From: a virus
Lineage: Duplodnaviria; Heunggongvirae; Uroviricota; Caudoviricetes
IMG/VR virus record: IMGVR_UViG_3300009502_000019
Length of the DNA stretch: 64,000 nucleotides
Reading direction: 5' to 3' (one strand)
Both the position numbers and the translations under genes were made by a program. The notes beneath the pieces were generated by a model, which saw nothing but the letters and a program-made list of their open reading frames with translations, was not told the DNA's origin and did no database searches. The first letter of the stretch is position 1. Each line of letters begins with the position of its first letter. Below, piece by piece: positions 1 through 64,000 of this stretch.

Positions 1-839
<839 letters not shown>

Positions 840-1017
840 TTATTACCACTCGTTGGCTTTATGCCCGAATAGGGCTTCCCACATACTTGGTGATTTGTTA
901 CTTTGAGTCTGCGTTATTGATATCCTTTGGTTCTTCAAAAGCTCAGCGATCTCACAAAGCTTGAGTGCTGTAAGCTTCTGCCTTCCCTCCTCAGTCTTGA
1001 GCATTTCCTCAACTTCT

Positions 1018-1320
1018 TTAGAGATTTTCATTCTGTTTCCGTATTGCAATAATGTTGTTCTCGCCCATGATAACAACGCTGTCCATGCCCTTAACAGCCA
1101 CAGGAGTGTAATACTTACTGAACAAAACCTTGTCACCAACATTCACCACAACCGGCTTAACACTACCGTCTTCCATATCAACACCCGGACCAACTGCAAG
1201 CACATCACCTTCTGACGGCTTTTCTCTTGTAGTCTCAGGCATGAATATGCCTCCGGCGGATGTCTCTTCCGCCTTGTCCATCTTGATTACTACATTGTCG
1301 CGTAACGGTATTAGGTTCAT
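1018..1320 (-). CDS. groS: Co-chaperonin GroES (Cpn10)
   Basis: 100 aa, MNLIPLRDNVVIKMDKAEETSAGGIFMPETTREKPSEGDVLAVGPG..., typical GroES mobile-loop and roof motifs. Immediately upstream of groEL on the same strand (groES-groEL order). Confidence 0.85.
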   Translation of the reverse strand: MNLIPLRDNVVIKMDKAEETSAGGIFMPETTREKPSEGDVLAVGPGVDMEDGSVKPVVVNVGDKVLFSKYYTPVAVKGMDSVVIMGENNIIAIRKQNENL

Positions 1321-1342
1321 TACTTCTTCCTCCCTTGTTTGG

Positions 1343-1987
1343 TTAGTCCCAAAGACTTTGGTAATATTTTATAAATAGCTGCATCCCTTCGTTGTACTTG
1401 TCGTCCTCTTCCTTGTTCATCAAGTGGACCTCCGGATACTTCTGCGACCACGGATTATCCCCATACTCAAGCAAGTGGACCTCTGGAGCATCTGGATGGG
1501 GCGTCCAAAATTCAGACTTACCATTCTCGGCATCGACAAGACACTGGAATGAGTAGATCATCTTGTCCATGATATCGTCCCAACGCTTCTGGCCGACTTC
1601 AAACGGCTCCGCGTCATTTATGCATCCGCATGGAACACCATGCTTGTTGATCTTTAGCCACTTGAGCATCCCGAGCGTCACGGACGATATGTGGTAGTAA
1701 GCCCCCCAAGCATCCTGGTTCGACCATCCCCTGATGCCACGTTGGATGAAGTACTTGATCTGGAAAGGAACGTCACTAAACCAACGCCAGAACCTACAGG
1801 ACGGATAGTAGACATTAGTCTTAAGCCACGCGAGAATAGGGTGCTTCCTTTTCCATTCCGCGTGGATAGCGTCCCACTCCTCGCTAGTCTTAACGCCCAG
1901 ATACGGATCGGGAGGCTTTGGCCTACGTGCCACTTCCTCAGGGCTAGCTGCTTTAAACACCGGCTCAGCACCATCACTCATCATCAA
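1343..1987 (-). CDS. Hypothetical protein; N-terminus carries the shared AASxEEVARRPKPP motif
   Basis: 214 aa ORF in the gene-dense minus-strand block. N-terminal PVFKAASPEEVARRPKPPDPY is shared with ORF 34636-34959. Confidence 0.5.
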   Translation of the reverse strand: MMMSDGAEPVFKAASPEEVARRPKPPDPYLGVKTSEEWDAIHAEWKRKHPILAWLKTNVYYPSCRFWRWFSDVPFQIKYFIQRGIRGWSNQDAWGAYYHISSVTLGMLKWLKINKHGVPCGCINDAEPFEVGQKRWDDIMDKMIYSFQCLVDAENGKSEFWTPHPDAPEVHLLEYGDNPWSQKYPEVHLMNKEEDDKYNEGMQLFIKYYQSLWD

Positions 1988-2303
1988 GGTAGTCCTCTTC
2001 GTCCAGCTCTCCGTGCATTGCCTGTTTTACGTCCACTATCTTAGGCTTACCTGACAGTTTTTCAGAGTGGCAGAGCCCGCATCGCGGATTTCCGCAGTCG
2101 TAAGGATGATGCTTACGCAGTCTTCCGGGCTCTGCCGCTATCTGCTCGTAGTAGGTCTTACCCGAGCTGTCTCTGAGCTTATTGTCGCGTTGTTTAACCA
2201 ATTTTAAACGCTTCGTTATTACCCGCTTATCCTGGTCCCTGCGATAGGCGCGATCCTTCATATCCTCTATCTCCCCTGAAGTAAGGTTTACAATCTTTTT
2301 CAT
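1974..2303 (-). CDS. Hypothetical basic protein
   Basis: 109 aa ORF, tightly packed between neighbouring genes. Confidence 0.4.
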   Translation of the reverse strand: MKKIVNLTSGEIEDMKDRAYRRDQDKRVITKRLKLVKQRDNKLRDSSGKTYYEQIAAEPGRLRKHHPYDCGNPRCGLCHSEKLSGKPKIVDVKQAMHGELDEEDYLDDE

Positions 2304-2717
2304 CTATTCCTTTATTGTAGCCAGAACATCAAGCACGTTCATCATGTCCACTGTATGTTTCTTACCGGACGAGTCCGCTACCTCAAGCTGCCATGGAACG
2401 TTCTTGTCGTAAGACAAAATGTCTCCGGGGGCAACCTTGGTCTTAACAAACTTCTTAGTCCTCTGCTCTATGCAGCCTCCTCCAGTGGACATAACCATAC
2501 AAACAGTGTCCTTAAACGTAGGCCGCAAATTCTCGGGGATATGAATCAATCCGTGAGTCTCCGGAACAGGCTTTGGCCACACCATTATTACCCCATTCAC
2601 AGCCTGGATCGGGAACGTCAACATCCCACAGGCACTGCACTTAAACGGAACTCCGTACTGCTTAACTTTTTCGATCATAATGCCGTCGGGCTCAAGACCA
2701 CACACGTTACATTTCAT
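2304..2717 (-). CDS. Hypothetical zinc-ribbon protein
   Basis: 137 aa. N-terminal CxxC...CxxC pairs (CNVCG...CSACG). Abuts the neighbouring genes with no gap. Confidence 0.5.
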   Translation of the reverse strand: MKCNVCGLEPDGIMIEKVKQYGVPFKCSACGMLTFPIQAVNGVIMVWPKPVPETHGLIHIPENLRPTFKDTVCMVMSTGGGCIEQRTKKFVKTKVAPGDILSYDKNVPWQLEVADSSGKKHTVDMMNVLDVLATIKE

Positions 2718-2869
2718 TTTGCTTCTCTCCCTCTAGGTGGTGTCTGCAAATAAAAATGTTACCAAGATTTGGATCCACTACCATTACACTGTGACCAGCA
2801 ATGAACTTGCCACAAAGCGGGCACAAGTCCTTCATAATCCGCTCTTTGGCAAGTTCAAGGCTAGTCATA

Positions 2870-3964
2870 CTATTTTTCCTTCAACCCATTCAAGTCGATC
2901 GCGTAAAAGAAAGTCATTATGCGGTCATCTGTAACCCCCCAGACACACTGAGTGGGCTCTGAGTACTTAGCCATGGACTCTGAAAGTCCGTCCCCCCCTA
3001 CAGTAGACCCTCCACGAAATACTCTGACACCATCAACGTCATCTACCGAGAAGTGATGAAAATGACCGTAGACAACTGCCTTTGCTTCGTTGGCCCGCGC
3101 CCACGCGTTAAACTTAACGCGTCCGGAAGGTGTCCCACCCTGCTCCGGGGCCCTGTGCATTGCTAGGTAGTTGTGCCCGCGGATCTTGAAGTTAAGAGCC
3201 TCGGTGTTTTCTGCATAATCTACTATAACCTTATTCGACAGCTTTTGTGTTTCAACCCAGAAATCCAAGATCTTGTAGATCATTATGTCCCAGTTTGAGG
3301 TGGGATCAGTCTCCTTGCCGGTCCTACCGTGGTTCCCACGAACACCGTAGAAGCTAACCGGGAGCTTCCTGTCCACAAATGCAAGCATCAGCTGTATGAG
3401 CACATCCACACAAAGCATTACCTGCTTTGGAGGCGGCATCTCTTGCTCGTAAGCCTGGGTGGCGTAAATGTCTTCGCCATTAGTTAGATCCCCGGTCGCT
3501 ATAATAACAACGTCAGTGATCGGAACTCCCTTACTGATATTGTTATCAAGTATCTTGAGGATATTCAAACAGAGGTGCTCGATCCTGTTACGAAAAATAT
3601 TTTCGTCGTATATTGTACCATCCTGGTCCTTGACTATTTTTCCAGCGTGAAAGTCCGTTAGGTGTACTACCAACGTGTCACCATTTTTAGGCGGCTTCCT
3701 ATCCTTTCTCTTAAGCTTATATGACTTAAGAGACTTCAGATGCTCGTTCATCTTGTCAATAAAACTAGACTCTTCCTCGTTCATGCCTTGATATGACTCC
3801 TGGCTCTTACACTCTCTCTGACACTTCGGTCTAGTACCACGTGTCTGATGCTCAACTGATCCTATTGTCCTGCCCATAATCCTTGCTATGGAGGAGTCGT
3901 TGTGCCCATCCCTAATCAACCGGTCCAACTGCTCTAAGTCCTGTGTTCCCCATTCTTTAGCCAT
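2870..3964 (-). CDS. Calcineurin-like metallophosphoesterase with N-terminal HTH region
   Basis: 364 aa. Motifs VHLTDFHAG, GDLTNGED, GNHG and GHFHH match the MPE D-x-H / GD / GNH(D/E) / GH-x-H signature. The N-terminus has an HTH-like SSIARIMGRTIGSV segment. Confidence 0.7.
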   Translation of the reverse strand: MAKEWGTQDLEQLDRLIRDGHNDSSIARIMGRTIGSVEHQTRGTRPKCQRECKSQESYQGMNEEESSFIDKMNEHLKSLKSYKLKRKDRKPPKNGDTLVVHLTDFHAGKIVKDQDGTIYDENIFRNRIEHLCLNILKILDNNISKGVPITDVVIIATGDLTNGEDIYATQAYEQEMPPPKQVMLCVDVLIQLMLAFVDRKLPVSFYGVRGNHGRTGKETDPTSNWDIMIYKILDFWVETQKLSNKVIVDYAENTEALNFKIRGHNYLAMHRAPEQGGTPSGRVKFNAWARANEAKAVVYGHFHHFSVDDVDGVRVFRGGSTVGGDGLSESMAKYSEPTQCVWGVTDDRIMTFFYAIDLNGLKEK

Positions 3965-3977
3965 ACTGCCGTCTCCC

Positions 3978-4493
3978 TTATTTTAGGCAGCACTTTTTGT
4001 GTTTTTTACCAGAACCACATGGACAAAGATCATTACGTCCAACCTTGTAAGCAGGCTTCGAAGCTCTGTCAAAGAGTGTCACCCCGTCAAGATGGTCACA
4101 TTCGTGCTGTAGTATAAAAGCCTCCATGCCGTAAAAGATTGCACGACGGCTCTCACCACTATCAAAGTCAAGCCACGAACATGTGACTTGCATGTACCGG
4201 TCCGTGCTCAAACGGACTCCGGGGAAGCTCAAGCAACCTTCGTTTTCACTAACAGTCGGAAAATGGGTTGCCTCTATCTTCGGATTGACCATGTTGACAA
4301 ATAAGCCGAGCTCCAGTTTCACAACACAAGCCCTAACGTCCAATCCGATTTGATTCGCGGAGAGCCCTACTCCTGGAACAGGGCTCTCCGCTAGTTCGCT
4401 AGATAGCTTTGAAAACACGTCAAGAGACTTACACTCTTCAATAGTGGTCTCCCTACATGGTATTGTAAGCTTCTCGCGATCCTGAACTATCAT
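3978..4493 (-). CDS. def: Peptide deformylase with C-terminal SEC-C zinc motif
   Basis: 171 aa. The three PDF motifs are present: [16 protein letters not shown] and HECDHLDG. C-terminal [13 protein letters not shown] is a SEC-C metal-binding tail. Confidence 0.85.
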
Positions 4494-4497
4494 GGGG

Positions 4498-4947
4498 CTA
4501 CTTACCTGGAGTTTCTTCTGGAAGTTTCGGATATCTCTTCAACGGATCGTCAATGAGAGCTGGAGAGGCATCTGGCGGAAGATCATCCTCAATGAAATCT
4601 TCCATAGTAACGATCTGAGTGGGTGTAAGACGAACGCCAGCGTCAGAGAGCTTGCTTAACGGGAGCTTCCACAGATCGAGCTCAACCTCGTTTGCAAGAA
4701 CGTCTCCATACTCCTTCTCGAACACTTCCATGTTTTCTTTCGTAACCTGCATACCACCGCTCTTCTCGTCAGGAGCACCATACTTGCGGATAAGATCCAT
4801 TCTGACCTTTTCCACGTCTTCCATCTCTGAGGCGATCTTCTTCAAGTTCCTACTAACCGCATACGCCAACTTAATGGGCATCTGTGCTTGCATAATGGCG
4901 ATAAATCCAGACTGCGCCCCCTTAATTGTTCCTAGTTTCACTTTCAT
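4498..4947 (-). CDS. Hypothetical protein with C-terminal PLKRYPKLP motif
   Basis: 149 aa. The C-terminal tail [17 protein letters not shown] matches motifs in the RecA-like and SSB-like proteins. Confidence 0.5.
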
Positions 4948-4960
4948 TTTCTAACCTCCG

Positions 4961-5167
4961 TTATATTTTGTCTGGGATATATTCACCGGCCATATCCCTT
5001 AAGCCGTCAAAACCAAGAAGCAGCCATCTCTGCTCAACGTTCAGCAGGTCAAACCTGTCTTCCTTAACCTTAATGTAATCGAGTATATGCTGAAGCTCCG
5101 CGAGATCACTCGCAATAACCTCTACCTGCTCATCATTAGTGCTGTCGTCAAGAGTAACGATCCACAT
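4961..5167 (-). CDS. Hypothetical acidic small protein
   Basis: 68 aa ORF in an operon-like array. Confidence 0.35.
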   Translation of the reverse strand: MWIVTLDDSTNDEQVEVIASDLAELQHILDYIKVKEDRFDLLNVEQRWLLLGFDGLRDMAGEYIPDKI

Positions 5168-5342
5168 AACTAGTCCTTTCGCTTAACCCTTATCCTGCGG
5201 CCGTTCTTACTGAGCTTGTATCCATTCTGGTAAAGGCATATTTGATAGTAGATGCACCGCGGCTGCCCAAACCCTCCTGAACATACCAACGGGTTTCTCG
5301 TAACCACCACGTTGGTTATGTAATGACCAGCAGCACAGTCGT

Positions 5343-5993
5343 TCATATGAAATCACAGGTGCAGTCATACTTAGCTTCAACATCTAAGGCGAACTTATCA
5401 ACCTTTTCCCGTTCTTCCTCCGTAAGGCCCATAAAATACACCACAATGCGCCCAAACTTTTCCTTCATCTGAATAACCTTGTTCTCCTTCTTAGCCAGTG
5501 GGGCGCCCCAGTTCTTAACGACCTCATGATCAGGGTTACTCTCCACACAAAACCCTGTCTTAATGCTTCCCTTAGAGATGTGCATAAGCCCACTTTTACG
5601 AAGCCACTTCTCTACATCATCAAAGATCTTGTCATACCACTTACCAACCTGCCCACGCATCCTGTTATAAATTTTGCTGTCAATCACCAGACGCTCGTAG
5701 TCGTCTGACTTGTACCCGAGCGCCTTAAGCTCGTTAGACTTATCCTCTGACCTGACCCACTCTGACAGGTAGTACTCCTCTCCAGCATCATCAACACCCT
5801 GCAAAACTTTCCCGTCGTTATCCCGCATTGAGAGCCTGTGAATAATATCACCGTGCTTAAACTCCCCGTCGTCCCCGTTCTCGCTGAACAGCAAAACATC
5901 CCTACTGGGTATGTACTTCTTCTTGACCCAACCATCCACCATCTTGTCCGAGACTATTGACACCCAGAACCCAAAATCAACTTGTGTGCTCAT
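5343..5993 (-). CDS. Hypothetical protein
   Basis: 216 aa ORF; no recognisable motif. Confidence 0.5.
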   Translation of the reverse strand: MSTQVDFGFWVSIVSDKMVDGWVKKKYIPSRDVLLFSENGDDGEFKHGDIIHRLSMRDNDGKVLQGVDDAGEEYYLSEWVRSEDKSNELKALGYKSDDYERLVIDSKIYNRMRGQVGKWYDKIFDDVEKWLRKSGLMHISKGSIKTGFCVESNPDHEVVKNWGAPLAKKENKVIQMKEKFGRIVVYFMGLTEEEREKVDKFALDVEAKYDCTCDFI

Positions 5994-6247
5994 TTCTGCT
6001 CCTCCTCAAGTTCAAATACAAGCTTGTGGGGGCTATGCGGACGACTGGCACCCTTAATAATAACCTCGCCATCATTGCACGCCTCACACACTTCAACCAA
6101 ACGTGCTTCCTTTGGAACGTTAGCCAAATCAGCCATCAAGTCCATAGCACGCGTATTGTTATAAAATTCAATGATATGCTTAGTCCTAACTATTCGCATC
6201 GTCAAATCCTTCTTGTAGCTCACTTTACCCTCCGATCTTTTCGGCAA
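5990..6247 (-). CDS. Hypothetical protein
   Basis: 85 aa ORF overlapping the upstream gene's stop by 4 nt, suggesting translational coupling. Confidence 0.4.
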   Translation of the reverse strand: MPKRSEGKVSYKKDLTMRIVRTKHIIEFYNNTRAMDLMADLANVPKEARLVEVCEACNDGEVIIKGASRPHSPHKLVFELEEEQK

Positions 6248-6383
6248 ACATTACTGCTGCAGATCTCTAGATACTTTGTACACAGCAAAATAGTTTCTGG
6301 GTACGTCCCGTAAACATTACTTATCTCCTTACGGGTTCCGTTATCCGCGCACTCTCTAAGCTGTGTAACAAACGGCTTGTGAC

Positions 6384-6908
6384 TCATTTTAGCCATTGAG
6401 CACCACCAAACCTTCTACCATACTCGGCCAGTAGAAGCCCATCTGCGTCATCGAACCCCGTAAAGTCAATCTTCGGAAACGTCCGCTTTCCCACAGCTAA
6501 AGAAGCCTTCTTGAGCTCCGGGCCCTTGAGCCCTTCCGGAAGCATCTTCTTCTGCCACTCCTTACTATCAACGACACGATACCCAATCTTAAGACGCTCA
6601 ATAACAATCAGAGTGGCCTCATACGACCGAACAGCGGACTCAGTGGCCTTAAACCGTGTTGGGTTCACCATGGGCCGCTCCAGAAGCACAAAAGCCGGCA
6701 AAAGAACCTTGTTCACAGACAAAGCATAGTCAAGTATCTTCGTAAAAGCAGCCTCAAGAGCCGGCGTGTCAATTCGTGTAAAATACTGCTTCTGCTTTGT
6801 ATAGTGCAGGAGCTTCATAGTAGGAGTGCGACACAAGTGTGCCTCGCCGTTATCGTACACAGCACCAATTTGTCCAGAAATTCCATTGTCGATCCCGATA
6901 ATGGTCAT
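6384..6908 (-). CDS. RuvC-like Holliday junction resolvase (phage type)
   Basis: 174 aa. N-terminal IIGIDNGISG (catalytic Asp) and C-terminal DDADGLLLAEYG match the RuvC/RNase H-fold resolvase pattern seen in lactococcal-phage-type RuvC. Confidence 0.7.
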   Translation of the reverse strand: MTIIGIDNGISGQIGAVYDNGEAHLCRTPTMKLLHYTKQKQYFTRIDTPALEAAFTKILDYALSVNKVLLPAFVLLERPMVNPTRFKATESAVRSYEATLIVIERLKIGYRVVDSKEWQKKMLPEGLKGPELKKASLAVGKRTFPKIDFTGFDDADGLLLAEYGRRFGGAQWLK

Positions 6909-9850
6909 GAATCTCTCCTGACGTTCAGCGTGCTAATGCCATGTTCCTTCTTGACCACCCACACCTGATCGGCATAGCTACTAAGATTAAGCGCATGATC
7001 TATTACAAACACATTGCGGCTCTTACCCTCGCTGTAGAGTAGATCCGCCACAGACTCCTCGCCTGATCTGTCCAAAAACGAAAACACCTCATCAAGAATA
7101 ACAATTCCAAGTATACCAGATGGTACCTGGTACTTCTCTGACACGAACTTATTTAGGCCAAAACACAGCGATACATCAACGCGTCTCTTCTCTCCGCCTG
7201 ACAACGCCTCATACTTAGTCTCGTTGCCATTAAGACGAATAAGCATCCCGATCTTGTTACGCTCCTCACCGGCCTTAGTGGTCTTAGTCGGAGTCATCAT
7301 GATGCTCATGGTCCCGCCACTCACCGTAGACAAATACCCGTTAATAGTCGCATTAATATCATTGCAGAACCTGTCCAGAAGAACCGACCGGATGCCCTTT
7401 GGTGAGAAGGCTGTCTTCCAGAAAGAAAGCTTCTCGATCTTCTCCTCGGACTGTCTGATACGCGTACTGAATCTGCCCATAACTTCTTCAAGTATTTTGA
7501 TGGCCTCTTCTTTATCGTCCCTGTCTACTGTAAGCCCATGCTTCTCCTTGCGGATACCGTCAGCGCGTACCGAATACTCGTCTATAAATGACTTATGTCG
7601 CTCAATTTCACCACGCATACGTTCTTGTGCCATCTCGAGCTCGTGCTGCTTCGACAGCTGCTCTGTCTTTAGGCGGTTAAGCCTGGACAGCTCTGGACCG
7701 ATCTCAGACTCCTGCGCCTTGAAGCCGTCCTCCTTTGCGTCAAGCTGAACTAGCCTAAGCATTACATCTTTTAAAGCAGCTTCCTTACCCTTTAACTCCG
7801 CCTCAATAACAGTCCTGTCAGCATCGATCTGAACAAGATCGGACTCCTTGTCATTGATAAAAGAGTCCACGCTGTCCTCTGACACTGTGGATCCGCACTT
7901 GTCACAGCGGACACCTACCTGTGCCCCTCTGAGAACGTTTATCTCGCTCTCAATCTTCTTCCTAGACGCTTTCAAAGAGTCGAGCTCCACCTTCAAAACA
8001 ACCATTTTAGCAGAGCAGTCCCCCTGCTCCTTATGAACTAAGTCAACCGTCTCACGGATAGCCTCAAGCTTCTTGTGGATAGTTTCCTTAGCCTCCTCTG
8101 TCTCTCGTATCTTTGAGTCGTAATCAACCTTCTCAAAGGAAAGCTTGACAACCCCGTTAGACTTAAGCTCAGCGATCCCGTCTTTGTGTGTATCTATCGC
8201 TGCCAGGCACTCCTTAACTTTGTGCGCCTTTTCTTCGATAGCCCTCAGAACCCCATCAAGAACTGCCCGGGCTACGGCAAGGTCCTTCTCGGACTCAGTC
8301 TTAGCCCGCTCGTCCTTTAATATGTCCCCGCTTATCTTGGTCGTCTTCTGAAGAACCAGCTCCTGCAAGTCGTCATACTGATCAAACCCAAGAAGGTCCG
8401 TTATCATGCTCGTCTTCTCGGTGTCAGACATCTTAGCCATCATAAGGAGATTTTCCTGGCTAAAGTATACTGACGACAGGAACACGCTCTTATCGAACCC
8501 AAGAATGCCCTCCAGTAGCTCCTGAGCCTGCTTCTGGAGCATCCCCTCGGTAGGGAGCTTCGCCTGACCATTCTCGATAACCATGACTGACAAACCGCTC
8601 TTGCGACTTCTCTTAACGATCACATTTGAACCTCCAGCGTCAAGAAGAAGTTCAACAGAGCAGTCGTTCTGACCATTTCGTATAACATCATCTCCAGTAA
8701 GTCCCTTTGTGGTCTCCCCAAATAGGGCCCAGCATATTGACTCGCCTATTATGGAGCTCTTGCCACTCCCATTACTGCTAAACCCATCCGACTCTCCAGT
8801 AATGAGCGTGAAGCCACTCTCCGGAACCTTGTACTCCGCGGACTGAATGGACAAAAAATCTTGAATGGAAACCTTAGCCAGCCTTCCCTTGTAAAAGCTC
8901 TTCACAAACGACATCTTCTCATCCAAGATGTCCTTAACAAGATCAAAATATGTGTCGTCTTTTCCGTTGAGCTCTATCCACTCGTGCACTATCCCATGAA
9001 AGTCCTGCGCCTTGATCCGCTCCTTGAATGTGTCTGGAGTAACCACAGATATCACGTTCTCGTTTTCTATCTTTAGTCTGGTTCCGAACAACTTGTAGTA
9101 GTTCCCATCATCCTTAATGTCTTCAGGGCTGTTGACAGTGATGAACTCTGGGTAATCAAGCTTGTGGAAGGTGCAGGTGCCCTCGTCCGTGTCGACCGTC
9201 CATACCCCGCGGCGCCCGTCATCTCCGAATGTAAATGGCATCGGAGCTCCAATGATGAAGCAGTTCTCGCTTAGCTTCTGCATTTGGTGGATATGCCCAA
9301 ACGCTACAAATTTATTTTGGGAGGCCAGCCGGCGCCAGTTAGTTCCCTCGCCAAAGGTGTAATTACCCAACTGAGCGCCGACTGGAGTCTTATGAACAAC
9401 AACTAGATCATACCCCTTGACCTTCTCGTAATCGATCTCGTCCTGAAAATTGATCAGACACAGCTTTCCCTTACCGAGACATTCTGCATTAGGGAAGTCG
9501 AGTGGAAATGTTGCCCGGAACCCTTCAAGTATGTTCGTGAGCAGGTGGTGATCTTTTGGTGCAGTTCTTATAGGTGTGTCGTGATTGCCGCAGACAAAGA
9601 GTATCGGTGTTTCAAAACTTCCAAGAAGGTCCTTGCTTAGGTTGAGAACCTCGTTACTAATAGTGCCGACTGAATGCCCCCAGTCGCCACCATGAATAAT
9701 ACAATCGACCCGCTCTCTCTTAAAAACAGATACTGCCTGAAGAAAATTATCCCGCTGCTTTAAGAGTCTCTTTGAGATCCTGTTCTCGTGACATTGGCCG
9801 AACGCTTGCCAATTCTGAAAATGGGTGTCCGATACAAGACCAAAACGCAC
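6905..9850 (-). CDS. Fused SbcD(Mre11)-SbcC(Rad50) nuclease-ATPase, single polypeptide
   Basis: 981 aa. N-terminal MPE motifs DTHF, GGDWGHS, GNHD and GHIHQ. Then Walker A GSGKSS, long coiled coils with a CDKCGS zinc-hook CxxC, ABC signature LSGGEKRRV, Walker B ILDEVFSFLD and an H-loop VIDHA. Confidence 0.85.
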   Translation of the reverse strand: MRFGLVSDTHFQNWQAFGQCHENRISKRLLKQRDNFLQAVSVFKRERVDCIIHGGDWGHSVGTISNEVLNLSKDLLGSFETPILFVCGNHDTPIRTAPKDHHLLTNILEGFRATFPLDFPNAECLGKGKLCLINFQDEIDYEKVKGYDLVVVHKTPVGAQLGNYTFGEGTNWRRLASQNKFVAFGHIHQMQKLSENCFIIGAPMPFTFGDDGRRGVWTVDTDEGTCTFHKLDYPEFITVNSPEDIKDDGNYYKLFGTRLKIENENVISVVTPDTFKERIKAQDFHGIVHEWIELNGKDDTYFDLVKDILDEKMSFVKSFYKGRLAKVSIQDFLSIQSAEYKVPESGFTLITGESDGFSSNGSGKSSIIGESICWALFGETTKGLTGDDVIRNGQNDCSVELLLDAGGSNVIVKRSRKSGLSVMVIENGQAKLPTEGMLQKQAQELLEGILGFDKSVFLSSVYFSQENLLMMAKMSDTEKTSMITDLLGFDQYDDLQELVLQKTTKISGDILKDERAKTESEKDLAVARAVLDGVLRAIEEKAHKVKECLAAIDTHKDGIAELKSNGVVKLSFEKVDYDSKIRETEEAKETIHKKLEAIRETVDLVHKEQGDCSAKMVVLKVELDSLKASRKKIESEINVLRGAQVGVRCDKCGSTVSEDSVDSFINDKESDLVQIDADRTVIEAELKGKEAALKDVMLRLVQLDAKEDGFKAQESEIGPELSRLNRLKTEQLSKQHELEMAQERMRGEIERHKSFIDEYSVRADGIRKEKHGLTVDRDDKEEAIKILEEVMGRFSTRIRQSEEKIEKLSFWKTAFSPKGIRSVLLDRFCNDINATINGYLSTVSGGTMSIMMTPTKTTKAGEERNKIGMLIRLNGNETKYEALSGGEKRRVDVSLCFGLNKFVSEKYQVPSGILGIVILDEVFSFLDRSGEESVADLLYSEGKSRNVFVIDHALNLSSYADQVWVVKKEHGISTLNVRRDS

Positions 9851-9867
9851 AGCGTCCTCCGGAATCG

Positions 9868-10638
9868 TCAGGCGAAACAGTACATTTCTTTCCTGACTAC
9901 TCTCTTTATGAATTTAACGGCGTTATAAAAACTGTAATGTGCTACTTCCTTGTAATGTGCTTCATTCCTCAGTTCGTTCCACTGGAGCTTCAAGTTCACC
10001 CTGTCCAAAAACATTTGCCTTGCCAGGGAGCTCTTCTGAGCCAACAGAATAGCTGTATGTGCCACTAGATCCTGATAGTACACCTCATCAAAGGGGCGCA
10101 TCTGAATAAGCGAATCCACGAGGTCAACGTCAAGGCTGATCGTGTCAGATTGGTAGGTCTTCTTACGTCGAATGGGTGCGTCCTTGGACGGCTTTGTTTT
10201 TAATAGCCTCCCATGCTCGCGTCTTTCAGCCATCTCGTCCTCAGTCTCGGTAACGATATAGCTTTTTCCGGACGTAAACCCGTATTCAGATTTCTTTCCA
10301 TCTTTATCAACAGAGGAATATTCCAAAATACCTTCCCAATCGTTCCGCTTGCGATAAAGGAGAGCATATAGAGACCTTTTAAAACTGTTCTGCTTGTGAG
10401 CTAGCGACTCGTACACTCTTTTTTTCATATCCCACTCAAGAATGTAGGCCTCTTGGAGAAAGTCAATTACGGATCGGTGGTACACGAAGGAGTATCTTAC
10501 GATTAGCTGCAGCCACTGCTTTGTTAGCGGGAACTTTTTTTCATCTACGTGCGGGATTGTTGCATTGCCGGCAGACTCCGGCATGAGTCCGTCTATCTGG
10601 TCAGTATCTTCGTAATCTGGGGGGTACGATATTGACAT
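9868..10638 (-). CDS. Hypothetical protein
   Basis: 256 aa ORF with an AT-rich promoter-like region upstream (10639-10810). Confidence 0.5.
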   Translation of the reverse strand: MSISYPPDYEDTDQIDGLMPESAGNATIPHVDEKKFPLTKQWLQLIVRYSFVYHRSVIDFLQEAYILEWDMKKRVYESLAHKQNSFKRSLYALLYRKRNDWEGILEYSSVDKDGKKSEYGFTSGKSYIVTETEDEMAERREHGRLLKTKPSKDAPIRRKKTYQSDTISLDVDLVDSLIQMRPFDEVYYQDLVAHTAILLAQKSSLARQMFLDRVNLKLQWNELRNEAHYKEVAHYSFYNAVKFIKRVVRKEMYCFA

Positions 10639-10810
10639 TATTCTACTCGCGAATTAAAAACCTATAATAAGAATATACTAACATCTAGTCCTAAAGAAAC
10701 TAAAAAGAGTTCGCCCCCCTTCTTTGCTGCTGAATGATCAAAGTTGTGCTATGAGAATTGCGTCATGCTAGCATAAAAACCAAAAAAGTCAAGGATCTTT
10801 TTAAATATTT

Positions 10811-11920
10811 TTAATCTTTTTCCTCTTCCTCGACCTTTTCCACTACAGGCGCCACAGTAGACAGAGAACTAAGCCTGTCCAGGTTCTTCTTTACATACTC
10901 CTTAAACTCACTCTTCCGGACCTGCTCTCCGGCGATCTCGACGTAACCACGCTTCTCACCGTCCTTAGCTATCCCATTCGTAATCATGTTTTCCAAGAGA
11001 CCGCTGAACGGATCCACACCCTTATTGAAATAGATATCCAAGCAAGACTCCTGAAACGGCATGGCGATGCGGTTCTTGGACCCCTTTGCTGTTGACATTA
11101 CGCCGACAACACGGTCCGGGTTGTCCACATCCTTGATCTTTCCGGAATAGTTCAGCTCAAGCCTCACAGACGCTGAAAAAGGCATACCAGAGCCTCCAGG
11201 AGTTGTCTTGGGGTTGCCGAACATTACACCAATCTTGGTGGTAACGTGGTTGGCCACTACGTGCATGATATTGCCCTTCTTCATGTACCTAGCAGAGTTC
11301 CTTAGAGCTGCCCGTATTTGCTTAGCCTTCGTCATATCGGGCTTCTCTAGCATCACCTCCTGCTCGTGCCTCGTAGACAACAGCGCAAGGCTGTCCAGAG
11401 CGATCAAAATAGGGCACTCAGTATCCTTCTCCCAAATAAGATCCACGAGCCCCGGCTTGCTCTTTCCGTTAGAGTCCTTCCACCCAAGAAAAACCTTCTC
11501 AAAGTGTTCCTCAACTGTAAGCGAGCTGAGAAGAATGAGCGCACTGCTGTCAATGCCGAGCATGGCCCCAAACTGCTCCGTGTAAGCGTCTTCGGTATCG
11601 TCCAAAATGGCAATGCCACCCATCTGCTGAACAGCGGCAATCCAGTGGTATATGAGAAGCGACTTACCTGTGGAAGGGTCACCAAACACTTCAATAACGC
11701 GCCCGAAAGGGAGCCCTCTAGTGTAGTCGCCTGAAATTACTTTGTTGAGAGCGTAGTTTCCGGAGTCAAGCCAGAAATCTACCTTAGACTCTGTGCCTGA
11801 CGCGACCCCCTCTACTTTGCTAATAAGGCTTGATATGAACTTCGGATCAATGCCTTTCACACCTTTATCGACCACCGGCAGCTTCGGATGTCTCTTCAAA
11901 GGCTCTTCGACCTGTGTCAT
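10811..11920 (-). CDS. RecA/UvsX-family recombinase
   Basis: 369 aa. Walker A GDPSTGKS in a RecA-like core. The N-terminus carries EEPLKRHPKLPVV. Confidence 0.85.
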   Translation of the reverse strand: MTQVEEPLKRHPKLPVVDKGVKGIDPKFISSLISKVEGVASGTESKVDFWLDSGNYALNKVISGDYTRGLPFGRVIEVFGDPSTGKSLLIYHWIAAVQQMGGIAILDDTEDAYTEQFGAMLGIDSSALILLSSLTVEEHFEKVFLGWKDSNGKSKPGLVDLIWEKDTECPILIALDSLALLSTRHEQEVMLEKPDMTKAKQIRAALRNSARYMKKGNIMHVVANHVTTKIGVMFGNPKTTPGGSGMPFSASVRLELNYSGKIKDVDNPDRVVGVMSTAKGSKNRIAMPFQESCLDIYFNKGVDPFSGLLENMITNGIAKDGEKRGYVEIAGEQVRKSEFKEYVKKNLDRLSSLSTVAPVVEKVEEEEKD

Positions 11921-11993
11921 TGTATCTCCTTGATTACGTTTATTGAATGGTTAGGGCGGGGATAGCTACCCCCGCCCAACTGCCAGCACCAAA

Positions 11994-12965
11994 CTACATA
12001 TTCAAAAACTTGTCCCTGCACGATGCCTTGAATGTGCACGGAACGCACTCAGGGCGCCTTGGTCCGTACAGCTCTCCGAAACACTCGGGGGTTTCTCCTC
12101 CTTCGTCCGAAGTACTCTCCACGGATTCGACAACAGGAAGCTTTTGGTGGGTCTTCAAAGGCTCTTCATGCTTCACCTCAGCCACTGGAACAGGAAGCTT
12201 TTGGTGTCTCCTCATTGGCTCTTCCTGATCAGCCGGGTGCTTCTCCACCGCAGCCGCAGCACGTACAGCACCAACATCAACGGCACCTTCGCCTCCCTCC
12301 AATGTAATCTTAAGCTCTTCATAAGATTTAGCTTTTGGAACCTCGTTTTTAAGAAGTTCTATCGCCTCCTTAAAGTTCTTCGGAAGATATCCACGTGCCG
12401 AAGACACTGACGGGTCTGGAGCCGCGCTGTAGCTTGCGTAGCCACTCTGGGATTGCTTGGCACTTACTTTTGTAATAACAACATCCCTACCAGTGTCCAA
12501 GTCGAGAATGTCGCCCCACTTTGGGTTCTCTATAAACCCCTTAAGATCCGTATGGACCTGAATACCGGCCTCCATAATCTGGATGCCTTTATCCTTGTTG
12601 TTCAAGTCAACTACGTTAAACAAATAACGAGTCTTCTTGCTGATCTTCCTGGCTAGCTTCTCGTCTTCGGGGTCTTTTGTCGCCCAAAGCTTTGCGGCGA
12701 CCTCACAGATAGGGCACCGTATCTTGGTTGTGACCGTCTCCCAAGTCTTGGGACACACCTCAGCCGTCTTGCTACCCTCAACACCAAGCTGGTAGTGCAT
12801 CATGTACTTGTACCCAAAGTACGGTATGTTGCTGGAGAAGTACTCAAGTGAAGGAGGCAGAATCCTAATGTTGTTGTCGCCATCCTGCAGCTCAAACCTG
12901 TTCTCCTTACCGGCCTTCTTTTCTGACTGCTCTCTCATCTTTACAATGTCTAAGCCCATCTGCAT
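11994..12965 (-). CDS. gp32-like single-stranded DNA-binding protein
   Basis: 323 aa. Collinear with T4 gp32: NNIRILPP, an H/C...C-x13-CPICE zinc subdomain and a KTRYLFNVVDL core. The C-terminal tail has tandem EEPMRRHQKLPVP / EEPLKTHQKLPVV repeats. Confidence 0.7.
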   Translation of the reverse strand: MQMGLDIVKMREQSEKKAGKENRFELQDGDNNIRILPPSLEYFSSNIPYFGYKYMMHYQLGVEGSKTAEVCPKTWETVTTKIRCPICEVAAKLWATKDPEDEKLARKISKKTRYLFNVVDLNNKDKGIQIMEAGIQVHTDLKGFIENPKWGDILDLDTGRDVVITKVSAKQSQSGYASYSAAPDPSVSSARGYLPKNFKEAIELLKNEVPKAKSYEELKITLEGGEGAVDVGAVRAAAAVEKHPADQEEPMRRHQKLPVPVAEVKHEEPLKTHQKLPVVESVESTSDEGGETPECFGELYGPRRPECVPCTFKASCRDKFLNM

Positions 12966-12974
12966 TACCCCCGT

Positions 12975-13448
12975 TTAATTGTTGTGTGCCCTAACTTTGT
13001 CAGTATTGATCCCGAAATCATGTAAGCTAATCTCCTGGCGTTTAGAAGCTCCGAGTTGAATCAGCATATCCTTCCGTTGCTCCAACGCCTTAACAAAAGA
13101 CTTGAGGATCCCGAGCTGGCGCTCTGCTTCAATGAGCTCTTCTGCCATCATCTGGTACCTCTTATCTCGTACAATGGCGGACTTAATAACAGCCTCAGTG
13201 ACCTTAGTCTCCTTTAGCTCGAGCCTCTTCTGAGCGTCAAGGTTCGCCTCCAAAACCGAAAAAGCTAACTTCTTCTGCTCAACGTCAGCTACTGCAAATT
13301 CGGAGAGAGCCGCAAAGTACGCATAAGTGCTGGGCTGCTTAATGAACTCGTCGTTGAGAGTCGCATCGTTTATCTGCATGACCTCTCTGAGAGTCCCGTC
13401 AAACACCTTATCACCAACATTGACTCTGACCTTCATGTTGAAATCCAC
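12975..13448 (-). CDS. Hypothetical protein, possibly a UvsY-like mediator (speculative); GTG start
   Basis: 157 aa, predicted helical. Sits between the SSB and DNA polymerase genes. Preceded by promoter-repeat copy 1 and a GGGGG RBS. Confidence 0.4.
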   Translation of the reverse strand: MDFNMKVRVNVGDKVFDGTLREVMQINDATLNDEFIKQPSTYAYFAALSEFAVADVEQKKLAFSVLEANLDAQKRLELKETKVTEAVIKSAIVRDKRYQMMAEELIEAERQLGILKSFVKALEQRKDMLIQLGASKRQEISLHDFGINTDKVRAHNN

Positions 13449-13475
13449 TGTTGCTACCCCCTGTTTGATCCTTCA

Positions 13476-13518
13476 CTCTATATTACGGCTGTTTACGTAA
13501 AAAATTATGATATTTTTT
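13476..13518 (-). promoter_or_regulatory. Conserved ~45 bp promoter-like repeat, copy 1 (AAATATCATAATTTTTTACGTAAACAGCCGTAATATAGAG on the minus strand)
   Basis: One of five near-identical copies (13476, 20666, 27862, 45084, 46578). Each sits 10-35 nt upstream of a start codon, oriented with the downstream gene. Confidence 0.6.
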
Positions 13519-13526
13519 TAAATATT

Positions 13527-15914
13527 TTAGTTCACCTTGACCTCCTCTAGTTCGCCCCAGTTCTTGCCGAACGAGTAATCAAACTTCATAGGCACTTTTA
13601 GCCACGAAAAGCTTCTAGGAAGGTCAATGGAACATACACTGTTCATCTCATGAGCAACATCGTAAAGAGGCTCCTCGGGGCCCTCAAACACTATTGAGTC
13701 ATGGACCGTAAGAATCGTCCTGACGGGTAGCTTATACTTGGCTATGATTCGTCGCATCCTTACCATCGTAAACAAAATCATGTCTGAACTACTGCCCTGA
13801 ACAGGACTGTTTACGGCCTGCCTAGTGATATCATCAGGTACATTGGTTGCTAATACGCCTTTTGCCTCTGGAAACCGGCGCATCCTTCCTGTAGGATACT
13901 CCACAAACCCGCATTTTGACAAAACACGTCTGGTCCTGGCGTACCAGGGTTCAAAACCCGTATACGTTGAGAAGTACGCGTTACGAAAAGCCCTACACTC
14001 TTCAATCGACAACTTAACCCCATACTTCGTCTCTGCGTACACCTGGAACCCTTCTGCAGACTGCCCGTAAACAAAGCCAAAATTGATCCCCTTAGCGATT
14101 TGACGCTGATCCTTGGTTACGTCCTTCTCTGCAACGTGGAGGGCCTTAGAGGCCGTTAAACGATGAATATCATGCCCATCCTGGTAGGCTTGTATCATTG
14201 TCGGCTCCGGAGCAACAGAACAAGCCACCCTGAGCTCCATCTGACTGGCATCTGCCTGAAGCAGAATACATCCGGGAGAGGCCACAAACATCTTCTTTAC
14301 AGCCTTGTCCCTAGGGATGTTCTGGAGGTTTGGCCCTGAGCTGGAAAGCCGTCCTGTGCGGGCACCACAGATATTGAAATTACCGTGAAGCCTACCATCG
14401 TCCTTTATAAGCCCCGGAAGCTTCTCCACATAGGTTGAAAGCATCTTCTCATGCTTACGTATTCTGATTAGATACGTCGCCAGCTTATACCCCTGCCTTG
14501 ACAGGTTCTCAAGAACCTCATTATCGGTACTTAGTAATCCAGACTCTGTCTTCTTGAGAACAGGATATTTCAGTACCTTAAACAAAAGATCACGTAACTG
14601 CTTAGTAGAGCTTAGGTTAACATCTTTTGACTCAGGGTATGTGTCAGCGATAGCCTCATACACGGCCTCGAGCCTTCTGTGAATATCTCCAGCAAGTGCT
14701 GTACTCGCGGCAGTGTCTATGAGAACCCCTTCAAGCTCCATACCAACAATAACCTCAATCATCGGCATCAAAACAGTCTCAAACAGGCTCCACATTACCG
14801 GGCTAAGCCGGATCTCGGGCTCAAACTTGCGAAACAGCCCCATGGTGTTGTTGCAGTCTTCACAGTTGTAAATGCACAGCTTTACCATGTCCTTCGTAAA
14901 CTCGAACATGCACCCATCCAGGTACTCTGCTGACAGCTGCTTAAGGCCTATCGAGTGCCTGTTCTCGTCAAGTAAAAACGCCATAACCATCGTATCAGCG
15001 TAAAAGTTCTTATAGGAAACCCCCATCTTCACGAGAACCTTAAGGTCAAACGCGGCATTGTGTGCGATCTTCTTAGACGGTCCTGACATGACAGTCCTCA
15101 CTAGATCCCAACACTTATCACGGAACTCAATGTTAACGTTCTCAGGATGGTCCAAAGGAACCGAGTAACACTTCCCTCCACCAAGGCCAAATCCGCAACT
15201 CCATAGATTCATCGCCTTGTCAAAAACGTCAAGCATCTCATTAGTCTCAACGTCAAAACTAATGAGCTCTGGTGAGGCCAACACAAGATCGCTATACGCC
15301 GCGGCAAGCTTATCTTCGGTGTCCACAACGATAAAGTTGTTATCCGAACCAAGATCGTTGTGCAGATACCGGTGGGCCGTATTAAGATCTTTTCTAAGCC
15401 TTGGTAGGGAAGTTGGATTACGAATACAATATGCCGGGTCGATAACAGGAAGAAAAGTCATGCCCATAGTCTGCATGAAATTACCGGCCCTACTCATGAT
15501 GCGTTCTTTGGGAAAAAACGCCTCCAGAGCTGCTGCTCCGACAAGCACAACAAGCTTCGGCTTTAGATCCTTTAGCTCATTAAAAAGATACATGCCAGTG
15601 CAAAGCTTCAGAGCCTTCTTCTTTGGAGGCTCATTCGCTGGCGGGTTGCACCGGCATGCGTTCGTAAAAGTTACTTGTGATACGTTAAAACCTACCTGTG
15701 ATAGTGTCTTTCTGAACAGCTTTCCGCTCTCACCGCCAAATGGAACCCCTTCAACAGCGTCAATCCCTGTTGGAGCATCACCAACAACAACTAAATCATT
15801 GTTGCAGGTGTACGAAGGAACAAAAATACGCGACAAGTATGGGCACTTGGCGCATTCTTCTCGCTTAGTTTTGTCTTCATTCTTAGCAGATATGAGCTTT
15901 GCAACATTGACCAC
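13527..15914 (-). CDS. Family A DNA polymerase with N-terminal UDG-like domain and 3'-5' exonuclease
   Basis: 795 aa. PolA motifs: ADASQMELRVAC (motif A), RQIAKGINFGFVYG (motif B), VHDSIVFE (motif C). Exonuclease motif ISFDVETNE. N-terminal ~170 aa has a family-4 UDG-like GDAPTG...GESGKLF motif. Confidence 0.9.
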   Translation of the reverse strand: MVNVAKLISAKNEDKTKREECAKCPYLSRIFVPSYTCNNDLVVVGDAPTGIDAVEGVPFGGESGKLFRKTLSQVGFNVSQVTFTNACRCNPPANEPPKKKALKLCTGMYLFNELKDLKPKLVVLVGAAALEAFFPKERIMSRAGNFMQTMGMTFLPVIDPAYCIRNPTSLPRLRKDLNTAHRYLHNDLGSDNNFIVVDTEDKLAAAYSDLVLASPELISFDVETNEMLDVFDKAMNLWSCGFGLGGGKCYSVPLDHPENVNIEFRDKCWDLVRTVMSGPSKKIAHNAAFDLKVLVKMGVSYKNFYADTMVMAFLLDENRHSIGLKQLSAEYLDGCMFEFTKDMVKLCIYNCEDCNNTMGLFRKFEPEIRLSPVMWSLFETVLMPMIEVIVGMELEGVLIDTAASTALAGDIHRRLEAVYEAIADTYPESKDVNLSSTKQLRDLLFKVLKYPVLKKTESGLLSTDNEVLENLSRQGYKLATYLIRIRKHEKMLSTYVEKLPGLIKDDGRLHGNFNICGARTGRLSSSGPNLQNIPRDKAVKKMFVASPGCILLQADASQMELRVACSVAPEPTMIQAYQDGHDIHRLTASKALHVAEKDVTKDQRQIAKGINFGFVYGQSAEGFQVYAETKYGVKLSIEECRAFRNAYFSTYTGFEPWYARTRRVLSKCGFVEYPTGRMRRFPEAKGVLATNVPDDITRQAVNSPVQGSSSDMILFTMVRMRRIIAKYKLPVRTILTVHDSIVFEGPEEPLYDVAHEMNSVCSIDLPRSFSWLKVPMKFDYSFGKNWGELEEVKVN

Positions 15915-16264
15915 TAGTTACCTGCTAGCTTGGCCAAAATGGGTGAAATAAGATGAAGAAGAAGGCAGGTCATAGCCGCGTAGAAACAGAACGCCGCGGC
16001 AAGACTCCACCACATCATCTGAGGACTTGACTCAGACCAAATCCACCACCATTGACTAATGGTATGTCCAGTGACACAATAAGACAATCCTTCAAACATT
16101 CCCACAAGAGCCGTGATCCCAATCCAAAAGAACGCCCACCAATACTGATGGCAAATGAAACAGATGGCAATCAGGCACACATCAAAAAAGATAAGCCCAA
16201 CCAACCCAATGGTGCTCAATATCGGCTTACTAAATATATTTTTTAGCTTTTCCCGTACGCTCAC
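15914..16264 (-). CDS. Small integral membrane protein
   Basis: 116 aa with about three hydrophobic helices. Confidence 0.45.
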   Translation of the reverse strand: MSVREKLKNIFSKPILSTIGLVGLIFFDVCLIAICFICHQYWWAFFWIGITALVGMFEGLSYCVTGHTISQWWWIWSESSPQMMWWSLAAAFCFYAAMTCLLLHLISPILAKLAGN

Positions 16265-16491
16265 GTGCGATCCTCCTTCTTTGGTATTATATTATTTATA
16301 GCTTCTTTTAGTTTTGCCCGGGCCCAATCCCGGTCCATCTCTACTGACTCCATGTACGAAAACAGACTGTCCTTAGCCGCCTCAGGATCCGTGCTGTACA
16401 GAGCAAACAAGCTGTCTATAAACCGCTCTGTCTTGTTTAGCCAACACGTAGGATCTCCGCCGCAGCATGAATACGGCTTTCGTTCACTCAC
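16261..16491 (-). CDS. Hypothetical small protein
   Basis: 76 aa; start overlaps the downstream gene's stop. Confidence 0.4.
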   Translation of the reverse strand: MSERKPYSCCGGDPTCWLNKTERFIDSLFALYSTDPEAAKDSLFSYMESVEMDRDWARAKLKEAINNIIPKKEDRT

Positions 16492-16667
16492 TTCGTTGCC
16501 TTACAGACGCAAAACTGCTCTACATCCTCTTCTACGCGCCGCTTAAACACAGCAACACCGGGCTCGTACTTCTCGATCTGATCAAAAGCAAACTGAAGCT
16601 CTCTCTTGTTCTCACACCACTCTGTCACCTGACGCACGCAACACCTCCGGTTGATTTATCCACGCAT

Positions 16668-18623
16668 CTATTTTACTAAAATCTTGACTATACTATCCTT
16701 GGCGATGTTCTCGTACGAAAGGTCTATGTCACAATGACCATTTTTAACCTGCTTCCCGTCTTCTAACGAGACGCCTGGGGTAGTGACAATCACAGCGCCA
16801 GCCTTTACGAGAACGTCTTTAAGGCTAATCATATTGGAGTAGAAGTGCAGCATGGACTTCCTGGCATCCTGCACGTAATCCGCTCCGTACGCCGTAATAG
16901 ACTTTCCTATGTACCCTTCGGCAAAATAGAACTTGTTTCCTTCTGGAGACGTTACCAAAAGACCGAGCATCTTCTGCTTATCCTTGATCTTTGACTTCGC
17001 GGTGCATACCACATTATTCGGGTTAACCACGTGGTTTCTTTCCATGCTCTTTGTCTTCTCTGATGCGACGATAATCGTAAACGGAACTTCAAGGCCGGAC
17101 TCGGTCTCACCCCACCCACCGTCACAGTTAAAGTAGTTGAGCATCACGATATACGACGCCTGCTTCTGGTTCTTTACATAAAACAGCTCAGACGCTCCAT
17201 TAGGCCCTGGCGCGTCAGTAACGTCTCCGGAAAACAAAACGTCGCTGTCTCCTGACCTGTAATAGCCATCCCATCCCATCTTGTCACCGTCGCAACGAAT
17301 TAAAGACAAGTCCAGATCAACTCGGTTTTTACCTACGTTACCCCAGTGAACACCTACAATGATATCCTTAGGAACAAACACGGAAGTTCCGGATGGAAGG
17401 TCCCCGGTAAACTGCTTCTCTGTCGTAGGAAGGGAGTACTGAACTCCAGTAGGCAGGTAAATCTTCTTTCCATCGACCTGTGGCTTGATGTCGTTAGCAA
17501 TAGAGTCGACAACCTTGGACAAAGCTGCATCGGCCACGTCCTGCTCTTGAAAGTCGAACTTCGTCGCGAAGCTCTTGCCATTGCGCACCTTATACAAGAT
17601 AGACTCCGCGTCCGTGGTCCGGTACTTTAGTGCATACGCAAGGCGTATTTTTCTGAAGATGTTTGCCTTAGACAGCTCAGCGTCCATAACCTTTGTATTA
17701 AGCCCCGTGCCGGACTTAATCTTTGCCGTTACTGAGTTCAAGTAATCCTCAGGCATAGGCTTGTGATTCTTCACAGCGAGCTTCCGGATCTTATTGATGA
17801 TTATCTTGAGCCCAGGCTTAGTCCTGAATGCCAGAAAGAGTGGCTTAAACCGATAAAAGATCTCAGCAAGCTTCTCAAGCCCATAGCTATCCTTGTACCT
17901 CTTCAGAAGCCCATATACGGCAAGGTTGTCCTTTGTCTTGATGTCAGCTATGGTCATCCTGTCCTTGATAAGCATAGTCGTATTAGTGGACTTGTAGACC
18001 AAGTACCGCAAAAACTCGGTCGGGTCCGAAGGAAGCACATTTGTGAGGTCATAGAGCGCGACCCGTACTTCCTTATTCTTAACTGCAAATATCTCCGCCT
18101 GGCTGAACCCGATGAACGTAATGAGGTCAATGACGTCAACCTTTGTATCATCGCTAAGAGCGATACCAGACCCAAGAAACGTAGTAAGCTTTTCTTTTAG
18201 CTCAGCCTTTGTGTACCCCTTAATTACAGTCAGGCTGACCTTGTCTAGCTTGACTTTAGGAATAGTGAGCTTCTCCGCCGGTATGTAGACAGAGTCCTGG
18301 CTGTACACACCCATGGCCTCAAATCCGTAAGTAGTTATGTAGTGAACAACCTGCTCAAGAAACAGCTGCTCAAGGCTCGCGTCACGGACCTTAGACCACG
18401 ACTTATGAAAAGACGCATTCATCTTGTCACCAGAGAGACCTACTTCTCGTGACACCACATCGACCAATTTCAAGAGCTCCTTTTCAGTGTAGTTACCGGC
18501 GACAACTGGAGAAAAGATAAAACCCTGCCGTACTGTAGCTGTCATAATCTCTTTACTGACGGCGCTTGCTAACCTGCTGTCGGAAACTGGAACTGCTTTG
18601 AACAACCGGATCGATGCTTTCAT
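16668..18623 (-). CDS. Large hypothetical protein; C-terminal region weakly TerD-like (speculative)
   Basis: 651 aa. The segment VDLDLSLIRCDGDKMGWDGYYRSGDSDVLFSGDVTDAPGPNGASE resembles the TerD-domain pattern DLD...SGD..TG.G.GDDE. Confidence 0.5.
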   Translation of the reverse strand: MKASIRLFKAVPVSDSRLASAVSKEIMTATVRQGFIFSPVVAGNYTEKELLKLVDVVSREVGLSGDKMNASFHKSWSKVRDASLEQLFLEQVVHYITTYGFEAMGVYSQDSVYIPAEKLTIPKVKLDKVSLTVIKGYTKAELKEKLTTFLGSGIALSDDTKVDVIDLITFIGFSQAEIFAVKNKEVRVALYDLTNVLPSDPTEFLRYLVYKSTNTTMLIKDRMTIADIKTKDNLAVYGLLKRYKDSYGLEKLAEIFYRFKPLFLAFRTKPGLKIIINKIRKLAVKNHKPMPEDYLNSVTAKIKSGTGLNTKVMDAELSKANIFRKIRLAYALKYRTTDAESILYKVRNGKSFATKFDFQEQDVADAALSKVVDSIANDIKPQVDGKKIYLPTGVQYSLPTTEKQFTGDLPSGTSVFVPKDIIVGVHWGNVGKNRVDLDLSLIRCDGDKMGWDGYYRSGDSDVLFSGDVTDAPGPNGASELFYVKNQKQASYIVMLNYFNCDGGWGETESGLEVPFTIIVASEKTKSMERNHVVNPNNVVCTAKSKIKDKQKMLGLLVTSPEGNKFYFAEGYIGKSITAYGADYVQDARKSMLHFYSNMISLKDVLVKAGAVIVTTPGVSLEDGKQVKNGHCDIDLSYENIAKDSIVKILVK

Positions 18624-18677
18624 TGTGTTTCTCCTGTTAGTGACGAGGCGAACGGTATTTTCTCAGATAGAAGTTTG

Positions 18678-18913
18678 TAGGAACCGTTTATGCCTCTGTG
18701 TTACTGGCGAGAGGTATTTATGCACCCCGAAGGGTGCGCCCATTTTTATTAGGAACCTCTTATGCCAGAAGTTATGCAGCGGGCTGTAGTTCGCTATGTA
18801 TCGAGGCCCCTAAGGGCCTCGTCTGATATGTTAGGAACAGCCTTTGCCGCAATACTGCTGGGGCGGGGAGTATCTCTTTGTCATAGTAAAGTGTATAGGA
18901 ACTCCCTATGCCC
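18678..18913. repeat. Array of four TAGGAAC-N5-T(A/T)TGCC repeats in an intergenic region
   Basis: Copies begin at 18678, 18750, 18832 and 18896 (gtaggaaccgtttatgcc, ttaggaacctcttatgcc, ttaggaacagcctttgcc, ataggaactccctatgcc). Two GC hairpins lie between them (gcaccccgaagggtgcgc followed by cattttta; gaggcccctaagggcctc). Confidence 0.6.
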
Positions 18914-18921
18914 CAAACTTG

Positions 18922-19485
18922 TTATTTTGCTGTCAATGTCAACACGGCCGGATTAACCACACCCTTTGACTCTTTAACTCCCCAGATCTTGTTATGTGCC
19001 TTCCTGATCTTCTCCGCGTTCTTCCTGTTCTTAGCCTTTGCTATCCCAAGAGCAAGTGCACACGCGTACGTGTTACCACTATGACCGTCATCAATAAGTG
19101 AGTCAATTTTCTTTAGTGACCTACCGTTGTCGATCAGTAACGCGATCTTATTACCCTCGTTTGTAATAAAATCATTGTACGCCTTGTCACCGGCCATACG
19201 CTCGTCCTTTGTCTGAAAGTCATTAGCAATACACCACACATGCTCAAATGTGTCGTCTGTGAACACCTCAAACCCGATTACAGTACTCCCCTGGACAGTC
19301 CAGGTCCTGATGAATGCCCCTGGAACTATAATCTTCTCCCAATCCTTCTCCGGATGCCAAAAGTCCTTGCGCTTAGCCCCACTCCAGCTACACCTGTCAA
19401 ACTCAAAGTCTACCTGGCCCTCTCCGTTCCACTGCACCTTAGTTATCTTCTCAATATGCGGTGTAAACATGCTAGATCCTTTCAA
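18922..19485 (-). CDS. Hypothetical protein
   Basis: 187 aa ORF. Confidence 0.5.
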   Translation of the reverse strand: MKGSSMFTPHIEKITKVQWNGEGQVDFEFDRCSWSGAKRKDFWHPEKDWEKIIVPGAFIRTWTVQGSTVIGFEVFTDDTFEHVWCIANDFQTKDERMAGDKAYNDFITNEGNKIALLIDNGRSLKKIDSLIDDGHSGNTYACALALGIAKAKNRKNAEKIRKAHNKIWGVKESKGVVNPAVLTLTAK

Positions 19486-20062
19486 GTATGTAATCTGTGG
19501 ACTTTTTCAAGTCCGTGTTGACCACTTCCTCGTACGGAATCTTGTATAAGCGCAGGAAGCCGCGTATGCTCTCGTCAATCCTCTTCTGAATCTCGTAATT
19601 GGAGTGCCTAAGGTTATCCTTGATCGGAAACTTTTTACCCGGCTTGATGTAAAATACCTTGTCATACGTCTGTGCGGACTCCAAAGTCATGTCTAAGAGC
19701 TCCCTAACCCACATGCGGTCCTTAGGGGACTTCATATCCGCCTTAAACACTCCATAAACGTATGATACGAACACAGGGCTGTCACATACGATGTAGTCAT
19801 ACTGTGTGCTGATGGCGTTTTCTAGAAGCCTGTTCCACGTTAAGAATATTAGCATCTGCTCCGATATGTGCTCAGGGTGCCCATACTTCTCGATGTAGTC
19901 CCTCGGATACTCCAGGATGTACTTCGCGTTCTTGTTCCTGACCTTCAACTGTGTGGCAAGGTTGAGGGCCAGTGTAGTCTTACCGGACGCTGGCGCCCCA
20001 ATCAATGCCACTATTTTTGATTTGGACTGCATAACACTCCTGGAGTAAACGAGTACCCGCAC
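19472..20062 (-). CDS. P-loop kinase, NadR-like ribosylnicotinamide kinase (or a polynucleotide/nucleoside kinase)
   Basis: Walker A IVALIGAPASGKTTLALNLA, then EYPRDYIEKYG and DYIVCDSPVFV. This resembles the NadR RNK-domain pattern SGKSTL...EYGRDYV...DTDFVTT. The true start is probably the internal Met (MQSKSK) near 20032. Confidence 0.45.
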   Translation of the reverse strand: MRVLVYSRSVMQSKSKIVALIGAPASGKTTLALNLATQLKVRNKNAKYILEYPRDYIEKYGHPEHISEQMLIFLTWNRLLENAISTQYDYIVCDSPVFVSYVYGVFKADMKSPKDRMWVRELLDMTLESAQTYDKVFYIKPGKKFPIKDNLRHSNYEIQKRIDESIRGFLRLYKIPYEEVVNTDLKKSTDYILERI

Positions 20063-20226
20063 TTAGGACAAAACTTGTGGTGCTCAAAGTGATCCGCGTT
20101 ACAGTCAGGGCACTTGTTAGACTCCCTAGACGACAAAACTGCTCCACACGTGTTACAAAACTTATCGCCGGACCACGCAAATCCGTGCTGCTTACATGTT
20201 TTTACCGGACAGTATTTCATCTTCAC
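20011..20226 (-). CDS. Cysteine-rich zinc-ribbon small protein
   Basis: 71 aa with multiple CxxC pairs (CPVKTC, CNTCG, CPDC, CPKCG). Confidence 0.4.
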   Translation of the reverse strand: MKMKYCPVKTCKQHGFAWSGDKFCNTCGAVLSSRESNKCPDCNADHFEHHKFCPKCGYSFTPGVLCSPNQK

Positions 20227-20365
20227 TTGGAACCGCTCCTTAACTTTCTGATACGTCTCTTGTATACAGGAGAATCTTTGTAAAACCTCTTATTACACAT
20301 ATAACAAACATAGTATGCGTCATTACTGTGGCCAACTATAAATAGCTTGTGACGCCTGCACCCTG

Positions 20366-20653
20366 TCATTTAAGCGTATACCCGCTGAGCTTCTCCGCTT
20401 TCTTTTTATCCATGAGCAACCACGTCTTTGGGCGCGTATCATCTGGGTTGCTGAACTCCAAAAACTCCCTTAAGTTATAGCAGTATCCGGCAGCGTCAAA
20501 AAGACCGTTATCGATCACACAAACAAGACCCATGTTATCAGGAACCTTAGCAAACACAGTCGGTCGCGGGATAATAAACGCTTCTTGATGCTCTTCGCAT
20601 ATCCTCTGCGCCTTACCCGTGTTATGCCCTGGAGTCTGAATGTAATAGCCCAT
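20366..20653 (-). CDS. Hypothetical protein
   Basis: 95 aa. Preceded by promoter-repeat copy 2 and a GAGGTGA RBS. Confidence 0.5.
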   Translation of the reverse strand: MGYYIQTPGHNTGKAQRICEEHQEAFIIPRPTVFAKVPDNMGLVCVIDNGLFDAAGYCYNLREFLEFSNPDDTRPKTWLLMDKKKAEKLSGYTLK

Positions 20654-20665
20654 ATCATCACCTCA

Positions 20666-20708
20666 CTCTATATTACGGCTGTTTTCGGAAAAAATTATGA
20701 TATTTTTT
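20666..20708 (-). promoter_or_regulatory. Conserved promoter-like repeat, copy 2
   Basis: ctctatattacggctgttttcggaaaaaattatgatattttt. Also shares the extended aaaatagttcaaaaaa flank with copy 5. Confidence 0.6.
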
Positions 20709-20742
20709 GAACTATTTTACACGTATAATAAACTAGCAATAA

Positions 20743-22185
20743 CTAGCAAAACTCTACTTCAAACTGCTCTTGCTTGTATATAGACATTCTTTCTTTCGAA
20801 TGCTTAAGTAAGTATTTATTACCGTGGTCGCAAAAATCGTACACCGACACAACATTTTCTCCCTCCTTACGGCGAAGACTCCTACCTATCCTCTGAAGCA
20901 ACTGCCGGCGCGACTTCTTACCAGCAAGAAGGATTAACACTTCAATCCGGCTGATGTCAATTCCCTCGTCAATGATGTTTGTACTAATAAGTATCTGTAG
21001 TTTACCGGCCTTGAAGTCAGACAACGCCTGAGCCCTGTGGGCAGCTTTTCCTGATATGAACACAGAACTTATCCCGTTATTACTTAGTAGCTGCTCAACA
21101 ATCTCCCCATGCTCAAGGTAGTCCACCACGATCAAAGTTGACTTACCTGGGTTGTTCTTGATGATCTCGACGGCCTTTCCGTTGCGCTCGCTGTTCTGCA
21201 CGATGCCGAGCTTGACTACCATCTCGTATACCTTCTTCATGAGCTGCTGGCCAGAATAGAGCTCGTCTTTGGCCTCGAGCTCCGCCTTGGCCATTCCGAT
21301 AACGCCGCGAACCTGGCTTGAGACGTCCATCTCATACATGAAGATCTTGGGCTTCGCTGACACGTCAAGCGCTATCAACTCGTCGTTTGAGATCTTGTAG
21401 ACCACGTCTCCCAAAAACTGCCTCACCAAAACTCCGTTGTATTCGTTGGCAGGTGGCACCGTGCCACTGAAGCCCCAGCGGTAAGGCGCCGGGCATGCTT
21501 CAAGTACAGCAGTGAACTGCGCCGCCTGAGCATGGTGAACCTCGTCCTGTATAACGCACTGGAGACTTTTAAAATAGTCATCAACCTCCTGGTCAGCTCC
21601 GAGTCTATTAACAAGAGTTGTAATCATAGCTACAGTAACTGGTCTTATAAGAATGTCTTTCGCCGTAATGAAGCCGCACTTAAGTCCCGTGTACCTTTCA
21701 ATATACTCCACAGTCTGCTTCAACAGCTCCGACCTGTGTGTTAACACGAGAGTTGGCGCCGGAGCAAGCTTCTTTATCAACCCTGAGAAAATGGCCGTCT
21801 TCCCAGCGTTTGTGGCAGCCTCAATTAAGCAGTTCTTGTTAGCAATGCACTCGTCGATCGCCTTTAGCTGGTAATGCCGATCAGGATCATTAACGTCAAT
21901 TGTGTTGAGCTCAAGGCGTCCCTGGTCCACCTTCGGAAACTTCCTATTATCCACAACGTCAATCTTACGGAGCTTCCCGGACCTTAGCACATAGGACAAC
22001 AGCCCTATCGGAAACACACCCGTCCTAATGTCAAACATCCGTTTCTTACCGTCCCACTGGCCTCTCTTGTACGCCATCGAGTACTTAGCCCCTGGAACGT
22101 CAAAAGTGAGCACACTCCTTATCCACATAAGCTCTTCCCTGGTTCCCTGAACAAAACACTTACTTGGGCATAATAGGATTATCAA
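20743..22185 (-). CDS. SF2 DEAD/DEAH-box helicase
   Basis: 480 aa. Walker A TNAGKTAIF, DEAH box DEVHHAQA and motif VI QRIGRSLRR. Confidence 0.8.
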   Translation of the reverse strand: MIILLCPSKCFVQGTREELMWIRSVLTFDVPGAKYSMAYKRGQWDGKKRMFDIRTGVFPIGLLSYVLRSGKLRKIDVVDNRKFPKVDQGRLELNTIDVNDPDRHYQLKAIDECIANKNCLIEAATNAGKTAIFSGLIKKLAPAPTLVLTHRSELLKQTVEYIERYTGLKCGFITAKDILIRPVTVAMITTLVNRLGADQEVDDYFKSLQCVIQDEVHHAQAAQFTAVLEACPAPYRWGFSGTVPPANEYNGVLVRQFLGDVVYKISNDELIALDVSAKPKIFMYEMDVSSQVRGVIGMAKAELEAKDELYSGQQLMKKVYEMVVKLGIVQNSERNGKAVEIIKNNPGKSTLIVVDYLEHGEIVEQLLSNNGISSVFISGKAAHRAQALSDFKAGKLQILISTNIIDEGIDISRIEVLILLAGKKSRRQLLQRIGRSLRRKEGENVVSVYDFCDHGNKYLLKHSKERMSIYKQEQFEVEFC

Positions 22186-22340
22186 CTGGTGGCTCCTCTT
22201 GTTTAGCTTGCGGTGCTGCCGGGGGACACCGCTGCATTACCTGCAGCAGCTGAATCCGGCGAATGATCATGTTGTTTAAATGAGCCAACTTGTTTACGTC
22301 GTCCTCAGATGACAGCTTGAATATCACAGCTGTTAAAAGA

Positions 22341-23216
22341 TCATCGTCTAGCATACAGGGCAAGCTCAAACTTGTCTTTAATACTGACTTCTGTAGGAGT
22401 TGTCAGGATCTTCCTCAAGTAGTCTCTGTCAGCCAGATAAAGCTCGTTAGGATCATCATTCCCAGGGAAAAAAACTATCTTCGTGTGCACACCAGCCACC
22501 TTTAACCGCGTATACATCGCAATAGCTTTGTCTTTGATGTCCCCGTCCAGAGCAACCACAACCTCTTTAAACCCTATCGTCTTAATCTTGTCCACCTGCT
22601 CGTCAGAAATCCCAGACCCAAGCAGCGGAGTAACCGTAAATCCAAGTTTGTGAACTGAAATCGCGTCAAAAGCTCCTTCAACAATATATAAGCGCAGTCT
22701 GTTAACACTCCCCAAGAAGTACGGAAGTATTTTCTTTTTATCTATGACCGGGTTCAAATATCTACCTCCGAAAAACATGTGGCGAGAAACAAAGTAAACT
22801 ACTTTACCTCCCTCATAAAGAGGGATAATGAGCTTACCCCTATAGCGCCCTTGAGTGGCTGTAAGAAGATTATAAGTACCTATGTCACTCGCTGTAAGAC
22901 CACGACTCTCCAAGTACTCTTTATTTTTCTCATAGTCAACCGGAACAAACCCGTCAAGACTAAGTTCTTCCTTGCTTACACTAACAACTGCTTCACTAGA
23001 CTTCCAGTCACTGTCGTCAAACTCAAGGTGTTGATCCTTAAAAAACTTCCTTACCGTTCCCTTAGCATCACAGACCCAACAGTGGAACACACCCCTACTT
23101 GAATGCACCTCAAGGTTGTACTTTGTACCACCACAGTACGGGCAGTCTTTTAAAATAATCTGCTCCCTATTGACCTTGTGCTTATACTGCCTCTTAAGAG
23201 TGTCCTGCCACATCAA
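22341..23216 (-). CDS. DNA primase (CHC2 zinc finger plus TOPRIM)
   Basis: 291 aa. Zinc finger CPYCGG...HCWVC. TOPRIM motifs EGAFDAIS and LDGD. Confidence 0.8.
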   Translation of the reverse strand: MMWQDTLKRQYKHKVNREQIILKDCPYCGGTKYNLEVHSSRGVFHCWVCDAKGTVRKFFKDQHLEFDDSDWKSSEAVVSVSKEELSLDGFVPVDYEKNKEYLESRGLTASDIGTYNLLTATQGRYRGKLIIPLYEGGKVVYFVSRHMFFGGRYLNPVIDKKKILPYFLGSVNRLRLYIVEGAFDAISVHKLGFTVTPLLGSGISDEQVDKIKTIGFKEVVVALDGDIKDKAIAMYTRLKVAGVHTKIVFFPGNDDPNELYLADRDYLRKILTTPTEVSIKDKFELALYARR

Positions 23217-23611
23217 GCAACCCCCTGTGTCCTAAATACAGTATGATCCTTTCCAGAAGCCTTGGCATACTCGATAGTCTTTCCGGTCCCAGAACTCTCC
23301 CCGTCCCAGAAAAATAGACACATGTCGGCCATATCCACCATTGCCCTGTTTCTCACATGGCCACCCGCCCTGCCGAGAGAGCTAACGTACGGAAACTTGC
23401 CAACCACCATACCTAGCCTCTCCGCCTCTTCACCTGCAATCCCATCCGGAGAGTCTGGACAATCTCCATGAATCAAGATCCACTCCTTATCAGAAAACCT
23501 TCGAACCATGCTGCGCACGCGTTCCGGACAGCAATACCCTCTCGATCCACTAACCATAAGTATGCTTTTCATTTTCTCTTCTTTGGCAAAAGCTTGAAAC
23601 AGCTGGCACAC
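23213..23611 (-). CDS. Hypothetical protein, possibly a SLOG/DprA-like Rossmann fold (weak)
   Basis: 132 aa. LMVSGSRG...IHGDC...GIAGE pattern. Confidence 0.35.
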   Translation of the reverse strand: MCQLFQAFAKEEKMKSILMVSGSRGYCCPERVRSMVRRFSDKEWILIHGDCPDSPDGIAGEEAERLGMVVGKFPYVSSLGRAGGHVRNRAMVDMADMCLFFWDGESSGTGKTIEYAKASGKDHTVFRTQGVA

Positions 23612-23711
23612 ATCGTCGGCTCAATTGCCGCAGGAACCTTAACAGGACATGAGCACTGTACACTAGTCTTATGCTTCTTGTGGGGTCGCCACACAGTGTA
23701 TTCCATTGATT

Positions 23712-24080
23712 TCATCTTGACGCCTTCCTCCTTAAAAATAACGGGGTTGTCTCACCAACCCATCCGCCTTCTACGTTAAAGGACATATGTTCGATCGCAT
23801 CCTCCTCTGTCATACCCTCTCCCACAAGGACCTTAATGCATTCGTCGTAGTCATAACACGCCAGAGGCTTATTGAACTGGCAGGCGATTCCTACAAAAGC
23901 GTCCTCAAACCCGTCGGCTAGCAGAATCCTGTCCTCTTCACTGTACCCTAAGTCTTCAATGAACTCGTTAATGGAATCCCGCTTCCTACCAGCAGTACCA
24001 CGAGGAATTACTTCCGGGATCTGTGGAGATACTTTTTTCTTCTTTTTCATCGTCGGAAGTGCTTTTTTATTCTTTTTCAT
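23712..24080 (-). CDS. Hypothetical protein with lysine-rich N-terminus
   Basis: 122 aa ORF. Confidence 0.4.
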   Translation of the reverse strand: MKKNKKALPTMKKKKKVSPQIPEVIPRGTAGRKRDSINEFIEDLGYSEEDRILLADGFEDAFVGIACQFNKPLACYDYDECIKVLVGEGMTEEDAIEHMSFNVEGGWVGETTPLFLRRKASR

Positions 24081-24501
24081 TAGATGCCTCCAAGTAACGT
24101 ACCGCTTCGTGTAAAACTAAAATAGAGTCGCCGCTGTACCCTAGCATAAAGTTGCACCGAGCGCATAGTAAGCCCCTGATAGCTCCAGTAGTATGGTTGT
24201 GATCAACGCTAAGCCGTTTTTTTCCTGGGCATGTTTCAAAACATATAGCACATCTACCACGCTGTTTATCAAACAGCCTATCATACTCTTCTAAACCTAT
24301 ACCATAGTTATACTTAAGAGCTTCTCTTCGTTTTGATTCGGCTCCTTTAAGCGACTTACGGTATTGACGCCTAAGTTCCTTACACTCCGGAGAACTATAG
24401 TATTTTCTCCTCAACTCTTTGACTCTATCAGTCCTCTGATACTGTCTTTCGCGCTCTTTTACCTCCGGCAATTTGCGGCGCTGTCTATTGTACTCTCGCA
24501 T
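24067..24501 (-). CDS. Endonuclease VII-family HNH nuclease
   Basis: 144 aa. CAICFETC...LSVDHNHTTGAIRGLLCARCNFMLG matches the Endonuclease_7 signature. Confidence 0.7.
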   Translation of the reverse strand: MREYNRQRRKLPEVKERERQYQRTDRVKELRRKYYSSPECKELRRQYRKSLKGAESKRREALKYNYGIGLEEYDRLFDKQRGRCAICFETCPGKKRLSVDHNHTTGAIRGLLCARCNFMLGYSGDSILVLHEAVRYLEASNEKE

Positions 24502-24678
24502 ATGTCAAGATTTATCTTCTCCTACAAGCACTTGATATGTGGTACTTGGTACATAGAGGGCACTTGTATATCTTTAGTTTTGGAGCGTCCTTATATGCCC
24601 TTGACCAGTCCACAACCTTCTGTGCCTCAGCAGCCGTACTGAACACCTCTTTTGAGAGGCACATGGTTACTGCGTAAC

Positions 24679-25059
24679 TCATCTTTTTACTGCTTCCACT
24701 TTAACCATGCTCTTCAAGTAGTCCTTCGCCATCTGGTAGATCTCCTTAGCATCCTGCGGCATCTCCTTGGCGATGTCGCTATTAGCTATCTTTGGGAAAA
24801 TCTTGATCATGGCGTACTGCTTTGACGTCGGAACAAAGTTTAGTGCAAGCGCTATCAGTAAAGCCGGAACAAACACACTTCGTACCCCGCCAACAGCCAT
24901 CTTAGCCGTCTTTCTATCAGAGTCAGAGTAGGACATAAAGCTGCACGCACTTGCTACGATCAACCCAATGCCTGAAAAAACGAATAACATAGTGGCAACC
25001 ATACCCCACCCCTGAAGATTGTCCAACATCAACCACCAATAAACCTGTCCCTCTGTCAT
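24679..25059 (-). CDS. Small membrane protein
   Basis: 126 aa with three hydrophobic segments. Confidence 0.45.
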   Translation of the reverse strand: MTEGQVYWWLMLDNLQGWGMVATMLFVFSGIGLIVASACSFMSYSDSDRKTAKMAVGGVRSVFVPALLIALALNFVPTSKQYAMIKIFPKIANSDIAKEMPQDAKEIYQMAKDYLKSMVKVEAVKR

Positions 25060-25080
25060 TTTATCCCCCTTTTATGTTAG

Positions 25081-25152
25081 TGCACCCACCAGGGCTCGAA
25101 CCTGGAACCAAAGGATTATGAGTCCTCTGCTCTACCATTGAGCTATGGGTGC
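25081..25152 (-). tRNA. tRNA-Met (anticodon CAT), or a lysidine tRNA-Ile
   Basis: Folds by hand: acceptor GCACCCA/TGGGTGC, D-arm GCTC-AATGGTA-GAGC, anticodon stem GAGGA/TCCTT with loop CTCATAA, T-arm CCAGG-TTCGAGC-CCTGG. CCA is not encoded. Confidence 0.8.
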
Positions 25153-25180
25153 AAGTGTTAACCCCCCGAAAGTGTGGGTT

Positions 25181-25414
25181 TTACTCAAACTCCTTTAACT
25201 CTTGATCCTTAATAACTACATGAATACGCTCATCATCGTGCTTTGACCCAAACATACCGAAGTGCTCCATAACCGCCCAAAGAAGCTTACGACCATTCCT
25301 GGCTTCCGAGGCATGCTCGTCATCTTCAACAGCAATAAACCTCTCGCTCTTAGTGTCAGCGTCCTCGTATCGCAAAACAAACCCGTTATCCGCGTCTTCA
25401 ATCGTAAGTCTCAC
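25181..25414 (-). CDS. Hypothetical small acidic protein
   Basis: 77 aa ORF. Confidence 0.4.
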   Translation of the reverse strand: MRLTIEDADNGFVLRYEDADTKSERFIAVEDDEHASEARNGRKLLWAVMEHFGMFGSKHDDERIHVVIKDQELKEFE

Positions 25415-26871
25415 CTAGTCCTCCTGTCTTGTGCTTCCCGTTCACGTACCCTGTTTAATGCTTCTACTCCAACAATGTCTATGATGTACTTTGGCCAGTT
25501 ATCAGATGCTACGGCCTCAGGGTCCTTCCACGGGTGTATCTTAACAAGATCCCACGGAGCACTATAGGACCTTAAACTCCTGTCAAAGTCGACAAGCCAT
25601 CCGTAAAAAGGGTCCCACCCGTTTCGAGACTTCCCGACACAAAATATAGTCGGGCTAACGTCTTTATTTGCCCCGTCGTACTGACGCACAATTAGAAGTG
25701 TTGTATCCGCGATCTTGGCGATATTGCTCGATCCGTGGAAATCATCATTGTCAGGCATCTTCTTGTCTCTTGCCTTACGGCGCAGGTGGGAGAACATAAG
25801 CACAGGAATGCCACGCGCCTGAGTTAGGTCCTTGACCTTCCGCATGATCCCAGAGAGCTGAGAAGCCTCGGACGAGTCGTCTTCCATTCCGAAGTAATGC
25901 AAGTGGTCTACGACGACAAGGTCTGCATCCTGTATCCTACCGAGCTGCTGGAGTAGCTTATCAATGCGAAGGTCTGACTCGTTCTTGCCGTAGATGACCA
26001 ACTTACCCCTAAGTGCTGCCAACTCCTTCTCAGCAATCGCCTCAAAGCGCTCAATCCCTCGCAACCCATTGGCAAGATAAAGCGGGTAGGACATTGGCAT
26101 CCCCTTATTGGGGTTCTCGGGTGAGAAGTATTCCCTGGCGATGATCTCGTACTTGAACCGAGATATAACCTCATTCTTTGAACCTTCCAAGCAAATCAAG
26201 TATGTCTTCTTCCCAGCCATCGCATTGATGCGTGCTGTGTCGGCGCCGAATTGAGTTTTCCCGACACCACTCTCGGCTCCTACTACAACAAGTTCCCCTG
26301 GAAATATTCCAAGCAAGCACTCATTCAAAGCCGGTACAGAGTACTTGACTAGTTTGTCCGGTGTAATCCTAGCTAGGTCCCTGTTCTGCCGGTCTATAGC
26401 CTGATCAATCTCCATGAAAAACGAGTTGTCAAACGAATCGCCAAGTGGCTTCCTGGGTGCCTTCTCAACCGTCTCCATGAACTGGTAAGCCAACTGCCTG
26501 TAGTCGCTCCCTGGAGTGATCTTGTTGACGATCTTGATGAGGTTGCGCTCAAATACGAACCGGCCAAGCTCTTGGTAGACCTTGTCGATCAGGACTTCTG
26601 TACTTACATCGGTTACTACGGCCGCGATATCGTTTAAGGTTTTCTCGTAGGTCTTAATATTAGCCTTCTCATGGTCCGGGAGATCCCCGAGCATCATGAG
26701 CATGTCGCCGAACGTAGGGCGTTTGAAGTACTTGTCGTCGAAGCGGTAGGCTAGCTCAAGCAGGTTGCTCTGCACGGCATTTTCGAAGATGTCCTTTGGG
26801 AGCTTCCCGCAGAACTCGGCAAATACAGCGTCGTCAGTAAGGAACTTCTGCCAGAATGGTAGCCAGTTCAT
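25411..26871 (-). CDS. DnaB-like replicative DNA helicase
   Basis: 486 aa. Walker A GAESGVGKTQF, Walker B LVVVDHLHY, RecA-like C-terminal domain and an N-terminal helical domain. Confidence 0.85.
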   Translation of the reverse strand: MNWLPFWQKFLTDDAVFAEFCGKLPKDIFENAVQSNLLELAYRFDDKYFKRPTFGDMLMMLGDLPDHEKANIKTYEKTLNDIAAVVTDVSTEVLIDKVYQELGRFVFERNLIKIVNKITPGSDYRQLAYQFMETVEKAPRKPLGDSFDNSFFMEIDQAIDRQNRDLARITPDKLVKYSVPALNECLLGIFPGELVVVGAESGVGKTQFGADTARINAMAGKKTYLICLEGSKNEVISRFKYEIIAREYFSPENPNKGMPMSYPLYLANGLRGIERFEAIAEKELAALRGKLVIYGKNESDLRIDKLLQQLGRIQDADLVVVDHLHYFGMEDDSSEASQLSGIMRKVKDLTQARGIPVLMFSHLRRKARDKKMPDNDDFHGSSNIAKIADTTLLIVRQYDGANKDVSPTIFCVGKSRNGWDPFYGWLVDFDRSLRSYSAPWDLVKIHPWKDPEAVASDNWPKYIIDIVGVEALNRVREREAQDRRTR

Positions 26872-27827
26872 TTTACCTTCAGTACCCGGTTGCCCGAGCG
26901 GTTTGGATTGATTTTAGATAAGTATTTATGAATCACTGACTTGAATAACCCTGTAGTGTATGTGCTGTTCTTAACAAACTCGTCCTCGTCTTCTTCAAAG
27001 AATGCATCAATGAGCACAGGTATCTTGGTCGGACCAAGCCCACCTGCTAGTAGGTCTTTAAAGATCCTACTGTCGTTGTTGAAGTTCTGTGCAAAGTACT
27101 TCTGGTTAAACTTGTGCTCGTACGACTTGTAGAAGTACTGCATTAGCTCGAGTACCTCTTGAGAAGGCCCAAGTTTGCGTTCTTTAGGTGGCTTGTCAGG
27201 AGACTCAACAGGTGTGTACTCGCCGTCAGGCGAACAATTTACTTTCTTTTCCTTTTCTTTCCTTTCCTTTACTTTACTTTGTGGCGTTTCAGCAGGGTTT
27301 CGGACGTCTGAAACCCCGCTGAAACCCTGCTGAAACCCTAGTTTCTGGAGGGTTTCGGGTGTCTGAAACCCCGCTGAAACCACATTTTCTAGTTTCTGGA
27401 GGGTTTCGGGTGTCTGAAACCCCGCTGAAACTCTAGTTTCTGTATTGTTTCTGCCGCCGTAAATAGCTCTGTTACTGTCTCTCTTCTTGTTTACCTCACC
27501 AATCCGCTTTTGTATGCCACCAGAAGTAAGGGTGCCATCCGAGTCATACCTACTCTGTGAAAACAGGCCAATGTGCAGCATGTATTCGACCATCCTTTTT
27601 AGTTTATCCTCTTCAATACCAGTCCGGCGTACCCACAAGGCCCATTTAGGGTTATGCTGATCGTTTATAACAACCTCACCAGATCTGTCCTTGTATGCCC
27701 ACTGTAGTATCCGCACATACAGCCCAAACCCTTCAAGCCCGTACTCTGCTTCTAGCTCCTCGAGTTTTTGGTCGATGTCGCAGTCCATAGGAAAATAGTC
27801 TAGTCCTTCTTTGATTGGTCTCGCCAT
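26868..27827 (-). CDS. Replisome organiser / helicase-loader-like protein with internal iteron array
   Basis: 319 aa. N-terminus resembles the phage replisome-organiser N-terminal domain (DYFPMDCD...GFGLYVRILQ). Contains tandem VSAGFQTPETLQKL repeats encoded by the DNA repeats at 27286-27440. Confidence 0.6.
   Translation of the reverse strand: MARPIKEGLDYFPMDCDIDQKLEELEAEYGLEGFGLYVRILQWAYKDRSGEVVINDQHNPKWALWVRRTGIEEDKLKRMVEYMLHIGLFSQSRYDSDGTLTSGGIQKRIGEVNKKRDSNRAIYGGRNNTETRVSAGFQTPETLQKLENVVSAGFQTPETLQKLGFQQGFSGVSDVRNPAETPQSKVKERKEKEKKVNCSPDGEYTPVESPDKPPKERKLGPSQEVLELMQYFYKSYEHKFNQKYFAQNFNNDSRIFKDLLAGGLGPTKIPVLIDAFFEEDEDEFVKNSTYTTGLFKSVIHKYLSKINPNRSGNRVLKVK
27286..27440. repeat. Iteron-like tandem repeats (GGGTTTCGGnnGTCTGAAACCCCGCTGAAAC x3) inside the organiser gene; candidate replication origin
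   Basis: Three ~52-57 bp direct repeats, each carrying an inverted GGGTTTC/GAAACCC pair and extra GTTTC/GAAAC half-sites. A CTTT-rich tract lies upstream at 27241-27285. Confidence 0.6.
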
Positions 27828-27861
27828 TAGTCACCTTTCTAGGGGGTTGTAGCATCACACA

Positions 27862-27903
27862 CTATATATTACGGCTGTTTCAAGAAAAAATTATGATATT
27901 TTT
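27862..27903 (-). promoter_or_regulatory. Conserved promoter-like repeat, copy 3
   Basis: ctatatattacggctgtttcaagaaaaaattatgatattttt, upstream of the organiser gene start (27827) with an AAAGGTGA RBS. Confidence 0.6.
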
Positions 27904-27955
27904 AATGAGCTTTTCAGACGCTGGTGAAACATCTGAGCAGTCCTTTTACCAATGA

Positions 27956-28507
27956 CTACCGGTAGCATTTGAGATACTGTATAGCAGACTCGAGGATCTC
28001 AATGTTGTCACCACATTGACCGAGTATGAAATTGCATTTGTCACATAGGAGCCCGCGTACCTGGCTTGACATATGGCAATGATCCACCGACAGCTGCCTT
28101 CCAGGAGTCTGAAGTTTGCTACAGATAGCACACTTTCCGTCTTGGTTTGTAAACATTGTGTCGTACCACTCTGAAGTAACGCCAAATTCTTTTTTTCGAT
28201 GGTAGTCTTGGTGTTTTCTCTTGTTATTTTTGTACCTGTCTTTTCCCTTCTTGTTAGAGCAGCCTTTACAGTAGCACGCCACTCCGAAAGCCGTGTGTAT
28301 GTCTTTACCAAACTCATCTAGAGGTTTTGTCTCATGACACTTTGGACAATATGACTTTCCTTCTTTAATGAGTTTTTCTCGCCGGGTCATTGGTAGCTCA
28401 TAGGATCCATGGCGACGCAATCTAAAATAATGCGCGTTACATAGGCCACTTCTTTTGCTTGCAGCTTCTTTCTCACAGTTTGGCACTTTGCATGGTATAG
28501 TACTCAT
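27956..28507 (-). CDS. Endonuclease VII-family HNH nuclease with N-terminal zinc-finger domain (paralog of 24067-24501)
   Basis: 183 aa. CAICSK...LSVDHCHMSSQVRGLLCDKCNFILG. The N-terminus has CKVPNC...CNAHY and CPKCH zinc motifs. Confidence 0.7.
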   Translation of the reverse strand: MSTIPCKVPNCEKEAASKRSGLCNAHYFRLRRHGSYELPMTRREKLIKEGKSYCPKCHETKPLDEFGKDIHTAFGVACYCKGCSNKKGKDRYKNNKRKHQDYHRKKEFGVTSEWYDTMFTNQDGKCAICSKLQTPGRQLSVDHCHMSSQVRGLLCDKCNFILGQCGDNIEILESAIQYLKCYR

Positions 28508-28586
28508 AGAATCCTCCTATTTTAAGTTATAGAGTATTATACCACGTTTTTGCAACTTTGTCAATACAAATTTTAACATTTTTTTG

Positions 28587-29534
28587 CTATTCATACAGGC
28601 TTTGTTTTATGTACTCTTTGAATATAAGTGCGGTCTTTTTTCCAATAGCAGTTTGGGCTTCTTTACTAAAAACAATTTCTCCGACACTCTCTTTAAGCAC
28701 GTCCTCAACCATTGCTTTTATAATAGCCCCTGTTTCTGTAATAGTAGCATCCGGAAACCTATCAAGCACATGCATGAGGCGTTGACGCGTGACCCACTCG
28801 TCCGCGATAGCCTGTGCCTCTGTGAGTACTTCAAGGCGCTCTTTAGACACCTCTCTTTTCTTGGCAGTCTCCTGGAACTTCTCATTCTTGTGCTTGGCTA
28901 TTATCCGCTCACCATTGTTCTTCCGGAGCTCAACAAGAGTCCGTAAAACCACACCTTCACGGATATGCCCGGGCCCAACACCATTCCGCACAGCCTGGAC
29001 AGAGTCTGCCTCGGAAAGTGCATTTAAAACATCAAGATCTGTGGCAACCTCTTCATAATGAACAAACTCAATGCCGAGCTGAGCACACACAGACTCCGCG
29101 TTAGGCACAGCAAGCCAGTTTCCACCAAGCTTGACGTCGAAGGCTATAAACTTAAGCTCTTTGCCGTATGTGCCAGACATGCCCTGCTGCTTGCCACCAT
29201 AAGCTTCCCCAAAAACAATGAGCTCCTTGATGTTCATGGCTCGAAACTTGTTTTCTAGGTCTTGGTGGTTAAACAGTTTTATAAAGTTTTCGTGCTTTTC
29301 ACCGCCGGAGAAAAAATGCAGTTCAATCTTGTCAGGCCAGCGTTCTTGCCATTCAGCCTCAGTGTACCGCCTCGCGTCCTCGTTAACACCAATGATAGGT
29401 CCAAACACAAGCTGCCTGGACCGGTCAAGGCTAATATGTGCTGATGTTCCGTGGATCTTCTCCATAGCGTAGCAGCGCTTGAACATAAGAATTTCCTGGT
29501 TCTTGTAAAGATTATCTATCCCGAGATAGCCCAT
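28587..29534 (-). CDS. RNA ligase, Rnl2 (T4 RnlB)-like
   Basis: 315 aa. Motif I EKIHGTSA (lysine nucleotidyltransferase), matching T4 Rnl2 EKIHGTN, plus the downstream nucleotidyltransferase core. Confidence 0.7.
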   Translation of the reverse strand: MGYLGIDNLYKNQEILMFKRCYAMEKIHGTSAHISLDRSRQLVFGPIIGVNEDARRYTEAEWQERWPDKIELHFFSGGEKHENFIKLFNHQDLENKFRAMNIKELIVFGEAYGGKQQGMSGTYGKELKFIAFDVKLGGNWLAVPNAESVCAQLGIEFVHYEEVATDLDVLNALSEADSVQAVRNGVGPGHIREGVVLRTLVELRKNNGERIIAKHKNEKFQETAKKREVSKERLEVLTEAQAIADEWVTRQRLMHVLDRFPDATITETGAIIKAMVEDVLKESVGEIVFSKEAQTAIGKKTALIFKEYIKQSLYE

Positions 29535-29745
29535 CGTGGTCCTCCTCTAGTAGTGTAAACATTCCCTGATGCCCACAGGAAAGGCAGCTTGCACGGATAG
29601 TATCCTCGTCTTCTTTGGACAGTACCTCGTACGCGCATGTGTAGTTACAGATCAGGCACTTCTGCAGCATTATCTTTGGCTGAGTATTACTCATAGTGGT
29701 TGCTTTTTTACATACTTTGTTAGGTTGTTCTGATCCGCCAGCCAC
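29512..29745 (-). CDS. Zinc-ribbon small protein
   Basis: 77 aa with CLICNYTC...CLSCGH. Confidence 0.4.
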   Translation of the reverse strand: MAGGSEQPNKVCKKATTMSNTQPKIMLQKCLICNYTCAYEVLSKEDEDTIRASCLSCGHQGMFTLLEEDHDGLSRDR

Positions 29746-29987
29746 GCCGGAACTTTTACAATAAATGTTTCAGGACTTAGGATGCATTGGCTCTTTGGAA
29801 GCCATACCGTTACTGTTTTCATTGGCTTAGCGCTGTAGAAGCTCACAAGCCAGGCCTTCTTTGTTGTGTGCTTTAAACAATGAAACTCAAGTGACATAAA
29901 CGTTACTTTGCTATATGCGTCCCCGCCGCTGTATTCTCCCCAGTCCTCAAAGTTATCATCTTCCCAATCATCACCCCATTGGCCCAT
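29691..29987 (-). CDS. Hypothetical protein
   Basis: 98 aa ORF. Confidence 0.35.
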   Translation of the reverse strand: MGQWGDDWEDDNFEDWGEYSGGDAYSKVTFMSLEFHCLKHTTKKAWLVSFYSAKPMKTVTVWLPKSQCILSPETFIVKVPAWLADQNNLTKYVKKQPL

Positions 29988-29988
29988 G

Positions 29989-30252
29989 TTAAATGCCCCA
30001 CGTGTACCGTGGGTCCTCCGACTTGTTGTACATGTCTTCTTCGTGTTGTTTACGGTGTTCGTCTAGGTGCTTGAAAAGAAGTTTCCATATGGTAAACTTT
30101 TTTCCGCATTCGGTGCAGGTGAACTCAGTGGAAGGGGCGTGGCAGTCACATGTGGTACATCCGCAGGACAGTATTCCGTAGTAGGGTTCTTCCGAGGTAT
30201 TTCTGCAAGAGGGGTACTCTTGGCAATGCACACACGTTTTTCGGGGGGTCAT
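29989..30252 (-). CDS. C2H2-like zinc-finger small protein
   Basis: 87 aa. CVHCQE...CTECGKKFTIWKLLFKHLDEH resembles a C2H2 finger. Confidence 0.45.
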   Translation of the reverse strand: MTPRKTCVHCQEYPSCRNTSEEPYYGILSCGCTTCDCHAPSTEFTCTECGKKFTIWKLLFKHLDEHRKQHEEDMYNKSEDPRYTWGI

Positions 30253-30997
30253 TTACTTCTCCTATTTAGTTGGAGCCGGCGAACGGGGCGGCGGGTTCTT
30301 CCACCATGTCCGTCCACTCAAGTGGTATTTCTCCTCATCTGAGGCGGGGTTTTTGGCCATCCCACTGCCGGTCAATTCTGAACAACCGGCCTCTCGCCCC
30401 ACTATCTGTGCGTGTAACACGCCACAGCTCCAAACGATTGGTGGTCTTGGTTCACTGGTTGCGGTCTTTCCCCAAGCATAGTTTAAAAACACCACCAACA
30501 TTAGTTTGTAGCCGTATAGATTGGTACGTTTTTACTTAGCCCCTCTGAGAGTAACGGCCGGGCGACGTTTCTTAGCTGATGGCTACTTCTAAGCCTACAG
30601 CCCAATCACTTTAGGGAGTTTATCCCCTAATAGCACGGTTTCCCGCTATTCGACTACGCAAATTAAAGAGTATCTCGACGTAGGTTTTTCGCTTTAAATT
30701 CCTGTATGAGCGAATAGCGCCTGTAACCTCGAGCTTCAACCCGCCGGCGTCCCGGAATACTCTTTGTCAAATTGTTACCCACAGCACCACATGAGGGTTC
30801 AGTTTCCCGGGGGTTTTATTCGTGCTAACCGGGTATTGGGGCTACGGATACTCTCGCGGGCTAGTTTGCGATCACCGCTGACCATTTCCGACTCCTGTGC
30901 CTACCCTCATACGCCAAGCCGCAACACCCAACGTATTACTCTGGCACGCCCTGATGCTGACACAACCCACCTTTGCCTCCTACGCAACTTTTGTTAT
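30253..30997. ncRNA. ORF-free, GC-rich, structured ~745 bp region; candidate large non-coding RNA of unknown class
   Basis: No convincing ORF on either strand in a genome that is otherwise >90% coding. Long-range complementary segments are visible (GCTATTCG...CGAATAGC, CCCGGG pairs). GC content is higher than the flanks. Confidence 0.3.
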
Positions 30998-31285
30998 TTA
31001 TGCTTTTGGTGTAATCGCTTCTTGACGAGCCTGCTGCCGCTGAGCTTTTTCCTTTTTAAGGTGCCTGAGGATCTCCTTAGCTTTTTTGATGTCTAAGTCG
31101 ATCTTGTCGATAACTTTGTCGCGAAAGTGATGCTTGTGGGCGATCACATATCGCGTCCCGTTTGCTCTGTGTGGGTACACAGCGGAGCTCTCCGCCAAGT
31201 TGATTTCAGAGACACTTATTCCCGCTAGGTCCGCGATTTGCTTAGCCGTTAGACCGAGTGGGTGGTTCTTCGTGTGCTTTACCAT
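30998..31285 (-). CDS. Small HTH DNA-binding protein
   Basis: 95 aa. LTAKQIADLAGISVSEINL helix-turn-helix and a basic C-terminus. Confidence 0.5.
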   Translation of the reverse strand: MVKHTKNHPLGLTAKQIADLAGISVSEINLAESSAVYPHRANGTRYVIAHKHHFRDKVIDKIDLDIKKAKEILRHLKKEKAQRQQARQEAITPKA

Positions 31286-31444
31286 GGTTCTTTTTCCTTA
31301 TGTTAGTTGTTGGTTATGCTGTGCGAGTAAATAGGCTGCTCGGGGACTGGCGAACAGTACTAGCAACACGCCAGTGGAGGTGCTGTTAACGAGGACTTCT
31401 CCCCGGCTAGTTTCCTCTTGAATCCCCCAAGCAGCCATTTCTTG

Positions 31445-32551
31445 CTACTCCTTCTTGCTTAACATCTTTCCGAACACCCCGGACACGTCCATAAGAGAGG
31501 TGTTGTTATTACCGACCGGAATACCCCAAATCTGCAACGTCGGAGACAGCTTCTCCGCAAACGCAAGGTTCACGACATTCTGACCACCACCAAGAGCCTC
31601 GGCAGACAGTTTCTTGCCTTCTGCTTCAGCCTTGTACCGAGCAAGGTTACCAGCAGCTTCAGCTTCAAGACGGTACCTATCGGCATCTGCTTTCAGCTTA
31701 ATAGCTGCGGCATTGCCCTCGGCTTCCGCTTTAAGAGACTCCCCACGACCCTGTGCTTGTTGGATCGCTTGGAACTTCTCCCCCTCGGCTTCCGCTTTAA
31801 GTTTCAAGGCGTTCTGTTCCGCAGCAGCAGCCAAGTTCTTGTTGACCTCAACTTGCTGTGAGGCCAGCTTCTTGGACTCAATAGCCTGTTGGAACTGGGC
31901 ATTCTGCCACCGGAAATCCCTCATTAAGGCATCCTGAATGTTAATGGCAGGATATTTGCTGAGAGCGTCTTGAAGTTTTGTTTTAATGGACTGTTGGATT
32001 TGTTCACGGATCTTACCATCGTACATCTGCTCAGCCGTGTATTGCCCGATCGCAATACGAGCCTCTGACCGGACCTGCGGAAGCAGAATCTGATCCTCGT
32101 ACCCAGGACCTACTGACGCGTGAAGCGCCGGCACGTCTTTGGCATTGAGCGAGTAAATGATCGTCATGTCAACGTCAATACCCTGACCGTCAATGGTCTT
32201 GAGTGACATATTCCACTCATTAGAGTGCTGGTCCGACTTCATGGAGTCATGTGGGAATGACCGTGCGGATATCTGGTAGATCACCATATCCGTCTGCCAA
32301 TGATTAAACAAGTGGTACCCAACCCCCCTGGGCTCTGGCACAACCTTACCGGCGAACTTGTTCACTTCAACAGCAACTTCTGTAGGATGGACATTTACAT
32401 AGCCGAATGTGAGCAATGCCACAAACAGTACGATAAATGCTACGACGGCTCCCCCTATTCCAAATACTTGTTTACTTTTTTCCATTTTAATTCCCCTTTT
32501 TCGTTGCTGGTTTGGTGCTTTGCTTCGACTCTTCTTGCATTTCTTTTGCAT
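31445..32551 (-). CDS. SPFH/band-7 (prohibitin/HflK/C-like) membrane protein
   Basis: 368 aa. N-terminal TM helix, an SPFH core (VHPTEVAVEV...) and a long alanine/glutamate-rich coiled-coil C-terminus. Confidence 0.75.
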   Translation of the reverse strand: MQKKCKKSRSKAPNQQRKRGIKMEKSKQVFGIGGAVVAFIVLFVALLTFGYVNVHPTEVAVEVNKFAGKVVPEPRGVGYHLFNHWQTDMVIYQISARSFPHDSMKSDQHSNEWNMSLKTIDGQGIDVDMTIIYSLNAKDVPALHASVGPGYEDQILLPQVRSEARIAIGQYTAEQMYDGKIREQIQQSIKTKLQDALSKYPAINIQDALMRDFRWQNAQFQQAIESKKLASQQVEVNKNLAAAAEQNALKLKAEAEGEKFQAIQQAQGRGESLKAEAEGNAAAIKLKADADRYRLEAEAAGNLARYKAEAEGKKLSAEALGGGQNVVNLAFAEKLSPTLQIWGIPVGNNNTSLMDVSGVFGKMLSKKE

Positions 32552-32702
32552 TTTTTATCCACCCACTTGACATTCCAAACAGGATATTGGACGGACCTTC
32601 ATATCCAGATGCTGTCCACACAATATAATGGACAAAATTCGCTACAAACCACAGCAGTATCAACATTCCGAACAGCTCGATGAATCTAAACACTTCTACC
32701 AC
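32487..32702 (-). CDS. Small membrane protein
   Basis: 71 aa with two TM segments. Confidence 0.35.
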   Translation of the reverse strand: MVEVFRFIELFGMLILLWFVANFVHYIVWTASGYEGPSNILFGMSSGWIKNAKEMQEESKQSTKPATKKGN

Positions 32703-32706
32703 CTCC

Positions 32707-32946
32707 TTATCTGATGATCCCTTTTGATTTGGCCCATGTCAGCCAGTTTGTTTCAAGTAAAGCCGTAAACTGTATGTTGCTCATCGGAGCTTGTGTTTTA
32801 CTTGCCGCTCCTTTAAGCGCCTCAGCTTCCAGGCTCTTCAGTATTTCCCTACGGTCGTTAAGAAACTGTTCCCACTTTTTCATGCCTTCTTGAAATCCAA
32901 AATACCCGAAGATTGCAAGAAGTAAAACAAACATCGCGCCTACCAT
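32707..32946 (-). CDS. Small membrane protein
   Basis: 79 aa with an N-terminal TM segment. Confidence 0.4.
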   Translation of the reverse strand: MVGAMFVLLLAIFGYFGFQEGMKKWEQFLNDRREILKSLEAEALKGAASKTQAPMSNIQFTALLETNWLTWAKSKGIIR

Positions 32947-32960
32947 GCTTCACCCCCCTG

Positions 32961-33185
32961 TTAAAATCCTCCTGATGCACCACCGCCTCCGAAACTACCA
33001 CCACCAAAACCTCCAAACCCACCACCGCCGTCTCCGTCATCACAGCCACCACCAAATATGCCATCATCGTCAGAGTTTGCAATGACATACAAGACAACAA
33101 TGACCACGGCGATGGCGATTACCCACGCTATTACAGGATGGGTGTGAAACAATATCGAGATTTGATCAGCGTCGCCTTTTGTCAT
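32961..33185 (-). CDS. TM protein with glycine-rich GGFGGFGGG tail
   Basis: 74 aa. TM helix followed by DDGIFGGGCDDGDGGGGFGGFGGGSFGGGGASGGF. Confidence 0.5.
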   Translation of the reverse strand: MTKGDADQISILFHTHPVIAWVIAIAVVIVVLYVIANSDDDGIFGGGCDDGDGGGGFGGFGGGSFGGGGASGGF

Positions 33186-33556
33186 TAGAAATCGCCCGTA
33201 GCGCCTCCGCCACTAAAATCACCTCCGCCAAATCCACCAAAGCCACTTCCGGAATCGTCGTCGCCGCTTCCGCCAAAGCTAGGACCTGAGGAGTCATCGT
33301 CTCTTCTTTGACGGTCTTCCTCTTCATCCTCTTCTTCTTTTCTTTTGCGACTGGACGCGAGCTCTTCTCCACACTCCTGGCATACTCTTTTGTCATCGGT
33401 GCTGCACATACGCAGCTCTAGCTCTCGCAATGTGTCCAGCTCGACTGAGGTTACCGGAATGTACTGTACGTTTACCATTTCTGCACCACACCCTGTGCAG
33501 GATTCAATGGTCACAGACTTGCCTGCCAACACAATTACGTCTCCGACTTCTTTCAT
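33185..33556 (-). CDS. Zinc-ribbon / acidic / glycine-rich tail protein
   Basis: 123 aa. CTGCG...CQECG zinc ribbon, a poly-E/D/R segment and a tail GGSGDDDSGSGFGGFGGGDFSGGGATGDF. Confidence 0.5.
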   Translation of the reverse strand: MKEVGDVIVLAGKSVTIESCTGCGAEMVNVQYIPVTSVELDTLRELELRMCSTDDKRVCQECGEELASSRKRKEEEDEEEDRQRRDDDSSGPSFGGSGDDDSGSGFGGFGGGDFSGGGATGDF

Positions 33557-34053
33557 TGTCTCACCTCCTTGTTGATTGCTTGAAGTCCCGCTACCATACC
33601 ACCCTTCCAGTCGCCCCGCTTAAAATGAGGCGCAATGATATCGTGGATGATGTTGCCTGCTTTAGCGTCAGGCAAGAACGCTTCGGCTCCGCGGCCGGCT
33701 TCGATGCGGATCTTCCGGTCACTCTTAGCCAGGATAACAATAACGCCATTATCCTTGCCCTTAAACCCAACCTTCCACTTCTCTGCTACCTTGATGCCGA
33801 ACTGCTCAATCGACCACGGCTGTGTGGAGTTCACGATCAGTACGGCAACCTGAAGTTGTGGTTCAACAGACTTGCAAAATGTTGTGATCTGATCCACAGC
33901 CGAAGAGTCTAACAAGCCAAGTTGGTCAACAACATAGCCGGTAGCTTCCGGGATAGTGGGCACTTTCTCCACAGCTGTAGTAGAGACATCGCAGCCACAG
34001 GCTATGAGAGCCCAAACACACATCATCGGTACTAACCAAACTCGCCGGCTCAT
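33553..34053 (-). CDS. TPM-domain (YgcG/TLP18.3-like) lipoprotein
   Basis: 166 aa. Signal peptide plus lipobox (LIACGC). TPM-domain core GYVVDQLGLL...VAVLIVNS...GVIVILAKSDRKIRIEAG. Confidence 0.7.
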   Translation of the reverse strand: MSRRVWLVPMMCVWALIACGCDVSTTAVEKVPTIPEATGYVVDQLGLLDSSAVDQITTFCKSVEPQLQVAVLIVNSTQPWSIEQFGIKVAEKWKVGFKGKDNGVIVILAKSDRKIRIEAGRGAEAFLPDAKAGNIIHDIIAPHFKRGDWKGGMVAGLQAINKEVRQ

Positions 34054-34634
34054 TTAGCCACCTCCAAATTAACTTGGGGGGGCAGTTCGGCACCCTTCTG
34101 ACTGGTGTACATCGTCTTGGCTTCAAAGTGGAAGAAGCCGGCGAAGATGTTGCCCGGGAATGACTGAATGGACGTGTCGTAGATCTGTACGGACTCGTTG
34201 TACCGCTGACGGGCAACATTGATGCGGTTCTCAGTGCCTGCAAGCTCATACATCAGCCCCTGAACGGTCTCATTGGCTTTTAAGTTTGGATAATTCTCCA
34301 TAATCACTAACAGTCTTGAGATAGCACCGTCCAACTCACCCTGGGCCTTAACCTTGTCGTCACCCTTAGATCCGGCGTAATTCTTACGAGCATCTGCTAT
34401 TGCCTTAAACACGACCTGCTCATGCTCCATATACCCACGAGCAGCATTCACGAGGTTCGGAATAAGATCGAACCGGCGCTGGTACTGTGTCTCGACCTGG
34501 CCCCACTGCGTAACGCACTCAATACGCTGCTGGACGAGTGAGTTGTAGTTCCCTGTGATAAACCCGAACACGCAGAGTGCTATAAAAGCAAGCACCCCTA
34601 AAACCACTGCCATTCCAATTAAAAACCCCTTCAT
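34050..34634 (-). CDS. LemA-family protein
   Basis: 194 aa. N-terminal TM helix and the LemA core (QVETQYQRRFDLIPNLV...LLVIMENYPNLKA). Confidence 0.75.
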   Translation of the reverse strand: MKGFLIGMAVVLGVLAFIALCVFGFITGNYNSLVQQRIECVTQWGQVETQYQRRFDLIPNLVNAARGYMEHEQVVFKAIADARKNYAGSKGDDKVKAQGELDGAISRLLVIMENYPNLKANETVQGLMYELAGTENRINVARQRYNESVQIYDTSIQSFPGNIFAGFFHFEAKTMYTSQKGAELPPQVNLEVAK

Positions 34635-34635
34635 T

Positions 34636-34959
34636 TTATTCCCCCTTGTTTGTTGTTGGTGCCACTTGGCACGTTATTGTAATAAACTCTGCTGGACAAA
34701 CCGGCTTTACAAACACATTTATATTGCGTTCGCCATTTGTTACGGCACAATCCACTCCAAAATACTCGGCGGATATTCCCAAGACTTCTACCATCCTTCG
34801 CCGTAACTCAGCAACGGCAAACTCGAAAGTAGTTTCAGGGGGTTTTGGCCTCCTAGCTACTTCCTCAAACGACGCCGCCCTGAATACGGGTCTCACTATG
34901 TATTCTCCGCTTCTTTCTCTTTTGGTGCTAACGTAACGCGAGTGTCCGTGGCAAACCAT
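34636..34959 (-). CDS. Hypothetical protein carrying the shared AASFEEVARRPKPP motif; start uncertain
   Basis: 107 aa ORF overlapping the upstream gene's 3' end. Motif PVFRAASFEEVARRPKPPE is shared with ORF 1343-1987. Confidence 0.35.
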   Translation of the reverse strand: MVCHGHSRYVSTKRERSGEYIVRPVFRAASFEEVARRPKPPETTFEFAVAELRRRMVEVLGISAEYFGVDCAVTNGERNINVFVKPVCPAEFITITCQVAPTTNKGE

Positions 34960-35465
34960 GTCTGGTAAGGGTCCTTGGCCACGGCTTCATTGAAGGCGAT
35001 AACGGCAGCTTCGAGATCAGCAGATGGGTCCCAGTCTTCGTGAACATCGTCTTCAAGGAACTCATACACGTTAAGGACACGGCGTCGGTTCTGTTTGCAG
35101 AGCACTAGCTGCAGTTCCTCTGGCTCCAACCCTTCATCGTCGCAGTAATCAAGCAGGTCCTGCTCGTCAAAGAAGTAGGTGTCCGTGTCATAGATGGAGA
35201 TTGGCGTCTTGTAGTCCCACTGAATGACCTTAAACTTCTCAAACTTCTCTTGCTTTGATTTCTCTCTGCAGGACTCGCACTTTGTCCACCCCTTTTCCAT
35301 GGTTGCTCCACACTCGCACTTCAAGTGAGTGCATCCGGACCAGCGGGCCATGTGCTCATTGTCTCCCCAAAAGTGACCGTCTTTAGACATCCATCCGGTC
35401 ACAGTTACTTTTTTTGCTGCTTCGTCAGAGCTGTATTCGATCATAACGCCCCCTACTTTATGCAC
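34896..35465 (-). CDS. Hypothetical protein with Cys cluster
   Basis: 189 aa. CTHLKCECG...CESC zinc-binding-like cluster and an acidic middle. Confidence 0.45.
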   Translation of the reverse strand: MHKVGGVMIEYSSDEAAKKVTVTGWMSKDGHFWGDNEHMARWSGCTHLKCECGATMEKGWTKCESCREKSKQEKFEKFKVIQWDYKTPISIYDTDTYFFDEQDLLDYCDDEGLEPEELQLVLCKQNRRRVLNVYEFLEDDVHEDWDPSADLEAAVIAFNEAVAKDPYQTWFATDTRVTLAPKEKEAENT

Positions 35466-36919
35466 CCGAGACGCTTGCGAATGTCTGCAAGTGTGTACTC
35501 GGTTACGATTTTGCCATCTTCAAATACGGTTGTAAGCAGCCCAAGATCCTCTTGTTCTGGCGTGACATCTTCAATCATCGTGAGCTCTCCGGTTGTAGCA
35601 TCTTGATTAACCTGCAAGAGCCCGCGGGCGGACTTCTTGATCCCGCTATCGGTTTTCGGGTCCTTGTAGATAGTCACAGGCTTTCCGTTGATGATGCCCC
35701 AGGTAGCTTTCATGGCAAACCCGAAGGTGTCACGTGTCACAAACTGGTAAGTGTAGCTTCCGATGCCAAACACCATGTTCGTGGACGCAAACCCCTTTCG
35801 TGCAAGACCTTCACAAATGGCTTCGCACCGCTCAAGTGTGATGCTGTCGCCATAGATTACCCCAATGTGCTTGTCGAGTTGCTTGAACCCTTTAGCGTTT
35901 GTGTAGCCGCCAAAGGTGTTCCACAGAAGCTCAACAGTGCCGGCTTTGGCTGCTGGATCATCACTCACAGCGTCGCCACAGATGATCTTCACAGGATCAC
36001 CACTGTCGGGGCGAACCACAAGCCGACCGTTCCGGTTCATAATTACATCTTTTAGAGCCGGAAGGGTCTTCGTGATCACATTCCAGTAGTCCCATGTGTC
36101 AGACACAACAGAGACAATGCCAGTAGGATAGATCTCAGTAAGGAGCCTGCGAAACGTCTCTTCTTCTGACAGAAGACCACCGAGGCACATGACCGAGTGC
36201 TCCGTTGCCGGAACACTGCCACCTACCATCTCCTTGTCAGAGTCAGCGCCGTAATATTCTTCAAGGAAGTCGATCGCTGGGACCGTGTCCGTGCCCGTAA
36301 AGCTAAGCAGATGGCCAGCAGCAGACATTAGGGCTCCCTCAATCCCAAATATTCCTCGCATCGAGAAGTCATGGCCCTGCCAGTTGACAAACTCCGGAAT
36401 GTCAGATGTCCTTGCCGCGTACCCATCCAGCATCTTTCTGTAGGCGTAGGCTGTAGATGCTGAAGTGGTTGGGCCCCACACGATATTACACATGACTGTT
36501 TCCATGAAGTTTGTTAGCCAAAAAAACTTCGGGTGGGTGTTCCGGATCGTTAGGATCGGAATACGCATCGGACACAGAGTTCCTTCTGGAAGAGCTTTGA
36601 GCAGAATAGGAAGGTATCCAAGATCATGAAGCTCCCCAACGTGCTCAATGGGAACAGAGTCTTTTCCAAGAGCATTATCAAGGCGCCGTTTGTACTTGCG
36701 AACAACCTCGTCTTTTGGTTGGTTGAAAAAGTCCTCATTCCACCGCTTAATCAAGTACTCTTTGACAAAATACTGGATTCCAAACACGACCACGTGGTCG
36801 ACCCCAGGCACACGGCTCCCGCGAGGCGTTAGATTGGAGTACACGATCTCAGTTCCTGTCGGGTACTGCCTTCTATGGTCTGTTTTGTAGAAATCCTTGA
36901 GTACAATGGGTGAAATCAT
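35453..36919 (-). CDS. nadV: Nicotinamide phosphoribosyltransferase (NAMPT/NadV)
   Basis: 488 aa, collinear with NAMPT/PBEF family proteins (length and core GIQYF...DSGDP...GVIYGD). Confidence 0.8.
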   Translation of the reverse strand: MISPIVLKDFYKTDHRRQYPTGTEIVYSNLTPRGSRVPGVDHVVVFGIQYFVKEYLIKRWNEDFFNQPKDEVVRKYKRRLDNALGKDSVPIEHVGELHDLGYLPILLKALPEGTLCPMRIPILTIRNTHPKFFWLTNFMETVMCNIVWGPTTSASTAYAYRKMLDGYAARTSDIPEFVNWQGHDFSMRGIFGIEGALMSAAGHLLSFTGTDTVPAIDFLEEYYGADSDKEMVGGSVPATEHSVMCLGGLLSEEETFRRLLTEIYPTGIVSVVSDTWDYWNVITKTLPALKDVIMNRNGRLVVRPDSGDPVKIICGDAVSDDPAAKAGTVELLWNTFGGYTNAKGFKQLDKHIGVIYGDSITLERCEAICEGLARKGFASTNMVFGIGSYTYQFVTRDTFGFAMKATWGIINGKPVTIYKDPKTDSGIKKSARGLLQVNQDATTGELTMIEDVTPEQEDLGLLTTVFEDGKIVTEYTLADIRKRLGCIK

Positions 36920-37341
36920 TTTTCTTGTATCCTTTCCTTTTCAATTTCGTTCACTACAGCCTCCAGTACGATATACGCCTGCCCGAGACCGGCGCGGTCG
37001 TCAAGCAGGGTGCTAAAAAATGGCTTTCCGCCGTCTTTAAGCAGCGGACTCTCATTGGTGAAGCTTGGCATAAACCCAAGCGAGTACCTACAGTAATCCT
37101 GCTTAAACTTAAGCTTGTCAGGATTAGACTCGTTAGTATACAAGCACATTGTGAGCCCAAGTTTACTGCATCGGCGGAGCAGCTCCATAACAGCGGTGTA
37201 GCAGTGTCCCTGGTGGTGGTAGTCAAAGATCGTTTCATCGAAGTCGAACCCGATAACAAGGTTACCGTACTTTTTGAACTCGTTACGGAGGCGTTCGATG
37301 CACCTATTTACATCGCAATATGGATCAACGACTTGGCTCAT
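36916..37341 (-). CDS. HAD-like small hydrolase (possible nucleotidase)
   Basis: 141 aa with HAD motif I VIGFDFDETIFD. Confidence 0.4.
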   Translation of the reverse strand: MSQVVDPYCDVNRCIERLRNEFKKYGNLVIGFDFDETIFDYHHQGHCYTAVMELLRRCSKLGLTMCLYTNESNPDKLKFKQDYCRYSLGFMPSFTNESPLLKDGGKPFFSTLLDDRAGLGQAYIVLEAVVNEIEKERIQEK

Positions 37342-37769
37342 TTCCCCTCCTTCTCAAGAGTGGACAGGCGGTTCTGGAGTTCTTTGTTTTCAGCCTCCAG
37401 TTTTTCAAATGCACAATCAAACGCATAATCTCCTTTTGAAGCATCCTCCATAATCTTTTCCAACTCAGCGTTACGAGTGCGGAGTTCTTCCATTTCCTTA
37501 TCCTTGCGCTCAATACATTTTTTGACTTGAACAAACTGCCAATCATTTTCTTTCAGCCTTTCTTCCAACTCTGCGTTCTCACGCTTGAGGTCGGCTATCG
37601 CATCCAAGGCATTCTCGCCGGTTACTTCCTTCGAGTGCCCCGTTATGCCCAGAGCTTCCTCGATTTCTTCTATCAGCTGATCTTTCAGCGTTAGGATGAT
37701 ATCCAAACTTTCAACACGGGCCTTAAACTCCCCAAGTTGCCTGTTCATGTCTTTTTCCTTATCGCTCAT
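37338..37769 (-). CDS. Coiled-coil protein (segmentally paralogous to 58864-59643)
   Basis: 143 aa, heptad-rich. Shares NKELQNRLSTLEKEGK / EELRTRNAELEK with the plus-strand protein at 58864. Confidence 0.5.
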   Translation of the reverse strand: MSDKEKDMNRQLGEFKARVESLDIILTLKDQLIEEIEEALGITGHSKEVTGENALDAIADLKRENAELEERLKENDWQFVQVKKCIERKDKEMEELRTRNAELEKIMEDASKGDYAFDCAFEKLEAENKELQNRLSTLEKEGK

Positions 37770-38527
37770 TTCACTTTACCTTTCAGTGTGTATATCTCGT
37801 CGATAATGCCGTCGAAGACTTCCATTCCTTTGGTGAAAAAGCCATGTGACACCATGAGAATGACCTTCTTGGCACCCTTTTCACGAAGGACCTTGGCGAT
37901 CTCAATGAAAGTCTTGCCTCCGTCGCAAATATCGTCAACAATTACACAGGTGTCCCCTTCCAATGAGTCGGCATAGACAACCGTTCCGGTGATGGCTCCT
38001 GTCCGCGGCTCCCGTTTCTTCGAACACTCAACAACACCCAAGATCCGGTTGGTCATAGAAGGAAGGTCGCTGATCTTGTTGATCTTCTTCCTGGCACCGC
38101 CATCCGGGCAGATCAACTTAAACGGCTCTATCTCCCTAAGCATCGGTTCAAAGATCTCATGCTGATGTATTACAAGGCAGTTGTGGATAAGGGCTGTTGA
38201 AACGTCCGAGTGTGGGTCAGCGATCTCCACGACAACCCCCAGCGAGTTGATAATGCCGGCGAATACCTCCAAGGAGAAGCACTCCCCTGATACAGCGACC
38301 CTATCCTGCCTTCCAAAAGGAACATACGGCATAAATATTCGTTCAAGGGTTAGACCAGCATGCTTTAGGGCATTGGCAATGAGCATAAGCTCAACCAGCT
38401 CCTCGGTCCTCTCGAAGTAGAACTCAATCGCAACTTCGTCGTTCGGGGTGTAACTGTGCACCTTAACGTGCATTTCTCCAACCGGAAACTTGAATGTTTC
38501 GTGTGTAAACCCAAGACCCTTAATCAT
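37766..38527 (-). CDS. prs: Ribose-phosphate pyrophosphokinase (PRPP synthetase)-like
   Basis: 253 aa. PRTase-type PRPP-binding loop VIVDDICDGGKT and an N-terminal Prs fold. Confidence 0.75.
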   Translation of the reverse strand: MIKGLGFTHETFKFPVGEMHVKVHSYTPNDEVAIEFYFERTEELVELMLIANALKHAGLTLERIFMPYVPFGRQDRVAVSGECFSLEVFAGIINSLGVVVEIADPHSDVSTALIHNCLVIHQHEIFEPMLREIEPFKLICPDGGARKKINKISDLPSMTNRILGVVECSKKREPRTGAITGTVVYADSLEGDTCVIVDDICDGGKTFIEIAKVLREKGAKKVILMVSHGFFTKGMEVFDGIIDEIYTLKGKVK

Positions 38528-38994
38528 GTTCCCTCCCCCATTTGGTTATGTTTTTATTTCTCGTAGTTTTCAAGGTAGCGCATTGCTTCTTGGAGAGCTA
38601 ACACGGAGTCTCCTAAATACCCTATTCCAAGGTTGCATCTTCTGCACAGCAGTCCTCTGAAATGGCGATTGCCCGGTCTTCACGGATCTTGCTATTGTTG
38701 CGCTTCAAGGAAGCAATGAACGCTCCCGGTGCTGGTGTTTTCGCTTCTTCTGACATTGTGTTCCCCCTTGTTGTTGGTTGTTGTTAAAAAAGTTTGAAAA
38801 TACTAAGCCAGAGGTGGTGCGCACTGTCTCAGCAGGTGACCCCACCGAGCACCTCAGCCCGATAACCTCCATGGAGGTCGTCAGGTTTATCAATTGCCAC
38901 CGAGTTAGTTGTTGTTACTGTTAGTCCGGCCTATTGGCCGGTGTGGTCAAGTTGTCCCGGATCCCACCCAGCAACGCTCTATGGTGTGACAAGC

Positions 38995-39234
38995 CTAGAT
39001 TTTCAAAAAACGTTTGATATCTGACTCTTTTGGTTCCCCTAAAGCAAGCTCGTACACGTCCCCGTGACCACCAACACTGTGCTTTGTTCCACGCGGTACA
39101 AATATTACCCAGATCTCGTCACGATTCTTGTGAGTCTGGATTGATGTGGATTTGCCGTCCTGAAATGCAAGCCGCTTGACCCAGAATCCCTTTCCTTTCA
39201 GAAGAACCTTGTAGTAGCCCCACTTCTTTCTCAT
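38995..39234 (-). CDS. Hypothetical basic small protein
   Basis: 79 aa ORF. Confidence 0.4.
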   Translation of the reverse strand: MRKKWGYYKVLLKGKGFWVKRLAFQDGKSTSIQTHKNRDEIWVIFVPRGTKHSVGGHGDVYELALGEPKESDIKRFLKI

Positions 39235-39395
39235 GTATGACTCCTATATGCCAATTGCCAGTAAAAAAGAGGCTACCGTAGCGCAGCCCCATCCTCTGAC
39301 CGCGTGCGGGTTACTGTCTTGAGCCCAGATGTTCAGCATAAGACATGAAAATATTAGTACAAATCCGGTCCATTTTGCAATTTTAGTTGTAGTGT

Positions 39396-40082
39396 TCATT
39401 TGTACCGTCCTCCCACCATGTGTACAATGTTGTCAAAGACCTGGTCCATGATGGTTTCAGAGATCAGATCAATCTTGCCGTCATTTCTTCCGCAATGCTG
39501 TGCTTCAAAGATGTTGTGTATGAGTGACTCTTTACGCTTTCCTGTAAGGATCAGTATGTTAGGCACTCTGTAGTTGTTTAGAATATAGCTGTCACTAAAA
39601 GGAATGTGCTTAAAGAGCTCAAACGACTCCGGTATTGGAAACGTACTAACGGCTCCGTACTGTTCATAGAAGATCTTTTCACCGAGGCCAACAACGTCAA
39701 CGTTGATGGCTTCCTTAGGTCGGCATGAGTGTTCGAGGTAGTACCGGCATCCCTGACCGCCGCGCTCCTCTCCGTCTGTAAACACAAGTTCAACGTTGTC
39801 AGGCACAGAGTCTTGGAGCTTTAAGAGTGTAGCGACACCGGTCGAGTTGTCGTTGTACCCAAGCGAGTTAGGAAAGACATCGTGGTGGGCAAAGATGGAG
39901 AGTTTATTCTTTTGTACTTTCGCGGGAATGACGATGTTAATTAGGTCATTAGACGTAGGGAACACGTCGGTAGATTTTGCTACCTGGATCTCATAATTTT
40001 TTGTGATAAGCCCAAGGATCTTGTTGATTCGTTTCTCCTTGTTCCTATCGGTGATGCTGAGAATCAATTCCTTGTTTGTCAT
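39396..40082 (-). CDS. M28-family zinc peptidase-like protein
   Basis: 228 aa. HHDVFPNSLGYNDNSTGVATLLKL...TDGEERGGQG matches the M28 metal-ligand pattern (H-x-D ... D ... EE). Confidence 0.5.
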   Translation of the reverse strand: MTNKELILSITDRNKEKRINKILGLITKNYEIQVAKSTDVFPTSNDLINIVIPAKVQKNKLSIFAHHDVFPNSLGYNDNSTGVATLLKLQDSVPDNVELVFTDGEERGGQGCRYYLEHSCRPKEAINVDVVGLGEKIFYEQYGAVSTFPIPESFELFKHIPFSDSYILNNYRVPNILILTGKRKESLIHNIFEAQHCGRNDGKIDLISETIMDQVFDNIVHMVGGRYK

Positions 40083-40237
40083 GTTACTCCCCTAAAATAA
40101 AGATGGCCGCTTTCGGTGGCTTGGAAGAGACAGCGACGCCTCTACACCTACTAACGGCCAAGACTAATATTCTAGGCATAAAAAGCTGTCCTCCCAAGCA
40201 AAGCAAATCTAGCAGAAACTGATTTCAAAGTCAACAA

Positions 40238-40606
40238 CTATCTTTTAGGATATTCTGGGTACAATTCTTTTACAACAAATGATCTCGCATTCTTTCCATT
40301 GTGTGTGAACAACAATGTGCTGCTGTTGCTAAAGCGAGTAATCCAGTCTAGGCATGCTCCGCATGGAGTAAAGTTAACTCCTTCTGCGTAAACAGCGATC
40401 TCAGCAATTCTGTCTAAAAACGGGCCAGTCATCCTTGATATTGCTCCGACTTCCGCGTGTATTGACGTCATCCATGGGCCTTCGATGTTCCATCCGGTGT
40501 ACACTTTTTTAAAAACAGTGCGAATGGCACACCCAACGTGTATTCCGCTGTGCGGCGCAATCGCGTTTTTGCTGGCTGCACGTGCTTGTTTCATGAGGCT
40601 GTGCAT
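40238..40606 (-). CDS. Cytidine/deoxycytidylate deaminase-family zinc enzyme
   Basis: 122 aa with HAE...PCGAC zinc-ligand motifs. Confidence 0.65.
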   Translation of the reverse strand: MHSLMKQARAASKNAIAPHSGIHVGCAIRTVFKKVYTGWNIEGPWMTSIHAEVGAISRMTGPFLDRIAEIAVYAEGVNFTPCGACLDWITRFSNSSTLLFTHNGKNARSFVVKELYPEYPKR

Positions 40607-40607
40607 G

Positions 40608-40805
40608 CTATCTGCTAACTCCGGCGATTGCCCCTAAGCACTGTGTAATACGAACGTCAAAGTAGACGGCCCATACACCACTCAACAGCCACATAAGTGT
40701 GCCGTGCCATGTTTCTGTTTTAAGTCTACCCCAAACCCAGAACCAAAGTAGGACTGTCACGCTATTTCTCCATTTGTATTTAGAACGCATCCGCACCACG
40801 GGCAA
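40608..40805 (-). CDS. Small membrane protein
   Basis: 65 aa, Trp-rich hydrophobic. Confidence 0.3.
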   Translation of the reverse strand: MPVVRMRSKYKWRNSVTVLLWFWVWGRLKTETWHGTLMWLLSGVWAVYFDVRITQCLGAIAGVSR

Positions 40806-40908
40806 TACACAAACTGTTCGCCCGCATACCTGACTCCATGTGTTGCCAACATGACGAACGCGTCGTCTATGTGTTTGATGTTAGTATTCCATCTATCACA
40901 CGAGCACC

Positions 40909-41226
40909 TCATTTAGGATCCTCCCGCTCTTCTTTTACCCACCGCTTGTTTCCACTACCGTCATCAGCCACCTTCCAGAAGTCTTTTTCAATGTAGAGGT
41001 TGACGCCGGTACACCGATGATGACTGCCATCAAGTTCGTATTTTATTAGCCCGGCTTCGCCACCCTCCGGGTCGTAAATTTCCTGTATTGACGAGTCGTT
41101 CATGCACTTTAGCACCCAGTCCCTTAGCTCGTCAGCAGTTTCAAAGAATTGTATGCTACCTGTGAACCCACCATCATGAACGCGACAGTTAGGAAAGTAT
41201 TCAGTTGAGCAGATGTACTTTTTCAT
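40909..41226 (-). CDS. Hypothetical protein
   Basis: 105 aa ORF. Confidence 0.4.
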   Translation of the reverse strand: MKKYICSTEYFPNCRVHDGGFTGSIQFFETADELRDWVLKCMNDSSIQEIYDPEGGEAGLIKYELDGSHHRCTGVNLYIEKDFWKVADDGSGNKRWVKEEREDPK

Positions 41227-41705
41227 TACGATTCCTGTGCCTTATGCTGGACCTGCAGATCATCAAGCCACTTCGCAGTGTTCTTCAATATAGATACGAG
41301 CTGCGGCTCCATGTTGAACCGCGTGGTGTTGATCTCGATACTCTTCAATATATTGCCGTCGTTGTGGCGCATACTGCTCGACTTCCAGTCACAGAGCATT
41401 TCAAGCACGTCAATGAGGGTCATGTCACTTACACCACCTGGGAAGTGCTCTGGATGATGTCTGCCGTGTGCATAATGGTGCTGCAGCGCCGGATCCATCT
41501 CCTTGAGATACTGTTTATAGGTGTCTGACCCATAGGTACACTTACGCAGTTTCTTAGTGTACAGCTCAAATATCTCAAACTCCGGAGATTCAAGCTTAGT
41601 TTGATCATGCGTTTCCTGACGTTCTAGAAGCTCCCTAATACACGTGTTTAGGTAGTTTCGTACAGTTTCAATATGCCGCATTGTTTTAAACTTAGCTGAA
41701 CTCAT
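41226..41705 (-). CDS. Putative HD-domain-like phosphohydrolase (weak)
   Basis: 159 aa with a His/Asp-rich HHYAHGRHHPEHF region. Confidence 0.35.
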   Translation of the reverse strand: MSSAKFKTMRHIETVRNYLNTCIRELLERQETHDQTKLESPEFEIFELYTKKLRKCTYGSDTYKQYLKEMDPALQHHYAHGRHHPEHFPGGVSDMTLIDVLEMLCDWKSSSMRHNDGNILKSIEINTTRFNMEPQLVSILKNTAKWLDDLQVQHKAQES

Positions 41706-41853
41706 GTTTGATCGTCCTCATGACTAGACTTGAACCTCTGGTTCCACTCCCAGCACGACTTTTTACGCTCATACTCGCGTACGTCGAAGTGGATTGTCAC
41801 ATACTGAGTGTATACGGATTTTGACGGCAGGCAGCTGTTGCTTGTATCAGCGT

Positions 41854-42084
41854 TCATTTTATGCTCTCGGCAGTCTTTCTACCAGCTAGAATAACTTCTT
41901 TAACACGACGCTTTGCCTCATAGAACATGTAATCTATGACGCGTCCTTGAATATCACTGTCGTACTCCTTAGGAACAAGCTCTCTGAGTTCATAGGCCGC
42001 TCCAAGAACAAGCTCATCAATGTGTATTATGAACTCTGTGGCCCGACCACGGTCGCTTATCTCACTTCTGAATGTTATCTTCAC
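41854..42084 (-). CDS. Hypothetical small protein
   Basis: 76 aa ORF. Confidence 0.35.
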   Translation of the reverse strand: MKITFRSEISDRGRATEFIIHIDELVLGAAYELRELVPKEYDSDIQGRVIDYMFYEAKRRVKEVILAGRKTAESIK

Positions 42085-42262
42085 TCTTAGCTCCTTCTAA
42101 ACGTGCAAGTACTTTGGCGCTGTAGACATGCAAAACTCCACGGTCATCTTCAACAACAAAGCGCTCTACTCCAGAGATCTTGTTAAAAGCAGCCACTACC
42201 GTGCCCTCAAATGTGTAGTCTCCGCCGACTTTCTTAACTTTGTCTCCTAGTTTATAATTCAT
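42062..42262 (-). CDS. Hypothetical small protein
   Basis: 66 aa ORF. Confidence 0.35.
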   Translation of the reverse strand: MNYKLGDKVKKVGGDYTFEGTVVAAFNKISGVERFVVEDDRGVLHVYSAKVLARLEGAKSEDNIQK

Positions 42263-42397
42263 TATGCCTTCTTTCCGCCGGAACCCTTGTGGTGGTTTCC
42301 GTCTTCGTGGTACCCCTTGGCACCCTTACGGTTGCGGTACCCGCATGAACACCACTTCTTGCTTGTTCTCTTCAACGGCTCTGCCATAATACCTCCA

Positions 42398-42700
42398 TTA
42401 TTTTGTACAAATAGCTCCACTTTTAAGTATGGTCATTCCCTCAATAGTGACGTCGCATCCGAAGTTAGTTGTACCACCCCCAAGAAACGCTGCGTTCTTA
42501 AGTTTTAGCTTGTTTCCAGTGACTATAGTTACGGGACTGAAGAAGAACTCGTGCCGTTCCTTGTTTTCAAGGAGAACCTTTACGTCCTCGATCCCGCTCC
42601 TGTATCCTTCGGAGTGACTCTTGTGTTTAACGTCTCTTAGTTCTACGTCCGTAAACACGTTGAGACCGAATATCTTCATGCCATCTCCTCCGGACACCAC
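42398..42700 (-). CDS. Hypothetical protein
   Basis: 100 aa ORF. Confidence 0.4.
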   Translation of the reverse strand: MVSGGDGMKIFGLNVFTDVELRDVKHKSHSEGYRSGIEDVKVLLENKERHEFFFSPVTIVTGNKLKLKNAAFLGGGTTNFGCDVTIEGMTILKSGAICTK

Positions 42701-42808
42701 GGGTTAGAGCATATATCATCGAGAGTCCAGTACTCGCCGCATTTGTTGCAGAACTTTACGATTCGCTTAGCTTTGTTAACGTAAGCCTCATGCCACAGTT
42801 TTGTGCGC

Positions 42809-43036
42809 TCAAGCTTCTTTCTTTTCACCACACTCGATCTCCTCTTCTGACTTTAAAATAGTGTCAAAGTGCTCTTTGCAGACAAACATGAAGTCGTTAT
42901 TGTAATCATTCCACCAAACCCTGTAGCACGCCGGATCACCACAGTCAGACCACCCCTCAGGTCCATTGAAAGGAACACCGTACTGGCACTTAGCTAGTGG
43001 CTCAAAATCACAAAAATGATCAGAGTCTTTCGTCAT
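42809..43036 (-). CDS. Cys-rich small protein
   Basis: 75 aa ORF. Confidence 0.35.
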   Translation of the reverse strand: MTKDSDHFCDFEPLAKCQYGVPFNGPEGWSDCGDPACYRVWWNDYNNDFMFVCKEHFDTILKSEEEIECGEKKEA

Positions 43037-43367
43037 TTGCGATCTTTTCCCTTGTCACGTAGCTCGCAGCGGCATCCGTACTCGCAGTGCTCCATGCCGC
43101 ACTCTGGGCATTCACAAAATGAATGTGCCTCTTCGCGGTGTCCGCAAGAGCAGTACTTTTTCTTACACTTACCTAGCTTCTTCATTTAAGACTGCCTCCG
43201 ATCGACTCCGTGTCGCTTCCTCTTGGAGATCTTAATGAAGGTTCCGTCAAAGAGCCTAGGGTTTACCCCGGATTTAGCTATGAACCTGTTTACTATCAGG
43301 CGGAGCTTCTTGTCCCTATCAAAGGCATTCTTTATCTTAAGAGCTTCTGATACACGCTCGCGGAAGG

Positions 43368-43691
43368 TCATCGTGACACCGACACGTCTGCATCCGGGTT
43401 ATCCCGGCAAGCAGCAAGGTACTTCTCAACGAAAGGAACAAAGTTTACGTACAACCCCCAGCCGTTACCTGAGTCAAACCTCTTAAAGTACTCAGGATCC
43501 TTCTTTAAACCCTCAAGGCCAGTCTCAAGTGGGGCTATAAGCTGTGATGCTTTAGTTATGCCGATCTCTTCAGGGCGCCACATACACTCGTAAATACCAG
43601 CCTCTCTAGCCATCTTACCGAGGTTATGTGTAATGTTAGCCGAGTAAACGTCTGTTGGCATGACTTTGGTTAGACGTACGTCGAGGCTCAT
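43368..43691 (-). CDS. Hypothetical protein
   Basis: 107 aa ORF. Confidence 0.4.
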   Translation of the reverse strand: MSLDVRLTKVMPTDVYSANITHNLGKMAREAGIYECMWRPEEIGITKASQLIAPLETGLEGLKKDPEYFKRFDSGNGWGLYVNFVPFVEKYLAACRDNPDADVSVSR

Positions 43692-43850
43692 TTTGTCTTG
43701 TCCTTTATTTTGTACTTGCTGGCTTCCTCTATCAAGTCAATGAGCGTATCCGCAACTGGCCGGCCCATCGCAATGATCTCTTCAAGCTTCTTGGCATACT
43801 CTTTATATGATATTGTCTTTTGCTTTTGTTTTCTCATCCGTTTAGGCATG

Positions 43851-44300
43851 TTATCCTTGATTCGAGGTATTTTTTAGAGGATCCGGTGGCTCGGGGTTGT
43901 GCAGTGTCGGAGGCTCTTTTGCTCGTAGCACTGCATCGTTCATTTCATTCAGTATTCCACCGTTGTACGGGTACGTTGTTGTTCCTACTTGTGTAACAAT
44001 TTTTAGCCTCTGTATGTCGTATCCAGACTGCCCGGTAAGATTTTTTGATAGTTCTGCCAGCATAGCGTCGGCCCAGATGGCTCTTGCTTTAGCTATACAC
44101 ACCGCGCAGTGCTCTCTTGTCCATGCACTAGTATCCACACCTATCCATTTAGCTTTGTCTTCCCACCCTTCCGGCATAATGAAGTGAATCTCTTCAACTG
44201 GGGCAGTGGAGGCCAAGTAGCAACGAAGAGTCTCACCAGTCATGTTCTGCCATGGAAATGGAGATAGGTTTATCATTAGCAGCCTCCTAGGAGCGTGCAC
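43851..44300 (-). CDS. Hypothetical protein
   Basis: 149 aa ORF. Confidence 0.45.
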   Translation of the reverse strand: MHAPRRLLMINLSPFPWQNMTGETLRCYLASTAPVEEIHFIMPEGWEDKAKWIGVDTSAWTREHCAVCIAKARAIWADAMLAELSKNLTGQSGYDIQRLKIVTQVGTTTYPYNGGILNEMNDAVLRAKEPPTLHNPEPPDPLKNTSNQG

Positions 44301-44393
44301 ATGGCCACAGCAAGGACTAAAGTAACAATGTCACCTTTAGTCGCAAACGCCTGGAGCACCAGCACAACACCGATAATGGCCGCCGAGATCTGC

Positions 44394-44633
44394 TTATAGC
44401 TCACGAGGGGTCCTGTCCAGAGAGCACTGGCAGCACATCTGTCTTTTTGTGTTAACCGACTTGATTATCTTTCCGTCAAATCCTCCAGAGCACACTCCGT
44501 AGTCCCCAACTTTTTTCTGGAGACACACACGCTCGGTCACTTCTACGGTGTCATGCCAGCAATGTTTTTTACAACTTGATCTGGTGTCTCTCATCGAATG
44601 ATACTGACCTCTGTGATGTGATACAGCTTGCAC
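44394..44633 (-). CDS. Cys/His-rich small protein
   Basis: 79 aa ORF. Confidence 0.3.
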   Translation of the reverse strand: MQAVSHHRGQYHSMRDTRSSCKKHCWHDTVEVTERVCLQKKVGDYGVCSGGFDGKIIKSVNTKRQMCCQCSLDRTPREL

Positions 44634-44767
44634 TGATTAGTGAAAAAGCGAGTCTTGATGGCTCCTTCTACATTGGTACTCCACACGATCATCATAATAG
44701 CCACCCCAATAACGAGTCCGCCTATAAAAAGCATCGCTGCTACAAATCCATCGTTCATTGTGTTCTC

Positions 44768-45082
44768 CTAATCATTGTTTGGTGGTAGATCAACATCTTC
44801 GAGTCCGCCACTTGTGTTGTTCCACTCATCTGGGAAGAAGTCAGGGATTTCGTCTTTGTTGATAAACCCTTTCCAGAAGTTTGGACCATGTGCTTCGGCA
44901 AATTCTACGATCCACTTTTCCCAAAGTTCAATGCACTCAATTCTTCGTGGATTAAATCTTGCATACTGCACCATTCCATCCGAGTTCGCGTGCATTATAA
45001 GGAAGCCGTTTGGAAACATCTTCTCGAGCGTTGTAAAATCTTTGAAACTGAATCCGGTGTCGTCTTTCATGTGTGCCCTCAT
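44768..45082 (-). CDS. Hypothetical protein (first gene of the minus-strand block)
   Basis: 104 aa. Promoter-repeat copy 4 abuts its start codon. Confidence 0.45.
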   Translation of the reverse strand: MRAHMKDDTGFSFKDFTTLEKMFPNGFLIMHANSDGMVQYARFNPRRIECIELWEKWIVEFAEAHGPNFWKGFINKDEIPDFFPDEWNNTSGGLEDVDLPPNND

Positions 45083-45083
45083 C

Positions 45084-45122
45084 CTATATTACGGCTGTTT
45101 CAAGAAAAAATTATGATATTTC
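45084..45122 (-). promoter_or_regulatory. Conserved promoter-like repeat, copy 4
   Basis: ctatattacggctgtttcaagaaaaaattatgatatttc, immediately upstream of the start at 45082. Confidence 0.55.
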
Positions 45123-45219
45123 TTATTTTTATTTGAATATATTTTTAACTATTTTTTGTAGTAATTGTAACTCGTTATGTATCAACAAGATACAGATACG
45201 AAATAATTAACGATATATG

Positions 45220-45248
45220 TTGACAGTAAGGGCTTACCATGCTAGTAT
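45220..45248 (+). promoter_or_regulatory. Near-consensus sigma70-type promoter TTGACA-N17-TAGTAT
   Basis: ttgacagtaagggcttaccatgctagtat, about 85 nt upstream of the plus-strand gene at 45333. Has the same TTGACAgTAAG core as the promoters at 50336 and 57730. Confidence 0.7.
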
Positions 45249-45332
45249 CCTCTCACGGTCAAGGTTGACCGGGCAAAGCAGTACAGCGGCACGGTAGGGG
45301 TAATCCCCACAGTAGCCAAAAGGAGAAACACA

Positions 45333-46508
45333 ATGGAGCTCTTCAAAGCGTCAAATCAGTGGGCAACACGTCCGTCAGATGAACGTTTCTGGGACCTCAA
45401 CGAAATGCAGCAAGCGTGTGAAGGGTACAAGCAGTCCGCGCAAGAAGTGCAAGTGAAGTATTCAGACCTACGGTTTGAAGCAGACGGCAGCGAGATCTTT
45501 GTTTCCGGAAAAGCTCGTATACCAGCCAAGCTTACGAACTGGGCGTTCGGCCAGGTCTGTCAGAAGGTTAACGCTCCTGCAAGCTATCTCCGCACACTCC
45601 CATCAACCCTCGCAGTCCAAAACCTTAACCATGGCTTTACCAAGCCAATTGATGAGGAAGAAAACTACGCCAAGCTTATGTTCCATAAAAATGGCAGCTT
45701 GGTTCTTCGTGCAGCAACTTCGCTCAAGTACAAGCGCGTTTGGAACGCGGACATTATCAGCAGCCTCCAGAGGTATGTTCCGATGGGGTGGCAGGTTCCG
45801 CCGGCACGTCCTGCCGGTGTTAAGAACGAACGTACCCGTATCGCAACAAGCGCAGACGTTCTCCGTCTGCAGAAGGGTGGCTTGTCCATCAATGAAGGTG
45901 ACACGATCGCACCGGCCGGACTCTACGCCTCCGATCACGACATGTTCGTGTTCATGGTTAACGAGACTAATCCGGTAAACGATGGTACCGGTCACGGCCT
46001 CGGGCGCGGGTTCTTCCTCTGGAACTCTGAGGTTGGTGCTGCCAGCGTAGGTGTCATGTCGTTCCTGTACGACGCGGTGTGCGGGAACCACATTGTTTGG
46101 GGTGCCAAAAACGTCGAAGAGGTCCGCATCCGCCACATCGGCAATGCCGACACCAAGGCGTTTTCGAGCATTCGCGCTGAGTTGATCAGCTACGCCAACT
46201 CTTCGGTATCTGATCTTGAGGCACAGATCCGCAAGGCACGTGCTTTTGAGTTCGCCGGACCTGGTGCCAGCAAGGAAGCGGTTGTTGAGGCTGTTATCGC
46301 GTTTGCCGTGAAGGCCAAGGCCCCACTCTCTCAGAAGATCATTGCCGATGCCTACGATGTGGCCGTCAAAGAAGAGCGCTACGGCTCTCCTCGGTCAGCG
46401 TGGGCGATCGCCAATGGCCTCACTGAGCTCTCTCAGGAGTGCACTTACACTGACGAAAGGATCAAGATCGACAGGGCTGCCGGCAAGGTCCTGGAAATGG
46501 TGTTTTAA
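45333..46508 (+). CDS. DUF932-family (phage/plasmid-like) protein
   Basis: 391 aa and GC-richer than its surroundings. Pattern resembles the DUF932/TIGR03299 family (…GFFLWNSEVGAASVGV…). Confidence 0.6.
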   Translation: MELFKASNQWATRPSDERFWDLNEMQQACEGYKQSAQEVQVKYSDLRFEADGSEIFVSGKARIPAKLTNWAFGQVCQKVNAPASYLRTLPSTLAVQNLNHGFTKPIDEEENYAKLMFHKNGSLVLRAATSLKYKRVWNADIISSLQRYVPMGWQVPPARPAGVKNERTRIATSADVLRLQKGGLSINEGDTIAPAGLYASDHDMFVFMVNETNPVNDGTGHGLGRGFFLWNSEVGAASVGVMSFLYDAVCGNHIVWGAKNVEEVRIRHIGNADTKAFSSIRAELISYANSSVSDLEAQIRKARAFEFAGPGASKEAVVEAVIAFAVKAKAPLSQKIIADAYDVAVKEERYGSPRSAWAIANGLTELSQECTYTDERIKIDRAAGKVLEMVF

Positions 46509-46517
46509 TAGTTAGGC

Positions 46518-46567
46518 CAAATCGTCTGCGGGGTATCGGGGGGTGCCCCGCAGACGATTTGGCCTAT
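46518..46567. terminator. Perfect 19-bp-stem hairpin (GGCCAAATCGTCTGCGGGG...CCCCGCAGACGATTTGGCC); likely terminator or RNA-processing site
   Basis: Perfect inverted repeat with an 11-12 nt loop, directly after the DUF932 stop. Confidence 0.7.
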
Positions 46568-46577
46568 CAAAATAGTT

Positions 46578-46620
46578 CAAAAAATATCATAATTTTTTCC
46601 GTAAACAGCCGTAATATAGA
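46578..46620 (+). promoter_or_regulatory. Conserved promoter-like repeat, copy 5 (plus orientation)
   Basis: aaaatatcataattttttccgtaaacagccgtaatataga, upstream of 46635 with a GAGGGGAAG RBS. Confidence 0.6.
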
Positions 46621-46634
46621 ATGCGAGGGGAAGT

Positions 46635-46856
46635 ATGAAGATCAATGTTGTTAAGCGCAGCAAGAATGTGAACCGTTTCGGAGCGAGAAAGTACACCAAA
46701 GTACCTTCTGAAACCGATCCGACAAAGTCTTACGATGTGGCTAAAATCCGGGTGCATGGGACGAAGAATTACAAGTATGTGTGCTCCTGCCCAAGCTTCT
46801 TGTTCAGACAAACCGCTTGTAAACATATAGCTTTGTTCAAGCAGAAGGAGTTCTAA
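46635..46856 (+). CDS. SWIM-type zinc-finger small protein
   Basis: 73 aa. CSCPSFLFRQTACKHI matches the SWIM CxC...CxH pattern. Confidence 0.5.
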   Translation: MKINVVKRSKNVNRFGARKYTKVPSETDPTKSYDVAKIRVHGTKNYKYVCSCPSFLFRQTACKHIALFKQKEF

Positions 46857-47041
46857 TGTCGTACATCAGCAAACCGAAAGTTAAGAAGTTTTTCAACGAG
46901 CGCGGCCGGCAGACTTCTCCGGATGGAATACACGCGATCGAAGTAAAGCTTGTGGAGTTTCTCGAGAAGATCGAGTCAAAGTGCGCTGGCCATAAGTGGC
47001 GTGTCAACGCGTCAATTGTCAACGTAACGAACATAAACTAG
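46856..47041 (+). CDS. Hypothetical small protein
   Basis: 61 aa ORF. Confidence 0.35.
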   Translation: MSYISKPKVKKFFNERGRQTSPDGIHAIEVKLVEFLEKIESKCAGHKWRVNASIVNVTNIN

Positions 47042-47053
47042 GAGACAGCGGCA

Positions 47054-47311
47054 ATGAACAACGTTCTTGAGCTTGGCATAGAGCGGTGTAGGCACGGGGT
47101 GAATGCAGAGTTTTGTTGTCAATGCAGGTACGGCAAGATCCGTGAGACAGCCGGAGAGAGGGGCGTTCCTGATACGGTTACACTGATCCTCAGGAATCAC
47201 ATGTTTATACGGCAGGTGATCCCGCGTAGGCCGGATCATCCAGATGTGTACGTTGAGAAGTGGTTGCATGGAAGCGAAACCGGCGGTTACTTCAACAAGA
47301 GAATGCGATAA
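47054..47311 (+). CDS. Hypothetical Cys-rich small protein
   Basis: 85 aa ORF. Confidence 0.4.
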   Translation: MNNVLELGIERCRHGVNAEFCCQCRYGKIRETAGERGVPDTVTLILRNHMFIRQVIPRRPDHPDVYVEKWLHGSETGGYFNKRMR

Positions 47312-47312
47312 A

Positions 47313-47651
47313 ATGGGAAAATCCAGGTGGTTGAGTGAGAGTACGGTTATCCGGTTCTTCACCAAGCTTGGTGGTAAGCTCGACTACTCAGCCACCTGGA
47401 TCTATCTTCCTGTCCGGTACGGAACAATTGTAATGAACTTATACAGGCAGTCTGAGTTACCAGGAAAAAGATCACTAAGCCTTGAAATACACGACGCTAG
47501 GTGGACCAAGCGCGGAAACGTTCATATTGTGTCTTACTGGGGCTGGCCAAGGAGTATGAAAGAGCTACAGGAGATCTGGAACGGTATACGTGAGACATAT
47601 GGAATACTTGGCGGCGTAGCATGGTTTGCAAGAAGCCCGCTACTATCTTGA
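47313..47651 (+). CDS. Hypothetical protein (internal Met start, MGKSRWLSE)
   Basis: Part of ORF 47244-47651; the start is chosen to avoid overlapping the upstream gene. Confidence 0.4.
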   Translation: MGKSRWLSESTVIRFFTKLGGKLDYSATWIYLPVRYGTIVMNLYRQSELPGKRSLSLEIHDARWTKRGNVHIVSYWGWPRSMKELQEIWNGIRETYGILGGVAWFARSPLLS

Positions 47652-47679
47652 AACACGCCTAACTCTGGAGGAACACAAA

Positions 47680-48207
47680 ATGGGATTTGATCTATACGGA
47701 GTACTTCCTGGAAAAGAGAAACCGACATTCGACTTCAAAGACAAGGAGAGCACTGACGCGTATTTCAAGTGGCAGCAGGACACTAAGGGGTCCTACTTCA
47801 GGAACAACGTGTGGTGGTGGCGGCCTCTTTGGAAGTACGTGTGCACCACATGCGGCGACATCCTAAGCGATCGTGACATGGAGCGCGGTAGCTACAATGA
47901 CGGGCATCTAATCGTCTCTAGCAAGGCCAGTAAGCTCTCAGACCGTCTCCAGAGCCTCATTGACTCAGGTGAAGTGAAAAAGTACGCTGACGCGTACAAA
48001 AAACACTTAGAAAGCCTTCCGAAGAAGAAATGTTGGCTGTGCAAGGGGACTGGCAAACGGAACGACATGGAAGTTAAGGACGGATGCAACTCATGCAGCG
48101 GTACAGGATTTACCGACGACGAAGATAAGAGTTACCCATTCAATGAAGAAAACGTTCAAGAGTTCGCTTGGTTCTGTGCGGCCAGTGGCGGATTTGAGAT
48201 CAGCTAA
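47680..48207 (+). CDS. Hypothetical Cys-rich protein
   Basis: ATG at 47680 preceded by a GGAGGAAC RBS. Several CxxC pairs (CTTCG, CWLCKGTG, CNSCSGTG). Confidence 0.5.
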   Translation: MGFDLYGVLPGKEKPTFDFKDKESTDAYFKWQQDTKGSYFRNNVWWWRPLWKYVCTTCGDILSDRDMERGSYNDGHLIVSSKASKLSDRLQSLIDSGEVKKYADAYKKHLESLPKKKCWLCKGTGKRNDMEVKDGCNSCSGTGFTDDEDKSYPFNEENVQEFAWFCAASGGFEIS

Positions 48208-48217
48208 GGAGAAACAG

Positions 48218-48754
48218 ATGCTAGTACAGGAAGCTCGGAAGTTAATGAGGAAGTATGGCCCTAGTTCGGCCATGTACCAGGGTAGTGAGAAGCAGAAGGG
48301 CGTTATTCGTCAGCTGTGTCTTTACAATCCAGATCTTACATTCCAGGAGAACATGAGGATTCTTGGGGTTAAGCAGTATAAGTCACTGCGCGATCTTGTA
48401 CTCAGGTATAAGCTTCCTAAGTACACGAATGTGAAGGTGGCAAAGAACTACCAAAGGCTTTGGGATGAGACCAAGTCCATTAGCGAGAACGCGGAAAGAC
48501 TGGGCATTAACTATGGATGCGCCAATTCAGTGAAAGCAAGGTTTAAGTTCGCTGCAAAAAGGTATAAACAGCACACCAAAACTCGTGCCAAGTGCAACCG
48601 CTTAGAGGTTATATTCCTCAGGAATCGCGGGTACACGTGGGACAGCATCGCGAGGCTCTTTGGAGTGACCCGCCAGTGTGTCCACAGCCTATTCAATTCC
48701 TCTGTCAGCTTGCTTCCTAAGGAAGCGCTGCTGCGGAAAGAAGGAACTGCTTAG
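48218..48754 (+). CDS. Putative HTH transcriptional regulator
   Basis: C-terminal GYTWDSIARLFGVTRQCVHSLF helix-turn-helix. Confidence 0.45.
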   Translation: MLVQEARKLMRKYGPSSAMYQGSEKQKGVIRQLCLYNPDLTFQENMRILGVKQYKSLRDLVLRYKLPKYTNVKVAKNYQRLWDETKSISENAERLGINYGCANSVKARFKFAAKRYKQHTKTRAKCNRLEVIFLRNRGYTWDSIARLFGVTRQCVHSLFNSSVSLLPKEALLRKEGTA

Positions 48755-48755
48755 A

Positions 48756-49265
48756 ATGATATTCTTCACGTCTGATCACCACTTCAACCACAAGAACGTT
48801 ATTAAGTACTGTGACAGGCCTTTTAGTGACGTTACGGAGATGAACGAGGCCATGATCGCTAACTGGAATGGTGTGGTGCGGCCTACGGACAGTGTGTACC
48901 ACTTAGGGGACTTCTGCTTTGGTGATGCCGGCAAGATCCTGGACCGGCTAAACGGAAAGATTCACATGGTTGTAGGAAGCCATGACAAGCAGATCTGGGA
49001 TTACAAAAGCAGGTTCGCTGAAATAGGTCGCATTTTAGAGTTTGAGGAGTTCACACTCTGCCATTATGCAATGCGGGTGTGGCCGCGGTCTCACTACAAT
49101 ACCTGCCATTTGTTTGGCCACAGCCACGGCCACCTGGAGGGGCAGGGAAAGAGCTTTGATATCGGAGTTGATTCCTGGGAGTTTACGCCGGTGTCTTTGG
49201 AGCGAGTACGAGAAGAAATGGCCAAAAGGCCTGACAACTTTAACCTAGTACAAAACAGGAGATAG
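48756..49265 (+). CDS. Calcineurin-like metallophosphoesterase
   Basis: MIFFTSDHHFNH, GDFCFG, GSHD and GHSHGH motifs. Confidence 0.7.
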   Translation: MIFFTSDHHFNHKNVIKYCDRPFSDVTEMNEAMIANWNGVVRPTDSVYHLGDFCFGDAGKILDRLNGKIHMVVGSHDKQIWDYKSRFAEIGRILEFEEFTLCHYAMRVWPRSHYNTCHLFGHSHGHLEGQGKSFDIGVDSWEFTPVSLERVREEMAKRPDNFNLVQNRR

Positions 49266-49450
49266 CAATGCATCTTACAGCAGAGCAAAAGCAGGAAGTA
49301 CACAAGGCGAAATTTAACCTGCGCGGACGGCGTGGAAAGAGGAATTGGCAAATGCGCACCAAGGAGGTCGCAGCGGCTAAGGAGGTATTGTCGAAATATG
49401 ACATTGAGTATACGCCGAAGTGGATGAAGGACGGGAAGTTATAACCGATT

Positions 49451-49669
49451 ATGGCTAATCCGATTGATAACGCTTCAGCCAGGTTCATGCTTAAAGAAGT
49501 GGATGATAGGGTATCGAGAGGGGCAAAGAGGATCCAAGTTGACGCGGCACTCAGGCTCGAGCGAGTTCGAGCTAAAGTAGTTTCGTGCCGCAGTCTTTCG
49601 AAAGACGAAGGAGTGTTTTTGCAGCAGCTGTATGAACGGTGCACAGAACTTACACGTATAAAATGGTAG
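49451..49669 (+). CDS. Hypothetical small protein
   Basis: 72 aa ORF. Confidence 0.4.
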   Translation: MANPIDNASARFMLKEVDDRVSRGAKRIQVDAALRLERVRAKVVSCRSLSKDEGVFLQQLYERCTELTRIKW

Positions 49670-49678
49670 GAGAAATAA

Positions 49679-49999
49679 ATGGGCAGAGTGGAGTACACTT
49701 TTGAAGATCTTGATCGTGTTAAGCAGCAGTACCGGACAAACTTTGAGCGCCTTATGAGCTCTGTCAGTAACATTCAGCGCAAGAAGCACCAGAAAGAGGA
49801 GAGCAGGCTCGTTAAGCTCGAAACATCCATTCAAAAGCAGCTTGGCGTGTTCATCCATGGGCCATCATGTCCCGGGAACACATCTCACTGCGGAAAGTGT
49901 AACAAGACTGATTGCGGGTTTCGGTATGTCCCGAAGAACCCGATAGAAGACGCGGGTACGAGAAAGAAATACGCGAAGAGAACGACGAAAGTAGCATGA
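49679..49999 (+). CDS. Hypothetical protein with C-terminal Cys cluster
   Basis: 106 aa ORF. Confidence 0.45.
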   Translation: MGRVEYTFEDLDRVKQQYRTNFERLMSSVSNIQRKKHQKEESRLVKLETSIQKQLGVFIHGPSCPGNTSHCGKCNKTDCGFRYVPKNPIEDAGTRKKYAKRTTKVA

Positions 50000-50205
50000 C
50001 GAGTCCAAACATAGTATTTACAACAGAGAACTTTAAAAAGTTCAAGCAGCTGTACGCGGCTACACAGAAAGGTGACGTTTTTGTGTTTGAGGGCCGCGAA
50101 GTTCTGCATGACTACGCTAAGTACGTAATTGAGTATCTAGAACCGAAGTTTAGAAAAGGAGGTACATATGGTGCACAAAAAAGCGAAGAATACATCAACA
50201 ACTAA
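49996..50205 (+). CDS. Hypothetical small protein
   Basis: Internal Met of ORF 49912-50205, overlapping the upstream stop (ATGA). Confidence 0.4.
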   Translation: MTSPNIVFTTENFKKFKQLYAATQKGDVFVFEGREVLHDYAKYVIEYLEPKFRKGGTYGAQKSEEYINN

Positions 50206-50335
50206 GCCAGTTGCCGGAACGTGCTTTTGCTGTATGGCCGACATGGTTCTTTCAGTAAGCAAGAACAAGAGATTTGCCCTTGGAATATGTGAAGTTCTGT
50301 ACGACAAGAAGCACTCTAAAGTACAAAAATAGTTA

Positions 50336-50364
50336 TTGACAATAATAAGTCGTAATGATAGAGT
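50336..50364 (+). promoter_or_regulatory. Sigma70-type promoter TTGACA-N17-TAGAGT with AAATAGTT upstream box
   Basis: aaaatagttattgacaataataagtcgtaatgatagagt, upstream of the gene at 50404. Confidence 0.65.
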
Positions 50365-50403
50365 TATGTGTAGTCACAGCAGTTCATACAAAGGAGAAAT
50401 TAC

Positions 50404-50874
50404 ATGGACGAGTTAATTAGTCATCTGTTGAAGCTTACGAATGTTCTCGAGGCACGCGGAGGCCAGATTGTGTTTCCGAATGCCATTGTTGCAACTCACT
50501 CGGCACTTCCTGGAGAGCCAGAGCACCTCGGAGTTTGGTGGTACCACTTGCCGTCAAAGAGAATGGTCTACTCCAAGGACGCGGAGACCCATCTTGACTC
50601 TGAGTTTAGAGACTCAGTTCCAGAGCTATACGCGGCAAGAATACCCAATAAAGTATTAGCGAATCGTGCCGGCTGGATAAGCGGACGGCTCGGGTACGAC
50701 AACGCCAAAAATGTGTTCGCGTTTGTATATTTACAGGAGCTCAACGGGCACTTGCCTGGATCTGTTGCGGCCGACATCCTGCAGCAGCTTCGCCGCAAGT
50801 CCGGTCACAGTATTCTCAACCTTACTGATGAAGACGGGTACTCACTCGCTGAGAGGCGTGGGAAGGCGGTTTAA
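50404..50874 (+). CDS. Hypothetical protein
   Basis: 156 aa with an AAAGGAGAAATTAC RBS. Confidence 0.5.
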   Translation: MDELISHLLKLTNVLEARGGQIVFPNAIVATHSALPGEPEHLGVWWYHLPSKRMVYSKDAETHLDSEFRDSVPELYAARIPNKVLANRAGWISGRLGYDNAKNVFAFVYLQELNGHLPGSVAADILQQLRRKSGHSILNLTDEDGYSLAERRGKAV

Positions 50875-50877
50875 TTC

Positions 50878-51606
50878 ATGGAGAACTTTCCATTCAGGGC
50901 GCCACTAGTAGTCGGCTACAAGGGCGAGATAGGGTCGTTCATACTGCAAGGGCTTCTAAGGCACATGCCTAAGGCATTAGATATCTATTGTGTAGACAAG
51001 AACGAAAGCCACGACGAGGTGACAGACCGGATTAAGCGTTCCGATGTTATCTTTCTGTGTGTTCCCATCAAAGAGACTGTGCACTGGCTCATACAGTACA
51101 GAGCACTGCTTAAAGGTAAGGTGGTATACGAGCAGACATCTTTAAAGAGCACTGTGTACAAAAACATTAACAAGATATTCGCATACAAGGCGAATTTCGA
51201 GCTCAAGTCCATGCACATTCTCTTTAGGCCGTCCGCAACGCCGAACAAGAGTGACCGAAAGGTCGCTATCATAGATCCTACCAAGTTTGGTCCAGAGGAG
51301 ACGGCGGCTATTGCAGCAATTACTGAATCGGACATACAGTGGATCGTCAACCACGCGATGCATGATCTTATTATGGCCAGGCAGCAGGCCTTAATGCACA
51401 GAGTGCTTCTTACGCTCGATCGTACTGTTGGCAACAACCCTAAGACGTACATAAGCCTTAAAGTCCGTGAGCTGTGCGATAGGATCCTGTCCGGAGACGC
51501 TGGACTATACGAGAGCATTCAGAACAACCACTACCTGCCGAAAGCTCTTAACGAGTTTAAGAGAAATCTCAGGAAGTTTAACATCAAAAACGAGTTCAAA
51601 ACATGA
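50878..51606 (+). CDS. Putative NAD(P)-binding Rossmann-fold dehydrogenase (prephenate-dehydrogenase-like, weak)
   Basis: 242 aa. N-terminal VVGYKGEIGSFILQGL resembles a GxGxxG dinucleotide-binding motif. Confidence 0.35.
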   Translation: MENFPFRAPLVVGYKGEIGSFILQGLLRHMPKALDIYCVDKNESHDEVTDRIKRSDVIFLCVPIKETVHWLIQYRALLKGKVVYEQTSLKSTVYKNINKIFAYKANFELKSMHILFRPSATPNKSDRKVAIIDPTKFGPEETAAIAAITESDIQWIVNHAMHDLIMARQQALMHRVLLTLDRTVGNNPKTYISLKVRELCDRILSGDAGLYESIQNNHYLPKALNEFKRNLRKFNIKNEFKT

Positions 51607-51756
51607 GCCTATCTGACTGTGCACACTGTTGGGAAACACCATGTTGCTGTGGGTATAGCTATAAAGACTGGTCTAAACAACGGCTGGAGGAGCAGATCGA
51701 AATGCTCAAAAGCGTACTTGCGGGAACGAACGTCTACTGCAATAAGAAGGCACAAA

Positions 51757-52218
51757 ATGGCTGATCTGTATTTGCATAGGCTTGTAAGCAATCATAGAAT
51801 CGTTGGATACGAAGCAGCAATTCAGCAGCCGGATGGCACAATTAAATGGATGTATCGGCGCTGCCACCCGAGAAGAGGTGAGCTACCAGGTTTGTTTGAC
51901 TGGAGTTTTGAGGGACTGTCTCATGACACAAAAAATATAGCCGCTGGAGTAATTGATGGTAAATTTCGGGATCAGAAACTACAAATATATGAAGGAGACA
52001 TTTTACAGTGCTACCCAAGCACGCGTGACGAGGGGCTTTATGTAGTGACATCATATGAGTACGCCGACGGGATAGATTCCAGAAGAGGTTTAAAATTTGG
52101 TAAATATGAGTTCACGCCGTGCACGCTGGTAGGAAATATCTACAATAATCTTGATTTCTATAACTCAAAATGCCGCAAAAAAGAGAGAATAAATCCATAT
52201 GTACAAGTTCAAAAATGA
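51757..52218 (+). CDS. YopX-like protein
   Basis: C-terminal LVGNIYNNLDFY resembles the YopX family GNI(Y/H)ENPELL ending. Internal Met start chosen. Confidence 0.45.
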   Translation: MADLYLHRLVSNHRIVGYEAAIQQPDGTIKWMYRRCHPRRGELPGLFDWSFEGLSHDTKNIAAGVIDGKFRDQKLQIYEGDILQCYPSTRDEGLYVVTSYEYADGIDSRRGLKFGKYEFTPCTLVGNIYNNLDFYNSKCRKKERINPYVQVQK

Positions 52219-54358
52219 AGAAATGAAAGTCCCGGCATTCATATGGTCTGCGGAGGGATCGATCGAGGAGTCTGCTCTGTCACAGATCAGCAACCTCTCG
52301 AAGCTCCCATTCGCGTTCCACCACATCGCGATCATGCCGGACTGCCACTCTGGATATGGCATGCCAATCGGTGGCGTGTTGGCCGCGGAGCGTGTGGTTA
52401 TTCCTAACGCGGTTGGTGTGGATATCGGTTGTGTTGACAAAGATACAGAGTTTCTTACTGGTTTTGGATGGAAGAAAATTTCGGAGTACAAGGATGAAAA
52501 AGTAATGGAGTACTGTCCAGATACTGGGGCAGCTAGACTTGTTACGCCTGAGAACTACATAAAGGTGCCGTGCGAAAAATTTATACATTTTAAAACAAAA
52601 TATGGCATTGACCAAATGGTTAGTGAAGATCACAGATGTTTAGTATTCCTTAACGATAGGAAGACCAACTTCTCTAAGTATCAAGTAGACTTGGCTTCTG
52701 AAATACTTCAAAAGCACTTGTCCACAAAAACAGGATACAGGCATAGATTTGTAACAACATTTACTCCGGAATTAATAACACGTGTTAGTCTTACAGACGC
52801 CGAGCTAAGAGTAATGGTAATGTTCTGTGCCGACGGCTACATAGACAGAACTCGGGGGCTACTCAGGGTCAAAAAAGATAGGAAAGTTAAGCGTGCAATA
52901 AAGCTACTGAATGATGCTAATATAAAATATATACAAAGTGTCAATAAGTATGATGGTGTAACTCATATACGATTTTCTCCTCCTATTCTTGAGAAAGGTC
53001 TAAAGCAATTTTGGAATGCTAGTTTTGAGCAGCTTCTTGTAGTAAATGATGAAGTGCTACATTGGGACGGTAACGAGAAAGATCAAGTATTCTTTACTCG
53101 GAATCGGGAAGACGCTGATTTTGTTCAATACGTCTTCTCCTCGTGTGGATTTAGGAGTGTTCTTCGGACAGATATTGGGAGAAGCGGGCTAGATAGTGAA
53201 TTAGACTATCGAGTATTTAGATCAACTAGCACTAAAATAGGAATGAACGGGTACCCAAAAACTAAAATGTCGTATGCTAAAAGTGAAGACGGGTTTAAGT
53301 ATTGCTTTACAGTCCCGTCTGGATTTTTTATCGCAAGAAGAAACGGGAACGTGTTTGCAACAGGAAACTGTGGTATGTGCGCTCTAAAGACTCCGTGGAC
53401 AACTGAGTGGATCACCAAAGAGGTCATTAAGAAGCTCTTTGGAGGCTCGAAGGAGCATCACGGCGGCATCAGAACGGTTGTACCGGTAGGGTTTAGTCAC
53501 CACGGTGAAAAACAGAACGAGCAGCTTATGCCTGAAACGCGATCAATTCGCCAGGCTTTCCTAGTCGACTCAAGTATTGTTGAGCAGGAGTACCAGTCTG
53601 CCTTGAAGCAGATTGGGACGCTCGGCGGTGGGAACCATTTTATCGAAATACAGAAGGATCAGACTGGGTTTATTTGGATCATGATTCACTCGGGAAGTAG
53701 GAACATTGGCTTTAAGGTTGCTAAGCACTACAATGACCTCGCTAAGGAAATGACTGCAAAGTGGTTTTCGTCAGTTCCAAAGGAGTCTGACTTGGCATTT
53801 CTTCCTATAGACAGCACTGAAGGTCAGAAGTACCTACTTGAAATGCAATACTGTGTCGAGTTTGCGCTGGCTAACCGCAAGCTAATGATGGAGCGCATTG
53901 TAAATGTGTTTAACAGCACTCTTGGTGGCAGCATCGACATGAGCGGAATGATAAACATTGCTCACAACTACGCCACTGTCGAAAGCCATTTTGGAAAGAA
54001 CGTTATGGTTCACAGGAAGGGAGCGACTTTAGCCAGAGAAAACACTATCGGCATCATCCCTGGATCTCAGGGCACCAAGAGCTACATCGTCAAGGGTAAA
54101 GGTAATCAAGAGAGCTTTATGTCCTGCTCACACGGCGCCGGCAGGACTATGAGCCGTACCAAGGCTGAGAACACCCTAAACCTTGAGGAAGAGCAGAGGC
54201 GTCTGGACGATCAGGGCATCATTCACGGTATCCGGACAGCAAAGGACCTTGATGAAGCTGCGGGCGCGTACAAGCCGATTGATCAGGTAATGAAGAACCA
54301 GGAAGATCTCGTCGAGATCGTGGTTGAACTGCAGCCTTTAGGGGTCATTAAAGGCTGA
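52199..54358 (+). CDS. rtcB: RtcB RNA ligase interrupted by an intein (precursor)
   Basis: Exteins match RtcB: HHIAIMPDCHSGYGMP..GVDIG|CGM...NHF...HNYA...SHGAGR. Insertion is precisely at the conserved GVDIG-CGM site. Confidence 0.85.
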   Translation: MYKFKNEEMKVPAFIWSAEGSIEESALSQISNLSKLPFAFHHIAIMPDCHSGYGMPIGGVLAAERVVIPNAVGVDIGCVDKDTEFLTGFGWKKISEYKDEKVMEYCPDTGAARLVTPENYIKVPCEKFIHFKTKYGIDQMVSEDHRCLVFLNDRKTNFSKYQVDLASEILQKHLSTKTGYRHRFVTTFTPELITRVSLTDAELRVMVMFCADGYIDRTRGLLRVKKDRKVKRAIKLLNDANIKYIQSVNKYDGVTHIRFSPPILEKGLKQFWNASFEQLLVVNDEVLHWDGNEKDQVFFTRNREDADFVQYVFSSCGFRSVLRTDIGRSGLDSELDYRVFRSTSTKIGMNGYPKTKMSYAKSEDGFKYCFTVPSGFFIARRNGNVFATGNCGMCALKTPWTTEWITKEVIKKLFGGSKEHHGGIRTVVPVGFSHHGEKQNEQLMPETRSIRQAFLVDSSIVEQEYQSALKQIGTLGGGNHFIEIQKDQTGFIWIMIHSGSRNIGFKVAKHYNDLAKEMTAKWFSSVPKESDLAFLPIDSTEGQKYLLEMQYCVEFALANRKLMMERIVNVFNSTLGGSIDMSGMINIAHNYATVESHFGKNVMVHRKGATLARENTIGIIPGSQGTKSYIVKGKGNQESFMSCSHGAGRTMSRTKAENTLNLEEEQRRLDDQGIIHGIRTAKDLDEAAGAYKPIDQVMKNQEDLVEIVVELQPLGVIKG
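52430..53368 (+). mobile_element. Intein (313 aa) with LAGLIDADG-like homing endonuclease domain inside rtcB
   Basis: Begins with Cys (CVDKDTEFLTG) and ends ...VFATGN, followed by the extein Cys (CGM). Internal LTDAELRVMVMFCADGYI resembles a LAGLIDADG motif. Confidence 0.75.
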
Positions 54359-54359
54359 T

Positions 54360-54863
54360 ATGACACAGACTAAAGAATGTTGTTGTTGTAAAAAAATTTT
54401 GGAACTTAGCTGTTTCTGCAAACAGCAGCACGGAAAACTTGGAGTACGTGGGCAGTGCAGAGAGTGCTCAAAGAAATACTCGTACAAATTCAAAAAGGTA
54501 TGCAAGGTTTGCCACAAAAGGTTTACTGGATGTAAGAAGTCTATCTATTGCTCAAAGATTTGCTGTGGAGCAGACTTTAAAAACTACTTGGATCGAAATC
54601 ATAAAGTATCTGTATCCAAGCTCAATGAATTAAATCCACAGTGGAGGGGTGATGATGTTGGTTATGCCTCACTACACGCCTGGGTGAGACGTAAGTTAAA
54701 AAAACCTAGTAGGTGTATATGCTGTCAAAAAGTAAAACCTCGTGATGTCGCAAACATAAGTGGAAAATATAAAAGAGATCTTACTGACTGGGAATGGCTT
54801 TGCCGAAGATGCCATATGGAAACTGACGGAAGAATGATGAACTTAAAAAGGAGCAAAAAATGA
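54360..54863 (+). CDS. HNH endonuclease-like, Cys-rich (probable free-standing homing endonuclease)
   Basis: 167 aa and AT-rich relative to its neighbours. Many CxxC pairs; C-terminal DVANISGKY...WEWLCRRCHMETDG is HNH-like. Confidence 0.5.
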   Translation: MTQTKECCCCKKILELSCFCKQQHGKLGVRGQCRECSKKYSYKFKKVCKVCHKRFTGCKKSIYCSKICCGADFKNYLDRNHKVSVSKLNELNPQWRGDDVGYASLHAWVRRKLKKPSRCICCQKVKPRDVANISGKYKRDLTDWEWLCRRCHMETDGRMMNLKRSKK

Positions 54864-55126
54864 AGATGGTGTGTGCCGAATGTAATTTTGAGCTTAGTAC
54901 CGAGCAAAACGGGATCTTTGTGATCGAAATGGCTGACTTCGGGCCCTACAAGATCTACTCAGCGGACCTGTATAAATGTGCTGGGTGTGGCAAAGAAACT
55001 GTGGCTGGCTTTGCAACTAACCCGTATTCGGAGCACTTCGAAGATGGGTTCCAGAATGTTTTGGAGAGGGTTAAAAGTGGCAGGCATTTCTACAACTACG
55101 GGCGGACCGGGAGATACAAGAAATGA
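54860..55126 (+). CDS. Zinc-ribbon small protein
   Basis: 88 aa with CAECN...CAGCG. Confidence 0.4.
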   Translation: MKMVCAECNFELSTEQNGIFVIEMADFGPYKIYSADLYKCAGCGKETVAGFATNPYSEHFEDGFQNVLERVKSGRHFYNYGRTGRYKK

Positions 55127-55704
55127 GTAATACCGAAAGTAAAACATGTCAAAATTGCTTCTACGCTGACGGTGGAACATGTGGAAACTGCTCTGCACAG
55201 CCGGAAGGAGCAACTACAGAGATTTCCGCTGGGTTTGTCTGCGACAACTGGAAACATCAGTTAGCTAAAGTCATTTTCCTGGATGTAGATGGTGTAATCA
55301 ATTCGCGTAGAACGTGTATAGCGTACGACGGATACCCCTGGGAAGTAGATAAGCAGGGTTTAAAGATGTTTGACCACGTTGCTATAGATCTTATTAGAGT
55401 TGCATGCGAGAAAACTGGGGCCAGGATAATCCTATCCTCTACATGGCGGCGCTCGACAGGGCACGTGAACATGGCAGTAGCAATGCATCTTCCGATGATG
55501 GATTCTACGCCTGAAAAGCTGTCCTCAGCGCGTGGCGAGGAGATCGCTATGTGGCTTCGGGACCACCCAGAAGTGGAGCAATACGCTATTGTAGACGACG
55601 ACAGCGACATGTTAGATGGACAGCTTCCATACTTTGTCAAGGTAGATCCGGATAATGGGCTGTCTTATAAGAACTACCTAAAAATATTGGAGCTGCTCAA
55701 ATGA
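55123..55704 (+). CDS. HAD-family hydrolase with N-terminal Cys cluster (possible polynucleotide 3'-phosphatase or nucleotidase)
   Basis: 193 aa with HAD motif I VIFLDVDGVIN and a C-terminal IVDDDSD. Confidence 0.5.
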   Translation: MSNTESKTCQNCFYADGGTCGNCSAQPEGATTEISAGFVCDNWKHQLAKVIFLDVDGVINSRRTCIAYDGYPWEVDKQGLKMFDHVAIDLIRVACEKTGARIILSSTWRRSTGHVNMAVAMHLPMMDSTPEKLSSARGEEIAMWLRDHPEVEQYAIVDDDSDMLDGQLPYFVKVDPDNGLSYKNYLKILELLK

Positions 55705-55934
55705 AAAAGCAATACTACATCGAGAACATTGAGCGTGGATGTGTTGGAAACTGCCTTCTGTGGTGGGTTAAGGACGGCCACGGGTACCATTGTGATATCC
55801 GTAAAGCCCACAAGTTCTCGTATAAAGAGGCCAGAGAGCTCTGCCGCGGTAGGAAGAAGTATAGGATGTGGGAAGTTTCGTACATTGACGCACACACGAG
55901 GCCACACGTAGACATACAGGGGCTGTTAAAGTGA
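55701..55934 (+). CDS. Hypothetical small protein
   Basis: 77 aa ORF. Confidence 0.4.
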   Translation: MKKQYYIENIERGCVGNCLLWWVKDGHGYHCDIRKAHKFSYKEARELCRGRKKYRMWEVSYIDAHTRPHVDIQGLLK

Positions 55935-56116
55935 CTCTGGACGACTACTGGGACGATGAAGAAGATGAGGATGATGACGACTATGAGGACGCTCCGGAAC
56001 TTGTGGACGCCATCCACAGTCACTGCATACGGTGCGCTGGAACTCTTTTTGAGCCCAGTAAATGCCAGTTTAACAAATGCCCACTGTTCGCGTATAAGCC
56101 GCAGAGAACAACATGA
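55931..56116 (+). CDS. Acidic small protein with C-terminal Cys motif
   Basis: 61 aa, DDYWDDEEDEDDDDYED. Confidence 0.35.
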   Translation: MTLDDYWDDEEDEDDDDYEDAPELVDAIHSHCIRCAGTLFEPSKCQFNKCPLFAYKPQRTT

Positions 56117-56222
56117 TCCGTAAGCTTATGTGCTTGTTCGGGCTTCACAGTAAGCACCGCTCGTTTAAGATCGTTAAAGGAGTACGACGATACTACTGCT
56201 GGAGCTGCGGTAGGAGGATAAA

Positions 56223-56486
56223 GTGAGGTTGTATAAAGTGCTTCACATTCCTTCTGAGCTGTACTGGAAACCGTCGACGCACGCGAACAAGCGAAACCTT
56301 AGTCCAAAAGGAAAAGTGTACCAATCAAAACCTAGCATTGAGTCTTGGTTAAATAGTTGTGGGAGGTTGTCGTACACAGAGTATGAGCAGTATCTTGATG
56401 GAATGGTTTGGAGAGAACGTGTAATACAAGTCCCGACTCAACTAAAGGATTGGAAGATTATTGAACTGAACATTTCGGAGGAATGA
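56223..56486 (+). CDS. Hypothetical protein
   Basis: 87 aa ORF. Confidence 0.4.
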   Translation: MRLYKVLHIPSELYWKPSTHANKRNLSPKGKVYQSKPSIESWLNSCGRLSYTEYEQYLDGMVWRERVIQVPTQLKDWKIIELNISEE

Positions 56487-56722
56487 TAATGGGATGCTAC
56501 GAGACAATAACGTTTAAGTGCCCGAATTGCGGGGAAGAGCTGGCGGCACAAAGTAAGAGTGGCCCTTGTGCGCTTGGAGTCTACTCCCATGAAAGTGTCC
56601 CTATAAATGTTGCCATGGACGCCAACCGACATGCTCCATTCTTATGCTCGTGTGGCAAATCATGGCAGTTTGTGACTGCTAGTCCTGAGGGACGCATATT
56701 TCTACCAATTGAGGAGGTGTAG
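56483..56722 (+). CDS. Zinc-ribbon small protein
   Basis: 79 aa with CPNCG...CSCG. Confidence 0.4.
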   Translation: MIMGCYETITFKCPNCGEELAAQSKSGPCALGVYSHESVPINVAMDANRHAPFLCSCGKSWQFVTASPEGRIFLPIEEV

Positions 56723-56725
56723 GAA

Positions 56726-57019
56726 ATGAGCGACTTTGAAATCACACCTGAGGCGATCATCACTGGCAGACCCGTTATCAAAACACAATGCAAGACGTGT
56801 CAATACAGAAAAGCTGACATCATGGATCGTGACGGAAGGTTTGACACATGCCGAGTTCCCGGTCCGGCTACAGGGTTGGCGGAAGCAGCTATGTATTGCT
56901 CCGTTAAACGTCGGTATGACTACCCAGGAGAGTGCCCTGAATGGGCTAAGAGGGAGCTTCCCGTTAGCATATTCGAGGTTTTGTTTAAAAAGTTGTTCGG
57001 TGGTAAGAATGGCAAATAA
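56726..57019 (+). CDS. Hypothetical Cys-containing protein
   Basis: 97 aa ORF. Confidence 0.4.
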   Translation: MSDFEITPEAIITGRPVIKTQCKTCQYRKADIMDRDGRFDTCRVPGPATGLAEAAMYCSVKRRYDYPGECPEWAKRELPVSIFEVLFKKLFGGKNGK

Positions 57020-57192
57020 GAATGCTTTAGACGACTGGTGCAGTGGCTCACAGCCGAAGTGCCCGCTTCCATCTGACATGATCTCGCGGCTACGCGACAT
57101 GCCGTCTTGGGAAGAGCGCGAGAAACGTAAGCAGCAAATGATTGATCACGGGGACGTTGATCCCGACTACTTCAACAGATAATGAGGACCAC

Positions 57193-57726
57193 ATGGCAAA
57201 CCACGAAGATCGCGAATACACAGACGCACTAGACATCTATCTGGCGCTATCAAGAACTAAGGACGGCCAGGAAGCTCGGTGCTTTCGCGTTGTTGCAAAG
57301 CGTCCAGAAGAGGATCTAGCTATGCTCGAGGCACGCGTGCGGCTGCTTGGCGGCAAGTGGAGGATCCATAAAACTGTTAACAAGCGTGACGCGGAGAAAG
57401 CTCGTATCTGGCTTATCCACAAACTAATCGACTTTCCTGAGGGCCGCGGGTTTGTGGACTCTCTCTGGAGGACCGCTCTGCTCCAGTCCGGATGTATTTA
57501 CGGGGAGAAAAAGTTTCTGCTTGACGTCGACACGAAAGAGCAGAGCAAGCTAGATGTTGTCGGAAAGTACATACCACACGAAGTTATGCTGGAAAGTGTG
57601 GAGACAGAAAACGGATGGCACTTCATTACAAGGCCATTTGACACCAGAGAGGTGTGTTCGCTTCCATACGTGTCGCTGCAGCGTGACGGGTACGTGTATG
57701 TCAAAACAGTCAACGATCAAAAATAG
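57193..57726 (+). CDS. Hypothetical protein
   Basis: Internal Met start (MANHEDREY) with a GAGGACCAC RBS. Confidence 0.45.
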   Translation: MANHEDREYTDALDIYLALSRTKDGQEARCFRVVAKRPEEDLAMLEARVRLLGGKWRIHKTVNKRDAEKARIWLIHKLIDFPEGRGFVDSLWRTALLQSGCIYGEKKFLLDVDTKEQSKLDVVGKYIPHEVMLESVETENGWHFITRPFDTREVCSLPYVSLQRDGYVYVKTVNDQK

Positions 57727-57729
57727 TTG

Positions 57730-57758
57730 TTGACAGTAAGCACTTATAGTGCTAGATT
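57730..57758 (+). promoter_or_regulatory. Sigma70-type promoter TTGACA-N17-TAGATT with AAATAGTT box
   Basis: aaatagttgttgacagtaagcacttatagtgctagatt, nearly identical in architecture to the promoter at 45220. Confidence 0.7.
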
Positions 57759-57925
57759 GGGGGAACAGTGAAGAACAAATTCGCACAGGCGCTCGGTAAG
57801 CTTGCGAGGGGAGTACCGAAGAATTACTCTCCGGAAGAGCGCAGGAAGAGATCGGACAGAATGAAAGAAATGAATAGGCTGAGGCGCGAAGCATCGCGTG
57901 CATCCAAACGCAGGAAGGAGGCGTA

Positions 57926-58147
57926 GTGAGGGATACAAAACTCGAGTTCATGGCTCACACAGTTGTTGGCGTTATTCTTAGCACCATCAGGAGGAATGGA
58001 CTTGAGAAGACCCTTGAAGATCTGCATGCGAGTTGCCAACACATGCCAGAGAGCGACGAACTAGTCTACCAGGGGCTGCTCAAGATCATTAGCAACATCA
58101 CAGACGAACACAAGCGTATCGCAGAAGCAAAACGAAGCTCAAACTAA
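57926..58147 (+). CDS. Hypothetical small protein
   Basis: 73 aa ORF. Confidence 0.4.
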   Translation: MRDTKLEFMAHTVVGVILSTIRRNGLEKTLEDLHASCQHMPESDELVYQGLLKIISNITDEHKRIAEAKRSSN

Positions 58148-58175
58148 ACCAAACAAGAAATAGGGGGAAGCAAGA

Positions 58176-58613
58176 ATGAAAACCAAAACGTTATCAGTGG
58201 CGAAGATCGAAGACAAGCACGTTCGGGAGTACCTTCAAAAGGTGTATCCTGGTTCACAGATCTATGTCCGCAAGGCAGATCATCAAAAGGCAAAGAGCAT
58301 TCGGGATGGAATAAAGACGTTTCTCGCCGCCAATTTCAACGAGGAGGACATCTGCCGGCTTCTTAAAATTGGTCCGGCGAAGTATAAGTGTATGTCTGAA
58401 GAGATCCTCAAAGACAGCCCGAACATCCGCCGCCAGGCCATGACGACTATTGCCAAAGAGAGCATTCCGGAAGAAAAGAAGACACGCCGGTACGTGAGAA
58501 GGAACAAAGCGTACTGGGCCAAGCACTCCGGAAAGAAGCAAACGCGGCAATACATTAAAAGAGATGTCGCATTCTGGTCCAATCACCCAGGTAAAAAGCT
58601 GGCCGCATCCTAA
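58176..58613 (+). CDS. Hypothetical basic protein
   Basis: 145 aa with a GGGAAGCAAGA RBS. Confidence 0.45.
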   Translation: MKTKTLSVAKIEDKHVREYLQKVYPGSQIYVRKADHQKAKSIRDGIKTFLAANFNEEDICRLLKIGPAKYKCMSEEILKDSPNIRRQAMTTIAKESIPEEKKTRRYVRRNKAYWAKHSGKKQTRQYIKRDVAFWSNHPGKKLAAS

Positions 58614-58675
58614 GTCGCCGGTTGTGCCTCCAAAAGGGGGTATAAGGGGGCAAAACACCCTCTAATACCCCTAAT

Positions 58676-58885
58676 TTGGGGCGCAAACGGGCTCAGGAGA
58701 GGCTATCAAACCTAGGAGGGGAAATGAAGTTTAAGTGTCCTGCTTGCGGTGACATAGTAGAAAGAGATATGCGGCAGCTCATGTCTCGCCAAGAAGCCAT
58801 CTATCGAAACGGAATCATTGTCGCTTACACTTCTTATTGCGACAAAAAAGGACGAACAGCTAGGTGCAAGAAAGTAACCCGATAA
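58676..58885 (+). CDS. Zinc-ribbon small protein
   Basis: 69 aa with CPACG...C-x-C. Confidence 0.4.
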   Translation: MGRKRAQERLSNLGGEMKFKCPACGDIVERDMRQLMSRQEAIYRNGIIVAYTSYCDKKGRTARCKKVTR

Positions 58886-59643
58886 CGGAGGGTGATGCGA
58901 TGGATGGGGAGATTCAAAGAACGACTATAAGCGGAGGAAACGAAACGATTCAAAGGCTTGAGCAAGAGAACAAGGAACTCCGCACTCGTGTGGCTGAGCT
59001 TACGAAATGGAACGACAACATCGCTTGTGACAGGAATCAAGCTGAACATGACAATGCTTTGCTTTTGAATAGTGTGGTAGAGCTTGGGGGACAAGTAAAA
59101 ACTCTCGAAGATGTTAAAGAACATGCTATGACAGATATTGTTCGGCTGGCAGATGAAAACAAGGAACGCCAGAACCGCCTGTCCACTCTTGAGAAGGAGC
59201 GTGGTAATATGGATGAGATCGGACGTACGGCGATATTTTCAGGAAAAGTGCCTCGTAGGCAGATAGCAGCGCTCTTGAAAGTAACGCCACAGTGGATGGA
59301 AAAGGCTGTGCGGCTACTTGGCCTAGGCAAGGGGCGTCAAGGAAGCAGGCAGTTTTTCACCAATGAGCACATTGAGGTCTTCCGGACAGCGATGCTTCTC
59401 CGAGCGTGTAACGTGTCATGGGAAGACATAAGAGGCGTACGTGAGTGTCAGCTTAATGGAGTCGGCGAGACAACGTTTACAAAAGAAGTTAGTGGTCAGC
59501 TGGCGTTACTAAACTCAGAAGTACAGAAACGAATAGAGTTTTTGATTTCTGAGCTTGAGCAGTTCAAACATAAACCGGTACAGTTAATAACTTCTGGAGA
59601 GCAGCATGAGAATGTACATACTGGTAAGAAGCAAGTCACCTAA
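58864..59643 (+). CDS. Coiled-coil protein (shares a segment with 37338-37769)
   Basis: 259 aa containing ENKELRTRVAELTKWN and NKERQNRLSTLEKERGN. Confidence 0.45.
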   Translation: MQESNPITEGDAMDGEIQRTTISGGNETIQRLEQENKELRTRVAELTKWNDNIACDRNQAEHDNALLLNSVVELGGQVKTLEDVKEHAMTDIVRLADENKERQNRLSTLEKERGNMDEIGRTAIFSGKVPRRQIAALLKVTPQWMEKAVRLLGLGKGRQGSRQFFTNEHIEVFRTAMLLRACNVSWEDIRGVRECQLNGVGETTFTKEVSGQLALLNSEVQKRIEFLISELEQFKHKPVQLITSGEQHENVHTGKKQVT

Positions 59644-59908
59644 GGGCTGGGGCGTGAACGGTGTTGGTCACGTCGCGCTCATGTGCTACCTCAAGTTCAA
59701 GAAGGATCCGCGGATGAAGTGGTGGCTCAAGAACTCATTCCGTAAAGTAACCTGCCTTGTGTCTGATGAAGAGTTCAAACTCGCTAAAAAGGCCGGCGAC
59801 TATGTGGTCTTTGTGGAAGATGATTTGGATGATATGCCACTCACAATGGCGTTTTGTCCTCGGAAAGAGTACCCGTGCTTCTTCAACGGGTTTAAACTTT
59901 ATTCATAA
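59606..59908 (+). CDS. Hypothetical protein
   Basis: 100 aa ORF. Confidence 0.4.
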   Translation: MRMYILVRSKSPKGWGVNGVGHVALMCYLKFKKDPRMKWWLKNSFRKVTCLVSDEEFKLAKKAGDYVVFVEDDLDDMPLTMAFCPRKEYPCFFNGFKLYS

Positions 59909-59917
59909 GGAGGAATT

Positions 59918-60136
59918 GTGCCAAGCTGGCAGTTTCTGTGGACAGAGAAAGTAGGTCGTGGATTTGTTATAAAAGCAAAAAGCCGAAAAGAGGCGTGTGA
60001 GATCTTTCGTAAACGGGTTCATAATGGGTCACACTACAAACCTTGCATAATGCCTTACGGTAGCGGTCCTATTGGTGATGGAAGGTTTATCGGTGGTGGA
60101 ACATATGATAAAGATGGCGTATACGAGCTGACATAG
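59918..60136 (+). CDS. Hypothetical small protein
   Basis: 72 aa ORF. Confidence 0.4.
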   Translation: MPSWQFLWTEKVGRGFVIKAKSRKEACEIFRKRVHNGSHYKPCIMPYGSGPIGDGRFIGGGTYDKDGVYELT

Positions 60137-60156
60137 CAACACATAGGAGCGGAGGA

Positions 60157-60585
60157 ATGAATGCTTTTGGGTATTACAGGAAGTGTAGTGAGTGCAAGTT
60201 CCATGAGCGAAGCCGGGCAGCCTTCGGGTTTAGCCCTTGTAAAAAGCAACCAGATCCAGGTTCCGAGCAGCACAATAGCGGGGGAAACTGCCAACTATTT
60301 CAGCGAAAGTGGCTTGGGACTATCGGTCCGGCAATAGCTGTTGTCGCTATTACAAGCATGAACGTGTGGCTCGGCTCCTCAAGTAGGTGGGACTGGTGCG
60401 AGAATATGCTTGTTAAGCGGCTGTTAGGCAACAAGCTCGCTAGGCAGCTTGACGATGCGGGAGATCCATACTGGGCTGAGTATTACCGGGATAAGGGACG
60501 GATTGTACCTAAGAAAGAGTACAACGCAGACGGGGCATGTATGTACTATAAGAGGAAATGGTGGAAGTTCTGGGCACCACGGTGA
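60157..60585 (+). CDS. Hypothetical protein with internal TM segment
   Basis: 142 aa ORF. Confidence 0.4.
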   Translation: MNAFGYYRKCSECKFHERSRAAFGFSPCKKQPDPGSEQHNSGGNCQLFQRKWLGTIGPAIAVVAITSMNVWLGSSSRWDWCENMLVKRLLGNKLARQLDDAGDPYWAEYYRDKGRIVPKKEYNADGACMYYKRKWWKFWAPR

Positions 60586-60776
60586 TGCGTCTTGAGGAGT
60601 GGGAAGTCCTCATAGCTTCGAGAATAGAGAGGCTTGAGGCTGCTGTTGGCGGGGAACTGTCACCAAGAGAACACCTAATCTTTAAGTCAGCCTTTTTTAG
60701 CGCGTTAGCTGATCTCGATAGACTTCAAATAAAAGAACTTACAAAAAAGATAGGTTATTTAAGTGATAGAACTTGA
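60558..60776 (+). CDS. Hypothetical small protein
   Basis: 72 aa ORF. Confidence 0.35.
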   Translation: MVEVLGTTVMRLEEWEVLIASRIERLEAAVGGELSPREHLIFKSAFFSALADLDRLQIKELTKKIGYLSDRT

Positions 60777-60922
60777 GATTCTGGAGCAGCGGATCGAGGA
60801 GCTGGAGAAGCGTCTAGTTGATCAAGCCATAACGATCTGCTCGATGGCCAGGATCATGACTCAGCTCAAGCGTGAGAATGAGAACTTAACAACTAATCAG
60901 ACCAGCTAAGATAGGAGGGCTT

Positions 60923-61468
60923 GTGAAGTACTGTAACGAGCGGTACATTAAAAAAAGCCATACGCAATTACGAAAGTGTTTGCGTAATTGGGAGTTTAAG
61001 TCCGCATTAGAGCACCTAGCACCTGAACCGAACTGGATTAAGTGGACTGTGCAGGCGTTAGCCGAGCTATACGGAAATGCTGCTAGAAGCTCTGTTAGGC
61101 ATGCGGAACTTGTTGTAATTCAATCCGCTGTGCACGACATCACGGGTGTCCACCCGCATCCTCCAGACCATAAACAAGAGACAGTAGTCGATACACCATT
61201 GCGAAAGTGTACTGTGCCATCATGTCTTCCGCATGCTCGTGTCGGTCTTCGAGTTGTATCAAACCGCGGTAGACGAGCACTGGAGCACAATGGGATCAAG
61301 ACTATTGGGGAAGCCTTTGCGTGCGGACCAAAAAAGATTATGTCACTTACACAAGTAGGTAAAAAGACATTTTGGGAACTTGTGACATTATTTAATGCAG
61401 CTGGGCTAGATGGGAACAAGTGGTCTGAGCAGTATGAGTATCTGGATGAAATACAACCAGGTATTTAA
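60923..61468 (+). CDS. Protein with RNA polymerase alpha C-terminal domain (alphaCTD)-like HhH module
   Basis: 181 aa. LRVVSNRGRRALEHNGIKTIGEAFACGPKKIMSLTQVGKKTFWELVTLFNAAG follows the RpoA CTD pattern L.LS.R..N.L...GI.TIG.L......L......GKKS..E....L. Confidence 0.45.
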   Translation: MKYCNERYIKKSHTQLRKCLRNWEFKSALEHLAPEPNWIKWTVQALAELYGNAARSSVRHAELVVIQSAVHDITGVHPHPPDHKQETVVDTPLRKCTVPSCLPHARVGLRVVSNRGRRALEHNGIKTIGEAFACGPKKIMSLTQVGKKTFWELVTLFNAAGLDGNKWSEQYEYLDEIQPGI

Positions 61469-61724
61469 AGCAGCTTCTCAGACAGAAGTCACTAAGAGGC
61501 AAGAGCGATACCCATTCAGTGCTTGTGAAGGTGCCGGGCTTCCGGTCATTATGACACTGCTGCCAAGCCTTGTACTTGATCAGGTAAGTGAGTGCCAGCC
61601 GCTAGAGAGCTGCAAAAGCACTGTGTTCTATGTGGATGTCATACACCGCGGATGGAATTGGAGGTATGTTCGGAGTCAGATCAGGTACTACTGGGCCAAG
61701 TGGACCGGTAGGATAATGCACTAA
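61446..61724 (+). CDS. Small protein, paralog of 62321-62530
   Basis: MKYNQVFKAASQTEVTKRQERYPFSAC aligns with MNHVFKAATQDEVRKRIFACVDC. Confidence 0.4.
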   Translation: MKYNQVFKAASQTEVTKRQERYPFSACEGAGLPVIMTLLPSLVLDQVSECQPLESCKSTVFYVDVIHRGWNWRYVRSQIRYYWAKWTGRIMH

Positions 61725-61736
61725 ACAGGGGGTAAC

Positions 61737-62057
61737 ATGAAATTAAGTAGGCACATGAAGTTAGCAAAGATCACGGCTAAGATAAGAGAGCAGCTACACG
61801 CAATAGACGATAGCTTGCTGACTCCTAAATCAAGAAAGTCATGGAAAGCCTTAAGAATGGCACGACTTAAGTTTGATGCACTTAGGAGTGAGTTGGATTA
61901 TGATTATCATTCGGTAATCACTGACAAGCAGTTTAAGGAGCTGGGGCACATTTATTACGGTGGGAAAACAAAACAGGAGATGTTATGTACAAAGCAGCAG
62001 CGAAAAGAAAGTTCAAATACGCAGAGTGGATTCACGGAGACGGAGAGTACGCTCTAG
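61737..62057 (+). CDS. Hypothetical protein
   Basis: 106 aa ORF. Confidence 0.4.
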   Translation: MKLSRHMKLAKITAKIREQLHAIDDSLLTPKSRKSWKALRMARLKFDALRSELDYDYHSVITDKQFKELGHIYYGGKTKQEMLCTKQQRKESSNTQSGFTETESTL

Positions 62058-62224
62058 CAGCGAGATGCGGGTGTTTGACAGTTACTCTTCACAAAACACT
62101 TGAAGATGCTAGGAAGAGTAAATCTCAAATTGATAGTACCGGCTGTGGTCATGCATGCGTATGTAGAAATACCGATCCAATTAGACTATCTATGGTACAC
62201 AAGATAGTCAAGTTACAGAAGTAG
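61985..62224 (+). CDS. Cys-rich small protein
   Basis: 79 aa ORF. Confidence 0.35.
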   Translation: MYKAAAKRKFKYAEWIHGDGEYALAARCGCLTVTLHKTLEDARKSKSQIDSTGCGHACVCRNTDPIRLSMVHKIVKLQK

Positions 62225-62225
62225 C

Positions 62226-62311
62226 TGGTGGCCGAGGCGGGACTTGAACCCGCACGTCCTTTCGGACACAAGCCCCTCAAACTTGCGCGGCTGCCATTAC
62301 GCCACTCGGCC
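62226..62311 (-). tRNA. tRNA-Leu (anticodon GAG), class II with long variable arm, CCA encoded
   Basis: Hand fold: acceptor GGCCGAG/CTCGGCC, D-arm GTGGCGTAATGGCAGCCGC, anticodon stem CAAGT/GCTTG with loop TTGAGGG, variable stem-loop GTCCGAAAGGAC, T-arm GCGGG-TTCAAGT-CCCGC, 3' ACCA. Confidence 0.7.
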
Positions 62312-62320
62312 AATAAAATT

Positions 62321-62530
62321 ATGAATCACGTTTTTAAAGCTGCTACTCAAGACGAAGTACGAAAGCGTATATTCGCGTGTGTTGACTGCAACTACTTCTT
62401 AGATAACTTAGGTGGTATACAAAGCGTGTGTTCGAAGTTTTACCCAAGCATATCCATACAACTTACGGATCCGAACAGCTCTGTTCCAAAGTGGTGCCCG
62501 TTAAAAGATGGTGGGCACGGTAGGACTTGA
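62321..62530 (+). CDS. Small protein between tRNA genes (paralog of 61446-61724); 3' end overlaps the tRNA on the opposite strand
   Basis: ATG at 62321. CVDC and Cys/Pro-rich. Confidence 0.3.
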   Translation: MNHVFKAATQDEVRKRIFACVDCNYFLDNLGGIQSVCSKFYPSISIQLTDPNSSVPKWCPLKDGGHGRT

Positions 62531-62592
62531 ACCTACACGTCCGAAGACACAGGCTTCTAAGACCTGCGCGGCTGCCATTACGCCACGTGCCC
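62509..62592 (-). tRNA. tRNA-Leu (anticodon TAG), class II
   Basis: Same D-arm as the other Leu tRNAs. Anticodon stem CAGGT/GCCTG with loop CTTAGAA. T-arm GTAGG-TTCAAGT-CCTAC. CCA encoded. Confidence 0.7.
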
Positions 62593-62670
62593 TTGGTACC
62601 GGATGAGGGAATCGCACCCACACTTTACGGCTTTTAAGACCGTCGCCTCTGCTATTGGGCTAATCCGGCT

Positions 62671-62756
62671 TGGTGCGAGTGGAGGGACTCGAACCCCCAC
62701 ATCCTTTCGGACATCGGCTTTTGAGACCGACGCGGCTGCCATTACGCCACACTCGC
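62671..62756 (-). tRNA. tRNA-Leu (anticodon CAA), class II
   Basis: Anticodon stem TCGGT/GCCGA with loop CTCAAAA; variable arm GTCCGAAAGGAT; CCA encoded. Confidence 0.7.
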
Positions 62757-62761
62757 TTGAT

Positions 62762-62846
62762 TGGTGCGATCGGCAGGACTTGAACCTGCACGGGGTTGAC
62801 CCATAAGCTTCTGAGGCTTACGCGGCTGCCATTACGCCACGATCGC
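62762..62846 (-). tRNA. tRNA-Leu (anticodon CAG), class II
   Basis: Anticodon stem TAAGC/GCTTA with loop CTCAGAA; T-arm GCAGG-TTCAAGT-CCTGC; CCA encoded. Confidence 0.7.
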
Positions 62847-62847
62847 T

Positions 62848-62926
62848 TGGTCTCTCTGGTCAGGGTCGAACTGACATGATATCCTGTTTAGAAGACAGGT
62901 GGACTATCCAATTATCCCACAGAGAG
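62848..62926 (-). tRNA. tRNA-Arg (anticodon TCT)
   Basis: Acceptor CTCTCTG/CAGAGAG. Anticodon stem CCTGT/ACAGG with loop CTTCTAA. T-arm GTCAG-TTCGACC-CTGAC. CCA encoded. Confidence 0.65.
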
Positions 62927-62927
62927 G

Positions 62928-63611
62928 TTAGAACTTCATTCTTCTTCCCGGCATCCATCCTTTTGATAAATATGACATAAAATCTGATTCTGTTACTTTT
63001 ATGGATTTTTTAAGGCCAGGATTGTAAATCCACTTTTTCCCATATTGGGAATTTCCTTTCCCGGACTGTGCTTTTGATACTATTGACCCAATATATTTTT
63101 TATGCTCTTCTGTGTGATGTTTATTTTTGAACCTCATTCCATCTTTTAGGCTAAAAAATCCAGACTTGTTTTTCCGTTGAGTTTCTATACTTTTCTTATG
63201 TGCTGGCTTGCGAAGTTTTTCATTATTAAATCCAATTCCCTTCTCTTTGCACATATTACCAATAGCAACCATCTTCTTTCTTGTTTCTTCTTTATTTGGA
63301 TTATTTGTAAAATAATCTCCACCCTCGCCACCCGGTGTTATGTTGTATCCCTTAGACCAGGTACAGCCTACATCAGCTATCCAAGCTATTTCTAATTCAT
63401 TTAGCTCTGCTTTACTATAAGCACAATCAATGGGTCGTATCTTAAATCTACCTTGACCGTACTTTTTCATAACACGTCTTATTATGACACCACTTGGTTT
63501 GTATTTTGGATCAAACCTACTTCCTTTGTGTTGACCAATGTATCTCATATTGGTCACCAAATCAGTTACCAAGTAAATGTAACCATAACAATTTTCTAAT
63601 ATCCTGTTCAT
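62928..63611 (-). CDS. GIY-YIG homing endonuclease (SegB/I-TevI-like) inserted in the tRNA cluster
   Basis: 227 aa and AT-rich. N-terminal GIY-YIG core YGYIYLVTDLVTNMRYIGQHKG. NUMOD-like HTEEHKKYIGS repeats. Basic DNA-binding C-terminus. Confidence 0.8.
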   Translation of the reverse strand: MNRILENCYGYIYLVTDLVTNMRYIGQHKGSRFDPKYKPSGVIIRRVMKKYGQGRFKIRPIDCAYSKAELNELEIAWIADVGCTWSKGYNITPGGEGGDYFTNNPNKEETRKKMVAIGNMCKEKGIGFNNEKLRKPAHKKSIETQRKNKSGFFSLKDGMRFKNKHHTEEHKKYIGSIVSKAQSGKGNSQYGKKWIYNPGLKKSIKVTESDFMSYLSKGWMPGRRMKF

Positions 63612-63624
63612 ACTTACTCCAGGT

Positions 63625-63700
63625 TGGTACCTCTACTCAGATTCAAACTGAGATGTGTAGTTTCGAAGACTACCGCCTTATTCAATTAGGCCATAGAGGT
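63625..63700 (-). tRNA. tRNA-Arg (anticodon TCG), tentative
   Basis: Acceptor ACCTCTA/TAGAGGT. D-arm GCC-TAATTGAATAA-GGC. Anticodon stem GTAGT/ACTAC with loop CTTCGAA. T-arm CTCAG-TTTGAAT-CTGAG. 3' ACCA. The A1 start and the T-loop are atypical. Confidence 0.5.
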
Positions 63701-63705
63701 ATGAT

Positions 63706-63930
63706 TTAATAGAGCTCTTCCCACTTGTTCTGATCGTAGCTCCAGTGCCGTACATCGTACACTGACAACTCTGCAAAAAACCCAAATACTTCTAAGAAAA
63801 GCCTAAAGCCGGCATGATCACAGTTGCGAGTAAGCTCGAGATTAAACCGAAACCAGCACCACTCCTCGAACTTGTCCAACTGAAGCTCCCATGCTTTGTT
63901 CTTTGAGATCTTCCAACCGATGTCTGTCAT
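63706..63930 (-). CDS. Hypothetical small protein
   Basis: 74 aa ORF downstream of the tRNA array. Confidence 0.35.
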   Translation of the reverse strand: MTDIGWKISKNKAWELQLDKFEEWCWFRFNLELTRNCDHAGFRLFLEVFGFFAELSVYDVRHWSYDQNKWEELY

Positions 63931-64000
63931 GTCGCCCCCACACGATGCAATTTATTCCATATCTTTATTATAACATCACCATGGCAATGCTTGGGTTTGC

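Follow-up and report, generated by a model that had tools for sequence, protein, structure and literature searches.

A peptide shared by a RecA-like recombinase, a gp32-like SSB and a small helical protein of one phage species: a putative short linear docking motif

We asked why a RecA/UvsX-like recombinase, a gp32-like single-strand DNA-binding protein (SSB) and a small helical protein (ORF149) of the same phage carry one and the same peptide. The window, that is, the whole 64-kb stretch of DNA that was analysed, belongs to a genome of ~203 kb, and an original prediction had placed such a peptide on these three proteins. All four copies were found (one in RecA, two in the SSB and one in ORF149), on the minus strand throughout and within a few bases of the predicted positions. 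They share the 11-residue consensus (D/E)(D/E)P(L/M)(K/R)x(H/Y)(P/Q)KLP. When the six frames of the window were searched by regular expression for its strict form, [DE][DE]P[LM][KR]x[HY][PQ]KLP, exactly four matches were returned, all in the genes of the three proteins, and only about 1e-6 would be expected by chance (analytical expectation 9e-7). The back-translated pattern likewise gave four matches against 0.00 expected from 100 dinucleotide shuffles. With the RecA copy taken as given, three other 11-mers scored at least 48 (BLOSUM62) and none did so in 30 shuffles; in a profile scan, the four copies scored 46.5 to 56.2 and the next best match, in a non-coding frame, 27.8. One pair of copies by itself would be borderline (scores of 49-50, where shuffled sequence reaches as much as 51), and it is the multiplicity of the copies that excludes chance.

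The SSB gene (11994..12965, minus strand) is a 323-aa ORF; in the database it appears as P0001, 321 aa long and with its start two codons further in. It is a gp32-type SSB both by family (Pfam PF08804, E=1.7e-12; phrog_1192) and by core fold, since its AlphaFold model matches the T4 gp32 core 1GPC (Foldseek, E=2e-8, TM 0.69 normalised to the target). Residues H57, C71, C84 and C87, a His/Cys3 zinc site, are invariant in 24 homologues, and from their position we take them to be the equivalents of T4 H64, C77, C87 and C90. After the core comes a disordered and hypervariable linker (residues 228-286; 12108..12284, minus strand), which is indel-rich and unconserved in the 24-sequence alignment and has a pLDDT below 50 at residues 228-258 and 260-286, next to confidently modelled domains. 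It holds copy 1, EEPMRRHQKLP (residues 248-258; 12192..12224), and, 19 residues further on, copy 2, EEPLKTHQKLP (residues 267-277; 12135..12167), in tandem and 57 nt apart. The protein then ends with a C-terminal 4-Cys module (residues ~290-323; 11997..12098, minus strand; pLDDT 79-87), whose pattern CFGxxYGPRRxECxxCxxKxxCRxKFLE includes the cysteines C295, C307, C310 and C316, invariant in the same alignment, and finishes here as ...CRDKFLNM; a Pfam search gave no match for this module. The acidic C-terminal A domain of gp32-type proteins is absent, the variable linker and the 4-Cys module standing in its place. The copies had been assigned to the C-terminal tail of the SSB; because the conserved, folded 4-Cys module comes after them, they are internal instead. 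The AlphaFold model leaves both motifs undocked from the SSB fold, the input alignment having given it no information for such docking.

In the two other carriers, the motif lies close to a terminus. The recombinase gene (10811..11920, minus strand; 369 aa) matches PF00154 (E=2e-37) over residues 43-303, which places the RecA ATPase core, and phrog_97 (UvsX-like, E=2.6e-59). The copy EEPLKRHPKLP (residues 5-15; 11876..11908) is part of an N-terminal extension, MTQVEEPLKRHPKLPVVDKGVKG (residues 1-23; 11852..11920), which precedes the conserved start IDPKFISS and is absent from close homologues: proteins 70-84% identical begin directly at MPIDxKF. Since an AGGAG ribosome-binding site (11926..11930) is read 5 nt upstream of the ATG at 11918-11920, the extension, and with it the motif copy, is translated.

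The third carrier, ORF149 (4498..4947, minus strand), matches phrog_1401 (E=2.7e-11) and falls into an extensive family of phage proteins of ~120 aa, with 1957 representative clusters at E<=1e-3. Its fold matches only uncharacterised phage proteins. A tblastn match (E=5e-8) leads to a Clostridium phage protein that bears the NCBI name "DUF1617 family protein"; ORF149 itself gave no Pfam family at E<=0.01, and DUF1617 was not among the top Pfam families for 58 members of its family at E<=0.1. Its distant annotated relatives, one of them named DUF1617, are located in siphophage tail modules. The peptide had been described as a feature of recombination and replication proteins, which holds for RecA and the SSB and does not extend to this DUF1617-like protein. 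The family domain ends near residue 122, and the copy, which contains KRYPKLP, lies beyond that end (residues 133-143 of 149; 4519..4551, minus strand), in a disordered C-terminal tail with a pLDDT of about 40 (residues 121-149; 4501..4587). The closest ORF149 homologue keeps the same gene order and has a different tail, DLPKDAEILVPPVVPPADIKK. Each copy therefore sits on an add-on segment that relatives lack or fill with a different sequence, and the segments of the two carriers that were modelled, the SSB linker and the ORF149 tail, are disordered.

Is it the peptide or the DNA that is kept? Positions P3, K9, L10 and P11 are invariant across the four copies, positions 1, 2, 4, 5, 7 and 8 each admit two similar residues, and position 6 is free. 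The 11-residue core, which is net basic and contains prolines, with a basic residue followed by L-P-(V) in all copies, thus falls within the length (3-12 residues, few fixed positions) of a short linear motif (SLiM). At the DNA level, the copies differ pairwise at 5-11 of 33 nt, and the mismatches fall 6, 10 and 33 times at the first, second and third codon positions (four copies, 11 codons), so that 33 of the 49 are at third positions. Over these 11 codons only, pS is 0.63 and pN 0.15; the proline codons alone vary between CCT, CCA and CCG. The conservation of the motif, as far as these codons tell, is at the level of the peptide, the synonymous sites having strongly diverged. Because the peptide was kept while they diverged, selection appears to act on the peptide. 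The original prediction had also pointed to partly conserved DNA beneath the peptide; this similarity exists, yet it reflects only shared codons.

Two explanations in which the peptide has no function of its own must be weighed against these figures. The first is that the unit conserved is DNA or RNA and its translation incidental, whether it serves as a regulatory site, as a target for recombination or for an endonuclease, or is a small repeat. The partial DNA conservation, the position of the copies near gene boundaries and a 16-nt run, GAAGAGCCTTTGAAGA, identical in SSB copy 2 and the RecA copy, might suggest this. A nucleic-acid element would produce the reverse of the observed excess of third-position mismatches, and all four copies lie on the coding strand, in one reading frame relative to the peptide. 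Moreover, Tandem Repeats Finder detected no DNA repeat, the 57-nt SSB duplication included, and apart from a separate hairpin (11954-11977) no structured element lies nearby. We regard such an element as extremely improbable. The second explanation is a neutral by-product, in which a segment of the SSB linker spread by local duplication or gene conversion and persists in frame, undecayed and without function. The tandem arrangement of the SSB copies, the RecA copy only 259 nt downstream and the identical 16-nt run agree with it, as does the restriction of the motif to one species whose contigs do not vary in it, given that disordered tails tolerate insertions. Neutral decay, however, would spread mismatches evenly over the codon positions and break the peptide. 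Furthermore, the ORF149 copy, ~7.3 kb away from the others, is only 22-26/33 nt identical to them and yet keeps every fixed residue, and without selection the peptide is unlikely to have been placed in frame three times independently, each time in a dispensable linker or terminus. We therefore consider a neutral origin unlikely.

The original prediction pointed to related phages; the motif is missing from all 23 SSB homologues, from the 120 RecA homologues listed and from the 150 ORF149-family representatives that we examined. There is a weak echo in a single SSB homologue of the 24-sequence alignment (P0003, EPVRTHAPQNKVV). More generally, none of 296 other fetched proteins, almost all of them homologues of the three carriers, has a copy, and no further copy was found in the ~84 kb scanned of the ~203-kb genome. 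A scan of IMG/VR for the motif gave one match; it lies antisense to a 567-aa ORF, in a frame that does not code, and we rejected it as due to chance. IMG/VR yielded no relatives of the SSB, and a megablast search of INPHARED phages found no near match. When metagenome DNA was scanned with a degenerate back-translation, 0 of 120 matches fitted the strict peptide; the output was dominated by GDEP(F/M)Qx(H/Y)QKFP, a strongly conserved enzyme motif of ~360-aa proteins that is unrelated to ours. We also considered a more general rule, namely that the SSB linker and the RecA C-tail of one genome share lineage-specific peptides, and rejected it. Linker and C-tail pairs from the same genome were no more alike than pairs across genomes (permutation p=0.26; 11 genomes, paired by contig), and resemblances of the "PVVE/APV" type come from a shared Pro/Val/Glu/Lys composition. 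The motif is thus known from one phage species, whose contigs are 99.96-100% identical, and conservation between species is absent in the SSB, RecA and ORF149 homologues examined. On the sequences compared, it is a private innovation of that species.

Adaptation to a host hub would be expected to show itself as a sudden gain of this kind, on several proteins and within one lineage, and the phage may have borrowed a short linear motif of its host to hijack that hub, which would be a sub-case of docking. Eukaryotic viruses widely mimic the motifs of their hosts (PMC10132805). Against this, 185,579 representative genomes of bacteria and archaea were scanned twice for the motif, with codon-restricted patterns that covered part of the Leu, Arg and Lys codons, and gave 0 and 1 match. 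The lone match, DDPVRGHQKLP in a Thermoleophilia MAG, falls outside the strict motif. Host mimicry seems improbable, even more so than a neutral origin.

A functional peptide need not be a docking site. It could instead be recognised by a protease or its adaptor, as a degron through which turnover of the carriers would be coordinated, or by a modifying enzyme, or act as a targeting or "sticker" signal that gathers the three proteins in one compartment or condensate; any peptide-recognition process fits conservation at the peptide level and a disordered location. Many bacterial degrons are near protein termini, and two of the copies lie at most 15 residues from one. The SSB copies, in contrast, lie inside the protein, 44-63 residues short of the C-terminus and with a folded module after them, an uncommon location for a terminal degron. 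The genome, at ~203 kb, is jumbo-sized, and some jumbo phages direct proteins into compartments. The DUF1617-like carrier also fits a general signal better than a contact within the replisome, but three carriers in ~84 kb are few for a general sorting signal. Such another role is doubtful, though a more serious contender than the preceding explanations.

Altogether, we favour, with little better than even confidence, a proposal in which the peptide, a short linear motif of recent origin, serves for docking to a single putative partner common to the three proteins. Its modular character, as originally predicted, is borne out: the peptide is short, with few fixed positions, lies on disordered or appended segments and is conserved at the level of the peptide rather than of the DNA. 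According to this proposal, selection would keep the motif at the amino-acid level, and the peptide would bind, extended and proline-kinked, to one receptor surface on the shared partner. The residues L/M, H/Y and L, each hydrophobic or aromatic and spaced i, i+3 and i+6, would line one face, flanked by the basic residues, so that RecA, the SSB and ORF149 would be recruited to, or compete for, one hub. Both the binding itself and the identity of the partner are what we infer. By analogy with T4 gp32-Dda and T7 gp4-polymerase, a replication or recombination enzyme is the first guess. The candidates are a UvsW-like helicase (20743-22185), a DnaB-like helicase (25411-26871), PolA (13527-15914) and the SSB itself, through its core or 4-Cys module, each of them at best an outside chance. 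Pfam detected no peptide-binding receptor domain (SH3, WW, TPR or similar) among 40 proteins of the window. The gene in the PolA-SSB interval (12975-13448), UvsY-like by eye, was set aside, as it matched no PDB chain, Pfam or NCBIfam entry.

A more specific version of docking, which we put forward tentatively, is a private motif-receptor pair through which this phage lineage would have rewired its handling of single-stranded DNA. The SSB and its "clients" RecA and ORF149 would carry one peptide and compete for one receptor, which could be the SSB 4-Cys module, the SSB core or a helicase. If true, the interaction logic would be opposite to that of the classical hub, with its SSB tip and client pocket, and the pair would be observed no more than a single species-level step after arising. 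SLiMs have received much study in eukaryotes and in the viruses that infect them; hardly any have been catalogued in phages other than SSB tips, peptides that bind clamps, and the tails of T7 and T4. The present case stands out for its clarity: three unrelated proteins of one species-level lineage gained one and the same new peptide, and the ancestral states (no RecA extension, a different ORF149 tail, a different SSB linker) are visible in relatives. The immediate impact is modest, with a motif confined to one uncultured phage of ~200 kb and a putative partner. Should the partner be found, it would show how a phage rewires, in a single evolutionary step, the network of interactions that serves recombination and replication, and would provide a function for the large DUF1617-like family together with a small orthogonal peptide-receptor pair.

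Among known systems, the original prediction had set the motif apart from clamp-binding peptides and acidic SSB tails, rightly so since neither consensus fits. Clamp-binding peptides follow QL[SD]LF in bacteria and Qxx[ILM]xx[FY][FY] in the PIP box. By inspection, (H)QKLPVV and (H)PKLPVV conform to neither, as Leu is missing from position 2 and no aromatic residues stand at the end. There is a resemblance, of pattern only, to docking motifs of the eukaryotic type, namely SH3 ligands of class I, [RK]xxPxxP, and the MAPK D-motif, a basic cluster plus Phi-x-Phi: all our copies have a basic residue and then L-P-(V). The class I pattern is not present in every copy: KRHPKLP of RecA and KRYPKLP of ORF149 fit it, whereas RRHQKLP and KTHQKLP of the SSB carry Q for the first P. 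This proline and basic pattern suggests, by analogy, extended binding to a groove with an acidic rim; a Pfam search of the 40 window proteins found no SH3-like or kinase receptor.

In T7, the C-terminal tails of the helicase-primase gp4 and of the SSB gp2.5 are interchangeable. The logic may be the same here, with similar flexible tails on different replication proteins and one, in our case putative, partner surface. The T7 tails, bound to basic patches of gp5, are acidic, strictly C-terminal and end with an aromatic residue, whereas the core of the present motif is net basic and contains prolines, and its copies are found at N-terminal, internal and near-C-terminal positions. The binding of the acidic gp4 tails to the gp5 polymerase is documented (PMC12593628). 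The E. coli SSB-Ct is an interaction hub (PMC10164576), and the use of a disordered SSB region as an interaction platform would be common to both systems. The acidic-aromatic tip (DDDIPF) of the bacterial protein has no counterpart here, the motif being internal and net basic. PxxP motifs have been proposed in the E. coli SSB linker (PMC7145534; PMC10164576), that is, placed as the proline motifs are here, but that model has been contradicted experimentally (PMC10164576), and PxxP occurs in only two of our four copies, the SSB copies reading QKLP. A further comparison is with T4 gp32, whose A domain binds the Dda helicase through peptide 248-270 (PMC11551737). Both proteins have the gp32 fold with a four-residue zinc site and a flexible region after the core that carries short peptides, which in T4 recruit DNA-processing proteins. 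The sequences are unrelated: an amphipathic helix and an acidic tip in T4, a basic and proline-containing peptide in the present SSB, where it lies in an internal linker ahead of the 4-Cys module. Finally, the clients in T4 carry the receptor, whereas here the SSB and its putative clients, RecA and a third protein included, carry the same tag.

An 11-residue peptide of the form [DE][DE]P[LM][KR]x[HY][PQ]KLP occurs on three proteins, all encoded on the minus strand: EEPLKRHPKLP at residues 5-15 of the RecA/UvsX-like recombinase (gene 10811-11920), EEPMRRHQKLP and EEPLKTHQKLP at residues 248-258 and 267-277 of the gp32-like single-strand DNA-binding protein (SSB; gene 11994-12965), and a fourth copy at residues 133-143 of ORF149, a DUF1617-like protein of 149 residues (gene 4498-4947). 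The original prediction had placed the motif on these proteins, and a six-frame search of the 64 kb matched the strict pattern at these four places only. The analytical expectation for the motif count was 9e-7, and the back-translated DNA pattern matched 4 times, compared with 0.00 for 100 dinucleotide shuffles. With the RecA copy fixed, a BLOSUM62 score of at least 48 was reached by three other 11-mers and by none in 30 shuffles. When the window was scanned together with about 20 kb of flanking sequence, using a four-copy profile, the copies scored 46.5-56.2 and the next-best segment, in a non-coding frame, 27.8. A single motif pair was only borderline in an all-against-all 11-mer comparison (49-50 versus shuffled maxima of 39-51); it is therefore the multiplicity of copies, and not any one pair, that excludes chance, whose probability we consider negligible. 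Ranked second among the 11-mer matches between window proteins was (I/V)RGLLCxxCNF, common to two paralogous endonuclease VII-domain proteins, 24067-24501 and 27956-28507 (-), which are likely homing or recombination endonucleases.

The SSB is a Pfam gp32 protein (E=1.7e-12) whose AlphaFold model matches the gp32 cores of T4 and RB69 (1GPC, E=2e-8) and is confident at residues ~21-225 and in a C-terminal module at ~290-323 (pLDDT 79-87). Both motif copies fall within residues 228-286, a stretch with pLDDT below 50 that is hypervariable and indel-rich in the alignment of 24 homologues. Because this stretch precedes a confident, conserved module, the SSB copies lie in an internal disordered linker and not, as had been proposed, in a terminal tail. 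The module, CFGxxYGPRRxECxxCxxKxxCRxKFLE at 11997-12098 (-), has four invariant cysteines in the SSB and its homologues (P0001-P0024), spaced C-x11-C-x2-C-x5-C, and gave no Pfam match. T4 gp32 ends in an acidic A domain, whereas this SSB family has the four-cysteine module in its place. The CX2CX5C spacing recalls that of the Fe-S cluster ligands in EndoIII, MutY and AddB; zinc could equally well be bound.

In RecA, the motif sits inside a 23-residue extension preceding the conserved start IDPKFISS. This copy is translated, since AGGAG lies 5 nt upstream of the ATG. A perfect GC-rich hairpin without a T-run, GGGCGGGG-gtagctat-CCCCGCCC, occupies 11954-11977 (-), after the SSB stop codon and ahead of the ribosome-binding site of RecA, and may stabilise the transcript or act in attenuation. 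In the ORF149 model, a helical domain (residues 1-120, pLDDT about 80) is followed by a disordered tail (121-149, pLDDT about 40). Its family is large (1957 representative clusters at E<=1e-3), with members typically of about 120 aa and a common domain that stops near query residue 122.

The DNA beneath the motif had also been described as partly conserved. The four 33-nt cores are indeed alike, with 22-28 of 33 positions identical between pairs, but this likeness is only that imposed by the shared codons: the 49 pairwise mismatches fall 6, 10 and 33 at codon positions 1, 2 and 3, and pooled pS was 0.63 versus a pN of 0.15. The invariant prolines are written CCT, CCA or CCG and the invariant leucine CTG or CTT. 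Such strong synonymous divergence argues against a very recent neutral copy and against a DNA or RNA element, which we regard as very unlikely to be the conserved unit in place of the peptide. Of all pairs, the two in SSB resemble each other most (pS 0.24), as expected after a 57-nt tandem duplication, and a 16-nt run is common to the RecA copy and to SSB copy 2, located 259 nt upstream. This run and the tandem pair suggest local copying as the origin, followed by maintenance. That the copies are a neutral remnant of this local copying is improbable, given the codon-position bias and the distant ORF149 copy. Selection at the peptide level would keep the motif.

The motif was absent from all 23 other SSB homologues (33-55% identical), a single one of which, P0003, shows a weak echo at the same place (EPVRTHAPQNKVV), and was found in 0 of 150 ORF149-family representatives examined. 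Among the 120 RecA matches listed, homologues 70-84% identical begin directly at MPIDxKF(I/Y), and two relatives carry unrelated N-terminal extensions; the closest of the matches listed (84% identity) has the plain start, and the SSB linker of the same contig lacks the motif. The ORF149 homologue that comes closest (72% identity where aligned) stands in the same ORF149-deformylase gene order and has another tail, ending ...DLPKDAEILVPPVVPPADIKK, and the orthologue of a 216-kb relative terminates at FIEDDAPPVK. All contigs of the same phage retrieved from several samples for the 8.6-kb motif region were 99.96-100% identical over the stretch covered, and both strain contigs scanned for the strict motif had it. 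No further copy was present within about 10 kb past each window end, which brings the sequence covered to about 84 kb of a genome of ~203 kb. A scan of IMG/VR gave one match, by chance, and 185,579 representative prokaryotic genomes, scanned twice with codon-restricted patterns, yielded 0 matches and 1 non-fitting match. Judged from these comparisons, the motif arose recently and is private to one phage species, in which three proteins acquired it in segments that are absent or otherwise filled in relatives.

The tails of SSB, RecA and ORF149 relatives are often alike (PVVE, APV, VAPV); matching of the SSB linker with the RecA C-tail was not higher within than across genomes (11 genomes, permutation p=0.26), and these likenesses therefore reflect shared composition only. 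Many distant phage RecA homologues (P0120-P0139, 36-42% identity) carry Lys/Ala-rich N-terminal extensions of 30-60 residues, for example KKKAKKKAKKKKAK; N-terminal add-ons thus recur on phage RecA with differing sequences. The RecA gene of the 216-kb relative (L001 11083-13317) is split by an intein that contains a LAGLIDADG endonuclease, its product being 744 aa versus about 350. A 114-kb relative (L004 2346-4649, 14343-14987) has QueD/PTPS, FolE, QueC and a radical-SAM QueE-like gene within its replication module; these 7-deazaguanine (queuosine-type) synthesis genes suggest DNA base modification in the phage group. The metagenome scan with a degenerate DNA pattern (L006-L125) brought up a very strongly conserved GDEP(F/M)Q(F/I/M)(H/Y)QKFP about 100 residues into a widespread bacterial protein family of about 360 aa, unrelated to the phage motif.

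The window belongs to a jumbo phage genome; an identical SSB is encoded on a 202,599-bp contig, and the contigs of relatives measure 215-216 kb. RecA and SSB belong to a module with a UDG-PolA (13527-15914), an SbcCD fusion (6905-9850), a RuvC-like resolvase (6384-6908), a UvsW-like helicase (20743-22185), a primase (22341-23216) and a DnaB-like helicase (25411-26871). A 216-aa protein specific to the window is encoded at 5343-5993. Between PolA and SSB, a 157-aa helical protein (12975-13448 (-), phrog_1069/2058), conserved here and in all three large relatives, is placed like a recombination mediator; it had no detectable similarity to UvsY or any PDB chain. GroES (Cpn10) and GroEL (Cpn60) are phage-encoded, at 1018-1320 (-) and, just past the left window end, L134 10984-13129, and are adjoined by a peptide deformylase with a C-terminal SEC-C zinc motif (3978-4493). 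An RNA-repair and NAD-salvage set (28587-29534, 35453-36919, 37766-38527, 52199-54358; L137 5404-6765) includes RNA ligase, RtcB, a CCA-adding/poly(A) polymerase-like enzyme with an HD domain, a NAMPT-like nicotinamide phosphoribosyltransferase and PRPP synthetase. Three adjoining membrane-associated genes, 31445-34634 (-), encode SPFH/Band 7, TPM-domain and LemA proteins.

Being short, with few fixed positions, modular on termini or a linker and in a disordered context in the SSB and ORF149 models, the peptide is best read as a short linear motif. All three carriers had been taken for recombination or replication proteins, which holds for RecA and SSB, both core proteins, and is unproven for ORF149. 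We lean slightly towards a functional docking motif with one shared partner, any particular partner being doubtful: Pfam revealed no recognisable peptide-binding domain among 40 window proteins, and the AlphaFold model of SSB left its motifs undocked. The positions L/M4, H/Y7 and L10, hydrophobic or aromatic, follow one another at intervals of three, and a helix is excluded by the prolines at 3, (8) and 11. The ligand would be extended and polyproline-II-like, with one apolar face and basic flanks, and could fit into an acid-rimmed groove of a single shared receptor, for which SSB and its putative clients would compete or by which they would be co-recruited. That the peptide is recognised for some other purpose, for example as a degron, for modification, or as a signal for sorting or condensate formation, appears rather unlikely, and mimicry of a host motif, a sub-case of docking, still less likely, the scans of prokaryotic genomes lending it no support.

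Peptide-mediated wiring of phage DNA-metabolism proteins is a kind of system already known; the motif itself is new, and confined to one uncultured phage. The C-terminal region of T4 gp32 recruits partners, its peptide 248-270 binding Dda (PMC11551737), T7 gp5 is bound by the acidic tails of gp4 (PMC12593628), and the E. coli SSB-Ct is a hub, a PxxP-linker proposal for that SSB having been contradicted experimentally (PMC10164576). Unlike T4 gp32, the T7 gp4 tails and the E. coli SSB-Ct, the system described here has the SSB and its putative clients bearing the same tag.

What the first reader, a model, noticed from the sequence alone, without database searches (positions are those of the whole stretch)
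6905..9850. Single-chain SbcD-SbcC (Mre11-Rad50) fusion
The nuclease (DTHF, GDWGH, GNHD, GHIHQ) and the complete Rad50-like ATPase (Walker A, CxxC zinc hook, signature, Walker B, H-loop) lie in one 981-aa ORF. T4 gp47/gp46 and bacterial SbcD/SbcC are normally separate polypeptides. A natural fusion is architecturally unusual and could be useful for structural work.
Basis: seen in the sequence. Interest (0 to 1): 0.55.

Follow-up and report, generated by a model that had tools for sequence, protein, structure and literature searches.

The report
Phage single-chain Mre11–Rad50 nuclease
This is a genuine one-polypeptide version of the Mre11–Rad50 (SbcD–SbcC) DNA-end-processing machine in an uncultured phage of about 200 kb, but such natural fusions were described in 2011 and are common in viruses, so it is a new member of a known kind and not a surprise.

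Summary
Window 6905..9850 (minus strand) is one 981-aa ORF with a strong ribosome-binding site.

Residues 1–282 are an Mre11/SbcD nuclease plus capping domain. Residues 283–315 are a conserved helix-loop-helix, and 316–322 a short connector. Residues 323–981 are a complete Rad50/SbcC ATPase with a coiled coil of about 150 residues per arm and a CxxC zinc hook.

It is not an assembly frameshift:
- Near-identical 981-aa copies occur in independent JGI, ENA and Logan assemblies.
- About 70 homologous clusters at 25–64 % identity are also single chains.
- 125 of the best 150 cluster representatives in an exhaustive search are 900 aa or longer.
- All catalytic residues of both halves are invariant or nearly so, and the junction is conserved and almost free of indels.

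The gene sits in a T4-like recombination module (gp32-like SSB, RecA/UvsX, resolvase, UvsW-like helicase, PolA).

The claim of rarity does not hold. Yoshida, Claverie and Ogata (2011) described natural Mre11/Rad50 fusions and their abundance in viromes. Cultured Rhizobium, Ralstonia and Vibrio phages encode checked single-CDS versions. I found no biochemical or structural study of a natural fusion. Interest is low to moderate.

The parts
6905..9850 (-). Whole ORF: 981-aa single-chain Mre11/SbcD-Rad50/SbcC protein (GTG start; stop codon at 6905-6907)
9856..9860 (-). Shine-Dalgarno GGAGG, 5 nt upstream of the GTG start
   Evidence: homologs also begin at aligned position 1
9209..9850 (-). aa 1-214: Mre11/SbcD phosphodiesterase core (motifs I-V: D8/H10, D56/H59, N89/H90, H153, H186/H188)
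9005..9208 (-). aa 215-282: beta-rich capping-like domain of the nuclease
8906..9004 (-). aa 283-315: conserved amphipathic helix-loop-helix (H284-294, H300-315; W291 invariant, E290 nearly so), the probable counterpart of Mre11's Rad50-binding domain
   Evidence: weak alignment to the C-terminal HLH region of T. maritima Mre11; function inferred
8885..8905 (-). aa 316-322: 7-residue connector, the fusion junction
   Evidence: no indels across 70 homologs; G322 in 62 of 70
8384..8884 (-). aa 323-489: Rad50 N-terminal ATPase lobe (Walker A N360/G361/K364, Q-loop Q465)
7928..8383 (-). aa 490-641: ascending coiled-coil arm, with a break at 563-577
7880..7927 (-). aa 642-657: zinc hook apex, CDKC at 649-652 (nt 7895-7906), C649 and C652 invariant
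7409..7879 (-). aa 658-814: descending coiled-coil arm, with a low-confidence stretch at 732-743 opposite the break in the other arm
6908..7408 (-). aa 815-981: Rad50 C-terminal ATPase lobe (signature S884-G886, Walker B D920/E921, D-loop D927, H-loop H952)
6384..6908 (-). Context: downstream, translationally overlapping gene, Holliday-junction resolvase-like (phrog_1770)
10811..11920 (-). Context: RecA/UvsX-type recombinase, the likely downstream partner in strand invasion
   Evidence: synteny conserved in L003 and L083
11994..12965 (-). Context: gp32-like single-strand DNA-binding protein
   Evidence: synteny conserved

Best explanation
The ORF encodes a functional single-chain Mre11-Rad50 (SbcD-SbcC) enzyme of an uncultured tailed phage of about 200 kb. 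A full-length SbcD-type nuclease (nuclease core, capping domain and C-terminal helix-loop-helix) is joined through a 7-residue connector to the first residue of a full-length SbcC-type ATPase, with nothing lost or added. Two chains most likely form an (MR)2 homodimer equivalent to the canonical M2R2 complex: the Mre11 halves dimerise, the Rad50 heads engage on ATP and clamp DNA ends, and the coiled coils of roughly 22 nm (150 residues at 1.5 A per residue, my estimate) join through a shared zinc at the CxxC hooks. With the neighbouring gp32-like SSB, RecA/UvsX recombinase, UvsW-like helicase and resolvase, it most likely resects DNA ends to start recombination-dependent replication and double-strand-break repair, as T4 gp46/gp47 does. 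The fusion fixes 1:1 stoichiometry and co-expression. Shown here: the ORF, domains, motifs, fold, conservation of the fusion and the gene context. Inferred: oligomeric state, HLH-coiled-coil contact, enzymatic activities and biological role.
Against: There are no biochemical data for any natural fusion. NCBIfam equivalog models for Rad50, SbcC and Mre11 are hit only far below their cut-offs, so this is a divergent viral clade. The model is a monomer and I had no coordinates or PAE, so the HLH-coiled-coil contact and the dimer are not shown. A 7-residue connector is at the short end of the 9-12 residues that Yoshida et al. estimated for the T. maritima geometry. Only 64 kb of the genome was inspected, so a separate SbcC or SbcD elsewhere in the genome is not excluded.
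Confidence: 0.85

Rival explanations
1. The single ORF is an assembly or sequencing artefact (a frameshift or lost stop) that joins two adjacent genes, sbcD and sbcC.
For: The closest cultured relatives (Herelleviridae) have two adjacent genes in the same order, and in Bacillus phage Nachito they are even in the same frame, separated by a stop and 18 nt. A spurious-looking fusion does exist: Listeria phage LMTA-57 differs from A511 by a 1-nt deletion in an A-run and reads through the 95-nt spacer.
Against: The same 981-aa protein occurs in independent JGI, ENA and Logan assemblies. About 70 clusters at 25-64 % identity, 23 of 23 close IMG/VR loci and 125 of 150 representatives are all single chains. 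There is no spacer remnant: the junction is a conserved, indel-free helix-loop-helix plus a 7-residue connector.
Confidence: 0.01
2. The protein is a bona fide fused MR nuclease, but its main role is not recombination-dependent replication. It might instead degrade host DNA, cleave hairpins or palindromes, or act in competition between phages or in counter-defence.
Against: It has an Mre11-type nuclease plus a CxxC zinc hook. The top structural matches are Rad50/SbcC and Mre11/SbcD, not defence ATPases. The gene is embedded between RecA/UvsX, a gp32-like SSB and a Holliday-junction resolvase, and this arrangement is conserved in relatives. I did not scan the PADLOC defence library.
Confidence: 0.1
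3. The ORF also yields a free Rad50 ATPase through internal translation initiation near the junction, so the functional complex mixes fused and unfused chains.
For: In-frame TTG, ATG and GTG codons occur at aa 309, 313 and 316.
Against: None has a Shine-Dalgarno sequence upstream. M313 is not conserved and is L, V, F or I in most homologs.
Confidence: 0.03

Closest known systems
Natural Mre11/Rad50 (SbcD/SbcC) fusion proteins described by Yoshida, Claverie & Ogata 2011 (Mimivirus R555, Bacillus phage 0305phi8-36, Clostridium kluyveri and Deferribacter plasmids, some eukaryotes; abundant virome homologs)
   Same: One polypeptide in the order Mre11 then Rad50. The nuclease motif II has H in place of the third D (GDWGH here; the same substitution is noted for R555). 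A capping domain plus HLH-length segment is retained before the ATPase. Viral origin, and abundant in metagenomes. Mimiviridae R555-type proteins are found by Foldseek over the full length.
   Different: It is much shorter than R555 (981 versus 1351 aa) with a short, phage-like coiled coil. Identity to Mimiviridae proteins is only 12-14 %. Unlike the 0305phi8-36 protein, it keeps both ATPase lobes and the HLH-length segment. Whether it shares the R555 fusion event or arose independently was not resolved.
Single-CDS fused proteins of cultured phages: Rhizobium phage RHph_TM30 QIG71347 (959 aa), Ralstonia phage RP13 ORF136 (925 aa), Vibrio phage 1.031.O NVP1031O_031 (1054 aa)
   Same: Metallophos followed by SMC_N/AAA_23 in one CDS. 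The RHph_TM30 protein is colinear with the query over the whole length, including the junction and the CxxC.
   Different: Only about 21 % identical to RHph_TM30. On a rough head-domain NJ tree RHph_TM30 sits on a separate long branch. Public annotations do not recognise the fusion ('SMC family ATPase', 'coil containing protein', 'SbcD-like subunit').
Split SbcD + SbcC of Herelleviridae (Bacillus phage Nachito, Listeria phage A511 gp114/gp115, Staphylococcus K-like phages) and, functionally, T4 gp47/gp46
   Same: These are the best-scoring cultured relatives at about 24 % identity over both halves, with the same gene order of nuclease then ATPase. Query aa 1-282 matches SbcD 1-300 and aa 323 matches SbcC residue 2. 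They share the extended segment before Walker A (G...F.SNGxGKS). They also sit in a replication and recombination module.
   Different: They are two polypeptides (344 + 668 aa in Nachito). Association depends on a non-covalent interface, whereas here the two are covalently tethered by 7 residues.
E. coli SbcCD and archaeal or Thermotoga Mre11-Rad50 (solved structures 6S6V, 7YZP, 3QF7/3QG5, 3AV0/5DNY, 3QKU)
   Different: 12-22 % identity. The coiled coil is much shorter than in E. coli SbcC (about 150 residues per arm). It is a single chain. Cellular equivalog HMMs are hit only far below their cut-offs.

Membership tests
Mre11/SbcD nuclease | Metallophosphoesterase motifs I-V (DxH, GDxxH/D, GNH[D/E], H, GHxH) with conserved metal ligands | tested here: met
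   D8/H10, D56/H59, N89/H90, H153 and H186/H188 are present and invariant or at least 90 % conserved in 70 homologs
Mre11/SbcD nuclease | Mre11-type fold (nuclease core plus capping domain) as opposed to a generic phosphoesterase | tested here: met
Mre11/SbcD nuclease | C-terminal helix-loop-helix that binds the base of the Rad50 coiled coil | tested here: inconclusive
   A conserved amphipathic HLH is predicted at aa 284-315, and there is a weak, non-significant alignment to the T. maritima Mre11 HLH region. Contact with the coiled coil could not be examined because no coordinates or PAE were available
Mre11/SbcD nuclease | Mn2+-dependent exo- and endonuclease activity | not testable with these tools
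   Needs biochemistry
Rad50/SbcC ATPase | ABC/SMC-type ATPase motifs split between N and C lobes (Walker A, Q-loop, signature, Walker B, D-loop, H-loop) | tested here: met
   N360/G361/K364, Q465, S884-G886, D920/E921, D927 and H952 are all invariant. Pfam SMC_N, AAA_23 and SbcC_Walker_B match
Rad50/SbcC ATPase | Long antiparallel coiled coil inserted between the lobes, with a CxxC zinc hook at its apex | tested here: met
   Model helices 490-641 and 658-814 flank a loop that carries C649-x-x-C652, both invariant
Rad50/SbcC ATPase | Rad50 head fold | tested here: met
Rad50/SbcC ATPase | ATP-dependent head engagement and DNA clamping; zinc-mediated hook dimerisation | not testable with these tools
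   Needs biochemistry or structure determination
Natural Mre11/Rad50 fusion proteins (Yoshida et al. 2011) | Both modules in one uninterrupted ORF in the order Mre11 then Rad50, and not an artefact | tested here: met
Natural Mre11/Rad50 fusion proteins (Yoshida et al. 2011) | Common descent with the Mimivirus R555 clade, i.e. the same fusion event | tested here: inconclusive
   Mimiviridae proteins are matched over the full length by Foldseek at E about 1e-35 but only 12-14 % identity. No R555 sequence was available for a tree. The rough NJ tree only shows that the query's family plus distant IMG/VR fusions form one all-fused clade apart from the split forms
T4-type gp46/gp47 recombination machinery | Genomic association with UvsX/RecA, gp32-type SSB, UvsW-type helicase and a junction resolvase | tested here: met
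   synteny in relatives
T4-type gp46/gp47 recombination machinery | Nuclease and ATPase encoded as two separate polypeptides | tested here: not met
   A single 981-aa chain with no conserved internal start

The most novel reading that the evidence does not exclude
The query belongs to a large, ancient, uniformly fused clade of uncultured phages whose fusion arose independently of the Mimivirus R555-type and Rhizobium-phage-type fusions. In this clade the very short, indel-free 7-residue tether makes the HLH and the Rad50 head one rigid unit. The single-chain enzyme would then run a constrained or different resting-to-cutting conformational cycle from split SbcCD, and could be insensitive to inhibitors that target the Mre11-Rad50 interface.
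Probability: 0.12. Interest if true: 0.4.

Novelty: new member of a known kind. Interest (0 to 1): 0.2.

Why it matters
It matters modestly. The architecture was reported bioinformatically in 2011, and this analysis shows it is the dominant state among this protein's relatives in viral metagenomes. Yet I found no natural single-chain Mre11-Rad50 that has been studied biochemically or structurally. A compact 110-kDa chain with fixed 1:1 stoichiometry, a short coiled coil and a well-predicted fold could be a convenient cryo-EM or single-molecule model for the MR conformational cycle. There is also a practical annotation point. Public records label these proteins 'SbcC-like', 'SbcD-like', 'SMC family ATPase', 'AAA family ATPase' or 'coil containing protein', which hides the nuclease half or the fusion. 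At least one database 'fusion' (Listeria phage LMTA-57) looks like a homopolymer indel.

Tried and rejected
- Megablast of the ORF against the phage collection found nothing, so there is no close cultured relative.
- A single-sequence PDB search found only Rad50 and ABC hits and missed Mre11. A profile of N-terminal halves was needed.
- NCBIfam gave only far-sub-threshold hits to Rad50, SbcC and Mre11 equivalogs, so it is not informative for membership.
- Literature phrase searches for 'Mre11-Rad50 fusion', 'SbcCD fusion' and similar returned nothing, and one term was rejected for syntax. The key paper surfaced only through gp46/gp47 plus 'fused'. Later searches found no experimental follow-up.
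- The afdb50 Foldseek library was unavailable.
- A synonymous/nonsynonymous test across the junction was uninformative, because the only DNA-level relative close enough differs at 2 of 2946 nt.
- Internal initiation of a free ATPase was considered and rejected: no SD, and M313 is not conserved.
- The second metallophosphoesterase at 2870-3964 was considered as a free SbcD paralog and rejected. Only the core motif region aligns (hhalign probability 82 %, 111 columns) and it has no PDB hit.
- A scan of all window ORFs with the family HMM found no second Mre11 or Rad50 gene.
- The genome-contig scan gave only a 6.7-kb contig binned as Nanoarchaeota and one partial ABC-like hit, so there is no host clue.
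Full report
**Observation**

The window has one uninterrupted ORF at 6905..9850 on the minus strand. It is 981 aa with a GTG start. A GGAGG Shine-Dalgarno sequence lies 5 nt upstream of the start, and the TGA stop overlaps the ATG of the next gene as ATGA.

- Nuclease: DTH at 8-10, GDWGH at 55-59, GNHD at 88-91, VVVH at 150-153, GHIH at 185-188.
- ATPase: Walker A NGSGKS at 360-365, Q-loop Q465, signature SGGE at 884-887, Walker B IVILDE at 916-921, H-loop H952.
- Zinc hook: CDKC at 649-652.

Pfam finds Metallophos at 1-191 and SMC_N/AAA_23 at 324-973. PHROGs finds an SbcD-like family over 1-313 (E 2e-25) and an SbcC-like family over 323-976 (E 8e-81).

**Anatomy**

BLASTP against the two-gene arrangement of Bacillus phage Nachito shows that residue 323 of the fusion aligns with residue 2 of the free-standing SbcC. 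Residues 1-282 align with SbcD residues 1-300 of 344. The protein is therefore a full-length SbcD joined head-to-tail to a full-length SbcC, with essentially nothing deleted or inserted.

An AlphaFold2 model built on a 70-sequence alignment is confident (mean pLDDT 84.5, pTM 0.61). It predicts:
- a nuclease core and a beta-rich capping-like region up to about residue 270;
- a helix-loop-helix (helices 284-294 and 300-315);
- a 7-residue connector (316-322);
- the Rad50 N-lobe (323-489);
- an ascending coiled-coil arm (490-641, with a break at 563-577);
- a loop carrying the CxxC;
- a descending arm (658-814, with a matching low-confidence stretch at 732-743);
- the C-lobe (815-977).

About 150 residues per arm corresponds to roughly 22 nm at 1.5 A per residue (my estimate).

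A profile of 21 N-terminal halves hits only Mre11/SbcD chains at the top of the PDB list, led by T. maritima Mre11 at E 3e-9. Its residues around 270-306 align weakly with the C-terminal HLH region of that protein. On its own that alignment is not significant, but it agrees with the model.

**Is the fusion real?**

Yes, on several independent lines of evidence:
- The 90 % identity cluster of this protein has four members, all 981 aa. They were seen on about 11 contigs from JGI, ENA and Logan, with contigs up to about 202 kb.
- A variant from SRR5754711 differs at 2 of 2946 nt and has the same neighbours, as do two ENA assemblies.
- The word-indexed protein search found about 70 full-length clusters (roughly 930-1050 aa) with both domain sets. 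In the alignment they are 25-64 % identical to the query.
- A relative at 63 % identity sits in the same module of gp32, RecA, an unknown gene and the fusion.
- In IMG/VR, all 23 loci with at least 32 % identity carry one stop-free frame of 941-1087 aa.
- The exhaustive HMMER search of 1.84 billion representatives gave 746 hits at E no greater than 1e-30. Of the best 150, 125 are 900 aa or longer and mostly match from residue 1-5 to the C-terminus.
- Across the 70-sequence alignment the metal ligands, P-loop, Q-loop, hook cysteines, signature, Walker B, D-loop and H-loop are invariant or at least 90 % conserved.
- The junction segment (281-340) is conserved with almost no indels. It has an amphipathic pattern (F284, I287, E290, W291, Y301, I305, L309) and G322 before the first Rad50 strand.
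- No conserved internal start exists.

An assembly frameshift is excluded.

**Genomic setting**

The gene lies in a phage replication and recombination module:
- DnaB-like helicase, 25411-26871
- UvsW-like helicase, 20743-22185
- PolA with an N-terminal UDG-like domain, 13527-15914
- gp32-like SSB, 11994-12965
- RecA/UvsX, 10811-11920
- an unknown 256-aa gene
- the fusion
- a Holliday-junction resolvase-like gene, 6384-6908

The family HMM finds no second Mre11 or Rad50 gene in the window. The family is essentially absent from about 186,000 bacterial and archaeal species genomes. The only hit is a 6.7-kb contig binned as Nanoarchaeota, which is probably viral.

**Mechanism (inferred)**

By homology with solved MR/SbcCD complexes, two chains should form an (MR)2 homodimer. 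The Mre11 halves dimerise, ATP engages the Rad50 heads around a DNA end, the hooks share a zinc, and the nuclease processes the end. The resulting 3' single strand would be handed to the SSB and recombinase encoded next door, priming recombination-dependent replication and break repair as in T4.

The fusion fixes stoichiometry and co-expression. In known complexes (background knowledge of the published structures, not tested here) the HLH moves as one body with the Rad50 head. A short tether between the HLH and Rad50 strand 1 should therefore be compatible with the resting-to-cutting transition. None of this was tested here.

**Comparison with what is known**

Natural Mre11/Rad50 fusions were first reported by Yoshida, Claverie and Ogata in 2011 (PMC3175470). 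They described Mimivirus R555, Bacillus phage 0305phi8-36, plasmids of Clostridium kluyveri and Deferribacter, and several eukaryotes. They noted the Mre11-then-Rad50 order, retention of a capping-plus-HLH-length segment, structural compatibility with the T. maritima complex, abundance of homologs in aquatic viromes with a probable phage origin, and probable multiple independent fusions from operon templates.

The collections used here show the same picture:
- Single-CDS fusions were checked directly in cultured Rhizobium phages (RHph_TM30 group, 959 aa), Ralstonia phage RP13 (925 aa) and Vibrio phage 1.031.O (1054 aa).
- Hit tables suggest the same for Escherichia IME392, Acinetobacter, Cobetia and Yersinia phages.
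- BFVD adds Tenacibaculum phages and many Mimiviridae.

The query is only about 21-24 % identical to any cultured-phage protein. A rough neighbour-joining tree on head-domain columns, without support values, groups the query's family with the more distant IMG/VR fusions. Split forms lie outside that group, and the Rhizobium fusion sits on a separate long branch.

Fusion is mutationally easy. In Nachito the two genes are in frame, separated by a stop and 18 nt. The 'fused' CDS of Listeria phage LMTA-57 differs from A511 by a 1-nt deletion in an A-run.

**Verdict**

The finding is real and correctly identified, but the architecture is known and common among viruses. It is a new, divergent member of a known kind. 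The residual value is as a candidate for the first experimental characterisation of a natural single-chain MR enzyme, and as a reminder that public annotations usually name only one half.

Noticed in passing
window 62226-63700 (minus strand); also 25080-25152: A tRNA cluster holds five tRNA-Leu genes with five different anticodons (GAG, TAG, TAA, CAA, CAG) and two tRNA-Arg (TCT, TCG). A lone tRNA-Met sits at 25080. This is an unusually complete Leu set for a phage.
   Followed up: no
window 2870-3964 (minus strand): A second metallophosphoesterase of 364 aa matches phrog_284 'exonuclease' (E 1.5e-45) and is conserved in relatives (L003, L083). It shares only the core motif region with the Mre11 half (hhalign probability 82 %) and has no PDB sequence hit. 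Its role is unknown.
   Followed up: partly
L081 (Listeria phage LMTA-57, KJ591605) versus L082 (A511), junction near locus position 2530: The 1009-aa 'recombination exonuclease' of LMTA-57 was the best BFVD structural match. It results from a 1-nt deletion in an A-run before the gp114 stop and reads through the 95-nt spacer into gp115. This is probably a homopolymer sequencing error or a very recent mutation.
   Followed up: yes
window 13527-15914 (minus strand): The family A DNA polymerase carries an N-terminal uracil-DNA-glycosylase-superfamily domain (UDG, 3'-5' exonuclease, then PolA). The same architecture is present in the 63 % relative L003.
   Followed up: no
window 52199-54358 (plus strand); 28587-29534 and 35453-36919 (minus strand): A 719-aa protein combines a PhoH-like ATPase region with an RtcB-type RNA ligase. 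The window also has an RNA ligase (phrog_548) and a nicotinamide phosphoribosyltransferase. Together these suggest RNA-repair and NAD-salvage functions in the phage.
   Followed up: no
L003 6413-8647 (relative contig, ENA ERZ28656667): In the 63 % relative the RecA gene is interrupted by an intein with a LAGLIDADG endonuclease (744 aa). The window's RecA (369 aa) has none. The relative also has Endonuclease_7 genes and phage-encoded Cpn10/Cpn60 nearby.
   Followed up: no
L004 (JAHIEM010000151.1) / P0061 (MBU3913885.1): A 980-aa fused homolog is deposited in NCBI as 'AAA family ATPase [Nanoarchaeota archaeon]' on a 6.7-kb MAG contig. This is probably a mis-binned viral contig, and the name hides the nuclease half.
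   Followed up: partly
window about 45000-46500: Coding strand and GC skew switch sign near 46 kb. Genes upstream of that point are nearly all on the minus strand and genes downstream on the plus strand. This could be a divergent transcription point or a replication origin.
   Followed up: no
window 8753-8797 (aa 352-366): The segment before Walker A is extended (G352-x7-N360-G-x-G-K-S) compared with the usual GxNGxGKS. The same extension occurs in the free-standing SbcC of Bacillus phage Nachito, so it marks this phage SbcC lineage and is not a consequence of the fusion.
   Followed up: partly
window 3978-4493 (minus strand): By near-identity with L083, this 171-aa gene is a peptide deformylase carrying a SEC-C motif. 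It is an auxiliary host-like gene.
   Followed up: no

Follow-up and report, generated by a model that had tools for sequence, protein, structure and literature searches.

A five-copy bipartite element as a probable phage-specific promoter class of an uncultivated ~200-kb phage

A 42-bp element that occurs in five near-identical copies, each facing the start of a gene, most likely represents a phage-specific promoter class, apart from the host-type promoters that lie adjacent to it. The element was identified in a novel, ~202-kb phage known from metagenome assemblies only, within a 64-kb stretch of DNA (hereafter, the window) that corresponds to the replication and nucleotide-metabolism region. 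The phage encodes T4-type proteins, including gp32, UvsX, gp46/47-like proteins, endonuclease VII, RNA ligase, and portal, together with a DNA polymerase of the PolA type. A 651-aa ORFan protein is encoded at 16668-18623.

Copies, anatomy, and placement of the element

Five sites in the window match the 18-mer AACAGCCGTAATATAGAG with three mismatches or fewer (Table 1), compared with 0.06 +/- 0.24 matches expected from shuffled sequences, and none of the 100 shuffles reached five. The PWM derived from the five copies scores these copies at 74-84 bits and the rest of the window at 15 bits or less; no weaker copies were detected in the 64-kb window or in the ~25 kb of recovered flanks, the scan covering ~89 kb of the ~202-kb genome. 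A preliminary description of this DNA had reported five near-identical copies that abut and face gene starts. Both claims are borne out by the present analysis, and the delimited elements lie within 2-4 nt of the positions given there.

Table 1 Copies of the element, sigma70-type promoters, and the sigma factor gene (positions in the window, except for the sigma factor gene)
Feature	Position	Strand	18-mer match	Sequence features	Predicted start; start codon	Context
Copy 1	13474..13515	-	13476-13493	block A AAATATCATAATTTTTT, ACGT, block B AAACAGCCG-TAATAT (13485..13480)-AGAGT-G	G at 13474; GTG 13448	starts directly after the PolA stop codon (13527); heads a 157-aa gene, gp32-like SSB, and more genes
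Copy 2	20664..20705	-	20666-20683	variable bases CCGA; upstream flank AAAATAGTTC	G at 20664, where SD GAGGTGA begins; ATG 20653	heads a 95-aa gene, AAA_28 ATPase, and more genes
Copy 3	27860..27901	-	27862-27879	variable bases CTTG, plus TAATATATAGTG	ATG 27827	heads the replication-initiator (Lin1244_N), DnaB-like helicase, and primase cluster; lies downstream of the consensus sigma70 promoter (28536-28564) and the endonuclease VII gene
Copy 4	45080..45121	-	45082-45099	variable bases CTTG, plus TAATATAGGATG	ATG 45070, after GAGGG	divergent intergenic region; heads the whole leftward arm; first gene 100 aa
Copy 5	46582..46623	+	46604-46621	variable bases CCGT; flank AAAATAGTTC; TAATAT 46612-46617	G at 46623; ATG 46635	18 nt past a terminator hairpin with a 20-bp stem (46515-46564); heads the rightward arm; first gene, 73-aa SWIM zinc-finger protein
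Sigma70 promoter (contrast class)	28536..28564	-		TTGACA-N17(TGG)-TATAAT		
Sigma70-class promoter	45220-45248	+		TTGAC[A/T] and TGn		
Sigma70-class promoter	50336-50364	+		TTGAC[A/T] and TGn		
Sigma70-class promoter	10765-10792	-		TTGAC[A/T] and TGn		
Sigma70-class promoter	40206-40234	-		TTGAC[A/T] and TGn		
Sigma factor gene	L066:19053-19610			185 aa, two-domain sigma2 + sigma4		~8 kb outside the window, past its left end; adjoins the structural module

When the five copies are aligned, the blocks AAATATCATAATTTTTT and AAACAGCCGTAATATA are invariant and are separated by four variable bases, with NNN-TG following. Read 5' to 3', the element consists of an AT-rich flank, then block A (AAATATCATAATTTTTT), the four variable bases, and block B (AAACAGCCG-TAATAT), after which come five bases and a conserved T|G; the conserved blocks are 17 and 16 nt long. 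The extended flank noticed earlier in copies 2 and 5 is real and reads AAAATAGTTC. In contrast, a TTGAAA sequence 6 nt from TAATAT, previously ascribed to the element as such, is found in copies 3 and 4 but not in copies 1, 2, and 5, because this stretch falls in the variable four bases.

The TAATAT hexamer retains T-12, A-11, and T-7 in every copy. Located 5-6 nt downstream of it is a T-G dinucleotide, that is, a pyrimidine(-1)/purine(+1) context, in six of seven copies (the five described here and two from a relative, see below), which would fit a transcription start site. The Shine-Dalgarno (SD) sequences begin at this T-G, so that a start further downstream would remove the SD. Block B directly adjoins the SD in four of the five copies, and its distance from the start codon varies between 13 and 35 nt.

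All five copies are intergenic, in a window of which only 6.9% is intergenic sequence; as wholly intergenic 47-nt windows make up 4.0%, the probability of such placement is ~1e-7, even before the matching orientation of all five copies is added. Each copy points at an SD-bearing start codon 10-35 nt downstream. The individual locations are those in which promoters would be expected: copy 5 follows a strong terminator, copy 4 occupies a divergent region, and copies 1-3 sit between genes at cluster boundaries, where the upstream genes lack terminators.

Distinctness from the sigma70 class

The five sigma70-type promoters of the window share the TTGAC[A/T]-N17 and TGn-TAnnnT pattern, whereas the element contains neither TTGACA nor TGn. 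No site combines features of the two, indicating that the element is a second, separate class. The hexamer 17 bp upstream of TAATAT is ATAATT, so nothing close to TTGACA is found at the sigma70 spacing of 16-18 bp; TAATAT itself fits TAnnnT but is preceded by GCCG, without a TG. In a sigma70 consensus scan, none of the five copies was listed with TAATAT as the -10 hexamer, and weak, 9/12 sigma70-like alternatives involving CATAAT were obtained for copies 3 and 4 only.

A relative of this phage, L055, with ~72% nucleotide identity in shared genes, contains two diverged copies of the form (A/T-rich)TTTTTTC-N11/12-(GAGGC)TAATATA, one of them at the head of its left arm, the position that copy 4 occupies here. 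The AAnTTTTTTC box common to both phages ends 11-12 bp upstream of TAATAT. The sigma70-type promoters of L055 keep the host consensus. Uniformity of the element within a genome and divergence between genomes, with the host-type class unchanged, is the pattern that a co-evolving phage factor would be expected to produce. Because the positions of the copies do not resemble chance and the copies are co-oriented with the genes, differ in sequence from the sigma70 class, and have a homologue in L055, context supports the promoter reading, and we consider the element very probably to be a promoter.

The late-promoter flavor suggested earlier by analogy to TATAAATA of T4 is not supported. The genes behind the element belong to replication and nucleotide metabolism or are small accessory genes, and no full copy precedes the portal operon; the TATAAATA motif has three occurrences in the window, where 1.25 would be expected. 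What precedes the portal operon is TATAAATG. The 300-nt region upstream of this operon includes GCCGTTATAC after a T6 tract, with a chance of ~0.002 estimated for the 9-mer. In this partial match, the T-tract is 5 nt closer than in the element, a shift not normally tolerated by a sigma factor.

Candidate readers of the element

The account that we favor is that a specificity factor encoded by the phage guides host core RNA polymerase to the element, and we regard this account, taken as a whole, as evenly poised between right and wrong. In this scheme, block B, with its G/C-rich tetramer followed by TAATAT, would provide the -10 or melting region, and block A would occupy the -35 position, with the AT-rich, UP-like flank further upstream. 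Transcription would begin at the conserved T|G, 5-6 nt past TAATAT, which would place the mRNA 5' end at or just before the SD and yield leaders of 10-33 nt.

The preliminary description had raised the question of whether the phage encodes its own sigma factor or RNA polymerase. A sigma gene is indeed present just outside the window (Table 1), whereas the Pfam-annotated genes (~100 kb) include none for an RNA polymerase. The sigma protein matches TIGR02937 with 59.2 bits (cutoff 42.9) and Sigma70_r4 with 1.5e-8, and its AF2 model (pLDDT 89) has the sigma2 + sigma4 fold. In structure and profile comparisons, sigmaB, SigF, FliA, and WhiG match best, the top PDB matches are sigma factors, and the sigma4 domain is nearest to SigB/F/G and FliA/WhiG. 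The family is confined to phages and small, with 30 representative clusters at E<=1e-10; an orthologue with 48% identity resides in the same syntenic slot in another relative (~215 kb, L156), which may be a different phage from L055, the source of the diverged motif.

That this 185-aa sigma, the foremost candidate, reads the element appears possible to us, if slightly short of an even chance. Its gene could be expressed initially from consensus sigma70 promoters of the same arm, no strong terminator separating it from the promoter at ~10.8 kb, and the sigma would then switch on or boost five units of small accessory, replication, and nucleotide-metabolism genes, that is, a 'middle' programme. 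If, however, copies 4 and 5 were read by the sigma, the small-gene clusters heading both arms would lack an early promoter, which would be unusual. Furthermore, the 17- and 16-nt blocks exceed a normal -35 and -10, which suggests an additional DNA-binding protein. As its gene adjoins the structural module, the sigma may instead serve late genes and have another target.

Among the alternatives, the chief one is modeled on T4 middle transcription. In it, the host sigma70 holoenzyme would use TAATAT as the -10 and an early phage protein (MotA/AsiA-like activator, sigma appropriator, or class II activator) would bind the conserved box at ~-30/-35, substituting for a -35 contact; this seems to us unlikely, if not negligibly so. 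The fit of TAATAT to TAnnnT is compatible with it, as is the distance of 11-12 bp between this hexamer and the AAnTTTTTTC box of the two phages, given that the T4 MotA box lies 12 +/- 1 bp from the -10. The genes behind the element are of the kinds served by middle promoters in T4, T4-type genes are present, the conserved blocks exceed the length of sigma contacts, the segment 48218-48754 encodes a 178-aa HTH protein, and the L055 element is in tandem behind a sigma70 promoter, resembling the early and middle promoters of T4, which are often tandem. However, no MotA_activ, MotCF, or AsiA domain was detected in the Pfam-annotated genes (~100 kb), the box reads ATAATTTTTTC and lacks the TGCTT of the T4 MotA box, (a/t)(a/t)(a/t)TGCTT(t/c)A centred at -30, the HTH gene is itself downstream of copy 5 and not obviously early, and the phage has its own sigma that needs a target. 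We view as improbable the simpler scheme of a -35-less early promoter that would be used by unmodified host RNA polymerase via TAATAT and an AT-rich UP element, with the conservation stemming from recent duplication. The AT-rich flank, including AAAATAGTTC, does also precede the -35 of sigma70-type promoters in the phage and the relative, copies 4 and 5 head small, early-looking gene clusters otherwise without a head promoter, and the weak 9/12 matches via CATAAT point in the same direction; yet the lack of both -35 and TGn sets the element apart from the evident sigma70 promoters of the phage, the invariant GC-rich CAGCCG spacer would not be required by sigma70, and in the relative the element has diverged, while the sigma70 promoters there have kept the consensus.

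An RNA-level function was one of the two readings offered in the preliminary description, and it is the one that went unsupported, whereas context favors the phage-specific promoter. Transcription would start upstream, at the CATAAT in block A or by read-through, and block B (AAACAGCCGUAAUAUAGAG) would be a conserved 5' leader recognized by a phage translational repressor or RNase, or else a stabilizer. Consistent with such a role, block B adjoins the SD in most copies, CATAAT is a 5/6 match to a -10 with weak -35-like hexamers 16 nt upstream, L055 copy b is wholly inside the predicted leader of the upstream sigma70 promoter, and copies 1-3 have no upstream terminator, so that read-through RNA would contain them. 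However, the fold z-scores of the five copies (+0.47, +0.12, +1.46, +0.45, and -0.37, that is, about -0.4 to +1.5) reveal no stable or shared structure; Rfam returned tRNAs only at the gathering threshold and, at E<=5 near copies 4 and 5, nothing but spurious miRNA-type matches on the terminator hairpin. The variable distance between block B and the start codon is awkward for a translational operator, L055 copy a has no CATAAT at the equivalent place, and block A, the AT-rich flank, and the post-terminator placement go unexplained. Thus, we give this reading little credence, an unstructured protein-binding leader being the version that would still be compatible with these observations. Recognition by a phage RNA polymerase, T7-like single-subunit or other, is highly improbable in our assessment. 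Here, block B would be a recognition sequence of ~17 bp ending in TATA, with the start at the next G, and the 16-nt block does end in ...TAATATA|G in four of the five copies. The promoters of T7, SP6, and K11, with an AT-rich part, specificity region, TATA, and +1 G, are similar in size and layout; a start at that G would keep every SD in the transcript, and near-perfect conservation is typical of promoters of phage RNA polymerases. Nevertheless, no RNA_pol domain was identified among the Pfam-annotated genes (~100 kb of the ~202-kb genome), T occupies the would-be +1 in copy 3 and in L055 copy a, conservation stops at TAATATA, with none downstream of +1, and extends up to ~-45, and this reading accounts for neither block A nor the UP-like flank. 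Large phages that carry a T4-type portal are not known to encode such RNA polymerases.

Returning to the phage sigma as the reader, we tentatively advance, with somewhat more doubt than belief, a broader hypothesis, namely, that a new family of ~185-205-aa sigma2-sigma4 phage sigmas lacking sigma3 has the element as its cognate promoter. Genes of this family would keep one syntenic position across a clade of ~200-kb phages from freshwater and peat whose portal, recombination, and SSB genes are T4-type; the -35-side box would co-evolve with the sigma4 recognition helix while TAATATA remains fixed, making up a self-contained middle-gene switch unlike MotA/AsiA and gp55 of T4. If the favored account is correct, the element marks five transcription-unit starts, and host-type and phage-specific promoter classes can be told apart in an uncultivated ~200-kb phage lineage, providing a first outline of its temporal programme. 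The 185-aa protein and the 42-bp DNA would be a candidate sigma-promoter pair, which might be used as a module for orthogonal expression. Promoters that are conserved and phage-specific occur commonly in phage genomes, and the element, while useful for annotation, is ordinary for a phage.

Comparison with known promoter systems

The promoters of T7-group RNA polymerases resemble the element in their near-identical copies and in a ~17-bp block that ends in TATA followed by G and adjoins the RBS, but differ in that no RNA polymerase gene was found here in ~100 kb of Pfam-annotated genes, a second block and a UP-like flank are present, positions +1 to +6 are not conserved, and two copies have no +1 G. 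Unlike the T4 late (gp55) promoter, the element reads TAATATAG rather than TATAAATA and heads replication and accessory genes. With T4 middle promoters, it shares the TAnnnT -10, the lack of a -35, a box ~11-13 bp upstream, the location before replication and recombination genes, and the tandem arrangement with sigma70 promoters. However, the box is AAnTTTTTTC as opposed to TTTGCTTTA, conservation runs through the spacer to the -10, no MotA/AsiA homologue was found in ~100 kb, and the phage encodes a PolA-type polymerase and a sigma70-family sigma. The gp28 and gp33/34 sigmas of SPO1 offer another parallel, as phage sigmas that turn host core RNA polymerase to bipartite phage promoters in a cascade starting at host-sigma early promoters, but the consensus is unrelated, the host lineage differs, and there is no sign here of two successive phage sigmas.

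Promoters of Group-3 sigmas typically combine a G/C-rich motif with an adjacent A/T-rich -10. Like those of sigma28/FliA, the element is bipartite, with an A/T-rich sequence on the -35 side and a G/C-rich tetramer at the beginning of the -10. FliA sites have the form TAAAGTTT-N11-GCCGATAA (PMC4183435), to which the element, as ATAATTTT-N11-GCCGTAAT, shows a partial likeness, with 5/8 + 5/8 matches and identical spacing; the L055 version corresponds to AAAAGTTT/AAAATTTT-N11-AGGCTAAT. Where the sigma28 -10 has its hallmark CGA, the element has CGT; GCCG is replaced by AGGC in the relative; and the phage sigma, without region 3, is not a FliA orthologue.

In the lytic phage phiEco32, middle/late promoters depend on a phage sigma, gp36, with gp79 as its co-factor. 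Their consensus is AATGTA centred at -11.5 (PMC12276001). The element of the present phage differs in extending over ~42 bp in two blocks, as opposed to one short element, and in heading replication and accessory genes; no gp79-like partner was identified. The gp36 promoters of phiEco32 likewise form a second class without a canonical -35 next to a sigma70 early class, with AATATA here in the place of AATGTA. In phiEco32, and putatively here, a small, diverged phage sigma acts on host core RNA polymerase, its N-terminal domain reading the -10 and its C-terminal domain binding the -35 region, which is the division of labor that we propose for the putative sigma-promoter pair of this phage.

The five-copy element and its genomic setting

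The window covers the part of a large, novel phage genome devoted to replication, recombination and nucleotide metabolism. It encodes PolA with a UDG domain (located N-terminally), a DnaB-like helicase, a primase, a Lin1244-type initiator, a gp32-like SSB, a UvsX-like recombinase, a fused SbcD-SbcC (a single chain of 981 aa), two endonuclease VII genes and an RNA ligase, along with NAMPT, PRPP synthetase, dCMP deaminase, an RtcB ligase fused to a PhoH-like ATPase, GroES/GroEL and nine tRNA genes (including an array of 5 Leu and 2 Arg, and a lone tRNA-Met at 25080). Its genes form two arms, one running to the left from ~45.1 kb and the other to the right from ~45.3 kb. Megablast found no relative of this phage in INPHARED, and the best match of PolA reaches about 30% identity. 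Exact-protein look-ups retrieved the same phage from several ENA and Logan metagenome assemblies, in contigs of up to 202,599 bp, the longest of which carries the same DUF932 and sigma proteins; with identities to the window of 99.95% or more in all these contigs, strain variation gives no selection signal. A contig of 201,694 bp is in ENA assembly ERZ1426818, and the phage occurs in lakes (BUCK21 samples SAMEA6872758-61). The left flank reaches, outside the window, a T4-type portal gene that contains an intein (2039 aa, intein sequence included). Gene content is unusual at 1-4500, 6905-9850, 13527-15914, 52199-54358 and 62226-63700, where, among others, GroES and GroEL, truncated at the left window edge, and a peptide deformylase with a SEC-C motif are found. 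Another region, 30502-31000, is a GC-rich stretch of ~0.5 kb without a convincing ORF, within a 1-kb gap in public gene calls; it has no Rfam match at E<=1 and a fold z-score of +0.07, and hence provides no evidence of a structured RNA.

The preliminary description reported five near-identical copies of an element, each upstream of a gene and facing it, and both observations held. Searching the window for the 18-mer AACAGCCGTAATATAGAG with up to three mismatches yielded five sites (13476, 20666, 27862 and 45082 on the minus strand and 46604 on the plus strand), against a mean of 0.06 matches in shuffled sequences, none of which (0/100) contained five. The aligned copies consist of an invariant block A, AAATATCATAATTTTTT, and an invariant block B, AAACAGCCGTAATATA, with four variable bases between them and NNN-TG after. 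A position weight matrix built from the five copies scores them at 74-84 bits and the rest of the window at no more than 15 bits; given this gap, the copies are a discrete set, with no graded family behind them. All five lie in the non-coding 6.9% of the window and are directed at the next gene (P ~1e-7, from position alone). They are placed where promoters belong: after a terminator, in the divergent region and at cluster boundaries.

No further copies were found in the recovered flanks, which extend the window by 15.2 kb on the left and by 9.6 kb on the right. Block B, as a 16-mer, has 41 single matches in IMG/VR, all of them unrelated and lacking block A, and the element pattern of 21 specified bases has zero matches in JGI metagenomes and GTDB genomes. 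The 9-mer GCCGTWATA occurs eight times in ~89 kb: five times in the elements, twice in coding sequence and once before the portal operon. Copies 4 and 5 form inverted repeats that bracket a self-contained 1.45-kb cassette (45080-46623) comprising a sigma70 promoter, a structured leader, the DUF932 gene and a bidirectional terminator. The ends of several metagenome contigs (L042, L052-L054) fall within copies 3, 4 or 5, showing that repeats of this length break up short-read assemblies.

Coordinates of the element copies, predicted promoters, hairpins and sigma factor gene (window positions unless a contig is named)
Feature	Coordinates	Strand	Description
Element copy 1	13474-13515	-	cluster boundary on leftward arm
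Element copy 2	20664-20705	-	cluster boundary on leftward arm
Element copy 3	27860-27901	-	cluster boundary on leftward arm
Element copy 4	45080-45121	-	divergent region, head of leftward arm
Element copy 5	46582-46623	+	18 nt past 20-bp-stem terminator, head of rightward arm
Sigma70 promoter	28536-28564	-	TTGACA-N17(TGG)-TATAAT
Sigma70 promoter	45220-45248	+	TTGACA-N17(TGC)-TAGTAT
Sigma70 promoter	50336-50364	+	TTGACA-N17(TGA)-TAGAGT
Sigma70 promoter	10765-10792	-	TTGACT-N16(TGC)-TAGCAT
Sigma70 promoter	40206-40234	-	TTGACT-N17-TAGATT
DUF932 leader hairpin	45288-45317	+	GGCACGGTAGGGGTAATCCCCACAGTAGCC; leader of DUF932-like gene 45333-46508
Four tandem paralogous hairpins	18624-18921 (298 nt)	minus-strand sense	upstream of 651-aa ORFan 16668-18623
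Phage sigma factor, 185 aa	L066:19053-19610 (left-flank contig)		~8 kb left of window position 1, same transcription direction; TIGR02937, Sigma70_r4

Predicted start site and a probable second promoter class

The TAATAT of the element retains the three key -10 positions and, in six of the seven known copies, those of a relative included, is followed 5-6 nt downstream by T-G. A pyrimidine at -1 and a purine at +1 are the usual start context, and transcription from the element would begin at this T-G. The Shine-Dalgarno (SD) sequence starts exactly at the predicted start in copies 2 (GAGGTGA), 4 (GAGGG) and 5 (GCGAGGGG). TAGAGT, TATAGT, TAGGAT and TAGAAT were rejected as the -10 box because the start would then fall past the SD; this reading fails also in copy b of the relative L055, which has TAGAGG. 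A T7-style start at the G immediately after TAATATA would keep the SD, but copy 3 and copy a of L055 have T at that position. With TAATAT as the -10 box, block A would occupy the -35 position and the AT-rich flank that of an UP element; this flank, including AAAATAGTTC, is also found ahead of the -35 box in sigma70-type promoters of the phage and its relative.

Reading every intergenic region, together with a consensus scan, identified the sigma70 promoters listed in the table. Because such textbook promoters share the same stretch of DNA with the element, the host evidently uses the standard sigma70 consensus and the phage owns a host-type promoter class. The element contains neither TTGAC nor TGn, and ATAATT sits 17 bp upstream of its TAATAT; given these two absences and the -35 spacing of ATAATT, the element appears to represent a second promoter class. 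Other promoter types were rejected as well: a sigma32-like promoter, given that CTTGAAA is present in only two copies and CCCCAT is missing; an ECF/sigmaW-like promoter, as the TGAAAC...CGTA spacing is only 3 nt; and a sigma54 promoter, for lack of GG-N10-GC.

Thousands of homologs exist of the DUF932-like gene (391 aa) that lies between copies 4 and 5, and the element is absent at ~160 loci around homologs of 31-65% identity. Among the relatives compared, a recognizable version is present only in L055, the 79%-identity relative (a 215,958-bp scaffold, WOOD18-1 SAMN07125095 scaffold_36, with ~72% nucleotide identity in shared genes); L059, the 81% relative, is a 2.3-kb contig that ends within the region. 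In L055, copy a (TAAAAGTTTTTTCCAGTTTGAGGCTAATATA followed by TATTG) lies at the head of the left arm, in the same place as copy 4, and copy b (TAAAATTTTTTCTCAATATGAGGCTAATATA followed by GAGGAGG) is in tandem behind a duplicated sigma70 promoter, the pattern being T6C-N11/12-GAGGCTAATATA. Common to both phages are an A/T-rich box ending in TTTTTTC, an 11-12-bp interval and TAATATA, whereas each phage has its own uniform version of the upstream box and of the G/C-rich tetramer that precedes TAATATA; the sigma70-type promoters of L055 remain at the host consensus. A phage-encoded recognition factor would predict just this combination: copies that are alike within a genome and diverge between genomes, next to a host-type class that stays unchanged. 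The more distant IMG/VR relative L049 (DUF932 54% identity) contains, at 6438-7397, three copies of a 64-nt repeat that includes TTGACA-N17-TAGAAT, with only 6 nt from the promoter to the ATG; such a promoter, apparently of the host type, would make essentially leaderless mRNAs.

Hairpins in the same region

The DUF932 leader hairpin has an invariant core, CACGGTnG...CACAGTnG. Of 57 distinct sequences upstream of DUF932 genes, taken from widely differing metagenomic phages, 27 contain this core at 10-25 nt before the SD, 7 of them with its halves in swapped order. In an alignment of 18 sequences, compensatory double changes occur at 6 of 12 pairs, and pairing in the outer stem is intact throughout; covariation of the flanking stems extends across many unrelated phages. 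No Rfam family matches the hairpin, which is a candidate for a new cis-regulatory element acting as RNA (or ssDNA).

The tandem hairpins have the form NNGGCA(T/A)A-NNNN-GTTCCTA ... (A/T)AC-N'N'N'N'-CGCCN'N'; both stems vary between units yet stay complementary through compensatory changes. The array folds at -102.3 kcal/mol, compared to -73.1 +/- 5.4 for shuffled sequences (z = -5.45; 0/200 shuffles as good), and also lacks an Rfam match. Possible roles are those of a structured leader, an array of ncRNAs or ssDNA hairpins belonging to an origin or primosome site.

Candidate readers of the element

Taken together, the element is very probably a promoter of a phage-specific class and most likely depends on a phage-encoded factor. 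Of the two kinds of candidate reader that had been proposed for a search, a phage sigma factor and a phage RNA polymerase (RNAP), the former was found. The 185-aa protein matches TIGR02937 at 59.2 bits (cutoff 42.9) and Sigma70_r4 at 1.5e-8, and is, judging by its sequence, a bona fide sigma70-family factor. An AlphaFold model (from 29 homologs, pLDDT 88.9) comprises sigma2 (11-105), a disordered linker and sigma4 (121-184), without sigma3. Foldseek and profile searches place it nearest to sigmaB, SigF, FliA/WhiG and sigmaS, followed by ECF sigmas. The family is small (4 word-index matches; 30 representative clusters at E<=1e-10, all of 185-210 aa), with only weak matches in IMG/VR. A 48%-identical ortholog is encoded in another ~215-kb relative (L156:2437-3003), and the slot of the gene, between an MJ0330_N-domain protein and the portal operon, is conserved.

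Between the ~10.8 kb sigma70 promoter and the sigma gene there is no strong terminator, the first one being located just before the portal operon; given this run without a strong terminator, the sigma could be made early by the host RNAP. In the proposed scheme, the host RNAP would make the phage sigma early, the sigma would then fire the five elements, and copy 1 would feed back into the sigma's own transcription unit. Several observations weaken this pairing. Because its gene adjoins the structural module, the factor may be a late-gene sigma. The element is absent from the 300-nt region upstream of the portal operon. There (L152:16242-16545, on a left-flank contig), a strong terminator with a 16-bp stem is followed by CATCTTTTTTGTCCGCCGTTATACTTATTTGG, which resembles the element but has its T-tract 5 nt closer. 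In the form T6-GTCC-GCCGTTATAC, this site differs from the element in promoter architecture. The T4-late-like TATAAATG of the region agrees with the T4 late promoter at 7/8 positions and lies ~20 nt ahead of the GTG start. The motif downstream of the terminator and TATAAATG may together constitute a late promoter region, and the distribution of GCCGTWATA hints at a -10 half common to the elements and the portal-upstream site.

That the phage sigma reads the element is our leading, if tentative, explanation, ahead of recognition by sigma70 plus an activator. Since the conserved blocks exceed sigma contacts in length, an activator or a T4-middle-like mechanism could be involved, and a candidate activator is encoded within the copy-5 unit: a 178-aa protein (48218-48754, plus strand) with a C-terminal helix-turn-helix (HTH_28 1.4e-6, HTH_23 2.3e-6) and a weak Sigma70_r4 match that may be a DNA-binding regulator. 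However, MotA and AsiA domains were not seen in the approximately half of the genome examined, and we consider this mechanism doubtful. A plain early promoter is less probable still. So, to the same degree, is the RNA-level 5' leader that the preliminary description offered as an alternative: the copies with their flanks show no tendency to fold (z-scores +0.47, +0.12, +1.46, +0.45 and -0.37), Rfam at gathering thresholds detects tRNAs only, with nothing credible near copies 4 and 5 at E<=5, and the spacing between block B and the start codon ranges from 13 to 35 nt. An unstructured, protein-binding leader is conceivable, with nothing positive in its favor. Least probable, and quite improbable, is a promoter for a phage RNAP, given that no RNA polymerase domain was detected in the ~100 kb examined; the 651-aa ORFan, considered as a hidden polymerase, has no PHROG or Pfam match and, among PDB sequences, no meaningful one (a single hit, at E=0.94).

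In layout, the element resembles group-3 sigma promoters: written as ATAATTTT-N11-GCCGTAAT, it can be compared with the FliA promoter, TAAAGTTT-N11-GCCGATAA (site table, PMC4183435). In phage phiEco32, the gp36-dependent promoters carry AATGTA centered at -11.5 (PMC12276001). Both parallels are resemblances only. Conserved promoters specific to a phage are well known from phage genomes, and this one is new in its sequence and in the likely sigma family, not in kind.
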